DNA of 42,420 nt from Candidatus Omnitrophota bacterium (GTDB lineage Bacteria > Omnitrophota > Gorgyraeia > JABMRN01). A model generated the notes under the pieces. The model saw nothing but the letters and a program-made list of their open reading frames with translations, was not told where the DNA came from and searched no databases. Within the stretch, counting starts at the first letter, position 1, and each line of letters opens with the position of its first letter. The stretch covers positions 27,213 through 69,632 of the forward strand of contig JAQVOV010000002.1 in the NCBI GenBank assembly GCA_028702395.1, written 5' to 3'. This document shows positions 1 through 42,420 of this stretch, one piece after another. Both the position numbers and the translations under genes were made by a program.

Positions 1-22
1 CTTGCAAATATTGTGCTAAACC

Positions 23-1732
23 CTATTTCATCCCCACTATCTCGCCATTCTTATCAATATCCATTTTAAACCCTGCAGGATTTTCAGGAAGTCCAGGCAT
101 TGTTCTAATATCACCGCAAATAACATATATGAACCCTGCTCCGCTTGAGATATGCATATCGGAAACAGGTAATTTAAAATTACGAGGCCTTCCTTTACGT
201 TTAGGATCATGCGAAAGCGAAAACTGTGTTTTGGCCATACAAATAGGGAAATTATCCATGTTTATTTTCTTTAAGAATTTCATTTTTTCTAATGCGTGTT
301 CAGAAAAAACAACTTCCTTTGCCCCATAAATACTTTTAGCTATTCTTGAGATCTTATCTTTTATTGGAAGGTCCAATGGATAGAGAAATCTGAAAATAGA
401 TTTACTGTCTTTTATGATCTTGATGATGGAACGAGCCACTTCAAGACCACCTTGTGAGCCCTTTGCCCACATTTCACTTACAACACAATCATCTGCTCCT
501 GCGGACATTGCACATCGTTTAACAGCATTTATTTCTTTTTCTGTATCAGTAGCGAATTTATTTATACAAACAACTACAGGTACCCCATAGACCTTTAAAT
601 TCTCTATTTGTTTATCCAAATTTGAAGATCCCCTTTCAATTGCCGATATGTTTTCCCTAAAAAGAGAACTTTCAAGAGGTTTTCCGCCTTTGATCTCAAA
701 ATCACCACTATGCATTTTTAATGCACGAATAGAACATACCAGAACAACAGCATCAGGTTTTAACCCGCTTTGTCTGCACTTTATATTGAAGAATTTTTCC
801 GCACCTATATCCGCCCCAAACCCACCTTCGGTAACAACATATTCAGAGAATTTCAAAGCTATTTTATCCGCAATTATAGAATTACTGCCATGAGCTATAT
901 TTGCAAATGGACCAGTATGGATGATAGCCGGAGTATTCTCAATAGTTTGAACAAGATTTGGTTTTATGGCTTCTTTCAGCAGTACTGTCATGGCACCAGC
1001 AACTTTAAGATCCTCTGTTGTAACTGGTTTTTTGTCTTTTGTATAAGCAACAATTATTCTCCCTATACGTTTTCTTAGTTCGTGTATATTTTCTGAAAGA
1101 GCAAGTATGCTCATAAGTTCACTTGCAGCAGTAATACTGAAATTACTTTTTCTTGGCACTCCATCATTTTTGCTTCCCATCCCTATCTGTATATTTCTCA
1201 AAACTCTATCACTAACATCCAGAACTCTATCCCAAATAATGTTATCTGTATCTATATGATGAGGATTTCCTCTGAATATTGAATTATCTAAATAAGCAGC
1301 ACATAAATTGTGTGCTGCTGCTACTGCGTTCATATCTCCTGTAAAATGAAGATTTATTTCTTCACAAGGTAAAACCTGTGAATATCCACCGCCTGTACCA
1401 ACCCCTTTTGTTCCAAAAATAGGGCCTAAAGATGGTTCTCTAAGACAAGCTATTGATGTTTTTCCCAGTTTATTGAATGCCATGGACAGACCAATGGTAG
1501 TGACTGTTTTGCCTTCTCCTAAAGGAGTTGGTGTTATTGCTGTAACTAATATGTATTTGCCATCTTTTTTTGATTTGCTTTTTTTTAAGATCTCATCTGT
1601 GATCTTGGCTTTATACATACCATAATTTTCAAGGTATTTTCCTGAGATCCCTATTTTTTGAGCTATTTTTTCGATTGGAAGAAGTTTTGTGTTTTGAGCT
1701 ATTTTAAAAGTTTCAGACTTAGCACCAGGCAT
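23..1732 (-). CDS. fhs: formate--tetrahydrofolate ligase
   Basis: 569-aa ORF with the PTPLGEGKT nucleotide-binding motif. It resembles FTHFS enzymes end to end in length and sequence. Confidence 0.95.
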   Translation of the reverse strand: MPGAKSETFKIAQNTKLLPIEKIAQKIGISGKYLENYGMYKAKITDEILKKSKSKKDGKYILVTAITPTPLGEGKTVTTIGLSMAFNKLGKTSIACLREPSLGPIFGTKGVGTGGGYSQVLPCEEINLHFTGDMNAVAAAHNLCAAYLDNSIFRGNPHHIDTDNIIWDRVLDVSDRVLRNIQIGMGSKNDGVPRKSNFSITAASELMSILALSENIHELRKRIGRIIVAYTKDKKPVTTEDLKVAGAMTVLLKEAIKPNLVQTIENTPAIIHTGPFANIAHGSNSIIADKIALKFSEYVVTEGGFGADIGAEKFFNIKCRQSGLKPDAVVLVCSIRALKMHSGDFEIKGGKPLESSLFRENISAIERGSSNLDKQIENLKVYGVPVVVCINKFATDTEKEINAVKRCAMSAGADDCVVSEMWAKGSQGGLEVARSIIKIIKDSKSIFRFLYPLDLPIKDKISRIAKSIYGAKEVVFSEHALEKMKFLKKINMDNFPICMAKTQFSLSHDPKRKGRPRNFKLPVSDMHISSGAGFIYVICGDIRTMPGLPENPAGFKMDIDKNGEIVGMK

Positions 1733-1846
1733 AAACCCTCCTTTGTCTATATAATTATGTGCTAATTATATAAAATATATTAAAAAAAAGTTAGACTTTA
1801 CCAAGTAGATTATAATCTATACATTATATAATGTCAATGTATATAT

Positions 1847-2024
1847 TGGTTGGACTAGTTTTACTAGTTGAACTGGTTGAACTAGTTAAACCTAGTCCAA
1901 CTATTTTATATTTTTACTGAAACCCACATTCAGGACGTTCCATTAGCTCGTAGCTCGCGGCGCGTAGCGCGTAGCTCAATTCAGAACATTCCACCCTTTT
2001 ATCTTTCATCTTTAATCTTTTATC
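1847..2024 (-). repeat. composite intergenic hairpin element (ACTAGTT-word palindromic block, two GGACGTTCCA-type boxes flanking TAGCTCG/CGCGTAGC inner arms, TTATCTT-word arm)
   Basis: TTGGACTAG (1850-1858) pairs with CTAGTCCAA (1892-1900). Boxes lie at 1931-1943 and 1979-1996, with inner inverted arms at 1944-1978. A heptamer arm TTATCTT TCATCTT TAATCTT TTATCTT (1997-2024) runs into the mfd stop. Confidence 0.7.
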
Positions 2025-3914
2025 TTATTGTCTATTCACCTTTGTCTCACTGAGTATCTTTATAGATTTACGTAAAAGTCTACAGTATAGATCAAATCCT
2101 ATCTGTTCAATAAAACCATGTTGTTTATCCCCTAAAATATTTCCTGCACCTCTAAGTTCAAGATCCTGCATAGCTATTTTGAACCCTGAACCAAAATCAG
2201 TGAATTTTTGTAAGGTTTCGAGACGTTTTTTTTCTTCGTAAGAGAGGTTATGCTTTTTTCTTACAATAAAATATGCAAAAGCCTGTTTATTAAATCTGCC
2301 GACTCTTCCCCTTAACTGATAAAGATCTGCGATCCCGAAATTCTCTGCTCTGTCAACTATCAATGTATTAGCATTAGGAATATCAATACCTGATTCAATA
2401 ATGGTAGTACAAATAAGAATATCCGTTTTGCCTTTAATGAAATTTATCATAGTAGATTCAAGTTCTTTTTCACTCATTCTCCCATGACCTACCGATATTT
2501 TAGCATCAGGAAAAAGCTGTTTGATTTTCCGTTCAACAACATAAATGCTATTGATCCTATTATGGACAAAGAATATCTGTCCTTTTCTTTTAAGCTCATT
2601 TTCAATTGCTTGTTTTATAAGTTTATCATTAAAATCAATGATCTCGGTCTTTATAGGATGCCTTTCAAGCGGAGGAGTGTTGATCACAGAAATATCCCTT
2701 CCTCCCATAAGAGCAAGATAAAGTGTTCGTGGAATAGGCGTTGCTGTCAATGTAAGAACATCTACAAGTAGCCTCATTTTTTTGTATTTTTCCTTATGTT
2801 TAACGCCAAAACGCTGTTCTTCATCTATGATAAGTAATCCCAAGTCTTTAAACTCAATATCATTTGACAACAGTCTATGTGTACCTATTATTATGTCTAT
2901 CTGTCCCTGTTTTACTTTTTCAACAATGTTTTTTTGCTGTGTTTTTTTTCTGAATCTTGAAAGCATTTCCACAGTAACAGGAAAATCTTTTAATCTCGTT
3001 GCGAAAGTACTATAATGCTGCTCTGCCAGAATTGTCGTAGGTACTAAAATAGCAACCTGTTTATTATCCATAACGGCTTTAAAAGCAGCACGAAGAGCAA
3101 CCTCTGTTTTCCCATAACCAACATCACCGCATAAAAGCCTATCCATAGGTTTTTCATTTTGCATATCGTTTTTAACATCTATTGTTGATCTAATTTGATC
3201 CTGTGTTTCTTTATAAGGAAAAAGATCTTCCATTTGTTTTTGCCATTCTGTGTCCTTTGAAAAAGAAAAACCTTTTTTCATCTCGCGTTTTGCCTGAACC
3301 TCCAGTATCTCCTGCGCCATTTGAAAAACATCTTTTTGTACCTTTATTTTTGTAGCCTGCCATGTTTTTGTTCCAAGTCTGCTTAATTTAGGCTTTTTCC
3401 TGTTAAAAAAAATATATTTTTGGATCTTATCCAGATCTGTTACAGGTACATAAAGGATATCTCCGTCTTCATATTCAAGCTTAACACATTCCTGCTGTTG
3501 GGAATCATTATGCAGAAACGTTTTTTCAATATATCTGCCTATACCATAATCAACGTGAACAACAAAATCCCCTGGTTCAATATCGACAAACGCATTAATA
3601 GGATCTTCTTCTGAAAAAATATTTTTTGAATACTTTGTTTTTTTTTGAGATATTATAATTATGGATTGATGCTGGTCAATGGTCTTAAAACTTACAGGAT
3701 CAATAGATACTATTCTTTCTATTTCATCCCCAAAAAACTCTATTCTGACAGGATATTCAAAAGTGGTTGGAAACAGGATAATATTTTCACCTTTTATACA
3801 AAAATCTCCCCATTGAGAAATACCGTCTGTTTTGGTATAGTTAAGCTCAACAAGTCTTTTGACAAGATCTTCTCTATCAACATGTGATTGTTTATATAGT
3901 TTGATGGGTTCCAT
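2025..3914 (-). CDS. mfd: transcription-repair coupling factor, compact form
   Basis: CarD/RID-like GDFVVHVDYGIGRY, helicase motifs GDVGYGKTEVA, IIDEEQRFG and QLRGRVGR, and TRG-like LGDKQHGFIEQIGFDLY. Only 629 aa, with about 113 aa before the RID and about 25 aa after TRG. Confidence 0.8.
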   Translation of the reverse strand: MEPIKLYKQSHVDREDLVKRLVELNYTKTDGISQWGDFCIKGENIILFPTTFEYPVRIEFFGDEIERIVSIDPVSFKTIDQHQSIIIISQKKTKYSKNIFSEEDPINAFVDIEPGDFVVHVDYGIGRYIEKTFLHNDSQQQECVKLEYEDGDILYVPVTDLDKIQKYIFFNRKKPKLSRLGTKTWQATKIKVQKDVFQMAQEILEVQAKREMKKGFSFSKDTEWQKQMEDLFPYKETQDQIRSTIDVKNDMQNEKPMDRLLCGDVGYGKTEVALRAAFKAVMDNKQVAILVPTTILAEQHYSTFATRLKDFPVTVEMLSRFRKKTQQKNIVEKVKQGQIDIIIGTHRLLSNDIEFKDLGLLIIDEEQRFGVKHKEKYKKMRLLVDVLTLTATPIPRTLYLALMGGRDISVINTPPLERHPIKTEIIDFNDKLIKQAIENELKRKGQIFFVHNRINSIYVVERKIKQLFPDAKISVGHGRMSEKELESTMINFIKGKTDILICTTIIESGIDIPNANTLIVDRAENFGIADLYQLRGRVGRFNKQAFAYFIVRKKHNLSYEEKKRLETLQKFTDFGSGFKIAMQDLELRGAGNILGDKQHGFIEQIGFDLYCRLLRKSIKILSETKVNRQ

Positions 3915-4136
3915 TTTAGTATCCGTGTCTGTGTCGGTGTCGGTATTGTTTAATGATGGTTAGATCTGGTATTAACATAAAGTAAAACACCTGTGAATTC
4001 GCAATCATTGTCATTTACTTTTGTCATACCGGTTTTGCAATATATAACGTCAGACAAATACCGGTATCGAAAGTTATTATGCAATAATATCTTTAAATCA
4101 ATTTCTGCAGACACAGAAACTGACACTGACACTAAT
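3915..4136. repeat. composite intergenic hairpin element (GTGTCN-word arms, TATCTTTAAATCAATT core)
   Basis: Arm GTATCCGTGTCTGTGTCGGTGTCGGTATTG (3919-3948) faces arm CAGACACAGAAACTGACACTGACACTAATC (4108-4137). Motif ATATCTTTAAATCAATTT at 4087-4104 lies next to the right arm. Confidence 0.75.
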
Positions 4137-5798
4137 CTACATCTTCTTCGGCAACGACACTCCGAGAAGTTTGAGTCCGTTCGCAAGACATATTTTCACA
4201 CAATCAATCAAAAACAACCTTGCTTTTAACAATTCATTGTCATCTGTTATAACCTTATATTTTCCATAAAAGTTATGGAATTTTGATGCAAGTTCGTTTA
4301 AATACGAAATAACAAAAAAAGGTTCCAGTTTTTCGGCACTGGATCTAACAGTTTTAGGAAAAACTCCTATCGTCTTTGCAATAGCTATCTCTTCTTCTTC
4401 TTTCAACAAAGAAAGATCTGCTTTTGACAAATCAATAGCACCTGCCTTTTCATGAATGGACCATATTCTTGCATGTGCATATTGAATATAATAAACAGGA
4501 TTATCTGCGGATTGTTCTTTTGCTTTATCAAGATCAAAATCCAAATGTGTATCAAGATTTCTCATAAGAAAACAAAATTTCGTGACATCCTCACCTACTT
4601 CATCCATAACTTCTTTAAGAGAAATGAATTCTCCTTTTCTCGTAGACATGGAAAGTTCCTGTCCGTTTTTATATATCGTAGCAAGCTGAACTATCAGTAC
4701 TTTAATAGCATCATGATCATGGCCTAAAGCTTGAGCTGCAGCTGTTATCCTTGGAATGTATCCATGATGATCAGGTCCCCATATGTTTATAAGTTTATCA
4801 AACCCTCTTTCATATTTGTTCTTGTGATAAGCTATATCAGGCGCAAAATAAGTGAACTGCCCGTCACTTTTTACAACTACCCTATCTTTTTCATCATTAA
4901 AATCCGTGGATTTAAACCACAAAGCCCCATCCTGCTGATAAATATAGCCCTTTTCTTTAAGCAAAGATAGAACTTTGTCAATATCGGATTTTGTAATGTT
5001 TTTCTGGCTGAACCATGAATCAAAATCCACTTTAAATTGTTTCAGATCCTCTTTTATTATATTCAAAAGAAAATCAGCACCATATTTCCTGAAAAAATCT
5101 CTACTGCTTTGAGGATCCTTTACAAATTTATCGTTATATTCATCTTTTATTCTTAAAGCAATACCTTTAATATACTCTCCCTGATATCCGTCTTCGGGAA
5201 AAACACCATTTTTACCAAAAGCAGCTAAATAATGATAAAGTATAGAATCACCTAAGACATTTATCTGCCTGCCTTCATCATTTATGTAGAATTCCTTTGT
5301 TACATTATTTCCCATGAATTTAAGTATGTTGGCTAGAGCATCTCCAACAGCAGCCTGTCTGCCATGTGCAACAGTCAAAGGCCCGGTTGGATTGGCACTG
5401 ACAAATTCTATCTGTATATTATGGTGGTCTTTGTTTTTTGAACTGCCAAAAGATCCCCCTTCTTTTTCTACTGTCTTTAACACTTCATATGCATATTCTT
5501 TTGATAAAATAAAATTAATGAACCCAGGGTTAACAACATTTACGCTCTCGATAAGACCTGGTATCTTTTTATCCAATAATTCAATAATATCCGTTTTCAG
5601 GGTTTCTGCGATCTGGACAGGATTTTTTTTCAATATTTTTGTCAATTGAAGTGCTATGCTGGAAGAAAGGTCTCCATGGGCAGGATCTCTTGGTGCACCT
5701 ACTATTATATCCGGACAACTTTGATCCCCCATTATTTTCTTAACAGCTTTTTTTATGCCTTGTTCTAATATGATCTCTGATATCTGGGAAAAATCCAT
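4137..5798 (-). CDS. argS: arginine--tRNA ligase
   Basis: 553-aa ORF with the class I motif region SANPTGPLTVAHGR and ArgRS-like N-terminal and anticodon-binding regions. Confidence 0.95.
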   Translation of the reverse strand: MDFSQISEIILEQGIKKAVKKIMGDQSCPDIIVGAPRDPAHGDLSSSIALQLTKILKKNPVQIAETLKTDIIELLDKKIPGLIESVNVVNPGFINFILSKEYAYEVLKTVEKEGGSFGSSKNKDHHNIQIEFVSANPTGPLTVAHGRQAAVGDALANILKFMGNNVTKEFYINDEGRQINVLGDSILYHYLAAFGKNGVFPEDGYQGEYIKGIALRIKDEYNDKFVKDPQSSRDFFRKYGADFLLNIIKEDLKQFKVDFDSWFSQKNITKSDIDKVLSLLKEKGYIYQQDGALWFKSTDFNDEKDRVVVKSDGQFTYFAPDIAYHKNKYERGFDKLINIWGPDHHGYIPRITAAAQALGHDHDAIKVLIVQLATIYKNGQELSMSTRKGEFISLKEVMDEVGEDVTKFCFLMRNLDTHLDFDLDKAKEQSADNPVYYIQYAHARIWSIHEKAGAIDLSKADLSLLKEEEEIAIAKTIGVFPKTVRSSAEKLEPFFVISYLNELASKFHNFYGKYKVITDDNELLKARLFLIDCVKICLANGLKLLGVSLPKKM

Positions 5799-5801
5799 GG
5801 T

Positions 5802-6194
5802 TTATACTCCTGATCCAAAGTTTTTTTGAGGCACATTATTCCATAGTCTTTCAAGATCATAGAACTTTCGTGTTTCCGTATGGAAAATATGTACAATAAC
5901 ATCCGTAGCATCAACAAGCACCCACTTATCATCTCTTATACCTTCCCGATGTCTTACCTTTTCTCCTATCTTTGAAAGTTCTTTGCCGATCGCTTCACTA
6001 ATCGCATTCATTCTAGTATTTGATGGGGCACTTAATATGACAAAATAATCACATATACTGGAGATCTTTGTCATATTTAACATAACTATATCTTCACCCT
6101 TTTTTTCAAGAGCAATATTTGCTATGAACAATGCTTTGTCTTTTGATTTCATTGTTTTTTCTTTTAATTTTATTGTTTTTTCTTTTGATTTCAT
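5802..6194 (-). CDS. rsfS: ribosome silencing factor RsfS with Lys-rich N-terminal repeat extension
   Basis: The C-terminal ~110 aa match the RsfS/iojap pattern (ALEKKGEDIVMLNM...CDYFVILSA). The start is placed at the Met preceded by TAAGGAG. The ORF-track start 6212 and the Met at 6152 are alternatives. Confidence 0.8.
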   Translation of the reverse strand: MKSKEKTIKLKEKTMKSKDKALFIANIALEKKGEDIVMLNMTKISSICDYFVILSAPSNTRMNAISEAIGKELSKIGEKVRHREGIRDDKWVLVDATDVIVHIFHTETRKFYDLERLWNNVPQKNFGSGV

Positions 6195-6212
6195 TTTCTC
6201 CTTAATTATCAT

Positions 6213-6327
6213 ATAGTGACTATTAACTAGAAATTAGTGACTGGAAAAGTCTACATAACGTTATCTTTAAATCAATTTATTCTAATCACTAGTCACTTGT
6301 CACTAATCACTAACCCCTATTAATCCC
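6213..6327. repeat. composite intergenic hairpin element (TAGTGAC-word arms, TATCTTTAAATCAATT core)
   Basis: Arms at 6214-6244 (TAGTGAC TATTAAC TAGAAAT TAGTGAC TGG) and 6282-6313 (CTAATCACTAGTCACTTGTCACTAATCACTAA). Core TTATCTTTAAATCAATTTATT at 6261-6281. Terminal CCCCTATTAATCCC at 6314-6327. Confidence 0.75.
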
Positions 6328-6331
6328 TACT

Positions 6332-6361
6332 AAAAAACATGAGTAGCGGATACACCGCTAC
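6332..6361 (-). terminator. rho-independent terminator candidate after the small basic-protein gene
   Basis: Minus strand reads GTAGCGG-TGTAT-CCGCTAC followed by TCATGTTTTTT. Confidence 0.55.
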
Positions 6362-6461
6362 CCATTAAAAATATAATTGCTGATCCAAATACTTCTAGTT
6401 TTTTGCAGAACACTTTTTTATGTTTGGAAAAACTAAGAATTTTTCCCGAACACTGGCATTT

Positions 6462-6629
6462 TTATTTCAACTCTGCTGCTTTAGCTTTAGAAACAACTCT
6501 CCAGCATTCATGTGTACCTGTTGGAGACTTTGCAACTGCAAAAAAACGACCTTTTTTATCCTCAATCCTGTATTCTGATGTTTTGAATTTTGCCTTTGAT
6601 TTTACATCATAAAATTCCATTGCTTCCAT
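6462..6629 (-). CDS. small basic protein, 55 aa (MEAMEFYDVKSKAKFKTSEYRIEDKKGRFFAVAKSPTGTHECWRVVSKAKAAELK)
   Basis: Hand-translated and below the ORF-track length cutoff. GGAGG lies 7 nt upstream of the ATG, a terminator follows, and a promoter-like TTGCCA-18-TACACT lies about 140 nt upstream. The K-G-R...P-x-G-T pattern recalls DUF5679-type small proteins, but the four Cys positions are replaced. That family match is from memory and tentative. Confidence 0.45.
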   Translation of the reverse strand: MEAMEFYDVKSKAKFKTSEYRIEDKKGRFFAVAKSPTGTHECWRVVSKAKAAELK

Positions 6630-7016
6630 TCGATAACCTCCTTTTTTCGTATTACATGCTTCGTATCTTGAGCTATGAGTTTTTTAAGATCATAGGATCT
6701 CTCAGAGCACGCAGTTGGTAACACGCAACTGATCCTTTAATATTAATATTTTATGTAGTGTATCATAGAATTTCTTTTTTGGCAAGAAAAGCTTATTTTT
6801 TATTTGAAAATGATAAATATTGGTTTTAAGACCCCTTTTTTCCTTTAGTGTTAATTAGTACCAATTGTATAAACCTATATAAATGTATTTCAAAAATCTA
6901 TTAAGTGTTATTTGTCTGCAGATCTATCCTAAGAATGTTGGTAAACCAATAATATTCAGCTTTCCACAAAAGACTCATTACTCACAGACACATAACACAC
7001 AACAAAGATCCTTTTA

Positions 7017-7078
7017 CCCCAATCTTATCTGTGTTCATCTAAAAAACCATTTTAACCCAATTCTTATCTGTGTTCATC
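7017..7078. repeat. two direct copies of about 23 nt (CCAAT(T)CTTATCTGTGTTCATC)
   Basis: Copies at 7017-7039 and 7055-7078, immediately downstream of the ftsA stop. Confidence 0.6.
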
Positions 7079-7105
7079 CTTATACTTCAAATCAAGTCCA
7101 ATACC

Positions 7106-8143
7106 CTAGAAATAGCTTTCCATCATATTGACAAGCCCTTTTATAGCTTTAGATAACCAATTTGAATCAATATTTTCCTTTATTTTTTTAGCCTGATATA
7201 AGGCTACTCCCAGTGAACCTGTATGACAAATGGTATCTGCAACTTCGATAGAACAGCCTTCTGCTGAAGCATGCCCCATTTTACAAGATATGCCCAGTTT
7301 AGTATCCATTTTCTCAATTAAATCTTCTTTTAAAGCTCCTCCGCCTGTACATATAACTTCATCTGTATGAATATTCTCAAATTCCTGTTTAATACTATTC
7401 ATGAACATTTCAATAGCTCCATCATTGGCCAGATCTAAACTTCCGAGATCAACACTAGCTATATGAAAAAGGGTTTTTCCTTTAAAAAAAGCTATTCCTG
7501 TTAAATGACTTCCAATATCAACAATAGCCGTTGTCATATCTTTGTTCTTGCCGAATGAGGAAAGGGCTTTTGTTATTGCAATAGGAGCAAAAACTGTACC
7601 ACTAAGGATGTATCCTGAATGTTCAACACATTTATACAGGTTCTTTATTTTGGCAATATCAGCTATTACAACATATAGTTCCATCCCCAGTTTTGTTGCA
7701 TAAAGGCCTTCCGGGTCAACAACTTTATCACCTTCATCAATATAAAAGCTTTGAATTTCTTTCTGGATTATCTGTTTTTCTTCAGGCATTCTTATCATGC
7801 TTGCTATCCTGACACATTTGTCTATGTCACTTGCACTTATTAATCTTGGTCGTTTACCTAATGCAAGCATTCCCTTTGCCTGCATACCTGATATTCCTAG
7901 ACCTTTGACAGAAACAAAAATATTTTTCAATCTTTTTTGAGTTTTTTCTTCTACTCTTTTTAACACATCTCTTATATCAGTTGACGCAACATCAAAATCA
8001 ACGATATTGCCAGAATCAATGCCTTTTGACGGAATGTTCTCTAAAGCTAAAACTTCCAATTGTCCATGTTTACTGACAGATATCATAGCTACACGTATAG
8101 TACTAGAACCTAAATCCAATCCGGTTATAATTTGATCAGCCAT
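7106..8143 (-). CDS. ftsA: cell division protein FtsA, short form
   Basis: Actin-fold motifs DLGSSTIRV, DIGSHLTG and TGGGALKEDL, plus a C-terminal amphipathic tail NWLSKAIKGLVNMMESYF. It occupies the last position of the dcw cluster. Confidence 0.85.
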   Translation of the reverse strand: MADQIITGLDLGSSTIRVAMISVSKHGQLEVLALENIPSKGIDSGNIVDFDVASTDIRDVLKRVEEKTQKRLKNIFVSVKGLGISGMQAKGMLALGKRPRLISASDIDKCVRIASMIRMPEEKQIIQKEIQSFYIDEGDKVVDPEGLYATKLGMELYVVIADIAKIKNLYKCVEHSGYILSGTVFAPIAITKALSSFGKNKDMTTAIVDIGSHLTGIAFFKGKTLFHIASVDLGSLDLANDGAIEMFMNSIKQEFENIHTDEVICTGGGALKEDLIEKMDTKLGISCKMGHASAEGCSIEVADTICHTGSLGVALYQAKKIKENIDSNWLSKAIKGLVNMMESYF

Positions 8144-8366
8144 TTTATCTCCTTTATAGCATCTGCAAGGTAAAAGTAAAAAGGTAAAAGTAAAAAACCT
8201 GTTTTCATTGTGGAGTCTTTTGTTTTTTTTGTAGGGGCGTATTGCAATACGCCCCTACAACGCTCTATTTGAACGTTCCATTAGCTACACGTAATGCGTA
8301 GTTCAATCCAGGACGTTCCACCCTTTTTACTTTTGCCTTTTTCCTTTTTACTTATCTTCCTATTAA
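8144..8366 (-). repeat. composite intercistronic hairpin element (GGTAAAA/GTAAAAA-word arms)
   Basis: Arms at 8167-8197 and 8324-8360. CATTGTGGAG box at 8198-8219. GC hairpin GTAGGGGCGTATTGCAATACGCCCCTAC at 8231-8258. Boxes GAACGTTCCAT (8271-8281) and AGGACGTTCCAC (8310-8321) flank an inner block at 8282-8305. Confidence 0.8.
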
Positions 8367-9173
8367 CTACTTTCTCGGTCCAAGCACAGGATCTTCAAAC
8401 CTAAGATCAATATATTCAAGTCCTTTAACATCAATATTCTTATCTTGTAAGATAAATTGAAGTTTCTTTATTTTTTCAGAAAAATCTTGTTGCCCCATTC
8501 GTATTTCAATAGGTCCATTCAGTTGAACAATGAGATTTTTGGGATTAGAAACATCTATGCTTTTTATGCCATGTTTTTTTATTTCAGGCACGTTATAAAA
8601 TATCGATAATACACTTTTTGCAAGTTCAACTCTATCTGAAGATATTTTTTCTCCAATAGAAGGTTTTGTCCATATTTTAAAACCTGTTATAAGCGGTAGA
8701 TCTGACATAGTTGCTTGATCATATACAAGAACAGTTGAATCATTATCAATAGCATATTGCCCAAAAGCATTTATTGATGCAAGCGGCACACGTTGATCAA
8801 CCATAAGTTCTATCCTATCAGGTAAAACTCTTTTAACAACAATATTCTTTATTTGAGGATAATTCTTGTTAAGCTGATATTCTAACCACTTAATATTCAC
8901 TTTGAAAATGTTCTCTCCTTTAATATTCTCAGTTTCTTTGATCGTCTTCAAAAAGCTGATATCCCTGCTTTGTCCTGTATTGTTTACAATAACAATACTT
9001 TTGACCCGAAAATACTTTATTCTCATAATATAATTTCTAAGGGCAAATCCCAAAACAAGTAGGATCAATAAAACAAGCAAAAAAGGGAAACATTTCTTGA
9101 ACACTGTTTTGATCACTTCTATTATTTTATCTTTTTTTTCTGAAAACACGTTACGTTTTCTTTTCCTAGCCAT
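8367..9173 (-). CDS. ftsQ: cell division protein FtsQ
   Basis: 268 aa with a basic N-terminus, one TM helix and a POTRA-like region. It sits between ddl and ftsA. Confidence 0.8.
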   Translation of the reverse strand: MARKRKRNVFSEKKDKIIEVIKTVFKKCFPFLLVLLILLVLGFALRNYIMRIKYFRVKSIVIVNNTGQSRDISFLKTIKETENIKGENIFKVNIKWLEYQLNKNYPQIKNIVVKRVLPDRIELMVDQRVPLASINAFGQYAIDNDSTVLVYDQATMSDLPLITGFKIWTKPSIGEKISSDRVELAKSVLSIFYNVPEIKKHGIKSIDVSNPKNLIVQLNGPIEIRMGQQDFSEKIKKLQFILQDKNIDVKGLEYIDLRFEDPVLGPRK

Positions 9174-9309
9174 TGTTACTCCTTTATAGCGATTTTAGCT
9201 GTCAGCTATCAGCGTTCAGCTATCAGCAAAGGATCTTTCTAGAATCATTTTTTAGATCCCCTCTTTTAGGACGTTCCACAAGCTGACAGCTGAAAGCTAA
9301 TGGCTGATG
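9174..9309 (-). repeat. intercistronic hairpin element (AGCTNTC-word arms)
   Basis: Arm TAGCTGTCAGCTATCAGCGTTCAGCTATCAGC (9196-9227) faces arm AAGCTGACAGCTGAAAGCTAATGGCTGATG (9280-9309). Box AGGACGTTCCAC at 9268-9279. Confidence 0.8.
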
Positions 9310-10260
9310 TTAACCGATCTCATCGTCCTGTCCATAGCGCACTTTTTTAAATACCGCAAGCTCAAGTATCTGTTCACATAGTTCGTCAAAAGATATCCCA
9401 AAAACTTTTGCTGCTTTAGGCAACAAAGACCTTTCAGTAAGTCCCGGGATCGTATTAACCTCAAGAACATATATTTTACCTTGATGATCCATCCTCATAT
9501 CAACTCGCGAAAAGTCCTCACAACCCAAGGTATTATGGGTCAATAATGCAATATCACTGATCTCCTGTTTTTTTTCATCTGATAATTCTGCAGGACAAAT
9601 ATATTCTGTTTGTTTATCTATGTATTTTGCATTAAAATCATACACATTGTCCTTAGCAATGATCTCAACAACAGGCAAGACAGATTTCCCTAGGATACCA
9701 ACTGTTAATTCTTTTCCGTCTATGAATTCCTCAAAAATTATCGTATTTCCATACTGAAAAGCCTTATTCATAGCTGTTTTTATATCTTTTTTATCAATTA
9801 CAATACTTAATCCAAAACTAGATCCTTCAGTAGCAGGTTTTATTACAACAGGTAAACCGAATTCATACGAATCAATATTAAAATATTGTTCTTTGTTTAC
9901 GATCATATACGGAGGAACTAGAATATTATTATCACTAAGGATCTTCTTTGTTAATTCCTTATCCATACAAACTTTTGAAGATAAAGGCCCTGATCCTGTA
10001 AAAGCTATACCATATTCAGATAAAAACTGCTGTATTGTACCATTTTCACCTTCTTTACCATGTAAAGCAATAAAAGCAATATCAATATTCTCATTTAGTA
10101 TCTGCTGCGGCATATTCTGTGTTACATCAATAAATACAACATTAAAACCTTTTCTTTGGAGTGCTTTGAATACAGCAGTTCCAGATACAAGGCTTATCTC
10201 TCTTTCGGAAGAAGTTCCTCCTGCAATAACACCAATTTTAAATTCGTGAAGCGTTTTCAT
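9310..10260 (-). CDS. ddl: D-alanine--D-alanine ligase
   Basis: 316-aa ATP-grasp protein with typical Ddl N-terminus (GGTSSEREISLVSG) and C-terminus (EVNTIPGLTERSLLPKAA). Confidence 0.95.
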   Translation of the reverse strand: MKTLHEFKIGVIAGGTSSEREISLVSGTAVFKALQRKGFNVVFIDVTQNMPQQILNENIDIAFIALHGKEGENGTIQQFLSEYGIAFTGSGPLSSKVCMDKELTKKILSDNNILVPPYMIVNKEQYFNIDSYEFGLPVVIKPATEGSSFGLSIVIDKKDIKTAMNKAFQYGNTIIFEEFIDGKELTVGILGKSVLPVVEIIAKDNVYDFNAKYIDKQTEYICPAELSDEKKQEISDIALLTHNTLGCEDFSRVDMRMDHQGKIYVLEVNTIPGLTERSLLPKAAKVFGISFDELCEQILELAVFKKVRYGQDDEIG

Positions 10261-11135
10261 ACTATTATTATCTCCATCTCAAGTTCTATATTTTTATTTT
10301 TTTTCACTACTTCCTTTATCTTTTTTATAAGAAACAATACATCTTCAAAACTTGCATTGTTCTGATTCACAATGAAGTTTGCGTGTTTACTTGAAACTTC
10401 AGCCCCTCCTTTAGTAAATCCCTTCAACCCACATTCGTCTATTATCTTTCCTGCAGAGATCCCCTGAAGATCAGGGTTTTTAAATACACACCCTGCAGAA
10501 TTCTTATCTATCGGCTGAATATCTTTTTTGTTTTCCAGTATCTTTTTATACTGACACATTACATTTTCAGGAAGATCTTTTTCCAATTCAAATTCAACCT
10601 GCAAAATTATATTATTCTTAAGCCCTGAACTTCTATATACAGGGTTCAACTGCTTTTTTGTAACTTCAAACAGATTTCCTTCCATATCCATTAGAATGAC
10701 TTTCTTGATAAATGAGCATATCCACTTATCGGAGCCTGCATTCATATAAACAGCTCCACCAACAGTAGCAGGTATCCCTGCAAAAATTTCCAAACCTTTC
10801 AATCCTTTTGCTGCAGAAAAAAGTATCGTTTGTGAAAGGCTCATCCCTGCTCCAACAGTTAGAACATTATCTTTTTCAAAGATATTAGAAAAATCTTTTC
10901 CTGTCAATTTGATCACAACTAGATCATGCTCATCACTTTTAAAAAGAATGTTACTGCCTGCTCCCAGAACAAAGACCTCTTTTTGTTCTTCTTTACATAT
11001 TTTAATGACGGTTTTAAGGTCTTCGATATCTTCACATAATACAAGGTTCTTTACTTTTCCTCCTATCTTAAAAGTAGTGTAAGGCCCTATTTCTATGTTA
11101 GAAAAAGCTTTTCCTTTAATGTTATCGAAGTTCAT
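10257..11135 (-). CDS. murB: UDP-N-acetylenolpyruvoylglucosamine reductase
   Basis: 292 aa with an FAD-binding region (GAGSNIL) and MurB C-terminal domain. It overlaps ddl by 4 nt. Confidence 0.95.
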   Translation of the reverse strand: MNFDNIKGKAFSNIEIGPYTTFKIGGKVKNLVLCEDIEDLKTVIKICKEEQKEVFVLGAGSNILFKSDEHDLVVIKLTGKDFSNIFEKDNVLTVGAGMSLSQTILFSAAKGLKGLEIFAGIPATVGGAVYMNAGSDKWICSFIKKVILMDMEGNLFEVTKKQLNPVYRSSGLKNNIILQVEFELEKDLPENVMCQYKKILENKKDIQPIDKNSAGCVFKNPDLQGISAGKIIDECGLKGFTKGGAEVSSKHANFIVNQNNASFEDVLFLIKKIKEVVKKNKNIELEMEIIIV

Positions 11136-12516
11136 ATTTTTGATCCAGTTTCCTTACAAGCTCAGGAATTATTTCATTCACATCACCGGCCCCTAAAATA
11201 AGAACAATATCTCCAACGTTGATCTCTTTGAACAAAGTCATGACAATATCTGCCTTAGGAACAATGTAGGCCTCTTTTATTCCTTTTTCTTTGACCCCAA
11301 AACATATATTGCAAAGGCCTATCCCATCTAGCGGATCTTCGCTTGCAGCATATATATCCGTAAGTATTAATTTATCAACCCCTGAAAAACATTCACAAAA
11401 CTCTTGTTCAAGATGCATTGTTCTGGAAAACCTGTGCGGCTGAAAAACCACTATTATACGGTTCTTTTTCAACAATTTTGCAACACTTATTATTTTTGAT
11501 ATTTCAGTAGGATGATGTGCATAGTCTTCTACTATTACAACCTCATTTGCGCTATATTTGACCTCAAATCTACGTTTAACATTTTTGAAATCCTTGATTA
11601 TTCCCGCAATATCCGAAAATGACATCCCCATCTTCTTTGCAACAGCAATTGAAGCAAGTGCATTATACACATTGTGTTCACCTAAAACCCCTAGAGAGCA
11701 TTTCCCTAATTCCTGTCCGTTAAAAAAGCAGGAAAACCGCATCCCGACATCTTCTGGTTTAACATTAATGGCAAAGATATCTGCTTTAGAAGAAAAGCCG
11801 AAACTTATCTTTTCACCTTTATACGATCGGCTAAGGTCACGTAATATCTCATCATCATAATTATAGAACAAAACCCCATCTTCTTTTGTGTTCTTTATAA
11901 AACTGTTAAAAGCATCCGTTAAATTATCCATTGTTTTATAATATTCCATGTGATCTTTTTCAATATTAGTTATAACAGAATATTTAACTGCCATATCCCT
12001 TATGAATCCGTCACTCTCATCCATTTCAGAAACAATGATCTCACTTCTGCCTTTTTTGGCATTTGATCCAAGAAAATCCATTTCACCTCCAACTAAGATC
12101 GTAGGATCAAACCCGCCCTTTTCCAGTAAAAATGATATCATAGCAGAAGTTGTTGTTTTTCCATGTGTTCCTGCTATGGAAATAGATACTTTCCTTGAAT
12201 CTATGATACGTTTAAGGAATTCCGATCTGAAAATAATAGGGATATTTCTTTCATGTGCTTCTTTTATATCTGAATTATTATTGCGGATATTAAAGGCTCT
12301 TACAACAAGATCAGGTTCATTAATGATACCTTTATGACCAATATTTATTTTAGCCCCTTTTTTTATTAACCTTTGAATAAGAGGATTATCTTTAATGTCA
12401 GACCCTGTTATCATTATTCCACTTTCTATTAGAAGCTCTGCGATCCCACTCATACCAATACCGCCTATACCTACCATATGTATATGTTTTTCTTTAATAT
12501 CAAAAGTATCAGCCAT
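11122..12516 (-). CDS. murC: UDP-N-acetylmuramate--L-alanine ligase
   Basis: 464 aa with N-terminal GIGGIGMSGIAE and the Mur ligase P-loop GTHGKTTT. Confidence 0.95.
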   Translation of the reverse strand: MADTFDIKEKHIHMVGIGGIGMSGIAELLIESGIMITGSDIKDNPLIQRLIKKGAKINIGHKGIINEPDLVVRAFNIRNNNSDIKEAHERNIPIIFRSEFLKRIIDSRKVSISIAGTHGKTTTSAMISFLLEKGGFDPTILVGGEMDFLGSNAKKGRSEIIVSEMDESDGFIRDMAVKYSVITNIEKDHMEYYKTMDNLTDAFNSFIKNTKEDGVLFYNYDDEILRDLSRSYKGEKISFGFSSKADIFAINVKPEDVGMRFSCFFNGQELGKCSLGVLGEHNVYNALASIAVAKKMGMSFSDIAGIIKDFKNVKRRFEVKYSANEVVIVEDYAHHPTEISKIISVAKLLKKNRIIVVFQPHRFSRTMHLEQEFCECFSGVDKLILTDIYAASEDPLDGIGLCNICFGVKEKGIKEAYIVPKADIVMTLFKEINVGDIVLILGAGDVNEIIPELVRKLDQKYELR

Positions 12517-12518
12517 TA

Positions 12519-13610
12519 TTACCTCTTCAAAATGTCTATAATAACTTCACTTAGTTTTTGTGAAGCATTCAGTTCAACTATATTTCTGGCATTTTCAATA
12601 AACTCTTCCCTTATATGTCTATTTTTGACCCACTCACTTACAATATTCTTTATTTGCCCCTGAGACATATTCTTTTCTTCAAGAAGAACTGCTGCCTTTT
12701 TATCAGCAAAGAACTTAGCATTCAAAATTTGAGAATTCTTTTCATTAGGATACGGAATAAGGATCATTGGTATCCCATAAAAAGCTAACTCAAAAACAGC
12801 AGATGCCCCAGCACGTGAAATAGCAATATCCACTATTTTATATATATTATTGATATTTTCAACGTAATTATAAACTTTTGCAATTATATTATGTTGTAAA
12901 TACGTATTTTGGACATATTCAACATCTTTATCACCTGCAATATGGATGATCTCTAATTTTGCTTTTATACTGTCCTCTATTAAACTCAGATCATTAACAA
13001 CGATCTTATTCATAGAGGTAGCTCCCTGACTTCCGCCAATAACAAGTAATTTAACAGTTTTTTGTTCATTTGACAACACTTTTAGTAGATCTTCTTTTTT
13101 ATCAGAGAGTATCTCAGGTCTGATAGGATTTCCTGTTATACATATCTTTTCTTTTAGTGCGCTATCTATCTTTGACGGGAAACTCAAAGCTATTTTATCA
13201 ACATATTTGGATAATATCTGATTAGCTCTGCCTAATACAATATTTTGTTCATGAATAACTGTTTTTATGTGAAACACCTTTGCTAAAAAAACAACAGCCC
13301 CTGTCACATATCCGCCGAAGCCAACAACAACATTTGGTTTTTCCCTGATCAAAATAAAAAAAGAAATTAAAACATCTGATACAAATTTAAACATAAAAGA
13401 AAACATTTTCAATGAAAACTTATATGGCATAGGATTCGCTGAAAGATAATATTTTTTATAGTTAGTATCTTTCAAAAGTTTTTTATCGATCCTTCTTTTA
13501 CTTGCAACAAAAACGACTTCCCAACCTTTTTTTATCATTGTTTGGGCTGTTGAAACTGCAGGGAAAATATGTCCACCGCTTCCACCTGCAACTATTAATA
13601 CTTTGTTCAT
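12519..13610 (-). CDS. murG: UDP-N-acetylglucosamine--N-acetylmuramyl-(pentapeptide) pyrophosphoryl-undecaprenol GlcNAc transferase
   Basis: 363 aa with the N-terminal GGSGGHIFPA motif and GT28 fold pattern. Confidence 0.95.
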   Translation of the reverse strand: MNKVLIVAGGSGGHIFPAVSTAQTMIKKGWEVVFVASKRRIDKKLLKDTNYKKYYLSANPMPYKFSLKMFSFMFKFVSDVLISFFILIREKPNVVVGFGGYVTGAVVFLAKVFHIKTVIHEQNIVLGRANQILSKYVDKIALSFPSKIDSALKEKICITGNPIRPEILSDKKEDLLKVLSNEQKTVKLLVIGGSQGATSMNKIVVNDLSLIEDSIKAKLEIIHIAGDKDVEYVQNTYLQHNIIAKVYNYVENINNIYKIVDIAISRAGASAVFELAFYGIPMILIPYPNEKNSQILNAKFFADKKAAVLLEEKNMSQGQIKNIVSEWVKNRHIREEFIENARNIVELNASQKLSEVIIDILKR

Positions 13611-13763
13611 GATTCTCCTAAAAAATATACTTTGTTATTAGTTATTTGTTATTAGTGTGAGTGGTGGATCGTCCTAAATACAGTTTTCAAACAAACCCTA
13701 TGAAGAGCCTTCTTTCACACACACTAATAACACACACTAATAACTAACTCCAATTAACTCGCT
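13611..13763 (+). repeat. intercistronic hairpin element (TTGTTAT/TAGTGTG-word arms), opposite orientation to the others
   Basis: Arms at 13631-13663 and 13726-13750. Here the box GTGGATCGTCCTAAATA (13664-13680) reads on the plus strand. Confidence 0.75.
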
Positions 13764-14843
13764 CTAATCTCTGGTTGCGTTCAGCAGCAACCCGATCGCT
13801 ATCATATGCACGATCAAAGAAGTTCCCCCATAACTGACAAATGGCAAAGGAAGTCCTTTTGTAGGGAACAGTCCTACTGAAACACCAACATTGACTATGA
13901 CCTCAAAAGCTATCATAAAAACAATTCCGAAAACAAGCATTTTCCTGAACGTATCATTTATTTTAAAAGCAGCTCTTGTTCCCTGCCAAACAAGTGCAAA
14001 AAATAATATGATCAAAGCAGTAACACCTATAAACCCCAATTCTTCTCCAATAATTGACAAAATAAAATCTGTATGTGACGCTGGTAAAAAGAAAAGTTTT
14101 TGTTTTGATTGTCCTAATCCTACTCCCAAAAGACCGCCTGAACCAAGTGCAATATATGATTGTACTATTTGAAAACCTGTGTCTCTTTCGTCTAACCACG
14201 GATTAATAAAAGCCATTATCCTTTTACGTCTGTATGGAACAGAAAAAATAAGATAATAGATGAAAGGTACAGTTGAAAGGATCGTAACAGCAATATGTTT
14301 AAAATTCGCACCCCCTATAAAGAGCATTAAGAACATCATAAACCCTATAGTCATAGTAGTTCCAAGGTCAGGTTCCAAAAGAACAAGACCCATGATGGTA
14401 CCGCAAACTACAAGAACAGGCAGATATCCTCTGAAAAGATTTATCATGCGGGATTCATTTTTATCTACAAAGTACGCAAGATATATAAGAACCGACAGTT
14501 TAGCCAGTTCTGATGGTTGAACATTGAAAAAAATAAAACTTATCCACCTGCTTGCACCACCTGCAGTGTGTCCTATTCCTGGAATAAGAGCGCATACCAG
14601 TAACCCTATTGTTGTTAAAATAATAAGTTTAGCATGTTTTTTTAAAATATCACAATCAATGGACATAAAAAACAATGCCGCTATCACGCCTATGATCAGA
14701 TTTAAAAGATGCCGTTTAAAATAATAAAGACTATCCCCGAATAACTGCGAAGCATAAATAGCGCTTGAACTGTATACCATTACAAGCCCGAACATAAGCA
14801 GGATAAAAACCGTTGAAACGATCGATATGCGTAAACTTGACAT
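13764..14843 (-). CDS. ftsW: SEDS-family peptidoglycan polymerase FtsW
   Basis: 359-aa polytopic membrane protein of the FtsW/RodA family, in the dcw position for ftsW. Confidence 0.9.
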   Translation of the reverse strand: MSSLRISIVSTVFILLMFGLVMVYSSSAIYASQLFGDSLYYFKRHLLNLIIGVIAALFFMSIDCDILKKHAKLIILTTIGLLVCALIPGIGHTAGGASRWISFIFFNVQPSELAKLSVLIYLAYFVDKNESRMINLFRGYLPVLVVCGTIMGLVLLEPDLGTTMTIGFMMFLMLFIGGANFKHIAVTILSTVPFIYYLIFSVPYRRKRIMAFINPWLDERDTGFQIVQSYIALGSGGLLGVGLGQSKQKLFFLPASHTDFILSIIGEELGFIGVTALIILFFALVWQGTRAAFKINDTFRKMLVFGIVFMIAFEVIVNVGVSVGLFPTKGLPLPFVSYGGTSLIVHMIAIGLLLNATRD

Positions 14844-15085
14844 ATTATTTCCTTTATATGACTTTTAAGTAAAAAGTAAAAAGTTAAAAGTTAAAAGTTA
14901 AAAATCTGTTATCATTGTAGAATCTTATGTTAGGCTCATTTTTAGTGTCTGTGTCTGTTTCTGTGTCTGGAAAGGAACATCCTAAATATAGTTTTTTTAC
15001 ATCTTTTAGAAGGATCCACCACTGACACAAACACAAACACTGACACTAATTACTTTTACCTTTTTCCTTTTTCCTTAATCTTCTA
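14844..15085 (-). repeat. nested composite element: GTGTCT-word element inside a GTAAAAA-word element
   Basis: Outer arms at 14865-14904 and 15050-15076. CATTGTAGAATCTT box at 14905-14926. Inner arms at 14942-14970 and 15020-15049 enclose GGAACATCCTAAATATAG...AGAAGGATCCAC. Confidence 0.8.
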
Positions 15086-16444
15086 TTAACTGAATCTCTC
15101 TTTAACGATCCGCTGAAACACCTCGCCTCTATGTTTATAACTTGTGAACATGTCAAAGCTTGAACACATAGGAGACAAAAGTATCACTTGATCCTTTTGG
15201 GCAATTTTGATAGCCCTATCTATCGCATCTTCCATTGACCCTGCCTTTTCAACAGGAACATTTTTTTTATCCATTACATCAAAAATTTTATCTGCAGCTT
15301 CTCCTATAAGAATTATTTTGTAGACCTTTTCTTTTATTTCAGGTAAAACACTTAAATAATCTCCTCCTTTATCTCTGCCGCCTGCGATCAAAATGATCTT
15401 CTTATCCAAAGACTGTATAGCTCTTTTTGTTGCATCAACATTAGTTGCTTTTGAATCATCCATGAATACGATCCCGTCCTTTTCATAAAATTTTTCGAGT
15501 CTATGGGCTAATGGTTGAAAATCTTCAATAGCACTGATAACAGCTTCAATATTAACTCCGGCAGATATAGCCATAAAAGAAGAGGCGCAAATATTTTCCA
15601 GATTATATTTCCCTTTTAATTTTGTTTTTGGAATATCAAAAAGTTTTTTTACATCATCATCTATCTTTGAATACATGACATTGTTCAATACAAACGCGCC
15701 TTCAACTTCTTCTGTTACACTATAAAAGAACTTTTTTCCTCTGCCTGGTATTATAAGGTCTTTTGAAGCTTTATCATCATGATTTATCAACGCAATATCA
15801 GATTCGATCTGATTTTCAAAAAGTCTGGCCTTCGTATCAGCATAATCATCAAACGAAGTATAACGCTCTAAATGATCATCCGTAACATTCAATATACATC
15901 CTATATTAACTTTAAGATCCACTATTTTTTCCAATTGAAAAGAGCTTATCTCCAATATAACAAATGTATCATCATCAATATTATCTATCTCTCCCGAAAA
16001 AGAGTTTCCTATATTACCGCAAACAATATACTTTTTTGAATCTTTTTCAAACATCTTTCCTAATAAGGTAACTACTGTCGATTTACCGTTAGTACCTGTC
16101 ACAGCAATTATTTTTCCTTTACAAAAATTATATGCAAATTCTATTTCACTTATTATAGGAATGCTGTTGGCGAAAGCATATTTAACAGGAAGACTGTTGT
16201 TATCCACCCCAGGACTAAGTACGATTATATCTGTGCCTGAAAGAAACTCTTCTGTATGCTGGCCGAATTCAACTTCAATAAAATTTTCCTTTAAAACATC
16301 AATATCCTGTGTGATCTTTTCTTCTGAACAACTATCAGTAACAGCCGCTATTGCGCCATGTTTGTGTGCCAGAATAGCAGCATCAAACCCGCTTCTGCCT
16401 AAACCTACAACAACTATTCGTTTGTTTCGTATATCCATCTTCAC
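15086..16444 (-). CDS. murD: UDP-N-acetylmuramoylalanine--D-glutamate ligase
   Basis: 452 aa with N-terminal GLGRSG and the Mur ligase P-loop GTNGKST. Confidence 0.95.
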   Translation of the reverse strand: MKMDIRNKRIVVVGLGRSGFDAAILAHKHGAIAAVTDSCSEEKITQDIDVLKENFIEVEFGQHTEEFLSGTDIIVLSPGVDNNSLPVKYAFANSIPIISEIEFAYNFCKGKIIAVTGTNGKSTVVTLLGKMFEKDSKKYIVCGNIGNSFSGEIDNIDDDTFVILEISSFQLEKIVDLKVNIGCILNVTDDHLERYTSFDDYADTKARLFENQIESDIALINHDDKASKDLIIPGRGKKFFYSVTEEVEGAFVLNNVMYSKIDDDVKKLFDIPKTKLKGKYNLENICASSFMAISAGVNIEAVISAIEDFQPLAHRLEKFYEKDGIVFMDDSKATNVDATKRAIQSLDKKIILIAGGRDKGGDYLSVLPEIKEKVYKIILIGEAADKIFDVMDKKNVPVEKAGSMEDAIDRAIKIAQKDQVILLSPMCSSFDMFTSYKHRGEVFQRIVKERFS

Positions 16445-16648
16445 CTCTAATGGGATTCAAGGTAAAAGTAAAAAATCTGTTACCATTGTGGAATCTTCTT
16501 GGATTTCTTTGTAGGGGCGTATTGCAATACGCCCCTACAAAAACCTCTTTCAGAACTTTCCACATTTTTTGTTCTTAACTAAATTTAGGACGCTCCATCC
16601 TTTTACCTTTTACCTTTTTACTTTTTCCTTATAAGTCTTATTACTCGC
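16445..16648 (-). repeat. composite intercistronic hairpin element (GGTAAAA-word arms)
   Basis: Arms at 16459-16475 and 16599-16628. Box TCTGTTACCATTGTGGAATCTT at 16476-16497. A GC hairpin at 16511-16538 is identical to 8231-8258. Further boxes at 16551-16565 and 16587-16598. Confidence 0.8.
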
Positions 16649-17740
16649 TTAACGCATCTTTAAGCTTGCTAATGACAGTAACACTAAAATTATTGCAATT
16701 ATCCAAAACCTTATTATAACCTTTGATTCATGCCATCCCTGAAGCTGGAAATGATGATGTATTGGCGCCATTCTAAAAACTCTTTTTCCTTTACGCAGTT
16801 TACAAGACGCAACTTGAATGATCACTGAGAGAGCTTCAGCAACAAATATACCACCAACAAAAAACAGTAAAAGTTCTTTTTTTATCAATACACTGATTAT
16901 TCCTATTACACCGCCTAAAGATAATGAACCTGTATCACCCATAAAAACACTTGCAGGATGACAATTGAACCATAAAAACCCAAGACCAGCCCCAACTATT
17001 GAAGAGCACAAGACAGTAAGTTCCCCGCTACCAAACAAATAATATACATTTAAATACTCGCTCATGTTAATATTTCCTGTAATATAGCTTATTATTGCAA
17101 AAGCCAATGCTACAATTGTCACACATCCGATAGCAAGTCCATCAAGTCCATCAGTAAGATTCACAGCATTGCTTGATCCTACGATCACAAGAACCACAAA
17201 TAGAATGTAAAAAATTCCCAAATTTAAAACAGCATTTTTAAAAAAAGGGAAATATAATGTCGAAGACATCTGCGGATCATTATAAAGATAAAGCCCTATC
17301 AAAAAGGCAATAATGACCTGCCCTAAAAACTTTGCACGACTTTTTAATCCTTTATTATGCTGATTTGATATTTTTAAAAAATCATCAATGAACCCTACTA
17401 ATCCTAGCCACAATATGCCTACAAGACCTATAATGATGAATTTATTATCCAGTCTTGCCCATATAAGTGTAGAGCCCACAACTGCAAGGAGTATCAATAT
17501 CCCTCCCATTGTAGGCGTACCTTCTTTATGAACATGTAACTTATGAAGTTCCTGAACATGATCTTTTCTAATAATTTGACCGAAATTCATTTTTGCAAGC
17601 CATCTTATAATAATGGGTCCCAAAATAACACTTATTAGAAAAGCTGTAAAACTAGCCATAGCTGCGCGGAAAGTTATATATTTAAAAAGATTGAACCCGA
17701 ACCAAACATCTTTTAATGGGTAAAGAAAATAATATAGCAT
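16649..17740 (-). CDS. mraY: phospho-N-acetylmuramoyl-pentapeptide-transferase
   Basis: 363-aa polytopic protein with MraY motifs (NAVNLTDGLDGLA, HHHFQL). Confidence 0.95.
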   Translation of the reverse strand: MLYYFLYPLKDVWFGFNLFKYITFRAAMASFTAFLISVILGPIIIRWLAKMNFGQIIRKDHVQELHKLHVHKEGTPTMGGILILLAVVGSTLIWARLDNKFIIIGLVGILWLGLVGFIDDFLKISNQHNKGLKSRAKFLGQVIIAFLIGLYLYNDPQMSSTLYFPFFKNAVLNLGIFYILFVVLVIVGSSNAVNLTDGLDGLAIGCVTIVALAFAIISYITGNINMSEYLNVYYLFGSGELTVLCSSIVGAGLGFLWFNCHPASVFMGDTGSLSLGGVIGIISVLIKKELLLFFVGGIFVAEALSVIIQVASCKLRKGKRVFRMAPIHHHFQLQGWHESKVIIRFWIIAIILVLLSLASLKMR

Positions 17741-17869
17741 TAGACTCCTTTATAGCAACTTTAGCTTTCAGCTTTCAGCAAAAAGATCGGTTTAACAAAA
17801 AGTTTCTTTAAAAAACTCATTTAGGATCTTCCTCTGGCTGAGAGCTGACAGCTGAAGGCTGAAGGCTGC
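17741..17869 (-). repeat. intercistronic hairpin element (AGCTTTC/GCTGAAG-word arms) overlapping the murF 3' end
   Basis: Arm at 17760-17779 faces arm at 17835-17869. Box AGGATCTTCCTC at 17823-17834. The right arm and the box lie inside the murF reading frame. Confidence 0.75.
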
Positions 17870-19223
17870 TTTTCATTAACTCTATCTTTCGCACAACCTC
17901 TTCCATCTTCGCTTTACGTGAACCTTTGACAAGTATTATATCATTAGGTTCAAGTATATTAAACAATTGTTTATACAGACTTTCTTTTTCATTAAAAACA
18001 AAAACATGTGCTTTTTCCATACCATTTTTTATTGCACCATTTGCTATATACGCGGCTTCTTTTCCGACAGTGATAAGTTTGTCTATTTTTGCAGATGCTA
18101 TGTTCTTCCCGATCTGAATATGCAGTTTTTTGGACTGTTCTCCGAGTTCTAACATATCTGAAACAATTATGATTTTTTTATTTTTCCCTATTTTATCCAA
18201 GGATTCTATTGCCTTTTGCATTGATAAAGGATTAGAATTGTAAGTATCATCAATAACTGTATATCTGCCTTTTCTACTTACAAAGAATCTGTTCTTGTTT
18301 TCTGCTCTATATTTTTTCAAACTCAGCGCCATTTTTTTTAAAGGTATATCAAAGATCTGTCCAACAGTTACTGCACATAATACATTATAAAGGTTATGTT
18401 TCCCAATTAAGCTCACTGTAAATTTAACACTACCAACATAAAACGAAAGAGCCCCTTTTTTATCATAATATTTGTCATTATGACTTTTCTTGTCTATGTT
18501 AAACATGACTTTTTTACAGTGTACCTTTATTTTGTTCAAAAGCTGATCATCTCCGTTCAACACAGCTATTCCATTATCAGGCAAAGAATTGATAAGTTCT
18601 TTTTTTTCTTTTAAAACATTAAGGCGTGTCTTAAATCCTTTTAAATGTGCATCTCCAACATTTGTTATCACTCCTACGTCAGGCTGTACTATCTGTGACA
18701 ATCTAGAAATTTCACCGGGTGAATTTGTCCCAAGCTCAACAACACCTACTTCATGTGTTTTCTTTAACTGAAATAATGTTAAAGGAACACCGATAAAATT
18801 ATTCTTTGTTCCTTCTGTTTTAAGAACCTTATAACTTTTAGATAAAAGAAAAGCTATTATTTCTTTTGTGCTTGTCTTTCCTGCAGAACCTGTTATTGCG
18901 ACTATTGGGATATCCATTTTACATCTGTAAAAACAAGCAATATCACCCATATTTTTGATCGTATCTTTTACGAAAAAAACGGGAATATGTTTTTCTACTG
19001 CAACGGCATCTTTTGTATTTTTTGAAGCAATAATGCAAACTGCTCCTTTTTTATATGCTTCGAGTACAAAATCATTACCGTTGAATCTTTCCCCTTTGAT
19101 GGCAATGTAAAGATCGCCCTTTTTCACCTTGCGGGAATCAATGCAAACACCTTTGATCTTTGTTCGATCATCTTTATATTTACGGTTCTTTAGAACCTGG
19201 GCTATTTCTGAAACAGTGAACAT
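17817..19223 (-). CDS. murF: UDP-N-acetylmuramoyl-tripeptide--D-alanyl-D-alanine ligase
   Basis: 468 aa with the Mur ligase P-loop GSAGKTSTKE. The last ~17 aa (SSLQPSAVSSQPEEDPK) are encoded by the repeat element. Confidence 0.9.
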   Translation of the reverse strand: MFTVSEIAQVLKNRKYKDDRTKIKGVCIDSRKVKKGDLYIAIKGERFNGNDFVLEAYKKGAVCIIASKNTKDAVAVEKHIPVFFVKDTIKNMGDIACFYRCKMDIPIVAITGSAGKTSTKEIIAFLLSKSYKVLKTEGTKNNFIGVPLTLFQLKKTHEVGVVELGTNSPGEISRLSQIVQPDVGVITNVGDAHLKGFKTRLNVLKEKKELINSLPDNGIAVLNGDDQLLNKIKVHCKKVMFNIDKKSHNDKYYDKKGALSFYVGSVKFTVSLIGKHNLYNVLCAVTVGQIFDIPLKKMALSLKKYRAENKNRFFVSRKGRYTVIDDTYNSNPLSMQKAIESLDKIGKNKKIIIVSDMLELGEQSKKLHIQIGKNIASAKIDKLITVGKEAAYIANGAIKNGMEKAHVFVFNEKESLYKQLFNILEPNDIILVKGSRKAKMEEVVRKIELMKSSLQPSAVSSQPEEDPK

Positions 19224-19436
19224 TGGACTCCTTTATTTAGTGACTAGTAACTAGAAACTAGTTACTAGAAATAATTGCTTTAAAGCTATTTCGTTTATGA
19301 AGTTTCTTACATAATCTCTCTAAAATTGTTGCTAATTAATCAATTAAATTTTTATTCTCTATCTTAGGATATCTTAAGATCAATTTATCCTAGTCACTAG
19401 TCACGAATCCCTATCACCTGATACCTAGTCACGAAC
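19224..19436. repeat. composite intercistronic hairpin element (TAGTNAC-word arms, ATCTTAAGATCAATTTATC core)
   Basis: Arms at 19237-19268 and 19390-19436. Core motif at 19369-19389. The right arm overlaps the last codons of murE. Confidence 0.75.
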
Positions 19437-20843
19437 TCCTATTAACTCCTTAACAACCTTCACATCATCAAACTTCATCTTCTTGTTTCCTATTATCTGA
19501 TATTTCTCATGCCCTTTTCCGGCAATAATAACGATACTATCCTTTTGTGCGATGTTCAAAGCTATTTTGATAGCTTCACGTCTGTCTTTTTCTATAATGA
19601 CTTTACTAATATATTTTTTTATGCCTTTTACAATATCATTGATAATACAAGCAGGATCTTCTGTTCTTGGATTATCACTTGTGACAAGGACTTTATCTGA
19701 TAACATGCATGCAACTTCACCCATTTTGGGTCTTTTAGTCTTATCTCTGTCTCCTCCGCATCCGAAAACTGTAATAATTTGTTTTGGTCTTATTTCCTGT
19801 AAGGTCCGTAAAACATTTAAAAGTGCGTCAGCAGTATGTGCATAATCGACAAACACTTTAAACTTTTTATTGATCTTTACAGGCTGCAGACGACCATCCG
19901 GTGGTTTAGCATTACCAATACTTTTTATAACATCTTTGATATTAATACCTAAAAAAACACCCGCAGAAACAGCTGCTAATATATTTGAAATATTATGTCT
20001 GCCGATAAGGGATGTTTTTACCTTGTACTTTTTATCAAAAACATTGAGATCAAAAGTTGAACCTGCCAAAGTCATTTCAATGTTTTCTGCATAAACATCC
20101 GTTTTTTTACCTACACTGAAGCCTATGCATCTGTTCTTAAGCTCTTTTTTAAGTATTTTTCCTTTTGGGTCATCAATATTGACAATAGCAATTCCTTTTT
20201 TTTTAAGGTTAACAAATATTTTTTTCTTTGCTTTGAAATAACTATTTATATTTTTGTGATAATCCATATGTTCTGGGGTAAGATTGGTAAAGACTGCCAC
20301 GTCGTAAAAAACATGTCCTGCTCTTTCCTGTTCCAACGCATGAGAAGAAACTTCCATTATGGAGTACTTTATCTTTTCTCTGACAATATCCGACAACAAT
20401 CTGTTGAGTGTAAAAGCATCCGGAGTAGTCCTATCTGCATCAACTGTCTTTTCACCTATCTTATAATAGATCGTTCCTATCAGACCTGTCCTTTTACCTG
20501 AATCCTTTAATATCTTATCCAGCAAAAACGAAACAGTTGTCTTTCCATTAGTACCTGTTATACCAATATTAAAAAGTTTTTTTGAGGGTTCATCGAAATA
20601 CTCTGAACAATTTCTCGAATACTCTTTATGAGAATTTTGTACGATCTTTATTTTTTTAGAAGAAACATGTACCTTTTTGGAAAGTTTCTTCCATATATCC
20701 TTTTGGACTATACAAAACTTTGCACCTTTATCTATTGCAGACTCAATATGCTGATGTCCATCGGAAACAGCTCCTTTTAAGGCAATAAAGATATCCCCTT
20801 TTTGAACTTTTCTTGAATCTGATGTGAATTTTGGTCGTTCCAT
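19425..20843 (-). CDS. murE: UDP-N-acetylmuramoyl-L-alanyl-D-glutamate--2,6-diaminopimelate ligase
   Basis: 472 aa with the P-loop GTNGKTT and a MurE-type DNPR motif (SDNPRTEDP). Confidence 0.9.
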   Translation of the reverse strand: MERPKFTSDSRKVQKGDIFIALKGAVSDGHQHIESAIDKGAKFCIVQKDIWKKLSKKVHVSSKKIKIVQNSHKEYSRNCSEYFDEPSKKLFNIGITGTNGKTTVSFLLDKILKDSGKRTGLIGTIYYKIGEKTVDADRTTPDAFTLNRLLSDIVREKIKYSIMEVSSHALEQERAGHVFYDVAVFTNLTPEHMDYHKNINSYFKAKKKIFVNLKKKGIAIVNIDDPKGKILKKELKNRCIGFSVGKKTDVYAENIEMTLAGSTFDLNVFDKKYKVKTSLIGRHNISNILAAVSAGVFLGINIKDVIKSIGNAKPPDGRLQPVKINKKFKVFVDYAHTADALLNVLRTLQEIRPKQIITVFGCGGDRDKTKRPKMGEVACMLSDKVLVTSDNPRTEDPACIINDIVKGIKKYISKVIIEKDRREAIKIALNIAQKDSIVIIAGKGHEKYQIIGNKKMKFDDVKVVKELIGVRD

Positions 20844-20949
20844 TTAACTCCTTTATAGCATGTTCGAAATTCGGTAATCGAAAATCGGAAATCGAATTGT
20901 TTTTTGTTTTCCGACTACCGTCTCCCGACTCCCGATTTACGAATGCTTA
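20844..20949 (-). repeat. minimal hairpin element: two 35-nt heptamer-word arms and a 12-nt loop
   Basis: Left arm TTCGAAA TTCGGTA ATCGAAA ATCGGAA ATCGAA (20863-20896). Loop TTGTTTTTTGTT. Right arm TTCCGAC TACCGTC TCCCGAC TCCCGAT TTACGAA (20909-20943). Confidence 0.85.
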
Positions 20950-22626
20950 TTAACTCTCCTCCGGCACCTCTAGATACCTTAATGACTTCTGCATAACTTC
21001 CCTGAATACAGGTGCAGCAACACTTCCTCCGAAATAATCGCCCTTAGGTTCATTTACACTCACAACAACAACAAGTTCTGGGTCTTTATAAGGTGCAAAT
21101 CCCATAAATGAAGCAATGTATTTGCCTTCTGCATACCTGCCGCCTATGACCTTTTGTGCTGTTCCTGTTTTACCGCAAGCATAATATCCATTCAATATTG
21201 CTTTTTTCCCTGTACCGCTTTGTACAGCTCCTTTTAATATTTCTTTAACAGTATCTGCACTTTTTCCGCTTATAACCCTTTTTTTTATTTTTGGCTTGAA
21301 TTTTTTTATCACGTTACCATTTTCATCCCTTATCTCTTTAACAATATACGGCTGCATCAGCAATCCTCCATTAGCAACTACGCTCAAAGCATCCGCCAAT
21401 TGTAAAGTTGTACATGAAACACCCTGTCCCATTGGGATAGTTGTCATATCAGATGGGGTCCACGTTCTCACGTTCCTTAAAATTCCATTTTCCTCTCCAG
21501 GGAGATCTATACCTGTTGACTGACCAATTCCAAAATTCAATAGATAATTGTAGAAATCATCTTCTCCTATTTTAGCTGTTGCTTTAACTGTTCCTATATT
21601 GCTGGATTTCTGTATAACTTGAGAAAAAGACAGGTTACCATAACCATGATAGTCATGAAGAACCCTTTTTCCGACGCTATACTGTCCATTCTCACAAAAG
21701 AACATATCATCAGGTTTGACCTTTCCAGTATCAATATCAGCACACGCACTTAACACTTTAAAAACACTGCCAGGTTCATAAACATCTGTTATACACCTAT
21801 TTTTGAGATCCTCTTTCTCTGCTTTTGAATATTGATTATTCTCATAACTGGGATAAGAACACATTGCATATATCTCTCCCGTAATAGGGGACATTACTAT
21901 TATCATTGCAGATTCCGGTTTTCTTTTTTTCACAAGCTCTCGCATTTCGGTTTCTACTGTATGCTGTATTACTTCATCAATAGTAAGTATAATATCATAC
22001 CCTTTTTTGGCAGGTAAGAACTCCTCGTATGATGATATTTTATTTTGCCTGGCATCCCTGAAAAAGCTTTTCCATCCGTATTTACCCCTTAAAAAATTTT
22101 CATAATAAAGTTCTATACCTTCGATCCCTTTGTTATCAATATCTGTAAAACCTATCACATGACATAAGAGATCACCTTTAGGATAACTTCTTTTTGTTTC
22201 CTGTAAAAGGTAAAGCCCGTTGATTTTTGATATTTTTATTCTGGTGGTTTCTTCAGACGAAAGTCCGCGTTTTATCCAGATGAACGCCTTATCTTTATTG
22301 ATACGTTCCCTCACAATGTTTTCATCAACATCTATCAGTTCACATATAGACCTTATAACTTCTTCTTTGTTGGTTATTTCACGAGGAACAGCATAAAGGC
22401 TTTCTATAGGCGTGTCAACTGCAAAAGCCCTGTTATTTCTATCAAAAATACCACCTCTTTCAGGTGCAAGTTCTATTTTAACTCTATGCTGTATATCTGC
22501 TTTTTTCTTGAAAAACTCATAGTTTATCACCTGCCTATTATACACTCTTAATATAAGACATATGAATAATATGCAAAACAAAAAAAGGACTATTAATTGT
22601 CTTTTACGGTTTATGTTTCTATACAC
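20950..22626 (-). CDS. ftsI: peptidoglycan D,D-transpeptidase (class B PBP)
   Basis: 558 aa with an N-terminal TM helix and the transpeptidase motifs SVFK, SSN and KTGTA. Confidence 0.9.
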   Translation of the reverse strand: MYRNINRKRQLIVLFLFCILFICLILRVYNRQVINYEFFKKKADIQHRVKIELAPERGGIFDRNNRAFAVDTPIESLYAVPREITNKEEVIRSICELIDVDENIVRERINKDKAFIWIKRGLSSEETTRIKISKINGLYLLQETKRSYPKGDLLCHVIGFTDIDNKGIEGIELYYENFLRGKYGWKSFFRDARQNKISSYEEFLPAKKGYDIILTIDEVIQHTVETEMRELVKKRKPESAMIIVMSPITGEIYAMCSYPSYENNQYSKAEKEDLKNRCITDVYEPGSVFKVLSACADIDTGKVKPDDMFFCENGQYSVGKRVLHDYHGYGNLSFSQVIQKSSNIGTVKATAKIGEDDFYNYLLNFGIGQSTGIDLPGEENGILRNVRTWTPSDMTTIPMGQGVSCTTLQLADALSVVANGGLLMQPYIVKEIRDENGNVIKKFKPKIKKRVISGKSADTVKEILKGAVQSGTGKKAILNGYYACGKTGTAQKVIGGRYAEGKYIASFMGFAPYKDPELVVVVSVNEPKGDYFGGSVAAPVFREVMQKSLRYLEVPEES

Positions 22627-22643
22627 TTATTATCAGTGGTAAG

Positions 22644-23000
22644 TTATTTAGAATCACGTGCTTCAGCTGTCAATGTGATACTATCAAAAAATCTATCTAA
22701 CATGCTTATACGCGGGCTCAAAGGTTTCTCTTGTTCAGCCTTTACACAAGCATAATAGATGTTTTGCACATCAGCCTCAACTAATTCTATACTTTCTGAA
22801 CTCAACCTCTCGCATAACGTAAACGGAGATTCAAGTTTATTTAGATTATACACCAATTGTTTATGCTCGTCAAGGTAAGTAGAAAGAAGCTGTTCCTGTT
22901 TTGTGATACCGTAGCCTATATTGATGATCTCAACATTTTGATATACATAAAGAAGTGTCAATAATGTCAATGTTATACTTATACTGAAAAACTTTCTCAT
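22644..23000 (-). CDS. ftsL: cell division protein FtsL-like
   Basis: 118 aa with an N-terminal TM helix followed by a coiled-coil-like segment. It lies between rsmH and ftsI. Confidence 0.6.
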   Translation of the reverse strand: MRKFFSISITLTLLTLLYVYQNVEIINIGYGITKQEQLLSTYLDEHKQLVYNLNKLESPFTLCERLSSESIELVEADVQNIYYACVKAEQEKPLSPRISMLDRFFDSITLTAEARDSK

Positions 23001-23132
23001 ATTATATTTTCCTTTCTCTTTATATATCCAAACTCGTAACCTTTATATTTGTTCTTTATTAACTTTCCCCTATCATCTGTAAGCTATCACCAAAAGAAGT
23101 ACCTAAACAACCATTACTAATCGAATTTTTTT

Positions 23133-23198
23133 AGGACCATCCACAAGCTGAGCCCTGCCTGCCGGCAGGCAGGGCTAATAGCTGAAAGCTGATGGCTA
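23133..23198 (-). repeat. hairpin-element arm (AGCTGAA words) carrying an inserted GC-rich palindrome
   Basis: Box AGGACCATCCAC at 23133-23144. The arm AAGCTGAG...CTAATAGCTGAAAGCTGATGGCTA is interrupted by CCCTGCCTGCCGGCAGGCAGGG (23153-23174). The partner arm near 23070-23095 is degenerate. Confidence 0.6.
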
Positions 23199-24110
23199 AT
23201 TTTTTTCTATAACCCTCAATTTCGCACTTCTAGCTCTAGGGTTAGCTGCTGTTTCCTCTTCAGTTGGTATAATAGGTTTTTTTGTCAATATTTTAAAATC
23301 TTCCTTGTTTTTAGCCAGTTCCCTAAAGAATTGTTTGATTATACGGTCTTCCAAAGAATGAAATGATATCACACACAATCTGGCTTTTGGCGCAAGGAAC
23401 GTTACAACTTTTTCTAGTGCCTGTTTTATTGATCCCAACTCATTATTTACTTCTATCCTTATAGCCTGAAAAGTCTTTGTAGCAGGATGTATACGTGACC
23501 TTTTACCGCCCCTGCTAAGCGCTTTTAAGACTATTCCGGCAAGTTCATATGTAGTCTCTATCTTTTTGGTCTTTCTTGCGTTAACAATATATCTTGCGAT
23601 CTTCCTTGATGCCCTTTCCTCTCCAAACTGATAAATTACATCTGCTAATTGTTTTTCAGGATATCTATTGACAACATCAAAAGCCGTAATTCTTTGTGAA
23701 AGATCCATCCGCATATCAAGCGGTCCGTTTTCTTTAATACTAAATCCCCTTTGAGGGGTATCTATCTGAAATGATGATATTCCAAGATCAAATAATGCAC
23801 CATTCAGCTTGTCTATGCCATTGTTCTTTAATATTACTTCAAGTTCATCAAAATTTGCATGCTCAATTTTATAGTTTTTTTCTGGATATTCAGCAGATAA
23901 CCTTTTTTTTGCGATATTTATCGCCTGGCCATCTCTGTCTATTCCTATTAAAAAACCTTGAGGCAAAATTCTTTCAAGGAGCCGTTTTGAGTGTCCTGCA
24001 CAGCCAACCGTGCCATCAAGTATCTTATCCCCATTAATTGGGTTAAGATACTTGATGACCTCTTCAGATAACACTGAAATATGCAACTCACTATTTGTAT
24101 TCAACTGCAA
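23196..24110 (-). CDS. rsmH: 16S rRNA (cytosine1402-N4)-methyltransferase
   Basis: 304 aa with HISVLSEEV at the N-terminus, a SAM-binding DGTVGCAGHS motif and DLGISS. Confidence 0.95.
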   Translation of the reverse strand: MQLNTNSELHISVLSEEVIKYLNPINGDKILDGTVGCAGHSKRLLERILPQGFLIGIDRDGQAINIAKKRLSAEYPEKNYKIEHANFDELEVILKNNGIDKLNGALFDLGISSFQIDTPQRGFSIKENGPLDMRMDLSQRITAFDVVNRYPEKQLADVIYQFGEERASRKIARYIVNARKTKKIETTYELAGIVLKALSRGGKRSRIHPATKTFQAIRIEVNNELGSIKQALEKVVTFLAPKARLCVISFHSLEDRIIKQFFRELAKNKEDFKILTKKPIIPTEEETAANPRARSAKLRVIEKN

Positions 24111-24273
24111 TTCTGTTGGAAGTTAAAAGAAAAGATGCATTAAACCCTAATCTTCTAGAGCTTGTAAGTCTTCTAGAATTAAGTTTTCTCATCTTTCTTA
24201 ACCTCTCAATGTTATTCAAAGGGTCCATGATCTCTGTTGTAGTATTTTCGTTCAAAACAAAAACAGTTCTCAT
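24091..24273 (-). CDS. hypothetical small protein (60 aa) in the mraZ-rsmH spacer
   Basis: The ORF is preceded by GGGGGTGGAAAATG and overlaps the rsmH start by 20 nt. No recognisable motif. Confidence 0.25.
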   Translation of the reverse strand: MRTVFVLNENTTTEIMDPLNNIERLRKMRKLNSRRLTSSRRLGFNASFLLTSNRIAVEYK

Positions 24274-24464
24274 TTTCCACCCCCTTTTTTTGGCACAACT
24301 ATACTTTTGCTGTACCTTTAAAATAAACTCTATAAAGATCGCTTATTTTTGCGATCTTATTCCTTAAACTTTGTTTCTTTGAATTAGCATATCTGAAAAG
24401 CTCTTGCTTATCTCTTTCCTTTATATGTAGTACTGCTAATCCGCTTATCATTTCATTATTCATT

Positions 24465-24905
24465 TTAGTCAAGCTCCATTAAGTTTTCTGCAATATCCTC
24501 GAAAGAACCCATCGTATTATTGTAAAATTCTTCCCATTTTTCTTTTGCCCATATTTCTATACGATTAGAAACCCCCACTATCCTTATATCTTTCTTTATT
24601 AGAGCATAATCAGTCAGGTATTTAGGGATAAGTATTCTGCCCTGTTTATCTGTGACAAGATCTACTGCTCCTGAAAAGAATAACCTGTTGAACTGACGAG
24701 ACTGCTTCTTTGTGAAAGACATTGTCTTGAATTTGTTTTCCTGCTGCTGCCACTCACTTTCAGTGAACATAAATAGACATGTATCAAGTCCCCTGGTAAC
24801 AAAGAACTTTTCTATATAATTATCCTTCATTGCCGTACGAAACTTAGACGGGATAATTATCCTTCCTTTATTATCTAATGAATGTTCAAATTCTCCGTAA
24901 AACAT
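24465..24905 (-). CDS. mraZ: transcriptional regulator MraZ
   Basis: MFYGEFEHSLDNKGRIIIP is the canonical MraZ N-terminus, and a second DxxGR-type repeat (DKQGRILIP) is present. The start is moved to the Met preceded by GGAGGATAAA, because the ORF-track start 24956 lies inside the promoter. Confidence 0.9.
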   Translation of the reverse strand: MFYGEFEHSLDNKGRIIIPSKFRTAMKDNYIEKFFVTRGLDTCLFMFTESEWQQQENKFKTMSFTKKQSRQFNRLFFSGAVDLVTDKQGRILIPKYLTDYALIKKDIRIVGVSNRIEIWAKEKWEEFYNNTMGSFEDIAENLMELD

Positions 24906-24912
24906 TTTATCC

Positions 24913-24939
24913 TCCACTTTCTTCCACTTTGCTCCACTT
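24913..24939 (-). promoter_or_regulatory. three direct AAGTGGA repeats with 10-nt period (candidate MraZ operator)
   Basis: Minus strand reads AAGTGGA GCA AAGTGGA AGA AAGTGGA, between the predicted -10 and the mraZ SD. Plus-strand TCCACTT copies at 24913, 24923 and 24933. Confidence 0.65.
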
Positions 24940-24947
24940 ATATTACA

Positions 24948-24976
24948 AATATACACATCTTGTAATATAAAGTCAA
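24948..24976 (-). promoter_or_regulatory. sigma70-like promoter of the dcw operon
   Basis: Minus strand reads TTGACT (24971-24976), a 17-nt spacer, then TATATT (24948-24953). Confidence 0.6.
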
Positions 24977-25250
24977 GCCTAAATCTCCCTTTTTAAAGAA
25001 ATTTTTTAAGCTTTCACAAAGACCCTATATGGGGTCTATGCATGGGGAAAAACACACTATATATGGTATCCCAAAAAAGCTTTTTTTTATTTCCGAGAAA
25101 AGATTTTACTTTTGGTTCAAATTGAGAAGGGATATTTTTATTTTTTGTGATCATAAAGCATTATAATGGCATGGATATAAAGCACATAAAAGTAATTTTA
25201 AAATGATCTACGACGGAAAACAAAGATCATGATCATTATAATCTAAAATG

Positions 25251-25282
25251 AAAAAGCACGGTTTTAAAAAACCGTGCTTTTT
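25251..25282. terminator. bidirectional rho-independent terminator
   Basis: AAAAAGCACGGTTTT/AAAAAACCGTGCTTTTT hairpin flanked by A and T runs, downstream of the XRE gene. Confidence 0.75.
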
Positions 25283-25313
25283 ATTTATAAAATAAATTAT
25301 TGCTTGGAAAAGA

Positions 25314-25532
25314 TCACTTCAAAAGATCAGACAGAGTAACTCCTAAAGTTTTTGCGATCTTTTTTAGAATATCGTCCGGAATAAGCGGAGGATCTATTCT
25401 TTCAATGCTTTTTAGAAACTCAATATCGATCTCTGTTTTTTCAGCTAAATTTTCTATTGTCATTACCCGTGCACGCCTTGCATTCATTATATTTCGTGCA
25501 ACTTTATATTGTCTATCTACGTTTTCCTGCAT
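25314..25532 (-). CDS. XRE-family helix-turn-helix transcriptional regulator
   Basis: 72 aa with an HTH_3-like segment MTIENLAEKTEIDIEFLKSIE. Confidence 0.75.
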   Translation of the reverse strand: MQENVDRQYKVARNIMNARRARVMTIENLAEKTEIDIEFLKSIERIDPPLIPDDILKKIAKTLGVTLSDLLK

Positions 25533-25721
25533 TTTGTCCTTTCTTTTTAATTAAACTAATACTTTTATTATCTTATTTATTTTTATATTATATCACAATT
25601 TTATATTTAAATTGTAACAGTTTTGTAATAGTTTTAATAAAAAGAATATCTATTAGATAAATTATAACAATCAATGGGTTTGAGCATAATAAACAGTATA
25701 TATTTAGGAAGGATAACTTAT

Positions 25722-25756
25722 AAAAAAAGCCCTATGTTTTCACATAGGGCTTTTTT
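25722..25756. terminator. bidirectional rho-independent terminator
   Basis: A7-GCCCTATG-loop-CATAGGGC-T6, downstream of the 25783-26127 gene. Confidence 0.75.
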
Positions 25757-25782
25757 AAAAATTACATTTGTTGAAAAATGTA

Positions 25783-26127
25783 TTATTCTGCAGCCAAATA
25801 TTGTGGTTCGTCTAGTATTGGCTCATAATCTGCTGGAACTGGAAATGGGAAAGAAACAACTTCATAAGCACCAACAACAGCTCTTACAACAGTGTTCTTA
25901 ACGCCATTAAATAGTCCTACAGTTAGACCTTTTCCAGCGCCTTCTGCATTACCTGTTCTCATCATTGTTCCTGGTATTTCGCACACAGCATCAACTATGT
26001 TCAAAAGACCTCTGCCTAATTTCTTTGCTGCAGGATGATCTACTACAGAATCACCTTCCGCTGCAAATGCTGGCATAACAGAAAGAACTAACGCCATTAC
26101 CATTAAACATGCAAAAACTTTTCTCAT
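25783..26127 (-). CDS. small secreted protein, exosortase-system-associated TIGR04073-like
   Basis: Signal peptide (VFACLMVMALVLSVMPAFA) and the pattern KLGRGLLN...EIP recalled for TIGR04073. The start is set at the Met preceded by AGGAG. Confidence 0.55.
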   Translation of the reverse strand: MRKVFACLMVMALVLSVMPAFAAEGDSVVDHPAAKKLGRGLLNIVDAVCEIPGTMMRTGNAEGAGKGLTVGLFNGVKNTVVRAVVGAYEVVSFPFPVPADYEPILDEPQYLAAE

Positions 26128-26320
26128 AACCACTCCTTTCATAAAAATAATATTACTACTTTGTTTTAATTATATACTATTTTTTAAAAAAAGCAAATAA
26201 AATTAACATTTTTCTTTTATCGCAAAGAAAACCTCTACTTTTTATGTGATCAGAAAAAACATAATTCAGTATTTCACATTATATCAGTGAACTAATATAT
26301 ATCCTTATATTCTGTTCTGA

Positions 26321-27403
26321 TTAAAACCATTTTTTGCGTTTGAAATATGTGACCATTCCAACTACTATTGATATCATAATGATCCATGCAAAAACATAAC
26401 CATATCGCCAATTAAGTTCCGGCATGTTCAAAGGTGATATCGCAGTATTGAAATTCATACCATAGATACCTGCAACAAAAGTAAGAGGAATAAATATAGT
26501 TGCGATTATGGTCAGCACTTTCATTACTTCATTCATTCTATTACTTACACTGGAAAGATAAATATCAAGTGTGCCTGAGACTGTATCCCTAAATGATTCT
26601 ATTGTATCTATTATCTGTATAGTATGATTATATATATCCCTTAAATAAACTGCGGTTGTTTTCTTTATCAATTTTGATTCGGTTTTCTCCAATCCATTGA
26701 TAACTTCTCTCAAAGGCCATATGGTTTTGCGTAAAAATATTATATCCCTTTTCAGATCCTGTATTGTTTGCACGCTTTTTGGAGTAGGTTCATTTATCAG
26801 ATCATCTTCCATACTTTCAATATTTTCCCCTACCTTCTCCAGAATGACAAAATAATTATCAACAAGAGCATCTATAATTGAATAAACAAGATAATCTGCG
26901 CCCATCTTACGTATCTTACCCTTTGCCATTTTTATGCGATTTCTCAAAATATCAAAAACATCTCCTTCTGTTTCCTGAAAAGATATGACAAAATTTTGCC
27001 CTACTATTAAACTGACCTGCTCACATTTAATGTCATTTTCTTTTTCATCAAAATATAGCATCTTTAAAATAAGGAACATATAGTTTTCAGCATCCTCGAA
27101 TTTCGGACGTTGACTGGTATTAACTATATCAGCCATGAAAAGATGATGAATATTAAAATGATTTCCTATCTTTTCTATCAATGCTGTATCATGGATCCCG
27201 TCGATATTTATCCAGGATACGGTTTTTGTATCCCTTAAAAGAAAACAGTCCTCTATATTATCTATATATTTTTGAGTGAATTTATCCTGATCATAATCAA
27301 TAATACTTATCCTTACATGCTCTGTTTTCTTTTCCCCGACATATACCAATGCCCCTGGTTCAAGACCTATAGTATTGGAAATTTTTTTTATGAATCTTGC
27401 CAT
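26321..27403 (-). CDS. corA: magnesium/cobalt transporter CorA
   Basis: 360 aa with two C-terminal TM helices and the YGMNF signature. Confidence 0.9.
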   Translation of the reverse strand: MARFIKKISNTIGLEPGALVYVGEKKTEHVRISIIDYDQDKFTQKYIDNIEDCFLLRDTKTVSWINIDGIHDTALIEKIGNHFNIHHLFMADIVNTSQRPKFEDAENYMFLILKMLYFDEKENDIKCEQVSLIVGQNFVISFQETEGDVFDILRNRIKMAKGKIRKMGADYLVYSIIDALVDNYFVILEKVGENIESMEDDLINEPTPKSVQTIQDLKRDIIFLRKTIWPLREVINGLEKTESKLIKKTTAVYLRDIYNHTIQIIDTIESFRDTVSGTLDIYLSSVSNRMNEVMKVLTIIATIFIPLTFVAGIYGMNFNTAISPLNMPELNWRYGYVFAWIIMISIVVGMVTYFKRKKWF

Positions 27404-27431
27404 ATAGCTGCCTCCAACATTTGCTGTTTTA

Positions 27432-27503
27432 GTAGGGACAATTCATGCCCTATACCAGAGTTTTGCTATGCAAAACACGGTATAGGGTTTAAATTGCCCC
27501 TAC
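27432..27503 (-). repeat. 72-nt compound hairpin, copy 1 (inverted relative to copy 2)
   Basis: This copy matches the reverse complement of 29503-29574 at 71 of 72 positions. A GTAGGG(A/G)C...GCCCCTAC outer stem encloses a second palindrome. Confidence 0.9.
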
Positions 27504-27540
27504 TACTTTATAATATTGCAATTAAAATGAAAATTGTTAT

Positions 27541-27978
27541 TTACACGCCGATATCTTCATTCCATAAAGAAGGATTTTGTTCGATAAAATCCTTCATCAT
27601 TTCAATGCATTGTTTATCCTGTAAAACCTCTATTTTAACACCTCTGTTTTTAAGAAGTTCTTCTTCGCCCATAAAATTCTTGTTTTCCCCAATAATGACC
27701 TTAGGTATACCATATAACAAAACAGCACCTGTACACATTATACAAGGAGAAAGTGTCGTATACAATTCACATTTTTTATATATTGCTGATGTTTTTCTTC
27801 CTGCATTTTCCAATGCATCCATTTCACCGTGTAGAATAACACTGCCGTTTTGTATTCGTTTATTATGACCTTTGCCGATTATTTTACCCTCATATACCAA
27901 TACAGCACCTATTGGTAACCCTCCTTCTTCAAGGCCTTTTTGAGCTTCTGCTATAGCTTCTTTCATATACTCGTTCAT
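27541..27978 (-). CDS. cytosine deaminase, FCY1/CDA-fold type
   Basis: 145 aa with HGEMDALENAG and PCIMCTGA zinc motifs. It is collinear with my recollection of yeast Fcy1 (GHN.R.Q.GS..LHGE...LEN.GR, YTTLSPC.MCTGA, WNEDIG tail). Confidence 0.8.
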   Translation of the reverse strand: MNEYMKEAIAEAQKGLEEGGLPIGAVLVYEGKIIGKGHNKRIQNGSVILHGEMDALENAGRKTSAIYKKCELYTTLSPCIMCTGAVLLYGIPKVIIGENKNFMGEEELLKNRGVKIEVLQDKQCIEMMKDFIEQNPSLWNEDIGV

Positions 27979-27996
27979 TTTTTCTCCTTATACTAT

Positions 27997-28094
27997 AAAC
28001 CGTTATGCGTTGTGCGTTATTGCGTTATGCGTAAATCGTAAACCGTGAACCGTATATCTTTAAATCAATTAATACTATTCACTATTCACTAAAG
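27997..28094. repeat. hybrid element: CGTNNNN-word arm Y, TATCTTTAAATCAATT core, ATTCACT-word arm
   Basis: Arm Y at 27997-28054, core at 28055-28070, arm AATACTATTCACTATTCACTAAAG at 28071-28094. The complement of arm Y lies 1.55 kb away at 29605-29690. Confidence 0.8.
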
Positions 28095-28099
28095 CCCTA

Positions 28100-29314
28100 T
28101 TAACCTAAAACCTCTGATAATAGGTCCAGATAATCTGATATCAGTCTGGTAGTAAGAAAATGTTTTCTGACATGTTCTTTTGCTTTTACACCCATTGATT
28201 CACTTAATTTAGGATCTTTAAAAAGCTTTACTACTTTATCTGCACATGCTTTAAGATCATAAGGATCAACTAAAAATCCTGTTTGTCCATCAATGATCTG
28301 ATGAGGAATACCTCCTACATTACCTGCAACTACCGGTTTACCTTTCCATAAAGCTTCTGCTACGACCAACCCAAATCCCTCTTTAATTGATTTTTGGATA
28401 ATGACAGTAGAAAATCGTTGAATAGCATTCACAAGAAGCTCATTATTACCTACAACGAATAGAACATCTCCTTTATCAATATAACTTTTTGCTTTCGCAT
28501 AAACTCTTTCAAATATTTTCATACCTTCAGGGTCATCTGTTGCAAGGTTATAGCAATAAAGAAGCCTGCAATCCACTTTTTCTTTTACAAGTTTAAAAAC
28601 CTCAAGTACTCCTTCAGGGTCTTTCCAAGGATCCATTCTTGACACTTGTGTTAATAAAGGTTTATCTGTTGGGATATTATTATCTTTTATATACTTCATA
28701 ATCTCTTCTTCAGAGAGCTCTCTGTTCTTTAAAGACAAAGGATCTATTGCAGGTTGAATTACCTTTTGAATGACCGGAAGATCAGGTTTTCTGTATTTTT
28801 CGCTTGATATGATAATAGCATCATAACGGATCATGAATTTTTTTAAATACTCCCATAATTCTTTATTAGGATCAGTAATATCTATATGGCATCTCCATAT
28901 CCATGGTTGTTGTTTTCTGTAATAAGATATTAAAGGAAGCGGCTGTGGATCATGAACTATCAAACAATCATATTTATTAAGCTGCGAAAAACTTGCATAT
29001 TCCTGATTTATATCAGTATAAATAGATTTTACTTGTGGGGAAAGATCAATAGGCCCGCTTTGAAGTGCATTGTGAAAACTTTTTGTTACATCAAAAAAAG
29101 CAGGGCTTCCGTGAATTGTACGCCATTCTGCGTCTAAACCAACCTCGTTCATAAGAGGAACCATTCTTCCCAGTATTTCAGCAACACCTCCGCCTAAAAA
29201 TGTTGCGTTTACATTCGCTATCTTCTTACGATATAATTTATTGGCTTTCTTGAATATCTTTGATATCGTTTCAACACCTACAATATCAATATAATCTGAT
29301 ATACTTCTCATCAT
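28100..29314 (-). CDS. treT: trehalose glycosyltransferring synthase TreT-like GT4 glycosyltransferase
   Basis: 404 aa, collinear with archaeal TreT as recalled (GGGVAEIL, FF.VTK.FHNALQ, VHDPQP, PW.WRCHID, VSR.DPWK, EGFGL.V.EA.WKGKPV). Confidence 0.8.
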   Translation of the reverse strand: MMRSISDYIDIVGVETISKIFKKANKLYRKKIANVNATFLGGGVAEILGRMVPLMNEVGLDAEWRTIHGSPAFFDVTKSFHNALQSGPIDLSPQVKSIYTDINQEYASFSQLNKYDCLIVHDPQPLPLISYYRKQQPWIWRCHIDITDPNKELWEYLKKFMIRYDAIIISSEKYRKPDLPVIQKVIQPAIDPLSLKNRELSEEEIMKYIKDNNIPTDKPLLTQVSRMDPWKDPEGVLEVFKLVKEKVDCRLLYCYNLATDDPEGMKIFERVYAKAKSYIDKGDVLFVVGNNELLVNAIQRFSTVIIQKSIKEGFGLVVAEALWKGKPVVAGNVGGIPHQIIDGQTGFLVDPYDLKACADKVVKLFKDPKLSESMGVKAKEHVRKHFLTTRLISDYLDLLSEVLG

Positions 29315-29502
29315 GTTTTACTCCTTTTTTTTAGGAAAAATTATTCTGAAAAGAACCATATATAAAAGTTAATATATTATAACACAATATCATCTCTTGT
29401 GTTCATTTTTTTAAAACGGCTTGATAATGGCAGATTGGTTTAACTAGTTGGACTAATCTGGTCTTAAAGATGAAAGTGTTGGAAATTCTCAACGATGTTT
29501 TT

Positions 29503-29574
29503 GTAGGGGCAATTTAAACCCTATACCGTGTTTTGCATAGCAAAACTCTGGTATAGGGCATGAATTGCCCCTAC
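29503..29574 (+). repeat. 72-nt compound hairpin, copy 2
   Basis: GTAGGGGCAATT + 44-nt palindrome (TAAACCCTATACCGTGTTTTGCATAGCAAAACTCTGGTATAGGG) + CATGAATTGCCCCTAC. Confidence 0.9.
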
Positions 29575-29604
29575 TGAAAAACATGCAATAGCACAATAAC
29601 AAAT

Positions 29605-29690
29605 TACGGTTCACGGTTCACGATTTACGACATACGCATAACGCACAACGCTTTACGACTTACGGCTTGCGACTCACGACTAACGGTTTA
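29605..29690. repeat. heptamer-word arm Y' (about 12 units, TACGGTT CACGGTT CACGATT TACGACA ...)
   Basis: The first 25 nt match the reverse complement of 28030-28054 with 1 mismatch. A further shared 14-mer, ATAACGCACAACGC, follows a one-unit indel. Confidence 0.85.
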
Positions 29691-29756
29691 CCTTAATACC
29701 TAAACTATGTTTTTTAAAAAAGTGTTAGATTCAAAACAAGATCCCATGACTTAAAA

Positions 29757-30470
29757 CTAAAATAACATTTTTATACCTATAAAAAACAAAGCTATCAGTA
29801 CTATCTTACGAAAAGTCTGTTGACTTATTTTCTGTAAAAGGATCTTTCCTGTTTTAACTCCTAAATATGCGCTGATGAACATAAAAGGAATAAGCATGTA
29901 ATACGAAGTATCCTGCACGATCTTAACAAATAGATAAGCAGGTATTCTGGTAAGATCTATAACAAAAGCTATCATAGCAGAAGTGCCGATATATATTTCT
30001 TTAGGCATGTCAAATGCTACCAAAAATGTTGATCTTATTGCACCACCTAAACCTATTAACCCTGCTAAAAACCCAGAAAGACCTCCTCCAATAAAAGCAG
30101 ATGATCTTGTTTTTTTTATGACAAATCTAGGTTTTACCAAAGAATACAGAGAAAAAACTATCAGAAATACAGCCAATATGCTCTTTACCACATCTACTGG
30201 AACAATAGAAATAAGTGCAGCACCTATCAAAGCAAAGCAAATGCTTGGAATACCAAAAAGCAAAAAGATATTAAGATCTATTTTATTCCAAAAAAGCTTG
30301 ATCTTAAAGGTGTTACTGAATAGATGAAAACAAGCTACAAGAAAAATTGCCGTTTTCAGATCCATGAACATAGTGGCAACAGGCACAAGAAGAGTTGAAC
30401 TCCCAAACCCGGCTAAAGTTGCTGCAATTGCAGCAAAAAAAGAGGCTATTAAAAATACAATGTTTTCCAT
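29757..30470 (-). CDS. TauE/SafE family sulfite/anion exporter
   Basis: 237-aa polytopic membrane protein with Gly-rich TM helices typical of DUF81/TauE. Confidence 0.75.
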   Translation of the reverse strand: MENIVFLIASFFAAIAATLAGFGSSTLLVPVATMFMDLKTAIFLVACFHLFSNTFKIKLFWNKIDLNIFLLFGIPSICFALIGAALISIVPVDVVKSILAVFLIVFSLYSLVKPRFVIKKTRSSAFIGGGLSGFLAGLIGLGGAIRSTFLVAFDMPKEIYIGTSAMIAFVIDLTRIPAYLFVKIVQDTSYYMLIPFMFISAYLGVKTGKILLQKISQQTFRKIVLIALFFIGIKMLF

Positions 30471-30495
30471 TAGTATCCTGATTGTAAGAAAGAAT

Positions 30496-31374
30496 TTACA
30501 CTTTCAGATCAAATCTTTTTCTATACCCGCATTTTCTGCAAAGGGATTCAACTACTTTTCTTTCCGAAAACCCTTTAAATAAAGCCTTTGCTCTTTTACC
30601 TTCAATGATCTGTTTAAAATTATTTTCATTTATGTTCCCAAGATCTATTGTTCCTTCACTATCCAAACAGCAGGGAACTACAGTCCCATCTACAAGGATA
30701 GCAGCCTGATGCCTAAGCCCTAAACAAAATCCTTCATCATTTATATCAGGTATCAACTCATTAGGCCATTCGAATAAAGAGCTCATATTCACATAAACAT
30801 TGTCTTTAAGTTTAAGTCCGTTCCCATCTGTAGGGATCTCTTCTATTTTCGATGGAACATCGCAGAACTTTTCGATCCTTTCTAACATATAGGCATTTAT
30901 CCATGTTGGCTGTATCTTTTTATTTTGTATGTTCCACAATCTAAAACATACAATAAAGCCTGGAGGATTCCCTGATAAAGATATAAGATCAAAAATTTCA
31001 TTAAGATATGCATCGACGACTTTTTTTGGTGTATTTTCATCAAAGATATGCAGGGAAAAATTCATAGCCCTAATAGCAGGTTTAAACAAAAGTTTTTCTT
31101 TTGCTTGTTTAACAAGAGTTCCATTTGTAGTGATATTTACCTTAAAACCTTTATCTTCGCAGATATCCAAAAAAGACCCTATCTCAGGATGTAAAAGCGG
31201 TTCTCCCATAACATGAAAGTGTAGATACCTGGAATGATCTTTTACTTGTTCAAGTATCCTTTTAAACAGGTCTACACTCATGAATTCCGGTTTTCGTTTA
31301 GTTTTCGGACAAAAAGTGCACTCTAAGTTGCATGTATTCGTTATTTCTATATAGATCTTTTTGAATTGCTCCAT
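30496..31374 (-). CDS. radical SAM protein with Cys-rich C-terminal (SPASM-like) region
   Basis: CNLECTFC (CxxxCxxC) cluster motif at the N-terminus. C-terminal cysteines at VPCCLD and CRKCGY. Confidence 0.8.
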   Translation of the reverse strand: MEQFKKIYIEITNTCNLECTFCPKTKRKPEFMSVDLFKRILEQVKDHSRYLHFHVMGEPLLHPEIGSFLDICEDKGFKVNITTNGTLVKQAKEKLLFKPAIRAMNFSLHIFDENTPKKVVDAYLNEIFDLISLSGNPPGFIVCFRLWNIQNKKIQPTWINAYMLERIEKFCDVPSKIEEIPTDGNGLKLKDNVYVNMSSLFEWPNELIPDINDEGFCLGLRHQAAILVDGTVVPCCLDSEGTIDLGNINENNFKQIIEGKRAKALFKGFSERKVVESLCRKCGYRKRFDLKV

Positions 31375-31573
31375 AATGTTCGTATTTTATATGAGATCTT
31401 TAAATAAGTCCATTTCTTTATTCTTCATTAACAAAAATATCATTGCCCCCATCCCAGAGTACAATGATATGATAAATTTGCAATTTTTCTGTTCAACGCT
31501 TATTGGTCAGATAACTACGTTTTTCAGCACTTATTGAAAAACCCTGCCTTTAGACTCATAGATAAAATAAAGT

Positions 31574-32227
31574 TCAAAACAAAAGCTTTAAACTGGTGCC
31601 GAAAATATTCCAATGTTCCCATTTTTCGTTCTTGGATGACTGGATCATATAATATATATCACCTTGAAGATCATCAGTCAGTTTAATGTTAAATCCCATA
31701 TAAATTCTGTTGCGATCCACTTTTTCCTTATCAAGATCAAAAAATATTTCATCAGCCGTATATGGTTGAATTTTAAATCTGGTCAATTTAAGAGGAAATT
31801 TAACAGTCAACTTATTACGATATCTCCAGTAATCATGTTTGTTTTTCCTGATCCTGTATTCGAACAAAGCACGATTACTGAGATCCAGATCAAAAAAAGA
31901 AAATTTGAAAGTAGCATTAAAATGCGGTCTATTTTCAAGCTGCCATTTACCTTTGTTTTTCTCATAAATATGCCTGTAATTAATTCCTAGATCAAGCCAT
32001 TTTGCTAACCCTGAATAAACTATCCCAATGTCTGTATGTTCATAATATAGTACACTACTGTTATCGCCAAACCGAAATTCTTCAGCTAATGTTACTTTCC
32101 AGCTTTTCTTTATTTTCAGGGAAACACTTTCATTGTTCCAGTACTGAAAATCTCCGTTCTCAAAAGCATAGGAACTTACTTCGATCAACATTGAAATGAC
32201 ACTTATCAATATAAATATTTTTTTCAT
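31574..32227 (-). CDS. DUF2490-like predicted outer-membrane protein
   Basis: Signal peptide, alternating beta-strand pattern, and conserved-looking R.R / DE.F / NR motifs recalled for DUF2490. Confidence 0.5.
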   Translation of the reverse strand: MKKIFILISVISMLIEVSSYAFENGDFQYWNNESVSLKIKKSWKVTLAEEFRFGDNSSVLYYEHTDIGIVYSGLAKWLDLGINYRHIYEKNKGKWQLENRPHFNATFKFSFFDLDLSNRALFEYRIRKNKHDYWRYRNKLTVKFPLKLTRFKIQPYTADEIFFDLDKEKVDRNRIYMGFNIKLTDDLQGDIYYMIQSSKNEKWEHWNIFGTSLKLLF

Positions 32228-32231
32228 TTTA

Positions 32232-33080
32232 TCATCCTGCTATTAGTTTCCAAAGAGTCAAAACTCCCAGAATTATAGTCAATACTGCAATTGCAAGTTT
32301 CAATCTTTTCTCAGTTATTTTTTTTACACTTTTCACTGAAAAAGGCACAGAAAGGATCGCACCGGCTGTAATACAAGTAACTAGTTGCAGATTTAGATTA
32401 TTCCCTGAAACAATAAAATATGTAGCGATCCCAACAGCACATGTCAATCCTTCAGCTAAGGATGTTATCCCAACTGCGCTTTTCCCTTCCACTCCTGAAA
32501 GTATCTGCCCGCTGGTAACTACAGGACCATATCCGCCTCCGCTAATTCCTTTGTTGAAAGAAGCTAACAATCCAAGCCCGATTATTTTGTTCCATGAGAA
32601 ACGAAAAGTCTTATTAAAGCAGATGAGAATAATAATACCCATAGAAATAACCAATATACCTATGTAAAGTTTTATCCAGAATTTCGGCAAGCTAACTGCT
32701 ATAAAAACAGCGCTTATAGTTCCCACTATACTGCACATAGCCAAGATTAAAGCTACTTTTAAGTGCTTTGGAAACACCTTTTTTGCTGTCTTAATGTAAC
32801 CGAAACTTTTTAGTTCTGAAATTATCTCAGGCATATCGATCATTTTTGGTCTGAAATCAACATTACCTTCTTTATGGTGCAAAGCGCCAGCCAGTAAACC
32901 GCTGAAAAGTTCTGATATTAGAACTACAGGTACCACTTGTAAAGGTTCATATCCCATGATCAAAAGAATCGGGGTTAGAGTTGTACCATAACCCATTCCT
33001 AATGTAGAATCCATATATTCACAGAAAAATGCCAGCACACCCATTGCTAATATTATCCCCAAAGTCATTTCTAATCCCAT
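32232..33080 (-). CDS. TauE/SafE family membrane transporter
   Basis: 282-aa polytopic membrane protein, DUF81-like, preceded by AGGAG. Confidence 0.75.
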   Translation of the reverse strand: MGLEMTLGIILAMGVLAFFCEYMDSTLGMGYGTTLTPILLIMGYEPLQVVPVVLISELFSGLLAGALHHKEGNVDFRPKMIDMPEIISELKSFGYIKTAKKVFPKHLKVALILAMCSIVGTISAVFIAVSLPKFWIKLYIGILVISMGIIILICFNKTFRFSWNKIIGLGLLASFNKGISGGGYGPVVTSGQILSGVEGKSAVGITSLAEGLTCAVGIATYFIVSGNNLNLQLVTCITAGAILSVPFSVKSVKKITEKRLKLAIAVLTIILGVLTLWKLIAG

Positions 33081-33097
33081 GCAAATTCTCCTTTCTT

Positions 33098-33143
33098 AAA
33101 AAAATGAGGCTAAGAATTTTGCTTAAGCAAAACTCTTAGCCTC
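33098..33143 (-). terminator. strong hairpin plus U-tract between yezD-like gene and TauE gene (terminator or attenuator)
   Basis: Minus strand reads GAGGCTAAGAGTTTTGCTTAAGCAAAATTCTTAGCCTC followed by ATTTTTTT. Confidence 0.7.
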
Positions 33144-33179
33144 CAGTTTTCCGGTCAGCTCTGATAAAAAATAATTTCT

Positions 33180-33374
33180 TTACCGTAATCTGATTTTATC
33201 TATTTTGTCTATTTGAATTATTCTGCCATCCTGAATATGGACCTGAACAGTACCGTGCTGTACTGATTTAATTGCATCCATCATTTTTTCAACCGCTTTT
33301 CCGCTTAATTTTTCTGCGGTTTTTAAGTTATTAACATCGCTTTTTGATATTTCGTTCTTAACTCTGCTATTCAT
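33180..33374 (-). CDS. YezD/DUF2292 family small protein
   Basis: 64 aa with the C-terminal HGTVQVHIQDGRIIQIDKIDKIRL pattern typical of YezD. It overlaps the Rrf2 stop (ATGA). Confidence 0.65.
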   Translation of the reverse strand: MNSRVKNEISKSDVNNLKTAEKLSGKAVEKMMDAIKSVQHGTVQVHIQDGRIIQIDKIDKIRLR

Positions 33375-33772
33375 ATTAGATCCGCTATTTTTAACCGCTC
33401 GACTTTATTTGAAATATAATCCCGAATTTCCTTGAATACACTCATGATCTTTTTCTCTTTTTCTATAGGTGTATGCTCAAAGAAATATTTACTGACAACC
33501 AAAGTTGGCGCTAAAGCCCCATCCATTAACCGTATGATCTCGGCAACTGAAATTTTTTGAGGAGAAACAGCTAATTTGTATCCCCCGTTCGAACCTCTTT
33601 TTGCTTTCAAATATTTAGCCTGTTTTAATGATAAAAACAAATGCTCCAGATACTTTTTGGAAATATCATACTTTTTGCATATATCTTCTATCTTTACATA
33701 ATCGTTATTTCCGGATCTGGCTATATAGACCAAAGCCAGAAGGGAATATTCACTTTTAGTTGTTAATTTCAT
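33371..33772 (-). CDS. Rrf2 family transcriptional regulator
   Basis: 133 aa with the MKLTTKSEYSLLALVYIA N-terminus and a winged helix typical of Rrf2/CymR/IscR. Confidence 0.85.
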   Translation of the reverse strand: MKLTTKSEYSLLALVYIARSGNNDYVKIEDICKKYDISKKYLEHLFLSLKQAKYLKAKRGSNGGYKLAVSPQKISVAEIIRLMDGALAPTLVVSKYFFEHTPIEKEKKIMSVFKEIRDYISNKVERLKIADLI

Positions 33773-33831
33773 ACCAAGACCTTATCTGTGTTTTATATCT
33801 TGTTTATTTTGTCTATCTTGTCTATGGAGTT

Positions 33832-33866
33832 AGTATACAAATAAAACATGGAATTGTCAACAATTG
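33832..33866 (-). promoter_or_regulatory. promoter of the Rrf2 operon with a palindrome over the -35
   Basis: Minus strand reads TTGACA (33855-33860), a 17-nt spacer, then TATACT (33832-33837). The palindrome AATTGT-(CA on the plus strand)-ACAATT at 33852-33865 overlaps the -35. Confidence 0.55.
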
Positions 33867-33962
33867 ATTTTTAAAAGGTATCTTAAAAACATCAAAAGAG
33901 TCTCAAGAAGATTTTTTTAAGGATGGTTCAAGTGGTACCTCAGAAAGCCGCGAATGACAAGT

Positions 33963-35009
33963 TCAAAAACAACGCTTATTTTTCTTTTTTTGGCAGACTT
34001 TGTTGCATTTATAACAGATCTCGTTCTTTAAATATCCCCCTTTAAAGAACTCCTGAACATTTGATAATGTAGTATCTGCAATGTTTGTAAGAGCTTCTTT
34101 GGTAAAAAACCCCTGGTGTGAAGTGATCAAGACATTTGAGAATGTCAGAAGTCTTGCAAGTACATCATCCCTTATTACAGAGGAAGAAAGATCTTCAAAA
34201 AAATAGTCGCTTTCTTCTTCATAAACATCCAATCCGGCAGAACCGACATGTCCTTTTTTCAGCATTTCTATAAGATGCCCTGTATTGATAAGGCCGCCTC
34301 TTCCTGTATTTATTATCATGACACCTTTTTTCATCTTTTTCATGGTTTGTTTATCTATGAGATGAAAGGTATCTTTTGTCATAGGGCAATGCAGTGAAAT
34401 AATATCAGAATCTTTATAGAGCTTATCAAGGCTTACATATGAAATTTTGTTTTTTTTAGCATAATTTTTATCAGGTAAAATATCATAAGCAAGGATGTTC
34501 ATTCCAAATCCTTTTAAAATATTTATGGCACATTTCCCTATTTGGCCTGTACCTATAATACCTGCTGTTTTACCATGTAGATCAAAACCCATAAGACCAT
34601 TAATAGAAAAATTTCCATCCCGTGTTCTATAATAAGCCCTATGGGTTTTTCTGTTAAGTCCAAGAATAAGAGCAACTGCATGTTCTGCAACTGCATAAGG
34701 AGAGTATCCTGGAACACGTACTACATGTATATTTCCATATACAGACTGCAGATTCACATTATTATAACCTGCACATCTTAAAGCAATAAGTTTAACACCG
34801 TTCTTTATAAGAGCGTCTATAACTTTCTTGTTAACTATATCATTAACAAAAACGCAAACAACATCATATCCTTTAGAGAAAGAAACTGTTTTTTCATTCA
34901 AATGTTCGTTAAAATAATCAATTTCAAACTTATATTTTTTATTTATTTCATTGAAAAAATCTTTGTCATATTCTTTTGTATCATAAAATAATATCTTTTT
35001 CTCTGCCAT
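33963..35009 (-). CDS. ldhA: D-lactate dehydrogenase / D-2-hydroxyacid dehydrogenase
   Basis: D-isomer-specific 2-hydroxyacid dehydrogenase pattern (GIIGTGQIG, catalytic R/E/H region). The start is set at MAEKKILFYD, preceded by AGGAG. The tail NEICYKCNKVCQKKKNKRCF is unusually Cys/Lys-rich. Confidence 0.85.
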   Translation of the reverse strand: MAEKKILFYDTKEYDKDFFNEINKKYKFEIDYFNEHLNEKTVSFSKGYDVVCVFVNDIVNKKVIDALIKNGVKLIALRCAGYNNVNLQSVYGNIHVVRVPGYSPYAVAEHAVALILGLNRKTHRAYYRTRDGNFSINGLMGFDLHGKTAGIIGTGQIGKCAINILKGFGMNILAYDILPDKNYAKKNKISYVSLDKLYKDSDIISLHCPMTKDTFHLIDKQTMKKMKKGVMIINTGRGGLINTGHLIEMLKKGHVGSAGLDVYEEESDYFFEDLSSSVIRDDVLARLLTFSNVLITSHQGFFTKEALTNIADTTLSNVQEFFKGGYLKNEICYKCNKVCQKKKNKRCF

Positions 35010-35231
35010 TTTAAACTCCTTTTCATCTATCAAGGTCAACACAGATAGAACTTAGGGACATTATATAGTTTTAAAATGCATCCTTTTTATAAACCAATGG
35101 TCTGGCTATCTCTGGTCCCGAATACTAATATGTTACCAAGCGAATAGCTTTTTGTCAATTGTGCAAAACTTGATCGAGTTAAAATAACACTTAAAAGAAG
35201 ATATATTCTTCTATAAATATAAGATCGTTCA

Positions 35232-35399
35232 TTAAAGCTTTTTTTCAATAGGGTTGCCGCATTGATCACAATTTACTTTTAAAAATTGACAAAAGAACTG
35301 GCTCATTAGTATTTTGCTCCCGCAATGAGGACATTCATACCATTCAGGCGTTAACAGAAGATCCTGTTCAAGAAACTCTAGTTCATCTCGTTCATCCAT
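35232..35399 (-). CDS. small zinc-ribbon protein, 55 aa (MDERDELEFLEQDLLLTPEWYECPHCGSKILMSQFFCQFLKVNCDQCGNPIEKKL)
   Basis: Hand-translated. GGAGG lies 7 nt upstream of the ATG, and the protein has CPHC...CDQC cysteine pairs. Confidence 0.4.
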   Translation of the reverse strand: MDERDELEFLEQDLLLTPEWYECPHCGSKILMSQFFCQFLKVNCDQCGNPIEKKL

Positions 35400-35457
35400 A
35401 ATATTCCTCCTTTTTTGTGTTATTGTGTAATGGGTAGTAACACTATTACTCAGTACT

Positions 35458-35723
35458 CATGACTCATGACTCATGACTCATGACCCATTACCCATGACCC
35501 ATTACCCATTACCCATGACTCATGACCCATTACCCATGACCCATTACCCATGACCCATTACCCATGACTCATGACCCATTACCCATGACTCATGACCCAT
35601 TACCCATGACTCATGACCCATTACCCATGACCCATGACCCATGACTCATGACCCATTACCCATGACTCATGACCCATGACCCATTACCCATTACCCATGA
35701 CTCATGACCCATGACCCATTCCC
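35458..35723. repeat. 38-unit perfect-register heptamer tandem array (CATGACT / CATGACC / CATTACC)
   Basis: The 266 nt parse without indels into 38 units of three variants. The last unit, CATTCCC, is degenerate. Confidence 0.95.
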
Positions 35724-35787
35724 CCTCTATTATTATATACGATCAAAAAGCCATTCTGTCCCAAATTATTTTAAAAAAGAAGTGAAA

Positions 35788-35891
35788 TGCGGAGAAAAAG
35801 CCGCCTAATCTCCGCACATTACATAAAATACCTTGTATTTACTTGACAATGCGGAGAAAAGCAGGTATAATCTCCGCATAAAGTGCGGAGA
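35788..35891 (+). promoter_or_regulatory. Fic promoter with two 8-13-8 palindromic operators and a half-site
   Basis: TGCGGAGA-N13-TCTCCGCA occurs at 35788-35816 and 35850-35878. The promoter is TTGACA (35843-35848), 17 nt, TATAAT (35866-35871). A half-site TGCGGAGA at 35884-35891 lies over the SD. Confidence 0.75.
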
Positions 35892-35899
35892 TTAATAAT

Positions 35900-37003
35900 A
35901 TGAAATATATTTATCAAAATGAACAATGGCCATCTTTTTCATGGGACATAAAAAATGTTCTTGAAGCTTTAGTCTCATTAAAATCTGTTCAAGGTACCTT
36001 GTTGGGGAAAATGAATTCTTTAGGATTTGATCTTCAACAAGAAGCTATCGCAAGTACTTTAACTGACGAAGTAATAAGGTCTTCTGCTATTGAAGGGCAC
36101 ATTTTAAATACAGAACAAGTGCGTTCTTCAGTTGTAAGACGTTTAGGATTACCTGTTGAAAAAGAATATCAAACTGACAGGTATATTGAAGGCATTGTTA
36201 CCATTGTTTTTAATGCTGTTGAACACTATGATAAGCCTCTAACAAAAGAACGGCTATTGGGCTGGCAGGCCTCTCTTTTTCCTACTGGATACAGTACCAT
36301 TAATAAAATATTAACAGGGCAGTTTCGTGATGATAAAAAAGGGCCTATGCAAGTTGTTTCAGGACCAATGGGAAAAGAAAAAGTACATTTTCAAGCACCT
36401 GAGGCAAATCAATTAGAAAAAGAAATAGAAAAATTCTTAAATTGGTTAAATCAAACAGATAAAACCGATGGTATTATAAAAGCTGGTATAGCCCATTTAT
36501 GGTTTATTACACTTCATCCTTTTGAAGATGGTAATGGCCGTATAGCAAGAACTCTAACTGATATGATGTTAGCAAAGGCTGAAAAGTCTTCTCAACGTTT
36601 TTATAGCATATCAAAACAAATGCAGGAAAACCGAGATGATTACTATAATATATTGGAAAAAACTCAAAAAGGGTCTTTGGATATTACCTTTTGGCTACTT
36701 TGGTTTATAAAATGTGTTACAGATGCTATTGCTTCTTCGGAAACAACCTTGAACTCTATTTTAAATAAAGCTTTATTCTGGCAAAAGCACTCATCAATAA
36801 CATTTAATGATCGTCAAATAAAGATCTTGAATAAATTACTTGATGATTTTATTGGAAACCTAACATCTTCCAAATGGGCTGCAATTTGCAAGTGTTCACA
36901 GGATACTGCAAACAGAGACATTAACGATCTCTTGGCTAAAAATGTTTTGGTCAAGCATGGTCAAGGCCGAAGCATAAAGTACACCCTTAGCAGTCAAAAT
37001 TAA
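35900..37003 (+). CDS. Fic family protein (AMPylase-type) with autoinhibitory motif and C-terminal wHTH-like region
   Basis: Fic motif HPFEDGNGRIAR, N-terminal inhibitory motif SSAIEG of type (S/T)xxxE(G/N), and a C-terminal helix-rich tail (SQDTANRDINDLLAKNVLV). Confidence 0.9.
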   Translation: MKYIYQNEQWPSFSWDIKNVLEALVSLKSVQGTLLGKMNSLGFDLQQEAIASTLTDEVIRSSAIEGHILNTEQVRSSVVRRLGLPVEKEYQTDRYIEGIVTIVFNAVEHYDKPLTKERLLGWQASLFPTGYSTINKILTGQFRDDKKGPMQVVSGPMGKEKVHFQAPEANQLEKEIEKFLNWLNQTDKTDGIIKAGIAHLWFITLHPFEDGNGRIARTLTDMMLAKAEKSSQRFYSISKQMQENRDDYYNILEKTQKGSLDITFWLLWFIKCVTDAIASSETTLNSILNKALFWQKHSSITFNDRQIKILNKLLDDFIGNLTSSKWAAICKCSQDTANRDINDLLAKNVLVKHGQGRSIKYTLSSQN

Positions 37004-37044
37004 CTTGAAAAGTTATAGTATATATAATTTCCACAATGCAAAAA

Positions 37045-37097
37045 AGAGGGCTGTCCCAAACTACGCTTTAACAGTATCAGTGTACAGCCCTCTTTTT
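37045..37097. terminator. hairpin terminator shared by the convergent Fic and channel transcripts
   Basis: AGAGGGCTGT (37045-37054) pairs with ACAGCCCTCT (37083-37092). An A-run lies upstream and a T-run downstream. The loop is a large 28 nt. Confidence 0.55.
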
Positions 37098-37129
37098 TAT
37101 AGCCCGAGCAGGAAACCTCAATCTTTTTC

Positions 37130-37218
37130 AGTAGGGGCAATTCATGAATTGCCCCTACAAAACCTCATCCAGGACGTTCCACTGGCTGACAGCTGAAGGC
37201 TAACAGCTAAAGGCTAAC
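37130..37218 (-). repeat. one-armed element: simple GC hairpin, AGGACGTTCCAC box, GCTGAAGG-word arm
   Basis: GTAGGGGCAATTCATGAATTGCCCCTAC at 37130-37157, box at 37170-37181, and arm TGGCTGACAGCTGAAGGCTAACAGCTAAAGGCTAACC at 37182-37218. No clear partner arm. Confidence 0.75.
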
Positions 37219-37227
37219 CTTCCTTTT

Positions 37228-37614
37228 CTATTTTAGATCCGCGACAAACCGTCTGACCAAAGATACAACAAAGCAGCTTAAAGTTATAACCCCAAGAAAA
37301 CCTTCAACAACACATAATCCTCTGGAAAAACCAAGCGGCTGAATATCCCCGTATCCAATAGTGGTCAAAGTAATTCCTGAAAAATAGAAAGCTTCCGGCA
37401 AGGTTAAAACCCTTTCTAAAGAATTTATAACGAACATGCTCTTTGACAACCAAAAGATCATAGAAAAAATAAACCACAAAAAGATGCTCAAGATCAGAAA
37501 TCTGGACGGTTTAATAAAACCTCCACAAAGCCACATCATTGCTTTAAACAACCTGTTTTTTTGATGAGCTTTACTTTCAAAAAACACAATATCACTTAAA
37601 GCCTCTCTATCCAT
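37228..37614 (-). CDS. two-TM potassium-channel pore module
   Basis: 128 aa with two TM helices flanking the selectivity filter TLTTIGYGD. Confidence 0.75.
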   Translation of the reverse strand: MDREALSDIVFFESKAHQKNRLFKAMMWLCGGFIKPSRFLILSIFLWFIFSMIFWLSKSMFVINSLERVLTLPEAFYFSGITLTTIGYGDIQPLGFSRGLCVVEGFLGVITLSCFVVSLVRRFVADLK

Positions 37615-37632
37615 TCCAACATTAGTATGTTC

Positions 37633-38343
37633 TCATATAAAAGTTAATGTGTCCTTTATCCTTTCATTCTCGATATGTTTGATATGCTGTGTACTATTCC
37701 TGGAAAAAGCCTCAGTTAAAACAAACAAATTTCTATTCAAACCTTTTCCTTTCTGTGATCTTCCTAACCTGTTCAAGGATTTTTTTATATTTATTTGAGA
37801 ATGATCGAATTTTACTTCTTTAAACCCTCCTGCCTCAACATTTAAAGAATTTATGTTGTTCCAATAGAGAACAAAAGAATCAGCATTCATATATTCCAAT
37901 CTAAGATCCAAAACACTACTTTCCATCATATATACATTCTTGACATCTACTATATGAAATGTCAAACAAGAAAAATTAGAGCGTTTTATTGACACATCAA
38001 TCAATTTATTGCTATTGACGATCTTACAACCTTTTAAAAATATACAACTATCTATATCTATCTCTGTTAACTTTTCTTCCTCGTCATAGATCATGACATC
38101 ACCGATAAAAACGCAATTGTGAAATTTTACAATAGAAGCATGCGTTATCCTTATACTTTGAAGATCAATGATCTTAGTGTCAAGTTCTAAGGTTTTATCA
38201 TTAATACGATCTTCCTCGTTGATTATAAGCTCTTTTTTATTTATTCGAGAGAAACCATTCTTTTCCAGTTCATCCAGTACTTTCTCTACATCTTTTTCCT
38301 TGAACAATTTATTTTCTTTATAGATCCTAAAAATGTCCTTCAT
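37633..38343 (-). CDS. hypothetical protein with degenerate pentapeptide/beta-helix-like repeats
   Basis: 236 aa with a repetitive hydrophobic pattern (F.NC.F.G.V, ID.C.F.KGC.I, SNFSCLTF). It is in the same reading frame as the channel ORF, separated from it by a single TGA. Confidence 0.5.
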   Translation of the reverse strand: MKDIFRIYKENKLFKEKDVEKVLDELEKNGFSRINKKELIINEEDRINDKTLELDTKIIDLQSIRITHASIVKFHNCVFIGDVMIYDEEEKLTEIDIDSCIFLKGCKIVNSNKLIDVSIKRSNFSCLTFHIVDVKNVYMMESSVLDLRLEYMNADSFVLYWNNINSLNVEAGGFKEVKFDHSQINIKKSLNRLGRSQKGKGLNRNLFVLTEAFSRNSTQHIKHIENERIKDTLTFI

Positions 38344-38382
38344 ATTACTATCCTTTCATAGGTGCCCCTAAAGCTTTCTTTG

Positions 38383-38415
38383 AAAAAACAGTATGTTCCA
38401 AAACAGAACATACTG
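38383..38415 (-). terminator. rho-independent terminator after the higBA-like pair
   Basis: Minus strand reads CAGTATGTTC-TGTTTTG-GAACATACTG followed by TTTTTT. Confidence 0.75.
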
Positions 38416-38463
38416 CCTGCAAAACTACCTTCTCTATTTTAGATCAAATATGTACTTTCTAAT

Positions 38464-38787
38464 TTATTTTTTCTTTGGTGATAGATCTATACTAAGTTTA
38501 GCATCTAAAGCTAAAGCGATCTTACTTAATGTAGATACAGAAATCTCAGTATTACTAGCATCCTCTAGTCTAGAAATAGTCTGTTGAGTTGTATTGACCT
38601 TCTTGGCTAATTGAGCTTGAGTCAAATTTCTACGTTTTCGAAGTTTCACGATTTTCATGGCAAGTTCTAAGCGTTCGATTTGCTCTATATATGCTTTCCG
38701 AAACTCTTTACTTTTCTTAAACTCACTATCTATATGAGAGCTTATAGTTTCTGGTATATTCACCTTTATTTTTTTTGGCTTTTTCAT
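38464..38787 (-). CDS. XRE-family HTH antitoxin (HigA-like)
   Basis: 107 aa with the HTH LTQAQLAKKVNTTQQTISRLE, directly downstream of the toxin gene. Confidence 0.8.
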   Translation of the reverse strand: MKKPKKIKVNIPETISSHIDSEFKKSKEFRKAYIEQIERLELAMKIVKLRKRRNLTQAQLAKKVNTTQQTISRLEDASNTEISVSTLSKIALALDAKLSIDLSPKKK

Positions 38788-38798
38788 TTCTTTCCCCT

Positions 38799-39167
38799 TT
38801 ATTTTAATTTTATTTTTCCTTCATTATATTGAATTTGAAAATCTATCATTCTCTTTTTTGCTTTCAATTTATCATTTTCAGATATCTTTGATGTTTTCTT
38901 TAAAATACCATGTAATAACACAATATAATCTTTAAACATATATCCATAAAAAACTCGAACATTGTTAGATGAAAACTGAACTCTGAGCTCATATAGATCA
39001 TCTCCTAAATACTCAACTATTGGTCGTTTCAATTCCTTCCAATTGTCACATAAAAAATTAGTACTTGCTAATACTTTAGCCCTTGTATGCACATCTAGTT
39101 TATTTATAAATTCTTTAACAGGCTTTTTCCCACGTTTATCCTGATAATAAATTGCTGTCTTTGCCAC
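38799..39167 (-). CDS. RelE/ParE-superfamily toxin, Gp49/HigB-like
   Basis: 122 aa with a GTG start 4 nt after GGAGG. The pattern KPVKEFINKL...LYELRV...RVFY is typical of Gp49-like toxins. Toxin-first order is as in HigBA. Confidence 0.75.
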   Translation of the reverse strand: MAKTAIYYQDKRGKKPVKEFINKLDVHTRAKVLASTNFLCDNWKELKRPIVEYLGDDLYELRVQFSSNNVRVFYGYMFKDYIVLLHGILKKTSKISENDKLKAKKRMIDFQIQYNEGKIKLK

Positions 39168-39176
39168 ATCCCCTCC

Positions 39177-39228
39177 AATACATTATTATTGATGTATTAA
39201 ATATACACTATTATTGGTGTATAATCAA
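39177..39228 (-). promoter_or_regulatory. higBA-like promoter with two 7-8-7 palindromic operators
   Basis: AATACAT-TATTATTG-ATGTATT at 39177-39198 and TATACAC-TATTATTG-GTGTATA at 39202-39223. The minus-strand promoter is TTGATT (39223-39228), 17 nt, TATATT (39200-39205). Confidence 0.7.
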
Positions 39229-39366
39229 GCGAATTTTAAAAATTTTTCCATATAACATTTTATCTTTCAAAGTCGTTAGAATTATTCTGCCTACACCTAT
39301 TTGCAACCCATTTATGTTCAGTATGTTGTAAACATATAGCTTTAAAGCAAAACTTCTGAATTCAGA

Positions 39367-39413
39367 TCTGCCTGCTTGTTAAAGCAGGCAGGGTCATCCC
39401 CGCCTTAAGGCGG
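39367..39413. repeat. two adjacent GC-rich hairpins (CTGCCTGCT/AGCAGGCAG and CCCGCC/GGCGGG)
   Basis: Seen directly in the sequence. The first is related to the CCCTGCCTGC...GCAGGCAGGG palindrome at 23153-23174. No U-tract follows. Confidence 0.7.
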
Positions 39414-39495
39414 GCCCATGCCATAATTACGTTTTTTGGTCTTTAGCAAAAAAAAATTACCTAATTACTGAGCTAGTACATCTGACCCTAAGTTT

Positions 39496-40692
39496 TTACT
39501 TTTTTGCTATTTCAATTAAATAATTCAAAGTTCCTTCAGCTTTAACTTGTAATGCTTGCAATTGCTTCTTATCAAACGAATGTCGCACCTTGTGTGTCCC
39601 ACCTTGGAAAAGATCAATGAACGCTAAACTAGAGGTTACATCTGTAGAAACAAAGTGTTCAAGTTTACCTGTCTTTATATTACGACATATATATTCTATT
39701 CTTGCTTTTCGTGTCGGTTTGTTATTCTGGTAATATTGTGGCTCTGAACTCCACTTTTCCACTTTTTTTGTTGGTGCTAAAGAATGTAATAAATGTGTGA
39801 AAAGCTCTCTTATCGAAACGCAAAAATGTCTAACTCTATCTGGATTATTTGAAGCTAAAGCATTACAAGCCCCTCTCCACATATTAATAAAATCTGAATC
39901 TATCATTTGAAGGTTTTTTTCAAGCTTATTTGTAATATATTCTTCAACAACTTTCTTTTTTTCTTTTTTAAAACTATCATCCAAATCAGTTCTGGTAGAT
40001 ATGTTTTTATATAAATCAACTTCATTAAAATATTCTATTGAGGTTAACTCCGTTAGTGGCATTCCTAACTCAACCATTGTATTAGGGGAAGTTCTCCAAG
40101 TATTACACATATCATTAAAATTGTGTGTCATACTTTCTATACCTGTAAATAAGCTATGTTTGTCTTCATGTTCAAAAGGAAGAAACGTGCCTACGTTACT
40201 GGGATAAATCAAACTAAGATCTTGTTCTGCAAATATACTGTTTTCTGAAATTTTAGTTAAACTTGACTGATAAGACAATTCGGATAACTTTAATGTTACA
40301 TCTTCTCCTAAATTGAGATTTTCAAAACCTGTCAATGAAGCATTCTTATAGGGATCATATATAAAAGGATTGTTTTCGTGATTATACTCAAGAGCTACAG
40401 AACTTATTATATCTTGTGTCATAAGCCCTGCCATATTAAGATTAATATCTCTTCCCATTCTAAGCAACTCAGTACTTTCTTTATACAAATTTAGTTCTGG
40501 AAGAGAGGCTACCATTTTGGTAGTATCTTGAATTCCCCAAGATACTAAATTGTCCACTTTCAAATATAAATTATTATCTTTAAAAAACTCCGAATTGTTT
40601 TCTAAACCAGTGAAAAACGGTTCTGTTCTTATCTTGTAACATTCCATACAATTAATTGCGTTTGAATACCCCTCATATATTTCTTTATCCAT
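39496..40692 (-). CDS. hypothetical protein with C-terminal R-x4-H (HEPN-like) motif
   Basis: The start is set at MDKEIYEGY, preceded by AAAGGAGGGAAG. The ORF-track start 40755 would run through a terminator-like hairpin. The motif RELFTH lies in a helical C-terminal region. The N-terminal ~280 aa are unrecognised. Confidence 0.6.
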   Translation of the reverse strand: MDKEIYEGYSNAINCMECYKIRTEPFFTGLENNSEFFKDNNLYLKVDNLVSWGIQDTTKMVASLPELNLYKESTELLRMGRDINLNMAGLMTQDIISSVALEYNHENNPFIYDPYKNASLTGFENLNLGEDVTLKLSELSYQSSLTKISENSIFAEQDLSLIYPSNVGTFLPFEHEDKHSLFTGIESMTHNFNDMCNTWRTSPNTMVELGMPLTELTSIEYFNEVDLYKNISTRTDLDDSFKKEKKKVVEEYITNKLEKNLQMIDSDFINMWRGACNALASNNPDRVRHFCVSIRELFTHLLHSLAPTKKVEKWSSEPQYYQNNKPTRKARIEYICRNIKTGKLEHFVSTDVTSSLAFIDLFQGGTHKVRHSFDKKQLQALQVKAEGTLNYLIEIAKK

Positions 40693-40707
40693 CTTCCCTC
40701 CTTTATC

Positions 40708-40732
40708 AAAAAAGGGACGCTGAAGGCGCCCC
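40708..40732 (-). terminator. terminator-like hairpin between the TPR gene and the HEPN-like gene
   Basis: Minus strand reads GGGGCG-CCTTCAG-CGTCCC followed by TTTTTT, immediately upstream of the SD. Confidence 0.5.
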
Positions 40733-40757
40733 TTTCCCCGTAATTCTTCCCCCAAAT

Positions 40758-41336
40758 TTATTTCTTTAACCCTTTTAATCTTTCTAAATCTACCTTTTGC
40801 TCCTTAATAATCCTTTGCGGGAAATTATCATACTTGTTTTCCATCACCCAAATAGCTTTTTCCTTGTTTTCTATAGCTCTTTTTATATTTCCCTGTTTTT
40901 CAGCAACAGCTGACATTCCCAAATAACCAGCAGGTGCATCACCAGCTTTATTAATCAATATTTCATTAATACCTTTGGCACTATCCAAATCCCCCATTAA
41001 CACATAGACTTTTTCTAAATCATTTAATCTTTGAAAGTTCATTGCTTTATCACGATCTCTCTTCATTTGAGAAAACAGCAAATCTTCTGCCTCTTTGTAC
41101 ATTTTATACTCAATACAAGCGTTATAAGCAGCTACTTCATATTCAGTTTTTTTCGGGTTAAGACGAAGTGCTTCTTTAAGAAAAACTACTCCTTTTTGAG
41201 GATCACCATTTGAGAGGTAAAAATAACCCTTATCTGCATATTCTCTAGATTTATATACTTGAGAAAATAAAACTCCAGCAACAATTAAAAAGAAAGAAAC
41301 AAAAACTAAAACCAATATTACTATTTTTTTTATCAT
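40758..41336 (-). CDS. membrane-anchored TPR-repeat protein
   Basis: 192 aa with an N-terminal TM helix and at least three TPR-like helix pairs (GDPQKGVVFLKEALRLNP, GDLDSAKGINEILI, GNIKRAIENKEKAI). Confidence 0.7.
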   Translation of the reverse strand: MIKKIVILVLVFVSFFLIVAGVLFSQVYKSREYADKGYFYLSNGDPQKGVVFLKEALRLNPKKTEYEVAAYNACIEYKMYKEAEDLLFSQMKRDRDKAMNFQRLNDLEKVYVLMGDLDSAKGINEILINKAGDAPAGYLGMSAVAEKQGNIKRAIENKEKAIWVMENKYDNFPQRIIKEQKVDLERLKGLKK

Positions 41337-42319
41337 ATTCCTATCCCTGCCTTTCTTAATAAATCTTTTGCCCTTTCCTCATCTTCTACTCTATGCAATT
41401 GCACACCAACCCCATCATCAACTTTGACGCAAACACTCCATCTATACAAATCATCTTCTCCTTGCAATAACTTCCCAAGTCTTTCTGTAGTTATATAATA
41501 TGTTCCTTCTCCATTAATTAAAGGTTGAACAGAATCTAGCCCTGCTTCTAACACACTCCAATAAGCAGAAATTTTGTCGTTTGCATCAGCCTGCTCTATA
41601 TCAAATCTATTACCTAAATCATCTAAAATCTCTTGATTCGGCAAAGAACCAGAACTCCCGCCTCCTAATTTTTTAAAAAACCTAACTCCCATTGAAGCAA
41701 TTTTATCTTGATAACTTACAACAACTAATTCCTGATCTGGTCTCCACACATTAGAACCAGAACCATAAATCTCTCCCATATCACTAGGATCATTGTATAA
41801 CTTTTCCTCATTAGAAGATCTCCCCCCATCATAAAAACTAATATTTTCTAATTGAAGTCTTCTCTCTATTTTTTCAAAAACTTCTGGTTCAGATTGATGA
41901 AATAAATTTATTTTAGTCTTATCTATTGCCCTATCTATTTTAAAAAACAAATTATTCCAACCATCAGAAACAACTTCCCATAATGAAGGATTAGTCTGTG
42001 ATAAAATCTCTGATATTTCTACTATTTTATCATTTTTATAATTTATAACATCATCTGCAAAAGCATCTGGAAACCAAAAACTATTTCCTCCAGAACTAGA
42101 AGAAACTGCAAGAGCATCTAATCCAAGTTCTAATTGCATTTCTGTTAAATTATACTTTGCCATCAAAAAGTCATCTTGCTGAGAACTTAAATCATTAACT
42201 TTAAAAGAAGTAAGTTCAGGAAAACTAATAGCACCTTCAGAAAATTTAACAGTTGCATCTAAATCATAAGAATACAAAAAACCATTGTAAACATACGAAA
42301 CAGGGTCAGGTCTCCACAT
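41333..42319 (-). CDS. hypothetical protein, 328 aa, no recognisable motif
   Basis: Long ORF whose stop overlaps the TPR gene start (ATGA) and whose start overlaps an upstream partial ORF. Confidence 0.65.
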   Translation of the reverse strand: MWRPDPVSYVYNGFLYSYDLDATVKFSEGAISFPELTSFKVNDLSSQQDDFLMAKYNLTEMQLELGLDALAVSSSSGGNSFWFPDAFADDVINYKNDKIVEISEILSQTNPSLWEVVSDGWNNLFFKIDRAIDKTKINLFHQSEPEVFEKIERRLQLENISFYDGGRSSNEEKLYNDPSDMGEIYGSGSNVWRPDQELVVVSYQDKIASMGVRFFKKLGGGSSGSLPNQEILDDLGNRFDIEQADANDKISAYWSVLEAGLDSVQPLINGEGTYYITTERLGKLLQGEDDLYRWSVCVKVDDGVGVQLHRVEDEERAKDLLRKAGIGI

Positions 42320-42419
42320 TCCACACTTTTTCTATTCTACTAATTATTTTATCCAGTTTCTTATCTTTTTTTCTTTTCTTTTCTACACGTTTACATAATA
42401 TACTAATTCCTGTATCACC
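42306..42419 (-). CDS. 3' end of an upstream ORF entering from beyond the window (…KRVEKKRKKDKKLDKIISRIEKVWNVET)
   Basis: Hand-translated open frame from the window edge to the TGA at 42306-42308. It overlaps the next start by 14 nt. Confidence 0.35.
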   Translation of the reverse strand, partial: GDTGISILCKRVEKKRKKDKKLDKIISRIEKVWNVET

Positions 42420-42420
42420 T

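Follow-up and report, generated by a model that had tools for sequence, protein, structure and literature searches.

Heptamer-array hairpins between the dcw genes of an Omnitrophota bacterium: a probable mosaic of small repeat elements

Introduction

Intercistronic hairpins built from heptamer repeats are known from cyanobacteria. STRR-like heptamer hairpins carrying extra inserted elements occur in the hupS–hupL gap (PMC2670836), and another heptamer hairpin makes up P6b in the trnL intron of Nostoc (PMC3488679). Other heptamer arrays have been described as TAACTGA repeats in Beggiatoaceae, cyanobacteria and Bacteroidetes (MacGregor 2015, PMC4679880) and as GGGAATC/GGGGATT repeats in Xanthomonas and Nostoc (PMC4692102); nearly all of these are direct arrays of a single unit.

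Small mobile palindromes form a second group of relevant systems. These include GTAG-tagged REPs, mobilised by RAYT tyrosine transposases (Di Nocera 2013, PMC3733652; REPIN/RAYT, PMC3116915), and the bacterial MITEs that are transcribed together with genes, among which Correia/NEMIS of Neisseria, ERIC of Yersinia, the pneumococcal RUP/BOX and the cyanobacterial Nezha are listed (PMC3733652). Described REP families are mostly restricted to a species or genus. Transcripts of Correia elements are cleaved by RNase III, while in E. coli the REP/BIME hairpins of operons, such as malE–malF, are expected to block 3′ exonucleases and to lead to differential stability within one transcript. Here we describe the intercistronic heptamer-hairpin pattern in a new phylum, Omnitrophota.

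Results and Discussion

Inserts in the dcw operon

We analysed 42 kb of the genome of an uncultured Omnitrophota bacterium (this whole stretch is called the window) and about 22 kb from close relatives. On the minus strand, an NCBIfam search confirmed mraZ, rsmH, ftsI, murE, murF, mraY, murD, ftsW, murG, murC, murB, ddl, ftsQ and ftsA, in agreement with the gene names of an earlier note on this DNA; the 118-aa ORF called ftsL gave no NCBIfam family match. The note had reported inserts at 9 of the 14 dcw junctions, and they are indeed there, 106–242 nt in size, the window matching three Logan short-read contigs (L001, L170 and L171; SRR22315503) with 0 mismatches. At the remaining junctions the genes overlap or have only 17 nt or 2 nt between them, except for mraZ/rsmH, a separate spacer of 354 nt, also as reported. 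The inserts are non-coding, are not CRISPR, contain no sense-strand intrinsic terminators and match no Rfam family. The elements are listed below, with z for folding against dinucleotide shuffles.

8144–8366, minus: ftsQ/ftsA (gap 223 nt), A-type composite, MFE −65.7, z = −6.4; GTAAAAG-type arms of 30 nt, 87% complementary (5′ 8324–8353, 3′ 8167–8196); core boxes 8307–8321 and, second, 8268–8282; mini hairpin 8284–8302; REP 8231–8258; right core end (box2) 8199–8219; GCTATAAAGGAG 8149–8160
9174–9309, minus: ddl/ftsQ (136 nt), B-type, z = −4.8; AGCTGAC-type heptamer arms (5′ 9280–9301, 3′ 9193–9229); core box 9265–9279; right core end 9228–9242; GCTATAAAGGAG 9179–9190
13611–13763, minus: ftsW/murG (153 nt), z = −4.6; arms of GTTATTA/GTGTGTG units 13630–13662 and 13717–13758; core box 13664–13678 on the plus strand, i.e., in opposite orientation
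14844–15085, minus: murD/ftsW (242 nt), two elements, one nested, z = −5.6; outer A-type arms 15050–15082 and 14863–14907, box2 14906–14926; inner GTGTCAG-type arms 15020–15049 and 14945–14969, inner inverted core ends 15005–15019 (minus) and 14972–14986 (plus)
16445–16648, minus: mraY/murD (204 nt), A-type, z = −6.7; arms 5′ 16596–16630, 3′ 16459–16474; core boxes 16584–16598 and 16549–16563; REP 16511–16538; box2 16477–16497
17741–17880, minus: murF/mraY (76 nt, with another ~65 nt of element within the end of the murF ORF), B-type, z = −2.4; 5′ arm 17835–17871 and core box 17820–17834, both within the murF ORF; 3′ arm 17758–17781; GCTATAAAGGAG 17745–17756
19224–19424, minus: murE/murF (201 nt), F-type, z = −3.2; TAGTGAC-type heptamer arms 19389–19411 and 19237–19269; second box kind AATTGATCTTAAGATA 19370–19385, without the GTGGAACGTCCT core
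20844–20949, minus: ftsI/murE (106 nt), bare heptamer-array hairpin, z = −4.4; arms 20911–20942 (TCGGGAG units) and 20864–20897, 14-nt A-rich loop, no core box; GCTATAAAGGAG 20848–20859
23001–23205, minus: rsmH/ftsL (195 nt), B-type, decayed, z = −1.4; 5′ arm 23174–23203, degenerate 3′ arm 23069–23091; core box 23130–23144; right core end 23096–23107; 22-nt GC palindrome nested in the 5′ arm 23153–23174

In murF, the final 17 codons come from the element, which here overwrote the gene end. Related copies outside the operon, which the earlier note had placed at 1.8–2.0, 3.9–4.1, 6.2–6.3, 27.4–29.7 and 37.1 kb, were all recovered.

1900–2030, minus: truncated A-type copy upstream of fhs; arm 1995–2029; core boxes 1980–1994 and 1929–1943, with a GCTACGC-type mini hairpin (1944–1977) between them; no REP, box2 or 3′ arm
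3915–4136, minus: argS/mfd gap element, z = −3.7; GTGTCAG/GACAC-type arms 4110–4133 and 3925–3944; box AATTGATTTAAAGATA 4088–4103
6250–6320, minus: F-type copy upstream of rsfS; TAGTGAC-type arm 6281–6320; box AATTGATTTAAAGATA 6262–6277
27425–27505, no strand: REP-variant palindrome GTAGGGRCAATT...AATTGCCCCTAC, second palindrome nested in the loop; second copy 29496–29579
27998–28094, minus: ACGCATA/ACGGTTC-type array 27998–28054; box AATTGATTTAAAGATA 28055–28070; TAGTGAA arm 28071–28094
29602–29690, minus: upstream partner array of CGTGAAC/CGTAAGT units
35445–35726, no strand: direct heptamer array, ~38 copies of CATGACC/CATTACC, divergent intergenic region
37100–37227, minus: half of a B-type element, located between convergent genes, z = −3.8; arm 37184–37218; core box 37168–37182; REP variant GTAGGGGCAATTCATGAATTGCCCCTAC 37131–37158; no 3′ arm

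The inverted arrays at 27998–28054 and 29602–29690 bracket a glycosyltransferase gene (28100–29314) and are complementary at 52 of 57 aligned positions.

Heptamer arms

The outer arms, described in the note simply as inverted, proved by TRF and a period count to be inverted arrays of tandem 7-nt repeats, with period-7 arrays called by TRF at nearly all arms. The window contains 24 period-7 arrays, against 3–7 for period 6 or 8, and 22 of the 24 are intergenic, non-coding DNA being 17% of the window (p = 2.6e-15). There are at least six unit types (GTAAAAG, AGCTGAC, TAGTGAC, GTGTCAG, TCGGGAG and ACGCATA). Eight of the nine junctions folded far better than dinucleotide shuffles (z = −2.4 to −6.7); the exception is rsmH/ftsL, which folds weakly because its 3′ arm is degenerate. 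Arm mismatches comprised 30 G·U, 19 A·C and 78 non-pairing combinations; this lack of G·U bias (p = 0.15) favours an origin at the DNA rather than the RNA level. The direct array at 35445–35726 (TRF: 37.4 copies, score 370) has no inverted partner and shows that the same heptamer-repeat process is active outside hairpins.

Core, REP and ribosome-binding tail

At the apex of many elements sits a short core, confined to this lineage, whose ends, GTGGAWSRTCCT.../...AGGAYSWTCCAC, are inverted. Its box gave 14 matches with up to 3 mismatches (1.13 expected), but was found in seven of the nine junctions and not in all, as had been supposed: ftsI/murE has none, and murE/murF carries a different box, AATTGATTTAAAGATA. 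The single shared plan of the earlier note lumps at least four distinct families. The second box that it named, AAGAYTCCACAATGRWAACAG, held up, with 3 matches against 0 expected. The core lies in mRNA-sense orientation in 15 of 18 copies and the purine-rich arm is 5′ in all nine alignable A-type copies, which fits an RNA-level constraint and a replication-strand bias alike.

The 28-nt hairpin, identical at 28/28 positions at 8231–8258 and 16511–16538 as noted earlier, is of the REP type: a GTAG tag joined to a 20-nt palindrome rich in GC. The exact sequence occurs at no fewer than 114 GTDB loci in many phyla, with unrelated flanks, and in 10 IMG/VR contigs. RAYT-like tyrosine-transposase ORFs contain or adjoin 9 of 135 REP copies (NF047646, E = 1e-18), and the REP co-occurs with heptamer arrays in unrelated phyla.

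Downstream of the 3′ arm there is a tail of Shine–Dalgarno type, TATAAAGGAG, which follows arms of at least five unit types. Among the 11 genes with an element in front of them, 7 show the arrangement TATAAAGGAG-N4-5-ATG at their start, as against 0 of the 26 other genes (p = 3e-5). Folding indicates that the stem ends 13–26 nt ahead of the start codon and that the Shine–Dalgarno sequence is mostly left unpaired. Promoter-like sites were not enriched in the elements.

Families and distribution among relatives

Complete composites are found at more than one junction and also in two related metagenomic genomes; in all, three assemblies besides that of the window carry homologous elements, and a limited set of unit types is common to three genomes. 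Alignments could be built for four B-type copies and for seven A-type ones (three from the window, four from L002, a long-read assembly of low coverage in which genes are frameshifted), and in the two genomes three different junctions have the A-type REP in the same internal place. Judged from these alignments, entire A and B composites are shown to have been copied from junction to junction.

The window and L002 have elements at the same seven junctions, but of differing types in five. At mraY/murD both are A-type (MurD 75% identical), while L003 (87%, closer than L002) has an ACGCATA-type hairpin without core. The murD/ftsW gap is 242 nt in the window and 54 nt, element-free, in L002, whose copy at ftsQ/ftsA is chimeric, joining the left half of an A-type element to the right half of another type. 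In L004 (59%) most junctions are ≤10 nt, and the ftsL/ftsI gap holds a TCAGTTA (= TAACTGA) array. Period-7 array density in this lineage is 57–78 per 100 kb, whereas four loci (57 kb) on other Omnitrophota contigs gave one such array, no core and no REP. A JGI metagenome scan for the core found matches only in the sample holding L003.

Comparison with described systems

The earlier note had not recognised the architecture, but both the REP and the STRR-like arms have counterparts, and its suggested likeness to REP/BIME and MITE-type elements is supported; its observation is partly confirmed and its interpretation partly supported. As in cyanobacteria, several classes of 7-nt unit form inverted arrays that pair into intergenic or intercistronic hairpins, copy number and sequence differ among close relatives, and non-heptamer elements are inserted in the hairpin (PMC2670836, PMC3488679); direct inspection of cyanobacterial loci L098 and L115 revealed the same layout. 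What differs is the phylum, the unit sequences, the lineage-restricted GTGGAACGTCCT core, the conserved Shine–Dalgarno tail and the high density in one essential operon, with 9 of 14 junctions filled. With the TAACTGA and GGGAATC/GGGGATT repeats our arrays share an intergenic location near start codons, a patchy phylogenetic distribution, and gene neighbours that are kept while length and sequence vary among relatives; here, however, there are many units, mostly in inverted arms around cores.

The 28-nt element resembles GTAG REPs in its tag plus palindrome, its extragenic location here and the RAYT-like ORFs found with the identical sequence elsewhere. Unlike in described GTAG REPs, the tag is paired, since GTAG is mirrored by CTAC; furthermore, the REP is just one module of a composite, the window has no RAYT gene, and the sequence is common to many phyla. 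Like MITEs, the elements are non-coding, ~50–240 bp long, with inverted ends, lie beside or between genes, would fold into long hairpins when transcribed, and vary in presence among relatives; but in place of one conserved inverted end they have long arms of tandem heptamers, varying by family, and neither a target-site duplication nor a matching transposase was found. As for E. coli REP/BIME, the position is intercistronic, there is no terminator U-tract, and a 3′-exonuclease block with differential stability along the transcript is to be expected; the stems here are far longer, AT-rich and built of simple repeats. What looks new in sequence is limited to the GTGGAACGTCCT core and to the composite families A and B, all restricted to this lineage.

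Origin and possible effects of the elements

We think that a single sublineage of Omnitrophota has probably seen an expansion of small repeat DNA, non-autonomous in nature, and that the inserts are nested mosaics of it. Such a mosaic would have four modules: long stems of inverted, STRR-like tandem-heptamer arrays; an apical short lineage-specific core with inverted ends; GTAG-type REPs and other small palindromes inserted in apexes or arms; and the TATAAAGGAG tail after the 3′ arm. Arm length would change by heptamer slippage, copies may be replaced, truncated and nested, and a RAYT-type Y1 transposase might mobilise the REP in trans. Against this reading, the window contains no transposase gene and no target-site duplications were recognised, so that transposition of the core/arm composites can only be presumed. 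Elements would persist only where no gene is broken, presumably helped by leaving or providing a ribosome-binding site and by carrying no sense-strand terminator. Co-transcription of dcw would yield imperfect hairpins of 25–55 bp, probably RNase III targets or 3′-exonuclease barriers that uncouple neighbouring cistrons. Most likely, this effect on the mRNA is a by-product of the hairpins and not the cause of their existence.

The hairpins might instead be selected operon punctuation, i.e., structured intercistronic RNA signals that set relative dcw expression as RNase III sites, 3′-end stabilisers or translation insulators immediately before an ordinary ribosome-binding site, the sequence being free to vary while a long stem is kept. 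The seven junctions shared with L002, mostly with differing types, could indeed reflect selection for a hairpin there and not neutral colonisation. The unpaired Shine–Dalgarno region, the tail conserved behind varied arms, the prevailing core orientation and the lack of sense-strand terminators agree with such a role, and the hupS–hupL hairpins have been proposed as transcript stabilisers or translation couplers (PMC2670836). Nevertheless, we consider this explanation unlikely: the arm mismatches are mostly non-pairing, with no excess of G·U, murD/ftsW of L002 is empty, and further copies turn up between convergent genes, ahead of unrelated genes and in truncated or chimeric form. Furthermore, the tight junctions of L004 and the near absence of the repeats in other Omnitrophota imply that dcw does not need the elements.

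An origin in place, by polymerase slippage making heptamer arrays in AT-rich spacers and template switching in quasi-palindromes copying one arm onto the other, with the families due to gene conversion among junctions, seems quite improbable. It would account for unpaired arrays such as that at 35445–35726, for the core-less hairpins at ftsI/murE and at L003 mraY/murD, and for the missing duplications and transposase; as quoted in PMC4679880 and PMC4692102, Mrazek 2007 found that long simple repeats favour heptamers in many bacteria and proposed slippage. It fits poorly with composites of identical internal order and REP position at different junctions of two genomes, with one limited unit set in three genomes, and with the clean nesting at murD/ftsW.

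A role at the DNA level (arrays binding nucleoid or regulatory proteins, cruciform or replication-pause sites, phase-variable spacers) would draw on the strict 7-nt periodicity, the 38-copy array in a promoter region and the joint occurrence of REP and heptamer arrays in unrelated phyla, but at least six unrelated unit sequences would call for as many binding specificities and the genes around encode no candidate binding protein; we regard this role as very improbable. Finally, although short-read contigs break in repeats (the three Logan contigs terminate within them) and L002 is of low quality, an assembly or sequencing artefact of a repeat-rich metagenome bin is refuted by the independent contigs, in which the arms, the core and the REP are found without mismatch, as is one element over its full length, that of ddl/ftsQ in L170. 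The homologous elements in three other assemblies also speak against it.

Modular elements at the junctions of the dcw operon

The inserts at the junctions of the dcw operon are modular in anatomy and fall into multi-copy families, which were copied as units, nest within each other, turn over between relatives and are restricted to one lineage. The window that carries them has a G+C content of 33%, and its genes lie nearly all on the minus strand. The dcw cluster is complete by NCBIfam assignments (mraZ, rsmH, ftsI, murE, murF, mraY, murD, ftsW, murG, murC, murB, ddl, ftsQ, ftsA), and an ftsL-like ORF of 118 aa found no family match in NCBIfam. Two of these genes are located as follows:

24465-24956, minus strand, mraZ (NCBIfam)
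7106-8143, minus strand, ftsA (NCBIfam)

As an earlier note by a model working from the sequence alone had described, nine junctions (rsmH/ftsL, ftsI/murE, murE/murF, murF/mraY, mraY/murD, murD/ftsW, ftsW/murG, ddl/ftsQ and ftsQ/ftsA) hold non-coding DNA of 106-242 nt each. The remaining four dcw junctions overlap or measure only 2 or 17 nt, and a spacer of another kind (354 nt) separates mraZ from rsmH. The inverted pairing reported for the inserts was recovered in eight of the nine, whose folding clearly surpasses that of dinucleotide-shuffled sequences (z = -2.4 to -6.7); the rsmH/ftsL insert is decayed and gave z = -1.4 in the same comparison. The box GTGGAACGTCCTRAA, said to lie next to one arm of each insert, is indeed enriched (14 matches at ≤3 mismatches vs 1.13 expected), but it occurs in seven of the nine junctions, not in all.

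Three independent short-read contigs from SRR22315503 showed 0 mismatches to the window, the complete ddl/ftsQ element included, so the elements are not assembly artefacts. The same three contigs terminate within repeats; in practical terms, such repeats break short-read assemblies of these genomes. Exact-protein look-ups for strain variants of the same species returned only same-sample contigs, identical to the window.

The dcw operon is among the most conserved and tightly packed of bacterial operons, and here 9 of its 14 junctions have been pried open by hairpin-forming repeats. The case shows how much selfish or structural DNA is tolerable in an essential operon.

Heptamer-array arms

The outer arms, whose internal repetition the earlier note had overlooked, are tandem heptamer arrays: TRF gives period 7 at almost every arm. 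By our own scan the window contains 24 period-7 arrays (1002 nt) and only 3-7 arrays at periods 6 and 8. All but two of the 24 (22/24) fall within the non-coding 17% of the window (p = 2.6e-15). The unit varies from element to element (GTAAAAG, AGCTGAC, TAGTGAC, GTGTCAG, TCGGGAG, ACGCATA), while the two arms of any one element carry complementary units and are 76-100% complementary.

A direct array of about 38 copies (CATGACC/CATTACC/CATGACT), with no partner arm, occupies a divergent intergenic region at 35445-35726 and shows the same process as the arms, acting without a partner. It immediately precedes a Cys-rich (zinc-ribbon-like) ORF of 55 aa (35232-35399, minus strand) and lies opposite a Fic/DOC gene (35900-37003).

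Two further arrays (27998-28054 and 29602-29690) stand 1.5 kb apart in inverted orientation, being copies of one another that are complementary at 52 of 57 aligned positions. Between them lies a complete and highly conserved gene for a TreT-like glycosyltransferase (28100-29314); in other Omnitrophota this gene has other neighbours and no such arms. We considered this 404-aa gene between long-range arms as a candidate transposase and rejected it, since it is the conserved glycosyltransferase.

Core, inserted palindromes and tail

Four modules recur in various combinations: inverted heptamer arrays forming the stem, an apex core, inserted small palindromes and a tail. The core is a short module whose ends are inverted repeats: the left one reads GTGGAWSRTCCTRAA, the right one TTTAGGAYSWTCC or AAGATTCCAC. 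About six copies share the inverted ends GTGGAWSRTCCT and AGGAYSWTCCAC (or AAGATTCCAC) in conserved form, whereas the outermost arms differ between families. The second box of the earlier note, AAGAYTCCACAATGRWAACAG, which we also found (3 matches vs 0 expected), is therefore the right core end of the A family, one of the composite families. In some elements the core gives way to another box, AATTGATTTAAAGATA, which goes with TAGTGAC or GTGTCAG arms; three of its copies are exact and one is diverged.

Two other readings of core sequences were discarded. The core contains ACGTCC and might be taken for a CGTC-tagged REP, but the tag does not adjoin a stem. Likewise, TGCTATAAA was tried as an extended -10 element, and this reading was dropped because promoter-like sites are not enriched (83 sites in a promoter scan vs 73.8 ± 7.8 expected).

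The palindromes, which have inserted into apexes or arms, are of several kinds. The 28-nt REP GTAGGGGCGTATTGCAATACGCCCCTAC lies in the apexes of two A-type elements, its copies at 8231-8258 and 16511-16538 being identical, as had been noted, and a variant with a AATTCATGAATT centre lies at 37131-37158. A GC palindrome of 22 nt is found within an arm of B3, the decayed B-type copy at rsmH/ftsL, and GCTACGC-type mini hairpins stand between two direct core copies. A "palindrome within a palindrome" of 80 nt occurs in two copies (27425-27505 and 29496-29579); it consists of a REP variant, GTAGGGGCAATT...AATTGCCCCTAC, the loop of which holds a second palindrome, CCCTATACC...GGTATAGGG.

Downstream of the 3' arm, 4-5 nt upstream of the start codon, comes the tail, (G)CTATAAAGGAG. 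Four exact copies were found, all at dcw junctions, vs 0.21 expected. The exact 12-mer GCTATAAAGGAG occurs at these positions:

8149-8160, upstream of ftsA
9179-9190, upstream of ftsQ
17745-17756, upstream of mraY
20848-20859, upstream of murE
8202-8213 and 13581-13592 of L002, a metagenomic contig of a relative

This 12-mer always comes directly after an element, whatever the arm type. It is missing from genes without an upstream element, and it shows no gene-by-gene conservation between the window and L002. More generally, a TATAAAGGAG-like module precedes 7 of the 11 element-preceded genes and 0 of the 26 others (p = 3e-5).

Families, copying and decay

The earlier note had taken the inserts to follow a shared plan; they are in fact several distinct families. 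Four B-type copies align over arm and core, two of them also over the 3' arm and tail. The A-type alignment comprises seven copies (window plus L002) and extends through arm, core, right core end, 3' arm and tail. In addition, the REP has an identical internal position in the window elements at ftsQ/ftsA and mraY/murD and in the L002 element at ftsW/murG. From the aligned families and from the REP lying at the same internal position across junctions, it follows that whole composites have been copied between junctions.

At murD/ftsW, one element is nested in another. Truncated copies are present at 1.9 kb and 37.1 kb, and that of L002 at ftsQ/ftsA is chimeric. In murF, the final 17 codons (SSLQPSAVSSQPEEDPK and stop; 17817-17871) are a B-type arm plus core box, and MurF is 468 aa long in the window vs 451 aa, 17 residues shorter, in L002. 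Nesting, truncation, a chimera and a gene end overwritten by an element are a pattern typical of decaying mobile DNA.

No target-site duplication was seen on inspection of the aligned family borders, where AT-rich flanks and array slippage could mask short ones. No transposase genes were found within the window, and the ftsQ/ftsA element gave no match by blastn against a plasmid collection.

Turnover in relatives and restriction to a lineage

By its MurD homologues the organism falls in Candidatus Omnitrophota, its closest relatives being the metagenomic contigs L003 (MurD 87% identical), L002 (75%) and L004 (59%). A search for relatives among GTDB genomes with MurD peptide patterns gave 35 pattern matches, 0 of them confirmed; by this MurD test the window genome is not a GTDB representative. 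At mraY/murD, the window and L002 both carry an A-type element, whereas the closer L003 has a core-less ACGCATA-type hairpin, and the murD/ftsW junction measures 242 nt in the window vs 54 nt in L002. Seven junctions are occupied in both the window and L002, and the type differs at five of these seven. In L004 the junctions are mostly ≤10 nt, including several that are occupied in the window. The elements are thus polymorphic for presence and absence at orthologous junctions (window vs L002 and L004), as MITEs are. Having different elements at the same junctions in close relatives provides a second, independent system for studying turnover, array growth and effects on mRNA.

Period-7 arrays number 57 per 100 kb in the window and 78 in close relatives. 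Four loci of other Omnitrophota (57 kb), located through an 82-83% identical glycosyltransferase, had a single period-7 array and neither core nor REP. A scan of JGI metagenomes with the core motif TGGAACGTCCTRRAWGAGG gave 51 loci, of which only L119 and L161 (the same as L003) were real; the other 49, from high-GC organisms that are unrelated, matched by chance or within coding sequence. Within the JGI metagenomes, the core was found only in the sample that yielded L003.

L004 has repeats of other kinds. Its ftsL/ftsI gap (3256-3409) holds a four-unit TCAGTTA array, the reverse complement of TAACTGA, a heptamer described for Beggiatoaceae, cyanobacteria and Bacteroidetes (PMC4679880), and its murF/mraY gap holds three classical one-sided GTAG+palindrome REPs.

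A REP shared across phyla

The 28-nt hairpin, GTAGGGGCGTATnnnnATACGCCCCTAC, is a perfect, GC-rich palindrome within the 20-40 bp size range of REPs. It starts with GTAG, mirrored by CTAC at the other end, and a GTAG tag with a GC-rich palindrome defines the GTAG-tagged REP type (PMC3733652), to which this hairpin belongs. The 42-kb window contains two exact and three variant copies. When searched exactly, with the 4-nt loop left free, the REP turned up in at least 114 GTDB loci and on 10 viral contigs of IMG/VR; the GTDB matches listed belong to cyanobacteria, Planctomycetota, Chloroflexota, Atribacterota, CPR groups, Nitrospirota, Sumerlaeota, Ignavibacteria, Omnitrophota and others. The flanks are unrelated between loci, meaning that the palindrome itself is the unit. 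A full-text search of the literature for the REP sequence found no paper describing it.

Among the matches listed, 9 of 135 REP copies fall within or next to an ORF that has HUH and Y motifs; the window itself has no RAYT (REP-associated tyrosine transposase). Two such ORFs, both of which read the palindrome in frame, match the RAYT model NF047646 with E = 1e-18 and 2e-17, under its curated cut-off, and one HUH/Y ORF matches Pfam Y1_Tnp. In several genomes the REP is read in frame within RAYT-like ORFs (e.g., as "VGAYGHTPLQ" in the GTDB locus L089). One exact REP across many phyla, sometimes inside RAYT-like genes, points to a REP/RAYT lineage of very broad host range.

The REP loci are also rich in heptamer arrays. 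Among the matches listed, 141 period-7 arrays were counted in 775 kb of REP loci vs 18 in 333 kb of control loci, and outside cyanobacteria the listed REP loci have 14 arrays per 100 kb at period 7 and 6 at period 8. Several of the arrays pair as hairpins of inverted heptamers similar to those of the window, in loci of Atribacterota, Planctomycetota and cyanobacteria (e.g., L049 from Atribacteria, L034 from Planctomycetes, L085 and L115).

Comparison with known repeats

With 7-nt tandem units, an intergenic location and inverted arrays that form hairpins, the elements resemble the STRRs, the heptamer repeats of cyanobacteria. The units of STRR1-3 are CCCCAGT, TTGGTCA and CAACAGT; no unit found here matches these or their complements, so the elements are similar in kind without sharing a sequence family. 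Elhai et al., in 2008, reportedly described small elements inserted in cyanobacterial repeats. To our knowledge, the origin and function of STRRs have been without explanation since 1990.

The STRR hairpins between hupS and hupL have the same architecture as the elements here (PMC2670836), and in the P6b region of the Nostoc trnL intron, as in our elements, heptamer arrays pair as a stem, vary between close relatives and carry foreign inserts (PMC3488679). Heptamer arrays are the preferred long simple repeat of many bacteria, and they vary between related genomes yet keep the same flanking genes (PMC4692102, PMC4679880). The phylum and the unit sequences are new, as are the GTGGAACGTCCT core, the A and B composites and the density within an essential operon; the portable Shine-Dalgarno (SD) tail is possibly new as well. 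The pattern of STRR hairpins with inserts now extends from cyanobacteria to an uncultured, small-celled phylum. Most worth pursuing are the origin of the paired heptamer arrays and their co-occurrence with one REP across phyla.

Alternative explanations

The main alternative is that the hairpins are selected operon punctuation, which we consider unlikely. In its favor are the concordant junction occupancy in two genomes, the SD tail and an orientation bias: the core runs with the mRNA in 15 of 18 copies, a figure in which transcription and replication bias are inseparable, since all genes are also co-oriented with the G-rich strand. For each element the two arms were aligned, the 3' arm in reverse complement, and the mismatches counted: 30 G·U, 19 A·C and 78 non-pairing (G·U vs A·C, p = 0.15). 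A stem selected as RNA is expected to have many G·U and few disruptive mismatches; the observed pattern fits decaying DNA palindromes better than an RNA-kept stem.

A search for sense-strand intrinsic terminators found none in the elements, the sole match in a junction element being a weak 6-bp stem (16601-16587); the REP is followed, in mRNA sense, by a run of A. Given this result and the lack of promoter enrichment, the elements are presumably transcribed through. Their stems stop 13-26 nt short of the start codon, and the SD is mostly unpaired.

As for known RNA families, Rfam 15 gave 0 matches at gathering thresholds over the whole window and, over 8000-23300, only a chance match to a plant miRNA (E = 0.44), and a tRNA/tmRNA search found none. 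CRISPR was rightly set aside in the earlier note, the copies being whole genes apart and irregularly spaced.

A probable mechanism of spread

The mechanism that we consider most likely has several inferred steps. The REP would be moved by a RAYT-type enzyme encoded elsewhere, and composites of core and arms could spread by a transposase or by copying between junctions. Arms may lengthen and shorten through heptamer slippage, their symmetry perhaps being maintained by template switching within the palindrome. Insertions would survive only if they left or supplied a ribosome-binding site and added no terminator. On a polycistronic mRNA, imperfect hairpins of 25-55 bp might be substrates of RNase III or barriers to 3'-exonucleases, and they would uncouple the translation of neighbouring genes; for cyanobacterial STRR hairpins, such effects on mRNA are a proposal only (PMC2670836).

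A bolder reading, quite unlikely in our own estimate, would make the composites mobile "intercistronic cassettes". Each would combine a hypervariable heptamer hairpin with its own SD tail (TATAAAGGAG-N5-ATG), so as to insert between packed essential genes and pry them apart with the downstream gene unsilenced. The hairpins might then assume the role of operon punctuation (mRNA processing, segmental stability), and the heptamer-palindrome machinery would have spread horizontally as a system, accompanied by one RAYT-type REP in Omnitrophota, cyanobacteria, Atribacterota, Planctomycetota and others.

Other features of the window

The ftsA gene is not followed by ftsZ, either in the window (region 6213-7105) or in L002 (14635-15278). 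FtsA is short (345 aa) and scores under the FtsA cut-off. In place of ftsZ there are a promoter-like AT-rich stretch, a conserved 55-aa ORF with no Pfam family (6462-6629; L002 14797-14964) and a conserved GC hairpin, GGGTAGCGGTGTATCCGCTACTC (6341-6363), with rsfS and then argS beyond.

Elsewhere in the window, an HTH/Gp49 (HigA/HigB-like) pair lies at 38464-39167, and the adjoining gene (39496-40755) encodes a protein of 419 aa in which a pPIWI-associating nuclease domain is predicted.

Follow-up and report, generated by a model that had tools for sequence, protein, structure and literature searches.

The 221-nt spacer that separates ftsQ from ftsA (E1; 8149..8369, minus strand) is probably one copy of a group of lineage-specific, non-coding, nested palindromic repeats which have been inserted at stop/start junctions, like MITEs, REPs or BIMEs, and whose ends mimic or carry a stop-SD junction. 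It lies in a 42,420-nt stretch of Candidatus Omnitrophota bacterium (GCA_028702395.1, contig JAQVOV010000002.1, 27,213-69,632), hereafter the window, where at least 14 spacers contain nested palindromic repeats with lengths of 106-245 nt. Nine of the 14 dcw junctions bear a hairpin element, and the repeats sit exactly in the stop/start junctions of otherwise compact operons. On the sequence evidence they are best read as selfish, non-autonomous hairpin repeats, that is, as an unusual small mobile repeat rather than a proven translation switch. Gene names were confirmed with NCBIfam. The spacers are reproduced base for base in the Logan assemblies of runs SRR22315503 and SRR22315505, and are therefore no assembly artefact.

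Read in the sense of the genes, a copy consists of a 5′ end (G)AGTTAATAG(G), a left arm of tandem 6-7-mers, an optional core, a complementary right arm and the 3′ end GCTATAAAGGAG. The unit families of the arms are AAGGNAA, CAGCYNT, TAGTGAY, GTGTYW, TCGGGAG and CGNNNNA; the core is of type A (GTGGAACGTCCTAAA), often with a REP-like palindrome at the apex, or of type B (AAATTGATTTAAAGATA). Each family comprises 3-5 copies whose left arm, core and right arm are 60-90% identical, which bears out the proposal of an earlier, sequence-only reading that the spacers are discrete repeated elements. The orientation of the core relative to the ends is identical in 12 of 13 copies, and the long arms are inverted repeats but family-specific. 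The automatic arm alignment ran through the loops; curated arms were used instead, and these contain 9-18% mismatches. All but one of the 29 tandem arrays of period 6, 7 or 14 fall in the non-coding 17.5% of the window, the sole array in a coding region being the element-derived tail of murF. A one-armed array of 37 heptamer units was also observed upstream of a small ORF.

All elements are described on the minus strand. In E1 the 5′ motif TAGTTAATAGG (8359-8369) is composed of the ftsQ stop TAG (8367-8369) and TTAATAGG, and is followed by a left arm of AAGNAAA heptamers (8321-8353), the paired core A sites GTGGAACGTCC..GGAACGTTC (8271-8321), a REP-like palindrome (8231-8258), a right arm (8167-8197) and GCTATAAAGGAG (8149-8160), with the ftsA ATG at 8141-8143. 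E2, between ddl and ftsQ (9179..9315), holds the ddl stop TAA inside its 5′ edge GGTTAACATC; CAGCYNT arms (9280-9306 and 9195-9226) enclose core A (9227-9279), and the 12-mer occupies 9179-9190. The simplest copy is E8, between ftsI and murE (20848..20956), where GAGTTAATAAGCA (20944-20956; AGT TAA TAA, with the ftsI stop TAA) and the 12-mer (20848-20859) flank TCGGGAG arms (20909-20943 and 20863-20896) that are separated by a 10-nt loop without core.

E4, between murD and ftsW (14849..15092), is a nested pair: the 5′ motif CAGTTAATAGAAG (15080-15092; AGT TAA TAG, containing the murD stop TAA) and the 3′ variant CATATAAAGGAA (14849-14860) bound outer AAGGAAA arms (15050-15076 and 14867-14904), within which lies an inner element with GTGTYW arms and core A (14942-15049). 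E3, between ftsW and murG (13615..13760), begins with GAGTTAATTGGAG (13748-13760) 6 nt past the ftsW stop, has arms at 13716-13747 and 13634-13660 and an inverted core A (13661-13680), and ends in TTTTTTAGGAG instead of the 12-mer. In E5, between mraY and murD (16459..16648), GCGAGTAATAAGAC stands right after the mraY stop; the left arm (16598-16630), core A (16579-16597), a REP-like palindrome (16511-16538) and a short right arm (16459-16475) follow without a 12-mer, and the murD RBS TTAGAGGTGAAGATG resembles the native junction of a relative. An identical AGCGAGT(T)AAT is found 5-6 nt past the real stops in E3 and E5, and a near-copy, AGTTGCTATAATGGAG, is present in the related genome L221.

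Two elements are read as protein. The murF ORF runs through the left arm of E6 (murF-mraY, 17745..17882) into core A, providing the last 21 aa of MurF; the 5′ motif of this element, GAGTTAATGAA (17872-17882), lies in frame within murF and is a copy added by the present analysis. Its left arm (17836-17868), core A (17816-17835), right arm (17759-17779) and 12-mer (17745-17756) are all present. In E7 (murE-murF, 19225..19448), GAGTTAATAGGAG (19436-19448) is in frame within murE, where it codes for E-L-I-G, and the arm contains the stop of murE, so that both MurE and MurF possess element-derived C-terminal tails. E7 further contains TAGTGAY arms (19390-19435 and 19237-19268), core B (19370-19386) and the 3′ variant ATAAAGGAG. 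In E9, between rsmH and ftsL (23069..23199), the CAGCYNT left arm (23174-23199) has the rsmH stop TAG in its first unit and is followed by a GC-rich palindrome (23153-23174), core A (23099-23144) and a degenerate right arm (23069-23091).

The remaining copies lie at other genes. E10, upstream of rsfS (6214..6325), has TAGTGAY arms, core B (6262-6278) and the 5′ motif GATTAATAGGGG (6314-6325) with no adjoining gene end. E11, between argS and an mfd-like gene (3916..4136), carries core B (4088-4104) and GTGTCW arms that adjoin both the argS stop (TAG, 4137-4139) and the next ATG (3912-3914); it is without both end motifs and without an SD. E12, between treT and tadA (27984..28105), consists of GGTTAATAGGGC (28094-28105; GGT TAA TAG, with the treT stop TAA), a half arm (28075-28093), core B (28055-28071) and the 3′ end TATAGTATAAGGAG, and includes one half of a long inverted CGNNNNA pair, the right one (28000-28052); the left one (29607-29686) is upstream of treT. 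E13, at an operon end (37092..37217), has a CAGCYNT left arm (37184-37217), core A, a REP-like palindrome (37131-37158) and GCTATAAAAAAG at 37092-37103 with no gene beyond, but no right arm. In E14, between the mfd-like gene and fhs (1846..2026), the stop TAA is within the first unit of an AAGATNA left arm (1995-2026), which is followed by a double core A (1933-1994) and a separate AACYAGT palindrome (1846-1900).

The end motifs link these hairpins to the translation signals. The 12-mer GCTATAAAGGAG occurs four times in the window, where 100 dinucleotide shuffles give an expectation of 0.00; all four copies lie on the gene strand (minus), where each forms the 3′ edge of a long hairpin and is followed after 4-5 nt by the ATG of ftsA, ftsQ, mraY or murE. 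Variants precede ftsW (CATATAAAGGAA) and murF (CTAAATAAAGGAG). The 5′ motif includes or adjoins the stop codon of the upstream gene, and the sequence-only reading was thus right in placing the upstream stop at the 5′ edge and the downstream ribosome-binding site at the 3′ edge; its coordinates were all confirmed. It had also allowed that the motifs might be equally common at gene boundaries lacking elements. A match of at least 9/11 to GAGTTAATAGG is found at 6 of 14 hairpin-bearing gene ends versus 0 of 22 others (Fisher p = 0.0015), and one of at least 10/12 to the 3′ 12-mer at 4 of 14 versus 0 of 22 (p = 0.017). Being restricted to hairpin-bearing gene ends, the motifs are not generic start/stop contexts. 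The bare words are modestly enriched, AGTTAATAG being observed 4 times versus 0.76 expected and TTAATAGG 7 times versus 3.3. TTAATAG and CTATAAA, 6/7 complementary, are common to several arm families, and the end motifs are found in only about half of the element copies. They also stand at gene-less ends, with GCTATAAA at E13 and the 5′ motif at E10. That the 12-mer is perfect in four copies while the arms decay shows selection on the 3′ end; the same pattern is also expected of a functional host device.

Comparison with other genomes points to insertion into compact junctions. Ten of the 14 dcw junctions in the window measure at least 76 nt (76-242 nt), whereas across 80 other genomes the junctions have medians of 4-14 nt. 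In the related genome L221, whose FtsL is 68% identical and whose dcw gene order is the same, the rsmH-ftsL gap is 10 nt (195 nt in the window), the murE-murF gap 9 nt (201 nt) and the mraY-murD gap 1 nt (204 nt), while murD-ftsW (242 nt) and ftsW-murG (153 nt) overlap as TAATG. Since five element-bearing junctions are compact in L221, the elements are lineage-specific insertions. In the nearest FtsQ relative ftsQ and ftsA overlap by 4 nt. The ftsL-ftsI junction presents the opposite case: L221 has a heptamer insertion there and the window only 11 nt, which are the reverse complement of one repeat unit, so copies have been both gained and lost. An MraY search of genome contigs returned only distant genomes (at most 55% identity), all without elements, and no element-bearing junction with an empty allele in the same species was found; we infer mobility from the distribution of the copies only.

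A second strain, represented by contigs from JGI sample 3300037067, allowed one element, E9, to be compared at a contig end. The flanking coding DNA shows 0 differences in 1313 nt and 2 differences in 1794 nt, but within 23003-23174 there are about 19 substitutions and a 7-nt indel of one unit, a divergence of about 14% which makes E9 hypervariable between strains. The right arm of the other strain pairs better (20/23). Mutagenesis of the DGR type was rejected as an explanation because the substitutions are of all types. Such divergence beside near-identical genes points to a very fast, palindrome-specific turnover that is worth study.

These observations suggest how selfish repeats might be tolerated in an essential operon. 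In a compact junction the native SD would lie inside the upstream gene and the stop would overlap the ATG; an insertion there should be survivable only if the upstream frame soon meets a stop and an SD again stands 4-5 nt ahead of the downstream ATG. The 5′ end would give TAA-TAG in one frame, while in the other frames the gene would stop just before the element or read into the arm, as in murE and murF, and the 3′ end would provide or adjoin AAGGAG. By folding the 100-240 nt insert into one mRNA stem, the arms may leave stop and SD a few nt apart with the SD single-stranded. Both ends appear to reproduce the stop-SD junction style of the lineage, L221 having similar sequences at element-free junctions (GTA TAA AGGAG ATTAA ATG; AGT TAATG), and the repeats would for that reason be tolerated in operons, expression being kept, as neutralised insertions and not evolved regulators. 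The arms probably regain their complementarity through events in the DNA, namely slippage of whole heptamers and template switching or conversion in the palindrome. No transposase, RAYT or integrase is encoded within the 42-kb window and no clean target-site duplication is demonstrable: by eye TAAN, GAG/GGAG or longer junction duplications all fit, and permutation tests for element- or locus-specific direct repeats were negative.

It is possible, though doubtful, that the hairpin is the only inserted DNA and that the end motifs (GAGTTAAT, GCTATAAAGGAG) are host sequence, either native flanks or a native stop-SD-start junction duplicated as a long target-site duplication of which the left copy was kept for its stop and the right for its SD. 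By inspection the motifs are direct near-repeats (GTTAATAGGAG versus GCTATAAAGGAG, 9/12 with one gap), and 6 copies have TAAN to the left as well as to the right, with the same rare C at both ends of E2; of 6 right ends, 5 retain a relic TAA in the interval from SD to ATG. L221 has native junctions TATAAAGGAG-ATTAA-ATG, AATAGGAAG-ATTTA-ATG and AGTTAATG. Because murD ends in AGT TAA in both genomes and the AGGAGT.TA..ATG before mraY is orthologous, parts of the end motifs may be host junction sequence. At mraY-murD both flanks resemble a single native junction, the left keeping K-M-R-stop, though with CGT in place of AGG for Arg, and the right keeping TTAGAGGTGAAG. Against this, the left and right flanks of a given element resemble each other no more than do those of different elements (permutation p = 0.8), and flanks are no closer to their own orthologous L221 junction than to others (p = 0.86, 0.63), and GCTAT and AGCGAG recur unchanged both at gene-less sites and from one junction to another. 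For the uninterrupted word GAGTTAATAAAGGAG, a possible empty site, there are only 3-mismatch matches, one of them in the E9 spacer.

The sequence-only reading had taken the elements for intercistronic cassettes. As host-selected devices, they would loop out the spacer in a stem, and a ribosome terminating at its 5′ base would re-initiate at the SD or unmask it, coupling or gating the next dcw cistron. The structural half of this proposal agrees with the fold predictions, in which the whole spacer forms one long stem joining stop and SD (RNA z-scores of -5.1, -5.1 and -3.7 for three copies), and in the ftsQ-ftsA copy UAG is predicted to pair with CUA of GCUAU. That stop and SD meet at the base of one predicted stem favours a host role, as do the perfectly conserved 12-mer beside decaying arms and the stem of E11, which joins stop directly to ATG without any SD. 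So does a sense-strand G-U excess, the transition mismatches in the arms favouring G-U pairing on the mRNA strand by 24 versus 8 (binomial p ~0.007); it hints at RNA-level constraint, and a C-to-T bias on the coding strand would look alike. The gate by sequestration does not hold up, since the SD hexamer is placed just beyond the stem, with a predicted pairing probability of 0.03-0.79 (median 0.26 over 10 junctions; below 0.45 in 7 of 10). With an SD predicted to be mostly unpaired there would be nothing to unmask and a terminating ribosome need not free it. For the same reason the model does not describe an RNA-unfolding coupling hairpin, in which the RBS is sequestered until the upstream ribosome opens the structure.

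Stable structure right after a stop codon has moreover been argued to insulate translation rather than couple it, and is reported to block re-initiation (bioRxiv 10.1101/2020.02.10.941153); termination-reinitiation coupling reportedly calls for overlaps or very short distances (PMC10666635). No MIRU-like internal ORF ends at a downstream start in the elements: the frames leading to the TAA before the ATG are 2-9 codons long and without start codon, E11 being the sole exception. A dedicated host cassette is thus unlikely, with five element-bearing junctions compact in the relative, one copy about 14% different between near-identical strains and arms mismatched at 9-18%. Coupling of stop to start by mere proximity in the modelled stem is possible. 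As for other signals, intrinsic terminators (GC-rich stem and U run) were rejected, no element stem being called by the terminator scan in sense orientation, and promoters are not enriched in the window (93 found versus 78 +/- 10 expected).

There is little probability that the elements are junction-mimicking mobile cassettes of a previously undescribed type, which would spread from one operon junction to the next because their ends copy the stop-SD-start sequence of the lineage, perhaps by short-homology recombination without a transposase, and have their arms rapidly rewritten by template switching, the RNA stem keeping the ribosome hand-over across 100-240 nt and possibly being co-opted to tune dcw stoichiometry. 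Quite unlikely, too, is a role of the stems in RNA processing or stability, whereby RNase III would cleave the near-perfect duplexes of 25-35 bp, or these would shield 3′ ends, and the dcw transcript would be split into units of unequal half-life, as in phage T7 mRNAs and Correia elements. In its favour are the length and near continuity of the predicted duplexes, the documented cutting of Correia-element hairpins by RNase III (PMC10969869) and the G-U excess, which fits an RNA-level role; however, the elements are absent in the relative, turn over fast and have decaying arms, and any long palindrome that is transcribed would be processed incidentally. It is very improbable that the heptamer arrays are DNA- or RNA-binding sites of a repeat-recognising protein with the palindromic layout secondary, for although the one-armed array, the period of 6-7 throughout and the precedent of TAACTGA repeats upstream of start codons (PMC4679880) would suit such a role, the units are wholly different between families, which one binding protein cannot explain, and TAACTGA is not repeated in the window.

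If the elements are tolerated selfish repeats, as we favour, small repeats of this sort can colonise an essential, tight operon by bringing or recreating the translation signals that they displace. The ten junctions of 76-242 nt, of which five have counterparts in a relative ranging from overlap to 10 nt, offer natural material on the old question of the distance and structure that ribosomes tolerate between cistrons. On the practical side, the repeats break short-read assemblies of the lineage and place spurious C-terminal tails on the annotated MurE and MurF.

Among known systems several can be set aside. Like the integron attC site, the elements form a hairpin right after a gene and combine a variable sequence with a conserved fold and short, conserved ends; attC is ruled out because the ends are TTAATAG...CTATAAA and not RYYYAAC...GTTRRRY, there is no integrase in the window, and the dcw genes, whose order is shared with L221, are not cassettes. 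The MIRUs of mycobacteria are thought to insert at operon gene starts with the downstream gene still translated (PMC12548453). They are ruled out here as well, having tandem direct repeats of 40-100 bp and an internal ORF coupled with -4 spacing, where our elements have units of 6-7 nt in inverted arms, no such ORF, and a hairpin followed by an ordinary SD. The ribosome termination structure, a stable mRNA structure starting 0-20 nt from the stop (bioRxiv 10.1101/2020.02.10.941153), is a statistical property of native 3′ ends that is reported as insulating, unlike a repeated, inserted element followed by a strong SD. Tandem heptamers in intergenic DNA, often just before start codons, are known as the TAACTGA repeats of Beggiatoaceae and cyanobacterial STRR (PMC4679880); these are direct arrays of one conserved unit, in contrast to the complementary pairs of many units around a core seen here.

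Rickettsia palindromic elements are palindromic repeats inserted in frame inside genes. The tails of MurE and MurF are likewise palindromes read as protein, but the present elements lie at gene ends and usually terminate the frame. Database searches gave no closer match: two elements had no BLAST similarity to PLSDB plasmids or INPHARED phages, Rfam 15 searched with the whole window (E <= 1) gave chance-level matches alone, at best 25-31 bits against thresholds of 50-60 and none on dcw spacers, and 25-26 nt family-specific patterns gave 0 matches in each of two metagenome scans. Core B had 120 AT-rich chance matches in IMG/VR, none with arms.

The greatest resemblance is to REPs and MITEs. The RAYT-associated REP, BIME and REPIN sequences are likewise extragenic, mosaic or nested palindromes with co-evolving arms, and the apex palindromes begin with GTAG and end with CTAC as REPs do; only these palindromes, for example GTAGGGGCGTATTGCAATACGCCCCTAC, have the REP form of a 20-40 nt palindrome with 5′ GTAG. 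The heptamer-arm shells with their stop/SD motifs lack GTAG and are far longer, and no RAYT is present in the window. The apex palindrome has 5 exact matches in IMG/VR, on unrelated GC-rich contigs, which makes it a widespread element in its own right and of no use for tagging this genome. MITEs such as Chunjie of Geobacter uraniireducens and the Correia elements of Neisseria, whose transcribed hairpins RNase III cleaves (PMC10969869), are also small, non-coding, multi-copy, hairpin-forming and inserted in operons, with truncated and nested copies, and at least 14 copies in 42 kb accord with the usual MITE description (below about 500 bp, non-coding, many copies). Unlike MITEs, the elements have no known partner IS and no clear target-site duplication, and their long inverted repeats are tandem 6-7-mers that differ by family, with only a terminal motif of 7-12 nt in common. 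A further difference from MITEs is in their ends, which coincide with stop codon and SD.

The GC content of the window is 33%, and nearly every gene lies on the minus strand. NCBIfam models confirm a dcw cluster of mraZ, rsmH, ftsL, ftsI, murE, murF, mraY, murD, ftsW, murG, murC, murB, ddl, ftsQ and ftsA, and hairpin elements occupy 9 of the 14 junctions of this essential operon. The count of at least 14 element-bearing spacers in the window is a lower bound. The cluster closes (6213-8143) without an ftsZ, its last gene encoding a short FtsA of 345 aa, and an 893-nt spacer, rsfS and argS come next; in the nearest FtsQ relative (contig L207) FtsA is also short, with no adjoining ftsZ.

Between ftsQ and ftsA lies element E1 (8149-8369, about 221-223 nt). 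Read in the mRNA sense, the ftsQ stop TAG is followed immediately by TTAATAGG, a purine-rich left arm built from AAGNAAA heptamers, a pair of core sites (GTGGAACGTCC ... GGAACGTTC), a perfect 28-nt palindrome (GTAGGGGCGTATTGCAATACGCCCCTAC), a complementary pyrimidine right arm, the 12-mer GCTATAAAGGAG, five bases and the ftsA ATG. For most of the spacers the sequence agrees exactly with Logan assemblies from two sequencing runs.

The sequence-only reading had proposed that such elements run from the upstream stop codon to the downstream Shine-Dalgarno (SD) sequence, and all of its listed coordinates check out. The 3′ 12-mer occurs four times versus 0.00 expected, each time (4/4) on the gene strand with an ATG 4-5 nt downstream. 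The 5′ motif, being short and AT-rich, is only mildly enriched as a bare word; of the 14 gene ends with hairpins, however, 6 have a match of at least 9/11 to GAGTTAATAGG versus 0 of 22 others (p = 0.0015), and 4 have one of at least 10/12 to the 3′ motif, again versus 0 of 22 (p = 0.017). Within the window the motifs are therefore not equally frequent at element-free boundaries, and the challenge which that reading had set itself fails. A further 5′ copy, overlooked earlier, is found at murF (GAGTTAATGAA), where the reading frame runs through the motif and the entire left arm and into the core, giving MurF a 21-residue tail of translated element past the end of its conserved domain. Likewise, the MurE C-terminus, E-L-I-G-V-R-D, lies inside its own element. 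The 3′ variant of the ftsW type, CATATAAAGGAA, recurs once more, unchanged, in the mraZ-rsmH spacer (24416-24427), where no start codon follows.

The arms are built of tandem 6-7-mers, and 28 of the 29 period-6/7/14 arrays fall in non-coding DNA (17.5% of the window). They are not copy-specific but group into families: AAGGNAA (4 copies), CAGCYNT with core A (4), TAGTGAY with core B (3), GTGTYW (2), and TCGGGAG, CGNNNNA and TTATTAGTGTGTG (1 each). One pair of cores and one pair of end motifs recur across different arm families, and the elements are therefore mosaics. Core orientation with respect to the ends is identical in 12 of 13 cases. Nesting is of the Russian-doll type: in E4 (murD-ftsW) AAGGAAA arms surround a complete GTGTYW/core A element, and a REP-like palindrome forms the apex of E1 and E5 (mraY-murD). 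No transposase, RAYT or integrase gene is encoded in the window.

The REP-like palindrome (8231-8258, 16511-16538; variants at 37131-37158, 27425-27504 and 29496-29575) matches five unrelated IMG/VR contigs (49-58% GC) letter for letter and seems to be an independent element of wide distribution. A second palindrome (CCCTATACC..GGTATAGGG) occupies its apex at 27425 and 29496. CGNNNNA inverted arms of 53-80 nt (28000-28052, 29607-29686) enclose treT (28100-29314) together with its promoter region and a REP composite. The arrangement resembles an entire gene housed in a single giant hairpin element, or inserted into the loop of one. At 35458-35719, 37 tandem heptamers (sense GGGTCAT/GAGTCAT/GGGTAAT) have no complementary partner and directly precede a small ORF whose SD is strong. 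The loci at 35900-37003 (plus strand), 38464-39167 and 39496-40755 comprise a Fic/DOC protein, which is the sole plus-strand gene, an HTH and Gp49-like pair resembling a toxin-antitoxin module, and a protein carrying a pPIWI-associated nuclease domain; beside the element-rich region they may make up an island of defence or mobile genes. An mfd-like ORF (2025-3914) of only 629 aa, without the N-terminal module, a TRCF C-domain match or an SD, is flanked by E11 (3916-4136) and E14 (1846-2026); a 33-codon ORF within E11 ends 1 nt upstream of its ATG.

Comparison with relatives is the decisive part of the analysis. The lineage is isolated, best identities to anything else being at most 56% (MraY) and 32% (FtsQ). 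FtsL (68% identical) led to a related contig, L221 (ENA ERZ28669879; 12.2 kb, 30.8% GC), with the same dcw order. Its junctions measure 10 nt at rsmH>ftsL (195 nt in the window), 9 nt at murE>murF (201 nt) and 1 nt at mraY>murD (204 nt), with TAATG overlaps at murD>ftsW (242 nt) and ftsW>murG (153 nt). In the nearest FtsQ relative ftsQ and ftsA overlap by 4 nt, and median junctions in 80 other genomes are 4-14 nt; the elements are therefore insertions. Copies are also lost: at ftsL>ftsI L221 (3256-3343) has a heptamer (YCAGTWN) insertion of ~70 nt, where the window (22627-22643) retains 11 nt, ACTGATAATAA, equal to a single unit of this kind in reverse complement and an apparent deletion footprint. 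The L221 murF>mraY spacer is filled with GTAGGGG palindromes.

A second strain of the species (JGI 3300037067) differs at 0 of 1313 and 2 of 1794 nt of coding DNA. At the one locus compared, E9 (rsmH-ftsL; 23003-23174 versus L211), located at a contig end, it carries ~19 substitutions and a 7-nt indel, exactly one heptamer, which shows rapid turnover at this locus. In the second strain the right arm pairs better with the left (20/23; predicted -54.6 versus -46.2 kcal/mol). These differences likely derive from paralogous-copy conversion or from template switching inside the palindrome. DGR-like mutagenesis was ruled out because the substitutions are of all types.

Sense-strand folds are much more stable than shuffles for E1 (z = -5.06), E2 (ddl-ftsQ; -5.09), E8 (ftsI-murE; -3.70) and E6 (murF-mraY; -2.65), and the SD hexamer directly 3′ of the stem is predicted to stay largely single-stranded (median pairing probability 0.26). 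Among transition mismatches of the curated arms, 24 keep G-U pairing possible on the mRNA strand and 8 are of the opposite kind, which fits RNA-level constraint and also C-to-T bias on the coding strand; transversion mismatches affect 37 of 388 aligned positions. The arms are decaying and the 12-mer is intact. In the scans, the main stem of an element never formed a sense-strand terminator and promoters were not enriched; Rfam gave no matching family.

We favor, with some reserve, selfish non-autonomous hairpin repeats rendered harmless by junction-like ends and folding. Such elements would be mobile, inserted copies would pass a survival filter, arm complementarity would be renewed at the DNA level, and the net effect on expression would be neutral. 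In our reading the ends carry or mimic the lineage's canonical stop-SD junction, which is why such copies survive inside operons.

A variant of this model, that the ends are purely duplicated host junction, we regard as possible but doubtful. Element-free L221 junctions read GTA-TAA-AGGAG-ATTAA-ATG and AGT-TAATG, AGT TAA ends murD in both genomes, both E5 flanks resemble the single native mraY>murD junction, and the 5′ and 3′ motifs are near direct repeats of one another. A repeat origin is suggested by GCTAT, dispensable for an SD yet identical in four copies and three arm families; by GCTATAAA at E13 (operon end) with no following gene; by the 5′ motif at E10 (upstream of rsfS) without a gene end; by AGCGAGT(T)AAT, common to E3 (ftsW-murG) and E5 5-6 nt past true stops; and by L221 ftsI>murE, where AGTTGCTATAATGGAG precedes a second SD, the functional one. 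Two permutation tests for element-specific or locus-specific duplication at the flanks were negative.

That the elements couple or gate translation of the next cistron, as the sequence-only reading held, now seems unlikely: the SD is predicted to be free, the elements are absent in the relative, and structures after stops are reported to insulate (bioRxiv 10.1101/2020.02.10.941153). Slightly less probable again is that the stems, like those of Correia elements (PMC10969869), serve in RNase III processing or as stability signals, a role that would be compatible with selfish repeats as a side effect. Heptamers as protein-binding sites (PMC4679880) are very improbable.

Among known systems, the elements do not qualify as MIRUs, attC sites or terminators by the tests that define these, and MIRU-type ORFs ending at downstream starts are absent from the junctions, E11 being the sole exception. 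MITE membership is incomplete: terminal inverted repeats are common to only part of the copies, the permutation tests brought out no target-site duplication, and no partner IS element is known. In their way of working the elements resemble operon-tolerated MITEs (Chunjie) and also MIRUs, repeats believed to keep downstream translation intact (PMC12548453); in appearance they resemble BIME/REPIN mosaics. What is unusual is the family-specific, heptamer-built arms beneath shared 7-12 nt ends, the apex-in-apex nesting, the coincidence of the ends with stop codon and SD, and the occupation of 9 of 14 junctions in an essential operon.

Follow-up and report, generated by a model that had tools for sequence, protein, structure and literature searches.

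Introduction

The dcw operon is essential and normally tightly packed. In the small-genome lineage of Omnitrophota described here, almost every free junction between its genes has been colonised by repeats, and the spacer between murD and ftsW holds one repeat inside another. The question raised by this locus is whether the nesting records elements that land in existing copies, arms grown from a local template, or an ancient structure that became fixed.

The stretch of DNA analysed, hereafter the window, is 42,420 nt long, has a G+C content of 33%, and carries almost all of its genes on the - strand. Searches against NCBIfam and Pfam identified a complete dcw cluster, with murB and ddl placed between murC and ftsQ:

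24465-24956, mraZ
23196-24110, mraW
20950-22626, PBP
19425-20843, murE
17817-19223, murF
16649-17740, mraY
15086-16444, - strand, murD
13764-14843, - strand, ftsW
12519-13610, murG
11122-12516, murC
8367-9173, ftsQ
7106-8143, ftsA

The top named homologues of MurD and FtsW all belong to Candidatus Omnitrophota, and the metagenome runs containing the locus originate from landfill and groundwater, with no RNA run among those that carry it. Elsewhere in the window, a Fic/DUF4172 gene (35790-37003) is the sole long gene on the + strand, and its upstream promoter (TTGACA-17-TATAAT) sits among repeated GCGGAGA / TCTCCGC half-sites that are operator-like in appearance. The gene at 39496-40755 encodes a predicted pPIWI-associating nuclease domain (PF18165, E = 1e-31) and is adjoined by two ORFs on the same strand (40758-42319), one of which was scanned and gave no Pfam match; together they may represent a prokaryotic Argonaute-type defence locus.

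Two concentric inverted repeats between murD and ftsW

The murD-ftsW spacer spans 242 nt (14844-15085) and contains, within 14865-15078, two concentric inverted repeats, the arms of which are tandem arrays of 6- to 7-nt words. An inverted-repeat search delimited an outer repeat of 34 nt (14865-14898 / 15045-15078, 82% complementary) and an inner repeat of 45 nt (14942-14986 / 15005-15049, 73% complementary). TRF detected period-7 arrays in the outer arms (14867-14903, AAGTTAA x5.3; 15053-15076, CTTTTTC x3.4) and period-6 arrays in the inner arms (14945-14969, GTGTCT x4.2; 15020-15049, x5.0). The parts are as follows, with 5' and 3' arms named in gene orientation:

15050-15078, - strand, outer 5' arm, (GGAAAAA)(GGAAAAA)(GGTAAAA)(GTAAT), of the GTAAAAR word family
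15020-15049, - strand, inner 5' arm, TAGTGTCAG TGTTTG TGTTTG TGTCAG TGG, period-6 words
14971-15019, - strand, inner core, box A and its inverted copy box A', a GTGG-footed hairpin with a 16-nt A-rich loop
about 15005-15020, - strand, box A of the inner core, GGTGGATCCTTCTAAA
14973-14986, + strand, box A' of the inner core, AGGAACATCCTAAA
14942-14970, - strand, inner 3' arm, CCAGACACAGAAACAGACACAGACACTAA
14927-14941, - strand, linker from the inner arm to box B
14900-14926, - strand, box B of the outer family, sense AAGATTCTACAATGATAACAGATTTTT, conserved throughout the six aligned copies of this family (two genomes)
14865-14899, - strand, outer 3' arm, (AACTTTT)x3 (TACTTTT)x2
14849-14860, - strand, ftsW ribosome-binding motif, sense CATATAAAGGAA, a variant of GCTATAAAGGAG ("box R")

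The minimum-energy fold of the spacer contains the two helices at once. The sense (- strand) RNA reached -61.8 kcal/mol (z = -5.4, with none of 200 shuffles as good), the antisense (+ strand) RNA -49.8 kcal/mol (z = -3.2), and the DNA -33.9 kcal/mol (z = -4.6); the inner core alone folds at -9.4 kcal/mol on the - strand. The inverted-repeat search, TRF, and the folds compared with shuffles therefore all confirm what the initial annotation had read at this spacer, namely, one word-arm element inside another, and its coordinates for the nested arms and for the CATTGTAGAATCTT box (14913-14926) were correct. It had also assigned the inner words to the family of an element at 3919-4137, and we found that the TTAGTGTC...GACACTAA arms of that element (3916-3941 / 4110-4135) match the inner arms in 24 of 26 positions as read by eye, around a different, 168-nt core that includes box C (3916-4135 in total). 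Of the short inner arm pairs described elsewhere, that at 1944-1978 lies in a 41-nt segment between two box A copies (1943-1983) that does fold (-13.2 kcal/mol) but is better seen as five heptamers in direct tandem, the words of which are self-complementary, and that at 8282-8305 corresponds to a hairpin (8281-8310) that is present but weak (6 bp, -4.9 / -6.4 kcal/mol). The copy at 16.5 kb had been described as free of such a pair, and 16563-16587 is indeed unstructured (0.0 kcal/mol).

A common plan across the dcw operon

Every spacer was read, also in gene orientation, and nine dcw junctions and several other spacers share one plan, in which a word array follows the upstream stop codon, conserved boxes come next, and a complementary array precedes the following gene. 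At least eight word families recur (GTAAAAR, GCGTTRT, CAGCTRT, CTAGTNA, GTGTCTG, ATCGRAA, GTTGAACTA, and CATGACC), together with three boxes:

box A, sense GGTGGAACGTCCTRAA, with a GTRG foot
box B, sense AAGATTCYACAATGRTAACAGATTTTT, containing CYAC (reverse complement of the GTRG foot of box A)
box C, + strand TATCTTTAAATCAATTWAT

Some junction elements also hold perfect GTAG...CTAC palindromes. Among the 52 arrays detected by TRF in the 42-kb window, 20 have a period of 7 and five more a period of 14, nearly all of them intergenic, and these length-variable tandem 7-nt arrays between genes are of the STRR type. In 13 of the 16 regions tested, one strand or both folded with z <= -3. Half-elements with non-complementary arms also exist, at the murE-murF junction of the relative L001 and at 27979-28099 in the window, and they count against the explanation preferred below.

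The motif (T)GCTATAAAGGAG lies 5-7 nt upstream of the start codon, after the 3' arm of most elements and with any word family, and is absent upstream of element-free genes, such as fhs; the repeats may carry or standardise a ribosome-binding site. Box A is on the G-rich - strand in 11 of its 13 intergenic copies, a bias that is confounded because nearly all genes, and the GC skew, are on the same strand; it fits strand-specific single-strand transposition or an RNA-level constraint, which are not separable here. Boxes A, B, and C and the ribosome-binding motif were absent from 778 kb of loci from other phyla. A scan of genome contigs with MurD peptides found no relative, box B had no match in a scan of metagenome contigs, and a box A 19-mer matched only the relative L002 and, by chance, two sites in unrelated DNA.

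Three further observations concern the word arrays. The last 17 codons and the stop codon of murF (SSLQPSAVSSQPEEDPK*, 17817-17880) are encoded by a CAGCYKT word arm, the partner of which is at 17759-17779, and by a box A-like motif, which indicates that a repeat became a protein tail. A GC-rich palindrome, GCCCTGCCTGCCGGCAGGCAGGGC (23152-23175), lies inside a CAGCTRT word array beside box A in the mraW-ftsL spacer; in contigs of runs X1 and X4, it is found behind an arm of the outer type. The window's longest word array by a wide margin, a 262-nt run of about 37 heptamers (CATGACC/CATTACC, 35458-35719), separates the Fic gene from a small zinc-ribbon-like ORF on the - strand.

Two dispersed families and a preferred slot

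Six copies of the outer family, from the window and the relative L001, were aligned. In gene orientation, they consist of (GRTAAAA)n, box A, a variable slot, box B, (TTTTAYC)n, GCTATAAAGGAG, and the start codon; arms, boxes, and ribosome-binding motif are shared, the copies differ only in the slot, and five of the six slots hold differing inserts:

L001, mraY-murD: slot empty
L001, ftsW-murG: REP palindrome
L001, pbp-murE: AT-rich filler
window, mraY-murD, 16445-16648, - strand: second box A and a 28-nt GTAG REP (16511-16538), giving arm, box A, box A, REP, box B, arm
window, ftsQ-ftsA, 8144-8366, - strand: mini-hairpin, second box A, and REP (8231-8258), giving arm, box A, mini-hairpin, box A, REP, box B, arm, box R
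window, murD-ftsW: the inner element

The inner family consists of a TTAGTGTC-type arm, box A, a loop, an inverted box A, and an arm. A solo module of this type, which aligns with the inner module, lies in the ftsW-murG spacer (13625-13755, + strand) in the opposite orientation, with box A on the + strand. Both families are dispersed at non-orthologous sites and in both orientations in this genome and a relative.

A slot filled by differing inserts fits a preference for landing in existing copies, as the initial annotation had proposed. Because the nested pair contains no box A belonging to the outer copy, a simple cut-in is not the sole route by which the composite could have formed, and replacement or recombination at box A fits equally well; the inner module may have replaced the outer box A or recombined there, with no simple cut-in required. 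Recombination between elements does occur, as indicated by two clear chimeras in L001, at ftsW-murG, where two arm dialects are joined, and at ftsQ-ftsA. Templated growth, which had been offered as the other route to nesting, is not favoured: arms pair across copies as well as they pair with their own partners, which indicates that they are family-level sequence and gives no sign of templating copy by copy.

Orthologous junctions in relatives

Counting the window, the murD-ftsW junction was found in five different states:

L004-L007 (MurD 53-59% identity): dcw genes abut or overlap, with murD and ftsW sharing 1-4 nt
L001 (MurD 75%, FtsW 86%): 54-nt repeat-free spacer
L123 (FtsW 93%): hairpin with GCGTTAT arms
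L002 (MurD 87%): GTTGNACTA words and box A
window: nested pair

The alternative to mobility, an ancient fixed structure nested identically in all relatives, is contradicted by these states. Among the junctions occupied in both the window and L001, six of seven differ in family or are mosaic, and only mraY-murD is the same throughout. The differing occupants point to lineage-specific gains and rapid turnover, and the proposal of mobility with landing in existing copies stands as far as turnover, dispersal, and a preferred slot are concerned, while the enzyme, the exact insertion event, and any function are inferred.

In L123 (250-345), the first words of the GCGTTAT-arm hairpin encode the last codons of MurD and its stop codon (GNVMR*). 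The calls for PBP and murE in L001 are broken up into several ORFs (596-2641), which probably reflects frameshift errors in that assembly and not real pseudogenes.

Assembly support and multiplicity

Short Logan contigs of three metagenome runs, drawn from two studies, together cover 14820-15110 with 0-2 differences (pieces at 14881-14949, 14920-15042, and 15013-15072 among them), and an independent contig, L003, is identical across another repeat-rich spacer. A false nesting produced by mis-joined repeats is very improbable, since, although short-read contigs break at every arm and the repeats are highly multicopy in the samples, overlapping contigs from three runs cover the nested structure and L003 agrees elsewhere.

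Logan word depth in run X1 was 8.7 in the flanking genes, 375-460 in the outer arm, about 170-200 in box B, 80-105 in the inner arms, and 19-28 in the inner core. The linker between box B and the inner arm had a depth of 56.6 versus 8.7 in the unique flanks, about 6-fold, which indicates that this junction is itself repeated. Consistent with this, a 1767-nt contig of the same run from another locus ends with 14881-14949 (2 differences) and carries the same box B / inner-arm junction; a second locus of this kind implies that the composite spread as a unit or that the same site was hit twice. Strain-level presence or absence of the inner module was not seen, the nested form being present in all strains of at least 96% identity in runs X1, X2, and X4. 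An empty and filled allele pair with exact boundaries was not found among the Logan contigs, which are too fragmented at the arms, and apparent skips in these contigs were rejected as empty alleles because they come from other loci sharing arm words.

REP palindromes and the link to RAYT

The slot of three outer copies contains a perfect 28-nt palindrome, GTAGGGGCGTATTGCAATACGCCCCTAC (window 8231-8258 and 16511-16538; L001 8106-8133), which we also found exactly, including at loci L008-L119, in more than 112 stretches of species-representative genomes in many phyla. Among the matches listed, these include Cyanobacteria, Planctomycetota, Chloroflexota, Atribacterota, Zixibacteria, Nitrospirota, CPR groups, and Omnitrophota, with unrelated flanks; heterocystous cyanobacteria also carry it. 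In five other phyla, the palindrome lies in frame inside RAYT subclass 2.4-type genes (L008, L018, L064, L076, and L088), and a REP in frame inside the RAYT gene is a hallmark of RAYT subclass 2.4 with "double-foot" REPs (Quentin et al., 2018, PMC6006769). We found no quotation of the sequence in the searchable literature. The palindrome shows that a RAYT-type system has acted in this lineage, which is no proof that the word-arm modules use that enzyme. The full REP pattern, a GT[AG]G foot at the 5' end followed directly by an imperfect hairpin of about 20-40 nt, or a double foot (GTAG...CTAC), is present in the palindromes at 8231-8258, 16511-16538, 27432-27503, 29503-29574, and 37131-37158. 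Among the word-arm modules, GTGG stands at the start of box A (GTAG in one L001 copy) and C[CT]AC occurs within box B; feet of only 4 nt are weak evidence and could be due to chance.

A palindrome within a palindrome was found at 27432-27503 and at 29503-29574, and indicates that insertion of one hairpin into another happens in this lineage. At these sites, the GTAGGGGCAATTCATGAATTGCCCCTAC palindrome carries a second one, CCCTATACC...GGTATAGGG, at its centre, and the two copies are inverted, 2 kb apart, and flank a trehalose-synthase-like gene. A solo GTAGGGGCAATTCATGAATTGCCCCTAC 28-mer is located at 37131-37158 and also occurs in the Zixibacteria locus L018.

Neither the 42-kb window nor L001-L007 encodes a transposase or RAYT detectable by Pfam, NCBIfam, or an HUH...Y regular expression. 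Target-site duplications were not above chance at ten elements, the best flanking direct repeats being 0-4 nt with a null fraction of at least 0.22, which argues against a DDE-type MITE; the elements have the inverted arms of MITEs without the flanking duplication and, like REPs, are multicopy and extragenic and have no such duplication. An apparent clustering of heptamer arrays beside GTAGGGGCGTATTGCAATACGCCCCTAC in other phyla, about a two-fold excess, was discarded: intergenic location is a confounder, and the arrays on either side of the palindrome do not complement each other.

Discussion

In the present study, we favour, with a probability of roughly 0.55, the reading that the murD-ftsW spacer is a stack of two non-autonomous hairpin repeats of the REP/REPIN or MITE kind, formed by insertion into, or recombination with, existing copies. 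The repeats constitute a lineage-specific modular system comparable to REP/BIME/REPIN elements and MITEs, and their mobilisation by a RAYT-type HUH enzyme is plausible, the tandem-word arms, which are undescribed for REPs, counting against this kinship. Judged by comparison of sequences, a swarm of modular and fast-changing repeats appears to have pushed apart genes that overlap in relatives.

According to the mechanism we propose, modules would move in DNA form, probably as single-stranded hairpins on which an HUH/Y1 (RAYT-type) enzyme acts in trans, the REP of the RAYT subclass 2.4 type being co-resident in the same composites as the word-arm modules. They would land in, or recombine with, existing copies, where an insertion should be harmless, and arm length would then drift by slipped-strand mispairing of the words. 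Copies would survive only at junctions, helped by the standard Shine-Dalgarno motif after the 3' end, and in the operon mRNA, each element would form a long imperfect hairpin just 5' of the next ribosome-binding site. These hairpins may affect processing or coupling; nothing requires such a role.

Growth in place is the strongest competitor to this stacking of dispersed repeats, although we consider it unlikely. A seed would expand by slippage into a heptamer array, the complementary arm would arise or be corrected by intra-strand template switching, and nesting would reflect successive local rounds. The arms are indeed tandem arrays in which period 7 dominates (20/52 in the window), the words are more uniform within an arm than between partners (e.g., GG versus GT in the outer pair), and metagenome contigs differ in length by single words (6 nt lost at 15025, 7 nt gained at 16463). 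Unpaired half-arrays and the 37-copy CATGACC array exist, and intergenic heptamers are over-represented and length-variable in Xanthomonas and Nostoc (PMC4692102). However, boxes A, B, and C, which are not repetitive, and complete arm-box-arm units turn up again at unrelated junctions, in either orientation and in two genomes; arms pair equally across and within copies with no signal of templating, and the box B / inner-arm junction is found again at a second locus. Slippage probably acts on top of dispersal.

Somewhat less probable again is that the spacers are selected RNA structures, serving as intercistronic processing or stability sites or as translational insulators, of which the hairpin is kept and the sequence is free to change. 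The sense fold of the spacer, 12 kcal/mol better than the antisense fold, the low z values in 13 of 16 regions, the 3' arm ending right before the conserved GCTATAAAGGAG motif, and the sense orientation of box A in 11 of 13 copies are in line with this idea, as are three lineages with a murD-ftsW hairpin, each of a different sequence. However, this junction is free of hairpins in L001, and the more distant relatives lack spacers altogether, which indicates that the operon works without hairpins; moreover, the same module occurs in both orientations, and sense and antisense folds are about equal across spacers. Rfam 15 also speaks against an RNA role: nothing in the window passed the gathering threshold, and 13550-16700 gave no hit even at E <= 1. 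Terminator-like sites numbered four in 13400-17900 against 2.2 +/- 1.4 expected, none spanning element arms, and promoter-like sites were not enriched. An excess of G-U pairs on the sense strand was set aside as a sign of RNA selection because the result was mixed and confounded by strand composition, and GGA-containing words were rejected as CsrA-type binding motifs because most word families have no GGA.

More speculatively, and as a long shot, the tandem-word arms might not be inherited at all: the same HUH/RAYT-2.4-type machinery that is behind the spread of the 28-nt GTAG palindrome across phyla could produce or reshape them, for instance through reiterative copying where a hairpin is nicked. 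The STRR arrays of heterocystous cyanobacteria and the Omnitrophota elements would then share one mechanism, and the elements would be self-inserting spacers that carry a ribosome-binding site and pry apart overlapping genes.

The dcw junctions, occupants of which were replaced within the divergence of close relatives, form a natural series from overlap to empty spacer, single module, and nested modules, in which the spread and nesting of tiny non-autonomous repeats can be studied. It can also reveal how such repeats donate stop codons, protein tails, and ribosome-binding sites. A practical effect is that such repeats fragment short-read assemblies of these genomes.

Comparison with known repeat systems

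MITEs and the BOX, RUP, and Correia/NEMIS elements are non-autonomous repeats of less than 300 nt with terminal inverted repeats, modular boxes, and variable copy numbers, which occur in operon spacers and can be co-transcribed. The elements described here are likewise non-autonomous modular repeats with inverted arms in operon spacers, but have no target-site duplication and no matching insertion sequence in the DNA examined, and their arms differ between copies that share boxes.

The heptamer repeats of cyanobacteria known as STRRs were reportedly described by Mazel in 1990, and the small dispersed repeats (SDRs) of Nostoc are said to have been described by Elhai in 2008. SDRs are tiny mobile hairpins that occur within heptamer arrays and MITEs and are not known to duplicate their target, features in which our elements may resemble them. 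STRRs resemble the elements in being intergenic tandem heptamers that are often capable of forming stem-loops and vary between close relatives, and the 28-nt REP occurs in heterocystous cyanobacteria as well as here; STRRs and the heptamers of Nostoc are mentioned in PMC4692102 (see also PMC2858038). The phylum, words, and boxes differ from those of STRRs and SDRs, and the arms here form complementary pairs around boxes at operon junctions. The GGGAATC heptamers of Xanthomonas are intergenic, mostly between co-directional genes and near the upstream ORF, form 70-75 convergent inverted pairs per genome as potential stem-loops, and are not conserved at the same genes between two species (PMC4692102). 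They differ from our elements in consisting of one G-rich word with G-quadruplex potential, and conserved internal boxes and nesting are unreported there.

REP/BIME/REPIN elements are mobilised by RAYT (TnpA-REP) HUH transposases (Bertels and Rainey, 2011, PMC3116915; Di Nocera et al., 2013, PMC3733652; PMC6006769). As in the present elements, they are short, imperfect, multicopy intergenic palindromes that form mosaics with other motifs, have no target-site duplication, and can provide stop codons or sit within the ends of genes; three composites here contain true GTAG...CTAC double-foot REPs, and GTRG / CYAC occur in boxes A and B. The differences are that the long arms are tandem arrays of 6- to 7-nt words from at least eight families and that the conserved boxes are located inside the arms and not at their base.

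In the searchable literature, we found no description of such repeats in Omnitrophota. The present system differs from its closest analogues in its phylum, in joining tandem-word arms that vary to internal boxes that are conserved, in nearly saturating the junctions of an essential operon, and in supplying stop codons, protein tails, and a standard ribosome-binding motif. Taken together, the system ties heptamer simple-sequence repeats, REP/RAYT palindromes, and MITE-like nesting, which are usually treated apart, to one another and extends them to the Omnitrophota.

Follow-up and report, generated by a model that had tools for sequence, protein, structure and literature searches.

An 81-nt hairpin lies between the PBP/ftsI and murE genes in a 42,420-nt stretch of DNA from a Candidatus Omnitrophota bacterium (the window), at positions 20863-20943, and at least 11 similar hairpins are found in the same window, all of them intergenic or at the 3' ends of genes. 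They appear to be a structurally new form of the selfish palindromic repeats that other bacteria carry, and not locus-specific regulators. For the 81-nt feature itself there is about an even chance that it belongs to a lineage-specific set of mosaic palindromic repeats, non-autonomous and of the REPIN, MITE or BIME kind, that has colonised the junctions of the cell-wall and cell-division (dcw) genes and of neighbouring operons. The elements are about 80-240 nt long, have inverted arms and contain no ORF. Their stems, predicted as imperfect and 25-35 bp long, are built from a 6-7-nt word repeated in tandem 3-5 times on one side and from the complementary word on the other.

The hairpin at 20.9 kb, whose letters read as the original prediction gave them, consists of two arms of about five tandem heptamers each and a 12-nt loop, the conserved core being absent (Table 1). 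TRF detects two period-7 arrays here, one of 4.7 copies at 20864-20896 and one of 3.6 copies at 20911-20935, and the pattern TCG-N4-TCG-N4-TCG has four matches in the window, all at this locus, against 0.02 expected. In the best gapless register the arms pair over 34 nt, with 23 Watson-Crick pairs, 6 G.U pairs and 5 mismatches, and all six G.U pairs require the minus, mRNA-sense strand, on which there are no A.C mismatches. Folding of 20844-20949 gave -31.8 kcal/mol for the minus-strand RNA (z = -4.25, equalled by none of 200 shuffles) and -23.5 kcal/mol for the plus strand (z = -2.5); when the arms are read as plus strand their complementarity is not significant in the partner test. The word family of this locus has no other paired copy and the core is missing, hence this copy may have arisen in place.

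A census by TRF of arrays with a period of 6-7 and at least 2.5 copies found 26 in the window, every one of them intergenic or at a gene 3' end. Twelve of the 26 belong to inverted pairs less than 400 nt apart and, once arrays are merged, 11 of 24 have a significant partner in the partner test. The 42 kb hold at least seven unrelated word families. The recurrence of such families at distant loci, as originally predicted, was found in every case by TRF and in the window sequence: GTGTCN words at 3.9 and 14.9 kb, GTAAAAG at 8.2, 14.9 and 16.5 kb, AGCTNNC at 9.2, 17.8, about 23.1 and 37.2 kb, TAGTNAC at 6.2 and 19.2 kb, and CGTNNNN at 28.0 and 29.6 kb. The long direct array at 35458-35719 indicates that heptamer slippage also acts in this genome independently of hairpins.

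Table 1. Hairpin elements and related word arrays of the window, in order of position.
Feature	Position	Strand	Parts	Context
Core-A-like copies around TAGCTCG array	1929..2026	-	core-A-like copies 1929-1943, 1980-1994; TAGCTCG array 1944-1977; CTTTTAT array 1996-2026 after second core	complementary partner arrays absent
Hairpin, GTGTCN arms	3919..4137	-	arms 3919-3948 / 4108-4137; core B 4088-4103	ArgRS-helicase junction
Hairpin, TAGTNAC arms	6214..6313	-	arms 6214-6244 / 6282-6313; core B 6262-6277	3' arm adjoins RsfS start codon
Family-1 mosaic, GTAAAAG arms	8167..8353	-	arms 8167-8196 / 8322-8353; core A 8307-8321; 3' core 8193-8219; nested GTAG palindrome 8231-8258	ftsQ-ftsA junction
Hairpin, AGCTNNC arms	9196..9309	-	arms 9196-9227 / 9280-9309; perfect core A 9265-9279	ddl-ftsQ junction
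Hairpin, GTTATTA/GTGTGTG arms	13631..13750	-	core A inverted 13664-13678	ftsW-murG junction
Family-1	14867..15076	-	outer arms 14867-14903 / 15050-15076; 3' core 14900-14926	murD-ftsW junction
Nested hairpin, GTGTCN arms	14942..15049		core A 14972-14986 and 15005-15019	central in 14867..15076
Family-1	16459..16634	-	arms 16459-16475 / 16599-16634; 3' core 16471-16497; GTAG palindrome 16511-16538; core A 16584-16598	mraY-murD junction
Hairpin, AGCTNNC arms	17759..17868	-	arms 17759-17779 / 17836-17868; core-A-like motif 17820-17834	5' arm within murF ORF, coding for extended C-terminus
Hairpin, TAGTNAC arms	19238..19412	-	arms 19238-19271 / 19388-19412; core B at both stem-loop junctions, inverted orientation (19273-19288, 19370-19385)	murE-murF junction
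3' arm of 20.9-kb hairpin	20863..20896	-	TTCGATT TCCGATT TTCGATT ACCGAAT TTCGAA	ends 19 nt ahead of murE start codon, immediately upstream of GCTATAAAGGAG
Loop of 20.9-kb hairpin	20897..20908	-	12 nt, A-rich, sense strand AACAAAAAACAA	no conserved core
5' arm of 20.9-kb hairpin	20909..20943	- (mRNA-sense)	TTCGTAA ATCGGGA GTCGGGA GACGGTA GTCGGAA	begins 6 nt past PBP/ftsI stop codon
Degenerate AGCTNNC element	23070..23195	-	core A 23130-23144; GC-rich palindrome CCCTGCCTGCCGGCAGGCAGGG (23153-23174) inserted into 5' arm	mraW-ftsL junction
CGTNNNN array	28001..28091	-	array 28001-28054; core B 28055-28070; GTGAATA words 28074-28091	local hairpin weak
CGTNNNN array	29606..29700	-	order-specific inverted copy of 28001-28054	
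Pure direct array	35458..35719	.	37 copies CATGACC/CATTACC	no inverted partner
Half element	37131..37218	-	GTAG palindrome 37131-37158; core A 37168-37182; orphan GGCTAAC/AGCTGAA array 37184-37218	array without partner arm

The arms are indeed tandem 6-7-nt words, each opposite an arm of a complementary word family, and the four other arm pairs that had been listed are real, with overlaps of 28 nt at 9.2 kb (22 Watson-Crick and 2 G.U pairs), 32 nt at 13.6 kb (21 and 1), 29 nt at 3.9 kb (19 and 2) and 31 nt at 6.2 kb (22 and 4). Eleven arm pairs were compared with 200 base shuffles each, and for 10 of them no shuffle reached the real duplex energy; own-partner duplexes average -28.4 kcal/mol against -11.4 +/- 2.6 kcal/mol on random reassignment of partners, a value not attained in any of 20,000 permutations. 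The claim of locus-specific arms, each matched to a partner of its own, was not supported. Within word families the own partner is no better than the same-family arms of other loci, with means of -23.5 and -25.8 kcal/mol, respectively, and -8.2 kcal/mol between families. Shuffling the word order of an arm leaves pairing equal to that of the natural order at 9 of 11 loci, and registers slid by 6-7 nt, that is by one word, pair nearly as well. Specificity therefore lies at the level of about seven word families and not of loci. Any word can pair with any complementary word, and the stem thus still pairs after the slippage of whole words, which makes it register-tolerant. The inverted arrays at 28.0 and 29.6 kb form a duplex of -75.4 kcal/mol (28001-28054 with 29606-29700), against -51.5 +/- 5.3 kcal/mol for word-order shuffles, and bracket 1.55 kb of DNA that includes a GT4 glycosyltransferase gene; the idea that the bracketed gene might be a transposase was rejected on this identification.

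Hairpins occupy almost every gap among the dcw genes, at the non-overlapping junctions, and extend to neighbouring operons. The spacers at nine junctions of the window measure 76-242 nt, and the elements fill them from just past the stop codon to 4-22 nt ahead of the next start, with GCTATAAAGGAG left free. No elements occur at murC-murB and murB-ddl, which overlap, or at murG-murC, which are 2 nt apart. The nearest relatives of MurE and ArgRS are found in Candidatus Omnitrophota MAGs. The closest relative found, L043 from ENA sample ERZ28669879, has a MurE that is 76% identical, and elements of this kind stand at matching junctions of its DNA (11 arrays of period 6-7, six of them paired); its murC-murB, murB-ddl and murG-murC genes overlap and are element-free. 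Since L043 was assembled independently, the shared architecture is not an assembly artefact. Beyond the end of the protein alignment the murF ORF continues for 18 residues in the window versus 5 in L043, with one 5' arm inside the ORF, and insertion is on this basis apparently without regard to coding.

The conserved cores give the elements a mosaic character. Cores A and B are modules of 15-19 nt that always stand at the stem-loop junction, core A being found in both orientations, and the loops take further insertions, so that elements can be nested, hairpin within hairpin. GTGTCN arms have core B in the 3.9-kb element and core A in the 14.9-kb one, and such joining of the same cores to different word families is awkward for a sequence-specific transposase. 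Family 1 comprises, by alignment, six copies over two genomes, with a centre that takes either a GTAG palindrome or another heptamer hairpin as a nested insertion, the palindromes reading GTAGGGGC...GCCCCTAC. The word variants of Family 1 covary between the arms and are genome-specific, GGTA/TACC-type in the window and GATA/TATC-type in L043. No two copies are nearly identical from end to end, and hence nothing indicates a very recent transposition. Inspection of the flanks of the Family-1 copies, six in all, showed no direct repeat that would represent a target-site duplication, but the ends of the elements, being made of repeat arrays, are too fuzzy for certainty. Neither the 42-kb window nor 12.6 kb of L043 contains a transposase or RAYT gene.

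Where both the window and L043 have a hairpin, the word family or the core differs at four of five junctions. The murD-ftsW spacer is 242 nt in the window, with a nested element, versus an empty 54 nt in L043. The murE-murF junction of L043 has unrelated, non-complementary arrays on its two sides and another L043 copy is a hybrid with mismatched, non-complementary arms, from which it follows that pairing is not strictly maintained. The window element at 16459-16634 and the L043 copy at 5400-5541 are probably orthologous, as judged from their similar 3' flanks. Among relatives with MurE 52-56% identical, the dcw genes abut or overlap in L048 and L050 and at most junctions of L044. The differing words, the empty site and the hybrid of L043, together with these compact relatives, point to recent gain and turnover of the elements. 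More distant Omnitrophota relatives (L045 and L051) have similar hairpins made of other words, and two IMG/VR contigs of 52-57% GC (L052 and L053) have similar hairpins as well as a 28-nt GTAG palindrome, GTAGGGGCGTATTGCAATACGCCCCTAC, identical to that of the window. Of the comparison loci from other organisms, the first 42 show 0-4 arrays apiece without a single inverted pair, and after later loci were added no significant partner emerged from the partner test on 47 other loci; in this comparison the paired arrays are restricted to this lineage. No close relative was present in the searched genome and metagenome contigs, where the best MurE match is 44-46% identical, and the 76% relative was not among the matches to ArgRS and FtsQ. 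Scans of viral contigs gave no match to the Family-1 core and 17 matches to core A, all in unrelated coding contexts and at about the level of chance.

It is possible, although somewhat unlikely, that the hairpins are intercistronic RNA structures selected by the host, with a stem that is needed in the operon mRNA so that structure is kept and sequence is free. The stem could then act as an RNase III or exonuclease barrier, uncouple translation or sequester a C-rich Rho-loading sequence, and heptamer slippage would be a cheap way of rebuilding it. The consistent placement between stop codon and next start fits such a role, as do the pairing of the 20.9-kb arms on the sense strand only and the ArgRS-helicase junction, where the window (3.9 kb), L045 and L051 all have heptamer hairpins with differing words. 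Pooled over the hairpins, the sense strand has a modest excess of G.U pairs over A.C mismatches (38 versus 21), and the GT/purine-rich arm is the 5' arm in 14 of 16 hairpins of the window and L043 by our own count, both of which hint at selection or polarity on the transcribed strand. The strand bias of folding was rejected as evidence of RNA-level selection, since the hairpins favour the sense strand by a mean of -3.3 kcal/mol (8 of 11), which does not exceed the bias of random coding windows (-5.4 kcal/mol, 81%) and can be explained by a G-rich sense strand. Moreover, the empty junction, the hybrid and the non-complementary arrays of L043, the compact operons of the other relatives examined, the inverted core A at 13.6 kb and the share of non-Watson-Crick positions in the stems (about 25%, half of these transversion mismatches) all speak against selection for structure. 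Local generation without mobility is unlikely. It would have slippage build the arrays and intrastrand template switching (quasipalindrome correction) supply the inverted partner, with growth in place. The genome is certainly slippage-prone, as is evident from the 37-copy CATGACC array and other unpaired arrays, and the unique, coreless word family at 20.9 kb and the near-equal pairing after one-word register shifts are as expected. Heptamers are also, by one summary, the commonest long simple repeat in prokaryotes, with a proposed link to polymerase slippage (PMC4679880). However, template switching predicts a mirrored word order, whereas the natural order pairs no better than a shuffled one at 9 of 11 loci. 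Identical short cores, like the Family-1 core, are found again at numerous loci and in both genomes, and the word variants that copies of one genome have in common require information transfer between loci.

Binding of the arrays as double-stranded DNA by a nucleoid protein or regulator, with the inverted symmetry arising from oligomer binding, is very improbable. Tandem heptamers do serve as protein-binding sites in some systems, reportedly including the heptads of the ctx promoter bound by ToxT, and Nostoc heptamer repeats near promoters alter regulation (bioRxiv preprint 10.1101/2022.06.06.494920). Nevertheless, a single binding protein would not suffice for at least seven unrelated word families in 42 kb, and the elements lie within the operon and not at promoters. 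A promoter and terminator scan of 6000-25900 found no enrichment of such sites and none formed by heptamer arms, the only terminator-like sites inside elements being a nested GTAG palindrome (8229-8260) and a core-A mini-hairpin (16587-16601). Rfam 15 gave no matches at gathering thresholds, and a search at E<=1 gave six chance-level matches, none on a heptamer hairpin. Intrinsic terminators were rejected as U-tracts are lacking, the 20.9-kb stem being followed by CAUGCUAUAAAGGAG, and integron attC sites were set aside because the genes stand in conserved dcw order and are not cassettes. CRISPR-like arrays were considered from the sequence and also set aside. A role as three-frame stop codons was likewise set aside, since it applies to the TAGTGAC words and not to the majority of families, and translation runs through one of the arms.

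As non-autonomous selfish DNA of the REPIN, MITE or BIME kind, the elements would be spread, or homogenised among copies, either through gene conversion or by a factor whose gene lies beyond the window and which may be a single-strand transposase of the Y1/RAYT type, with replication slippage changing the length and word composition of the arms. They would be co-transcribed in the operon mRNA, each stem following a stop codon and preceding the next ribosome-binding site. REP/BIME and Correia elements have been shown to uncouple translation and to act as barriers to processing or decay, and by analogy the stems may do the same for the cistrons on either side. A quite unlikely variant is that heptamer-word stems are a distinct, register-tolerant 'zipper' hairpin with its own clade-specific generation or homogenisation and a function as an insulator between cistrons; if so, STRR, the TAACTGA arrays of Beggiatoaceae and other arrays might represent remnants or single halves of this system.

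To our knowledge, the heptanucleotide tandem repeats known in cyanobacteria since 1990 have no accepted function or origin. That about half of the arrays of this lineage are complementary inverted pairs suggests that at least some heptamer arrays matter as the stems of hairpins and not as linear motifs, and the lineage offers a concrete model in which stems survive slippage, any word pairing with any complementary word. The dcw operon, essential and usually tightly packed, here tolerates a hairpin of 100-240 nt at nearly every non-overlapping junction, and the lineage thus serves as a natural experiment for mRNA processing and translational coupling within operons. If mobile, the elements would represent a class of repeat with ends that depend on periodicity and structure and not on any fixed sequence.

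Several known systems share features with these elements. Mazel et al. (1990) are said to have given the cyanobacterial STRR consensus units as CCCCAGT, TTGGTCA and CAACAGT, none of which is among the TRF consensus units of the window. The Nostoc punctiforme SDRs described by Elhai et al. (2008) are reportedly mobile modules of 21-27 nt which enter other repeats at precise positions. For SDR5, an insertion into HIP1 has been documented (PMC4390886, PMC5861425). Cores A and B resemble the SDRs in being short modules with a constant position, but have no sequence relationship to them. Heptamer arrays of the TAACTGA type, found in Beggiatoaceae, Cyanobacteria and Bacteroidetes, are nearly all intergenic and often just upstream of start codons (PMC4679880; 10.1101/2022.06.06.494920). 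As with STRR and TAACTGA repeats, the window has tandem heptanucleotide arrays in intergenic DNA, including a direct array. Unlike them, about half of its arrays (12 of 26) are complementary inverted pairs, whereas those repeats are described as direct arrays, the BOGUAY genome having 169 direct sets and only one inverted repeat (PMC4679880); the taxon and the word sequences also differ. The STRR-focused literature yielded no account of inverted paired arrays, and the original view that paired inverted heptamer arrays are undescribed agrees with the accessible literature. Simple-repeat tracts in palindromic arrangement are also known from Fusarium mitochondrial DNA, in which intergenic (A)n-(T)n microsatellites vary in length by slippage and are optional between sister species (PMC7218506), but these are organellar mononucleotide tracts with 2-4-nt spacers and have no word families, cores or nesting.

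The bacterial MITEs, such as Correia/NEMIS, ERIC, RUP and Nezha, are co-transcribed as hairpins (reviewed in PMC3184786). The present elements likewise are non-coding with inverted ends and stable predicted hairpins, fall within the MITE range of about 50-500 bp, show filled and empty sites in relatives, as at murD-ftsW, and are occasionally fused to the end of an ORF. MITEs, however, have defined terminal inverted repeats that match a parent IS, and target-site duplications, neither of which was found here; in their place the elements end in tandem arrays of words that vary in number and family. The REP, BIME and REPIN repeats differ in that the heptamer arms are AT-rich and without the GTAG tag, which is confined to separate nested palindromes, and are arrays of interchangeable words rather than a fixed sequence, with at least seven families in this one window and no RAYT gene within it. 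Nonetheless, these are also short, multi-copy, intergenic hairpin repeats, often between co-transcribed genes, which are mosaic, clustered and variable among related genomes and are considered non-autonomous mobile DNA with an additional role in mRNA. The window elements moreover contain bona fide GTAG...CTAC palindromes, nested at 8231-8258, 16511-16538 and 37131-37158. REP dimers are inserted within longer palindromes in Anabaena variabilis, and GTAG REPs that insert in this manner are also present in the PVC superphylum (PMC3733652), which provides a precedent for a REP-like reading of the Omnitrophota elements.

The element at 20863-20943 has the sequence described in the original prediction, two arms of tandem heptamers around a 12-nt loop, and represents a bare form that consists of arms and loop only. 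Period-7 arrays are detected by TRF at 20864-20896 and 20911-20935, and TCG at 7-nt spacing occurs four times in the window, always at 20.9 kb, against an expectation of 0.02. The hairpin sits within the 106-nt ftsI-murE spacer and, since both of these genes lie on the minus strand, this is the mRNA-sense strand. As sense RNA the element forms a single long, imperfect stem (-31.8 kcal/mol, z = -4.25), compared with -23.5 kcal/mol for the antisense strand, and over 34 arm positions there are 23 Watson-Crick pairs, six G.U pairs and five mismatches. Pairing depends on the strand: the six wobble pairs all need the sense strand, and the partner test, run on the plus-strand sequence of the arms, gave no significant complementarity.

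The window has a G+C content of 33% and nearly all of its genes are on the minus strand. Pfam scans place a division and cell-wall (dcw) cluster at 7.1-25 kb, comprising mraZ, mraW, a small ftsL-like ORF, PBP/ftsI, murE, murF, mraY, murD, ftsW, murG, murC, murB, ddl, ftsQ and ftsA. In public collections the closest protein matches are to Candidatus Omnitrophota MAGs, and for MurE the best of them are 44% (species representative) and 46% (metagenome contig) identical. No ftsZ follows ftsA; instead there are 893 nt without a long ORF (6213-7105), which hold a terminator-like hairpin (6339-6365) and a minus-strand ORF of ~52 codons (about 6460-6620). Immediately before many start codons lies GCTATAAAGGAG, conserved beyond the Shine-Dalgarno motif, whilst the start codons of RsfS (6212) and a helicase (3914) abut a hairpin arm with no recognisable Shine-Dalgarno motif. 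A likely defence or mobile-DNA neighbourhood at 35900-37003 and 38464-42319 includes a Fic/DOC protein with DUF4172, a Gp49-like/HTH toxin-antitoxin-like pair (38464-39167) and, at 39496-40755, a protein with a predicted pPIWI-associating nuclease domain adjoining a TPR protein.

The other arm pairs that had been listed also proved real, and the window holds 11 local hairpins of this type together with one long-range pair. Their own-partner duplexes average -28.4 kcal/mol against -11.4 ± 2.6 kcal/mol for partners reassigned at random, an energy that none of 20,000 permutations reached, and at 10 of the 11 loci the real duplex energy was never matched by base-shuffled arms. Twelve of the 26 period 6-7 arrays in the window belong to complementary inverted pairs, and every array is intergenic or overlaps the 3' end of a gene. 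Inverted array pairs were absent from the first 42 comparison loci (other organisms, AT-rich ones included, with 0-4 arrays each), and none of 47 other loci, a set that includes later additions, had a significant partner array in the partner test.

The claim that the arms are locus-specific did not hold up. In the comparison that the original prediction itself had proposed, loci sharing a word family gave a mean of -23.5 kcal/mol with their own partner and -25.8 kcal/mol with a same-family arm from another locus, whereas an arm from a different family gave only -8.2 kcal/mol. Permuting the word order within an arm left pairing as good as native at 9 of the 11 loci, the native order being better at 13.6 kb and in the 28.0/29.6-kb pair, and registers shifted by exactly one or two words come next, with nearly equal energies. 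The stems are hence register-tolerant, and complementarity belongs to the word family rather than to one particular mirrored sequence.

Hairpins, neighbouring genes and junction contents in the window and its relatives
Feature	Location	Words or content in window	Content in L043	Remarks
Hairpin	3.9 kb	GTGTCN
Hairpin	6.2 kb	TAGTNAC
Hairpin	8.2 kb	GTAAAAG (Family 1)
Hairpin	9.2 kb	AGCTNNC
Hairpin	13.6 kb	GTTATTA/GTGTGTG
Hairpin	14.9 kb, outer	GTAAAAG (Family 1)
Hairpin	14.9 kb, inner	GTGTCN
Hairpin	16.5 kb	GTAAAAG (Family 1)
Hairpin	17.8 kb	AGCTNNC
Hairpin	19.2 kb	TAGTNAC
Hairpin	20.9 kb	TCGNNAA		20863-20943
Degenerate further copy	23.1 kb	AGCTNNC
Long-range pair	28.0 / 29.6 kb	CGTNNNN
PBP/ftsI	20950-22626			minus strand; Pfam
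murE	19425-20843			minus strand; Pfam
Pre-start sites	8144-8166, 9174-9195, 17741-17758, 20844-20862 and others	GCTATAAAGGAG	likewise
Junction	ftsI-murE	bare TCGNNAA hairpin	Family-1 copy
Junction	murE-murF	TAGTNAC hairpin, core B	two non-complementary arrays
Junction	murF-mraY	AGCTNNC hairpin	CGTNNNN hairpin
Junction	mraY-murD	Family-1 copy with GTAG palindrome	Family-1 copy without palindrome
Junction	murD-ftsW	242 nt, nested pair of elements	54 nt, empty
Junction	ftsW-murG	GTTATTA/GTGTGTG hairpin	Family-1 copy
Junction	ddl-ftsQ	AGCTNNC hairpin	CGTNNNN hairpin
Heptamer-arm hairpin, L045	near 11840-11960			ArgRS-helicase junction
Heptamer-arm hairpin, L051	11730-11790			ArgRS-helicase junction
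Heptamer-arm hairpin, L051	near 9100-9150

The elements have a mosaic structure. A motif of 15 nt, core A (sense GTGGAACGTCCTAAA), adjoins the 5' arm at 9.2, 8.3, 16.6, 17.8, 23.1, 37.2 and 1.9 kb, is inverted at 13.66 kb, where it adjoins the 3' arm, and stands on both sides at 14.97 and 15.01 kb. Core B (sense AATTGATTTAAAGATA) takes the same kind of position at 4.09, 6.26, 19.37 and 28.06 kb, with an inverted copy at 19.27 kb; from these positions both cores are inner extensions of the stem. Family 1, aligned from six copies across two genomes, has the layout (AAGRTAA)n - GGGTGGAnGnTCCTG - variable centre - AAGATTCCACAATGATAACnAGATTTTT - (TTAYCTT)n. Its centre is an insertion hot spot: three copies carry the GTAG-tagged palindrome GTAGGGGCGTATTGCAATACGCCCCTAC there, and the copy at 14.9 kb contains a whole further heptamer hairpin. 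No element matched Rfam or looked like an intrinsic terminator, and promoter-like sites were not enriched. One hairpin arm (17836-17868) lies inside the murF ORF, which over 17817-17868 reads through the heptamer array and overruns the end of the protein alignment by 18 residues, against five in its L043 orthologue; a repeat element thus supplies coding sequence of an essential enzyme. Hairpins of 9-nt words (GTTGAACTA / GGACTAGTT) at 1849-1917 and 29431-29460 extend word-built stems beyond periods 6-7.

The closest relative retrieved, and the only close one available, is L043, an ENA long-read contig (MurE 76% and MurF 70% identical) whose low coverage and frameshifts make homopolymer lengths unreliable. 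Its dcw junctions carry the same kind of element with different content. The mraY-murD Family-1 copies of the two genomes are probably orthologous, as their 3' flanks are similar. The murG-murC, murC-murB and murB-ddl junctions are element-free in both, overlapping or nearly abutting in the window and overlapping in L043. In three more distant relatives (L048, L050 and L044; MurE 52-56% identical) genes overlap or abut at most of the junctions tabulated, so the compact operon is ancestral. All three window copies of Family 1 combine GGTA/GGAA-type words in the 5' arm with TACC/TACT-type words in the 3' arm, whereas two L043 copies combine GATA-type with TATC-type words, a covariation from G:C to A:T that is repeated in all the words of the two arms. 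In the remaining L043 copy, a hybrid that pairs poorly, GATA-type words stand 5' and TACT-type words 3'.

More distant Omnitrophota relatives, L045 and L051 among them, have sparser heptamer-arm hairpins built of other words, those at the ArgRS-helicase junction of L045 and L051 sharing the junction of the window's 3.9-kb element. The 28-nt GTAG palindrome is identical at window positions 8231-8258 and 16511-16538, at ~8105-8132 in L043 and in five IMG/VR contigs of 49-58% G+C (L052-L056). A base-exact REP-like palindrome across such different genomes suggests that it is horizontally spreading or strongly constrained. Two of the five contigs also carry heptamer-arm hairpins: L052 around 4700-4910 (-67 kcal/mol) and L053 at 3557-3679 (-66.8 kcal/mol), the latter with GGCTGAA/CTTCAGC words resembling the AGCTNNC family. 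In L053 (57% G+C) palindrome (3247-3274) and hairpin lie within a minus-strand 799-codon ORF (2643-5042); the pair may have been inserted into a gene, or else this may be a spurious ORF.

The CGTNNNN arrays at 28001-28054 and 29606-29700, 1.55 kb apart, form an order-specific inverted repeat, with a duplex of -75.4 kcal/mol where shuffled word orders give -51.5. Between them lie a gene for a GT4/trehalose-synthase-like glycosyltransferase (28100-29314), a REPIN-like palindrome and an upstream region that contains TATAAT. A gene-sized insertion may have split a hairpin element here, or the arrays may be inverted repeats on either side of a cargo. Two copies of a composite palindrome of ~76 nt (GTAGGGGCAATT...GGTATAGGG...CCCCTAC) occur in opposite orientations about 2 kb apart (27430-27505 and 29498-29579), with a simpler relative at 37131-37158, and seem to belong to a doublet family of REPIN type that is separate from the heptamer hairpins. 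GC-rich palindromes with a common motif CTGCCTGC...GCAGGCAG (23153-23174 and 39368-39392), one of which has inserted into the 5' arm at 23.1 kb, may make up a third family of small palindromic repeats. At 35458-35719, 37 tandem CATGACC/CATTACC/CATGACT copies with higher-order alternation have no inverted partner; on the minus strand they carry ATG in every unit and lie upstream of an unannotated small Cys-rich ORF (about 35240-35400). Many unrelated heptamer words contain TGAC/GTCA or CTGA/TCAG (GTGTCAG, TAGTGAC, CATGACC and AGCTGAC in the window, AATGTCA in L052, TAACTGA in Beggiatoaceae), as they do in L043, and the STRR word TTGGTCA also contains GTCA; this may be coincidence or a common constraint.

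On the best-supported reading, the elements are non-autonomous palindromic repeats that form a population of the REPIN/MITE/BIME kind. Their architecture, register tolerance, nesting and shared cores have been shown, and they are lineage-restricted, with gain, loss and replacement between relatives and genome-specific word variants. A rival that keeps some support is that they are RNA structures selected by the host. The hairpins fold better as sense RNA (mean -3.3 kcal/mol, 8 of 11), an advantage that is uninformative because random coding windows of the same lengths are biased at least as much (-5.4 kcal/mol, 81%), the sense strand being G-rich. Weaker signals favour the sense strand: at the best register, window and L043 pooled, there are 38 sense-strand G.U against 21 A.C pairs (P about 0.04 by our binomial estimate) and 62 transversion mismatches, and by our count the sense-strand 5' arm is the GT- or purine-rich one in 14 of 16 hairpins. 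As all genes share a single orientation, sense RNA is indistinguishable here from a single-stranded lagging-strand template, and the mismatched arms of the L043 hybrid show that pairing is not strictly enforced. Local slippage with template switching alone keeps some support too, although the concerted word change in Family 1 needs information transfer between copies, either through gene conversion or through subfamilies that are specific to a genome and transpose. Some support likewise remains for the arrays as protein-binding sites.

For a population of palindromic repeats, a means of spread has to be supposed, with no recombinase in view in the window and no target-site duplications seen; slippage may contribute to arm growth. 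Co-transcribed hairpins may also affect the mRNA. Judged by REP/BIME and Correia elements (PMC3184786, PMC3733652), imperfect stems of 25-35 base pairs lying between a stop codon and the next GCUAUAAAGGAG would uncouple translation, and could serve as processing or decay barriers.

Tandem heptamers and hairpin-forming intergenic repeats are each already well known. The TAACTGA arrays of the BOGUAY genome comprise 169 direct sets and only one inverted repeat (PMC4679880), and the STRR and Nostoc heptamer repeats are further examples. Hairpins with complementary heptamer arrays as stems were not found described in the literature covered, which excludes the likeliest place for a precedent, Elhai et al. 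2008; the nearest analogue found, a trivial one, is the palindromic (A)n-(T)n microsatellite in mitochondrial DNA of Fusarium (PMC7218506). What distinguishes the window elements from REPINs, MITEs and BIMEs is a stem made of tandem words.

Follow-up and report, generated by a model that had tools for sequence, protein, structure and literature searches.

The region described here is a 42,420-nt stretch of the genome of a Candidatus Omnitrophota bacterium (GCA_028702395.1, contig JAQVOV010000002.1, positions 27,213-69,632 of the forward strand), referred to as the window and numbered from its own first nucleotide; L094, L099, L100 and L103 are contig labels. Around treT lie tauE, tadA, corA, a radical-SAM gene and the dcw cluster. 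The treT gene (28100-29311, minus strand) encodes a trehalose synthase of the GT4 type with 403 residues (Pfam TreT_GT1, 3e-55, and Glycos_transf_1); its start is set at 29311, not 29314, on the basis of a 403-residue database copy. A promoter-like site of treT on the same strand (29376-29405; TGAACA, 18 nt, TG-n-TATAAT) has 10/12 matches plus the extended -10 TG; only six intergenic sites of this kind, itself included, lie on the gene strand of the window. The neighbors of treT, also on the minus strand, are (i) a tadA-like deaminase gene (27541-27978, Pfam dCMP_cyt_deam_1), which is served by a repeat arm termed Y, and (ii) a gene for a tauE/safE-family membrane protein (29757-30470, Pfam TauE), which is followed by a second arm, Y'. 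No tRNAs are found in the window, and Rfam searches at the gathering and E<=1 thresholds return nothing relevant, the sole match being a weak one of a hairpin to a miRNA model.

The arms belong to a wider system of repeats. In the dcw cell-wall operon of this genome nearly every spacer carries a hairpin, the stems of which are degenerate tandem heptamers, and similar hairpins with mostly different heptamer words occupy the corresponding dcw spacers of L099 and L100, the closest relatives compared (MurD 87% and 75% identical). In the general layout, the 5' arm comes after the stop codon of one gene and the 3' arm stops a few nucleotides ahead of the ribosome-binding site (RBS) of the following gene; the inner core GTGGAACGTCCTRAA and the RBS-proximal end GCTATAAAGGAG are conserved. 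At least seven heptamer word families, arranged as complementary pairs, occur in the 42 kb. In tests against shuffled sequence, five spacers other than those beside treT form long hairpins, with z from -2.6 down to -6.0 and four of the five at <=-4.2. Loops of other elements have received insertions, including REP hairpins (8229-8260 and 16508-16541) and a nested element (14942-15049). The element family at orthologous dcw spacers mostly differs among the window, L099 and L100, and L099 has hybrid elements at murE/murF and ftsQ/ftsA that arose without gene insertion; together these point to frequent turnover and recombination of halves. Partnerless 5' half-elements are also present where other spacers of the window bear promoters (after mfd and after ftsA); thus, in light of these and the L099 hybrids, an unpaired Y' would not by itself call for an insertion. 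A scan of viral contigs with the core-A motif gives 91 single matches, a number judged not to exceed that expected by chance when a collection of this size is searched with a 15-nt pattern. In the literature searched, no account was found of this heptamer-stem hairpin system, of heptamer repeats in Omnitrophota or of the 28-nt palindrome.

Arm Y (27996-28054, minus strand) is the 3' arm in mRNA sense and consists of eight degenerate heptamer units (ACGC/ACGG words, mRNA sense), the 3' end of which lies 6 nt ahead of the tadA Shine-Dalgarno (SD) sequence (AAGGAG, 27984-27989). Arm Y' (29605-29690, minus strand) is the 5' arm, begins 66 nt downstream of the stop codon of tauE and has twelve units, the four extra units forming a 29-nt internal loop of the duplex. 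The two are reverse complements, as the earlier note had recognized: opposite-strand blastn of the window against itself aligns 27996-28054 with 29605-29662 (59 nt, 83%, one gap, E = 1.5e-8), and an inverted-repeat search recovers the pairs 28021-28053/29613-29645 (33 nt, 91% complementary, 1559 nt apart, in line with the spacing of about 1.55 kb given before) and 27996-28020/29638-29662 (25 nt, 84%). As previously reported, the inner ends agree at 24 of their first 25 nt and the arms have a 14-mer in common, which is the longest word they share. The outer ends are complementary too (TAAACCGTTA/TAACGGTTTA, a matching 10-mer), and the order of units is mirrored between the arms, with AACCGTT at the outer side and ATCGT plus two AACCGT at the inner side. 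With unit-sized bulges permitted, the duplex is predicted to form 61 pairs (25 GC, 33 AU and 3 GU) at -86 kcal/mol.

The complementarity is specific to this pair. Within the 42-kb window Y and Y' are each other's sole good partner, although with only 42 kb of the genome read further copies of their family may lie elsewhere. Bar a 77-nt hairpin repeat, Y/Y' is the top non-local inverted pair in the window self-blastn. When Y is paired with 2118 tiles of 60 nt across the window, its next-best partner outside the Y/Y' arms reaches -34.5 kcal/mol (mean -12.6, sd 5.1). The local score used to rank arm pairs, which counts Watson-Crick pairs only, is 41 for Y/Y' and at most 26 for all other arm pairs in the window; arms of the same family taken from different elements in the relatives score 13-29, which upholds the earlier statement that the arms are closer than word-family similarity would make them. 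Y-type words (GCGTTRTGCGTTAT, <=3 mismatches) occur in Y and Y' only, plus one GTGT variant at 6992, and the AACCGTT, ATCGT and AACCGT units are absent from the family members of the relatives. Chance, or plain word-family similarity between two unrelated unpaired arms, is therefore a very improbable source of the match, given the E value, a score well above the family background, the agreement at both ends and a CGT-word family found nowhere else in the window. What speaks for it is that the genome is rich in heptamer arms and that long-range complementary matches are common among elements of the abundant families.

Y' and Y belong to a family of intercistronic hairpins, the Y family, of which compact relatives exist. 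The family is defined from three compact hairpins (L100 460-594, L099 12519-12647 and L099 4151-4278), located at L100 mraY/murD, L099 ddl/ftsQ and L099 murF/mraY, that have loops of about 20-55 nt. The 3' ends of the relatives read CG[CT]AT[AT]ACGG and then TATAA(A)GG. Y closes in the same way as the compact hairpins of L100 and L099 (CGCATAACGG TTTATAGTATAAGGAG AAAAA ATG), with TATAA(A)GG(AG) and a start codon within 5-8 nt. Like the family at large, Y' and Y are complementary arms of GCGT/ACGC heptamer units (direct similarity scores of 20-25 for Y against 3' arms and 13-27 for Y' against 5' arms), the outer ends of which run from an upstream stop codon to the RBS of the next co-oriented gene; when the interior is deleted, Y' plus Y aligns collinearly with the compact hairpins. 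The one departure is the loop, which at 1550 nt is far from the short loop of the family and contains treT.

The interior of this loop is bounded by parts of other elements. On the tadA side, a B-type half-element (28055-28103, minus strand) abuts Y with zero spacer and is not complementary to it; it comprises a core (TATCTTTAAATCAATT, 28055-28070), an ATTCACT-word arm (28074-28091) and a conserved flank (CCCTATTAA) that overlaps the treT stop codon, and it aligns with matching halves at 6258-6336, 19366-19426 and 4090-4140. On the tauE side, a palindrome of ACTAGTT words (29431-29460) lies just upstream of the treT promoter and has a longer relative at 1833-1917, upstream of a perfect fhs promoter. 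Next to it, the sequence reads as the remnant of an A-type half-element (29462-29492, minus strand), with a short AAAGATG-word arm (29464-29476) and a degenerate core-A-like stretch (GTGTTGGAAATTCTC); the flank at 29473-29510 resembles the REP flank of the mraY/murD element (16531-16568, 82% over 38 nt). A REP-like hairpin of about 80 nt follows (copy b, 29498-29579, ends GTAGGGGC...GCCCCTAC). The core, ATTCACT arm, gene and hairpin listed in the earlier note are thus all present, the length of the hairpin, put at 72 nt, being corrected. As was noted, 29464-29476 and 2003-2015 are exact reverse complements of each other. The window contains 89 distinct exact inverted matches of at least 13 nt, however, so that such matches are individually at chance level, and the suggested recombination with the fhs/mfd element is more readily understood as common membership of a family (palindrome and promoter module, AAAGAT-word arm).

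The half-elements that adjoin treT are of families other than Y and are without partners of their own. Both spacers flanking treT are hybrids with unmatched adjacent arms, as had been proposed, and they fold no better than shuffled sequence (z = -0.3 for 27979-28099 and z = +1.3 for the other). No microhomology or duplication is detected at the inner junctions of the treT segment. A second copy of the REP-like hairpin, which the earlier note did not list, lies in the tadA/corA spacer (copy a, 27427-27503); it is 97% identical to 29503-29579 in inverted orientation (blastn E = 1.5e-26), and the copies interleave with the arms in the order a - Y - b - Y'. The independent assembly contig L094 terminates within both copies, and exact matches to the window proteins are limited to the short same-genome contigs L094 and L103, both of which end in repeats.

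The evidence tips the balance slightly towards Y' and Y being the halves of one intergenic hairpin repeat of a lineage-specific family, the loop of which now holds 1.55 kb of treT-bearing DNA. Of the two origins put forward in the earlier note, insertion of a gene-sized segment into a pre-existing element is the best supported, in view of the compact Y-family hairpins, their collinearity with the joined arms and the half-elements that bound the segment. The ancestral state would have been a single Y-family hairpin between tauE and tadA, and the segment would have entered its loop later. The segment would comprise treT, its promoter and the palindrome lying upstream; flanking these would be, on the upstream side, the left A-type half-element together with the REP-like hairpin and, on the downstream side, the right B-type half-element. 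Because the segment is bounded by half-elements, all three break points fall inside hairpin loops, which suggests that extruded or folded hairpins broke or recombined in an intragenomic translocation, rather than that the segment transposed. A genome with the presumed ancestral tauE-[Y'Y]-tadA order and a scar at the donor site were not found, and L099 and L100 do not cover the locus. An origin by inversion between two hairpin loops was considered and rejected, as it would make the partner arms direct repeats and flip genes, neither of which is observed.

It is unlikely, though conceivable, that treT was stationary throughout and that two Y-family hairpins once flanked it, halves of other elements later taking the place of the 3' arm in the upstream copy and of the 5' arm in the downstream one. 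Halves are often replaced, as the L099 hybrids illustrate, and neighboring spacers can share a family, as AAGTAAA does on either side of murD (14856-14897 and 16600-16641). Arms of one family are, moreover, homogenized within a genome. It also counts against a single split hairpin that, where a family has several copies in this genome, arms from different elements are as complementary in percent identity (88-90%) as Y and Y' (83-91%). Such a history nevertheless requires one duplication and two reciprocal half-losses that leave precisely the outer halves, no further Y-family copy is found in the 42 kb, and the mirrored unit order and matching outer ends are more simply those of one element.

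The gene itself shows no sign of foreign descent. treT is compositionally native, with a GC of 0.338, a GC3 of 0.218 and a codon-usage distance of 0.160 that are all typical of the window, and TreT, about 80% identical to many Omnitrophota proteins, is a typical protein of the phylum. A foreign origin is rejected on these grounds. A TreT scan of the genome collection returns only two near relatives (80% and 78%), each in another context, and the neighborhoods of the TreT homologs (P0004, P0006 and P0017) and TauE homologs (P0125, P0129, P0124 and P0121) all differ; every relative found with treT or tauE places the gene in a context unlike that of the window. At five other Omnitrophota treT loci blastn detects no complementary flanks, and the context differs at each. 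A TadA scan of metagenomes gives 80 loci of 61-74% identity, all in unrelated genomes and none with heptamer arms; TadA is too conserved for such a scan to single out relatives.

These observations bear on the second origin offered in the earlier note, a transposase-less cargo cassette with Y' and Y as its terminal inverted repeats, considered here as a non-autonomous transposon that would move treT by means of a transposase encoded elsewhere. Inverted arms do enclose a complete gene with its promoter, the treT context is variable among Omnitrophota, and SD-like direct repeats lie just beyond both arms (CCTTATAC at 27986-27993 and CCTTAATAC at 29691-29699, the latter immediately outside Y'). 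These repeats could represent either a duplication of the target type or a conserved end of the elements; similar SD-like sequences flank all other elements too, and they look like the generic flanks of the system. The tauE context is as variable as that of treT, so variable synteny is general and not treT-specific. The 42-kb window contains no transposase or integrase, Y'-treT-Y is single-copy in it, the five other treT loci are armless, other Y-family hairpins carry no cargo, and the arm words vary by element, unlike the ends that a transposase binds. A transposase-less cassette is thus not supported for this native gene and is considered highly unlikely.

The arms may also be viewed at the level of RNA. 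If tauE transcription reads through, Y' and Y could still close a 1.55-kb loop around the treT cistron, and the base of the stem would adjoin the tadA RBS; transcripts from the treT promoter would carry Y only, leaving the tadA leader unstructured. A further reading holds that this pairing is the function of the arms, with selection maintaining a stem that brackets the treT cistron in a tauE-treT-tadA read-through RNA and serves as a site for a double-strand-specific RNase, as an insulator or as a switch that occludes the tadA leader in read-through transcripts only. The stem is the longest in the window despite being split, its base is about 6 nt from the tadA SD, and all three transition mismatches are G.U in mRNA sense. 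In a model fold of the 1.8-kb RNA, the minimum-energy structure includes 57 Y'-Y pairs and barring pairs that span >600 nt is predicted to cost 60.7 kcal/mol, a calculation that ignores kinetics and translation. Over 19 hairpins, however, G.U and A.C mismatches stand at 22:13 (p = 0.18), and thus do not provide a strand-specific RNA signal. The treT promoter resides inside the loop, so many transcripts would lack Y', and no other gene in the window or L099 is bracketed by locally partnerless arms. A selected role for the stem is accordingly regarded as unlikely. The arms are today probably a DNA-level relic.

Several known systems share features with this locus. REPs carry a 5' GTAG, and the window hairpins with ends of the GTAGGGGC...GCCCCTAC type resemble true REPs; conserved GC-rich palindromes in many copies, as in REPs, are found at 8229-8260, 16508-16541, 27427-27503, 29498-29579 and 37131-37158, and the Y arms are not of this kind. 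The stems of REPs are conserved, whereas Y-type stems are degenerate heptamers with words that vary by element, and here it is the inner core and RBS-proximal end that are conserved in place of the stems. REP, BIME and REPIN sequences are short, abundant intergenic hairpin repeats that often lie in operons, spread within a genome and occur in nested or mosaic arrangements (PMC3116915). No RAYT gene is seen in the window. The heptamer elements share with MITEs a small size, non-coding nature, intergenic location and inverted ends. MITEs (e.g., Correia, ERIC, RUP and BOX) are small, non-coding, dispersed intergenic elements with inverted ends that are sometimes co-transcribed and affect mRNA processing. 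The ends of MITEs are conserved while the interior varies, and the heptamer hairpins are the reverse; the Y'/Y unit is, in addition, single-copy and 1.7 kb, with no clear target-site duplication or parent transposon found.

Intergenic arrays of 7-nt units are known as well. The STRRs of cyanobacteria are intergenic tandem repeats of heptamers. The TAACTGA repeats of Beggiatoaceae are intergenic 7-nt arrays that often immediately precede start codons and are suspected of acting post-transcriptionally (PMC4679880). Both share the 7-nt-unit intergenic array with the elements described here and use one or a few fixed heptamers, mostly in direct arrays, in contrast to the many word families and the complementary, hairpin-forming arm pairs of the window. 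In 16S/23S rRNA precursors, the RNase III stems that enclose a whole functional RNA arise when complementary stretches separated by 1.5-3 kb pair within the primary transcript. The Y'/Y pairing is predicted to be thermodynamically dominant in the 1.8-kb model RNA; it would enclose a translated mRNA with an internal promoter. Integron cassettes are single genes bounded by sequence-variable, imperfect hairpins (attC), with recombination occurring within the folded hairpin. treT is similarly a single gene delimited by imperfect inverted-repeat arms, but it lies between inverted arm copies, whereas an integron gene is followed by one attC; the window has no integrase or cassette array, the neighbors of treT are housekeeping genes and, as read by eye, no GTTRRRY-type core sites are evident in the arm sequences.

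If the reading of Y' and Y as a single split hairpin is right, the locus would be a clear natural case of a gene landing in the loop of an intergenic hairpin repeat, and the loops of such repeats would act as break points in operon rearrangement. A bolder view, advanced here as speculative and improbable, is that the hairpins are undescribed mobile or self-renewing intercistronic elements, the loops of which are break-and-join points, with Y'-treT-Y a live example in which the captured gene would either travel with its arms as one unit or, in RNA, be excised or insulated by a long-range stem like those of rRNA. The background hairpin system outweighs the single locus in importance; it fills almost all spacers of the essential dcw operon and turns over between relatives with MurD proteins that are 75-87% identical. 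It bears on the fragmentation of assemblies in these genomes, where independent contigs end in repeats, on the spread of hairpin repeats and on the influence of repeats on the expression of operons in a phylum about which little is known.

The treT gene stands between two arms of degenerate heptamers, Y (27996-28054) and Y' (29605-29690), which are reverse complements, as an earlier note had proposed: both read as degenerate heptamer arrays and are period-7 arrays by TRF, their inner ends agree at 24 of 25 nt and a 14-mer is common to the two. In mRNA sense Y' is the 5' arm, after tauE, and Y the 3' arm, before tadA. A repeat search of the window finds the inverted pairs 28021-28053/29613-29645 (33 nt, 91% complementary, 1559 nt apart) and 27996-28020/29638-29662 (25 nt, 84%), while aligning the window to its reverse complement with gaps allowed pairs 27996-28054 with 29605-29662 (59 nt, 83%, one gap, E = 1.5e-8). 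The outer ends match too (TAAACCGTTA/TAACGGTTTA). With unit-sized bulges allowed, the predicted duplex has 61 pairs (25 GC, 33 AU and 3 GU) at -86 kcal/mol (energies throughout refer to isolated RNA at 37 °C), and four extra units in Y' account for its single 29-nt internal loop. The pair is highly specific. Outside the Y' arm, no partner of Y does better than -34.5 kcal/mol (2118 window tiles; mean -12.6, sd 5.1), the Watson-Crick-only local score is 41 for Y/Y' versus a maximum of 26 for any other pair among the 34 arms of the window, and a word search of the window finds Y-type words only in Y and Y'. Against such scores and energies, a chance similarity is very improbable.

The window has a GC content of 0.34 and nearly all of its genes are on the minus strand. 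In mRNA order, a radical-SAM gene, tauE, treT, tadA and corA lie upstream of a complete dcw cluster (mraZ, mraW, ftsI, murE, murF, mraY, murD, ftsW, murG, murC, murB, ddl, ftsQ and ftsA), which is followed by rsfS, argS, mfd and fhs. Between the arms, in mRNA sense, Y' is followed by a 25-nt spacer, a REP-like hairpin of ~80 nt (29498-29579) with a flank that matches the REP flank of the mraY|murD spacer element (82% over 38 nt), a degenerate stretch resembling the core of A-type elements with a 13-nt AAAGATG-word arm remnant, an ACTAGTT-word palindrome (P, 29431-29460), a promoter-like site (TGAACA-18-TGnTATAAT) and treT (start at 29311). A conserved end of the B-type element, the kind with the other core, overlaps the treT stop codon and leads into its AGTGAAT-word arm and core; Y adjoins this B-type half without any spacer and is followed by the tadA ribosome-binding site. 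The spacers on both sides of treT are indeed hybrids, each joining an outer half that matches the outer half of the other spacer to an inner half from another family. The fhs gene has the same module of palindrome P plus promoter, in its case a perfect TTGACA-17-TATAAT, and this accounts for the likeness of 29430-29476 to 1847-2015 that had been taken as a hint of recombination; the exact 13-mer match is real, but individually at chance level (89 such inverted matches in the window). The ACTAGTT-word palindromes, at 1833-1917 and 29431-29460, lie directly upstream of the promoter-like sites of fhs and treT, where they may act as a common operator or as an insulator hairpin. An independent Logan contig (SRR22315503) matches 27475-29532 at 100% identity. 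It follows the window collinearly through Y, so that this assembly shows no hint of an inversion there; both ends of the contig fall inside copies of a 77-nt REP-like hairpin with GTAGGG..CCCTAC ends. The two copies of this hairpin (a, 27427-27503; b, 29503-29579) are 97% identical, inverted and 2.0 kb apart, form the strongest inverted repeat of the window and are interleaved with the arms in the order a - tadA - Y - treT - b - Y'.

Heptamer arrays occupy almost every spacer between co-oriented genes (25 arrays of period 7, 14 or 21 in 42 kb). The usual element, in mRNA sense, runs from the stop codon through a 5' arm, an inner core, a loop, a mirrored core, a 3' arm and GCTATAAAGGAG to the start codon; in some elements the loop contains a nested element or a hairpin of REP type (GTAGGGGC...GCCCCTAC). 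Five folded spacers outside the treT region are long hairpins, four at z = -4.2 to -6.0 and murF|mraY at z = -2.6. The 15-nt core GTGGAACGTCCTRAA, on the inner side of 5' arms (e.g., 9265-9279, 8307-8321, 37168-37182 and 1929-1943), has 14 copies with up to 3 mismatches in the window versus 1.1 expected from shuffles, 11 of them in mRNA sense, and GCTATAAAGGAG occurs exactly four times between 3' arm and start codon versus 0.2 expected; both may be protein or RNase sites. A second element type has the core TATCTTTAAATCAATT. The arm words fall into the families AAGTAAA, CAGCTNN, GTGTCTG, AGTGACT, TCGAAAA, GTTATTA and the CGT-word Y family. In multi-copy families, complementarity between arms is as high across elements as within one, which explains the other long-range pair, around murD (14856-14897/16600-16641), where both spacers hold complete elements of one family. 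SD-like sequences (TTAATAGGAG, ATTAAGG and TATAAGG) recur just outside 5' arms and resemble the true SD region outside 3' arms, as in the pair 27986-27993/29691-29699 of the treT region and on the flanks of other elements (e.g., 8354-8366, 13744-13763, and 12519-12532 of L099, a contig of a close relative). They may mark a conserved end of the elements or a target-type duplication that took in the RBS region. A GGCTGAA-word arm (17836-17868) lies within the last ~17 codons of the murF ORF (17817-19223), so that part of the arm may be coding, unless the repeat has lengthened the reading frame. An array of ~37 CATGACC/CATTACC heptamers (35458-35719) separates a 2-hydroxyacid dehydrogenase gene from a divergent Fic/DUF4172 gene; beside it, GCGGAGA/TCTCCGC inverted repeats (35787-35879) surround a perfect TTGACA-17-TATAAT promoter.

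By MurD identity the window (100%) belongs to a narrow clade with L100 (JGI 3300014204, 87%) and L099 (ENA ERZ28669879, 75%), the next match being at 59%; the comparison covers 42 kb of this genome and 19 kb of the two relatives, the latter outside the treT locus. L099 (GC 0.32) is syntenic with the window from ftsI to argS and has the same array density, compared to 0-2 arrays per 20 kb in other Omnitrophota loci. Hairpins with heptamer arms also stand at the orthologous dcw spacers of the relatives, in mostly different word families (L099 1-16894 versus window 1-24956), and hybrids with non-complementary arms occur there at murE|murF and ftsQ|ftsA; thus, turnover is fast and halves pass between elements. 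Compact Y-family elements are found in L100 at mraY|murD (loop ~22 nt) and in L099 at ddl|ftsQ (~20-28 nt) and murF|mraY (~50-55 nt). All three end in CG[CT]AT[AT]ACGG followed by TATAA(A)GG, like Y, and align collinearly with Y' plus Y once the interior is removed. Complementarity scores in the Y family are 13-29 between different elements and 10-22 within compact ones, versus 41 for Y/Y'. Isolated examples, hairpins with heptamer arms or arrays, turn up in genomes that are more distant and higher in GC (L095 6889-6966, GCA_000402985.1; L197 3557-3679; L001 11393-11694), indicating that the design is older than the clade where it is abundant; one distant example adjoins sodB, in the spacer before the next gene of an Omnitrophica single-cell genome.

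The best explanation, held at slightly better than even likelihood as a whole, is that one Y-family hairpin stood between tauE and tadA and that a 1.55-kb segment carrying treT, with its two ends in the loops of two different elements, was placed in the loop of that hairpin. We infer the direction of this event, and its mechanism would be hairpin-loop breakage and rejoining. Such a placement fits the loops as known acceptors here (REP insertions and a nested element), the exchange of halves in relatives and treT as a self-contained transcription unit with its own promoter-like site. Alternatively, treT may have stood between two copies of one Y element that each lost the inner half; the frequent replacement of halves makes this possible, but three events are needed and this origin is unlikely. 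Selection for a long-range stem in the RNA is also doubtful: the 1.8-kb read-through transcript, in its minimum-energy fold, is predicted to contain 57 Y'-Y pairs, and barring pairs that span >600 nt would cost 60.7 kcal/mol, but the asymmetry of G.U versus A.C is not significant (22:13, p = 0.18, 19 hairpins) and the treT promoter-like site is inside the loop.

The earlier note also considered Y' and Y as ends of a transposase-less cargo cassette; a cargo transposon carrying treT is highly unlikely: no transposase or integrase is found among the genes of the 42-kb window, nor a second copy of the unit, five other treT loci have no arms (blastn E of at least 0.05, versus 2e-12 here) and the arm words are typical of a family of cargo-less hairpins. 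Nor is treT atypical in composition, since its GC (0.338), GC3 (0.218) and codon-usage distance (0.160) are all within the range of the other genes, and TreT homologs at ~80% identity carry the source names Candidatus Omnitrophota/Omnitrophica. The gene is native; therefore, placement of the treT segment in the Y hairpin would be an intragenomic rearrangement rather than an acquisition. The five different contexts of treT among five relatives, and the four of tauE in other genomes, indicate that gene order does not persist over the distances available here.

Other small repeats accompany the heptamer arms. A 28-nt perfect palindrome, GTAGGGGCGTATTGCAATACGCCCCTAC (8229-8260 and 16508-16541), is identical in L099 (8103-8136; MurD 75%) and in five IMG/VR contigs (L196-L200, GC 49-58%); identity across such different genomes suggests a protein-recognised or horizontally spreading REP. 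The GC-rich palindrome GCCCTGCCTGCCGGCAGGCAGGGC (23151-23176), inserted in a heptamer arm downstream of mraW, and a related CTGCCTGC...GCAGGCAGG hairpin (39368-39395) form a third kind of small hairpin repeat. Among neighbouring loci, a 55-aa ORF (6462-6629, minus strand) with its own promoter-like site and no Pfam match lies in the long spacer after ftsA and is conserved in L099 (14797-14964); no ftsZ follows ftsA in the window or the L099 stretch. A HigB/Gp49-like toxin and HTH antitoxin pair adjoins a protein with a predicted pPIWI-associated nuclease domain (PF18165), and this region (38464-40755) may be a defence islet.

Heptamer repeats (STRR) occur in spacers of cyanobacteria. The classes closest to the heptamer-arm hairpins are REP/BIME/REPIN elements (PMC3116915) and MITEs; TAACTGA heptamers are described from spacers of Beggiatoaceae (PMC4679880). 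Unlike the hairpins here, none of these four unites complementary stems built of varying heptamers with inner cores and an RBS-proximal end that are both conserved, and a literature search for Omnitrophota heptamers or the 28-nt palindrome found nothing. The treT locus thus probably holds a disrupted copy from a variant class of intergenic hairpin repeats that is itself probably undescribed; in the essential dcw operon the positions of these repeats persist while the elements themselves turn over fast.
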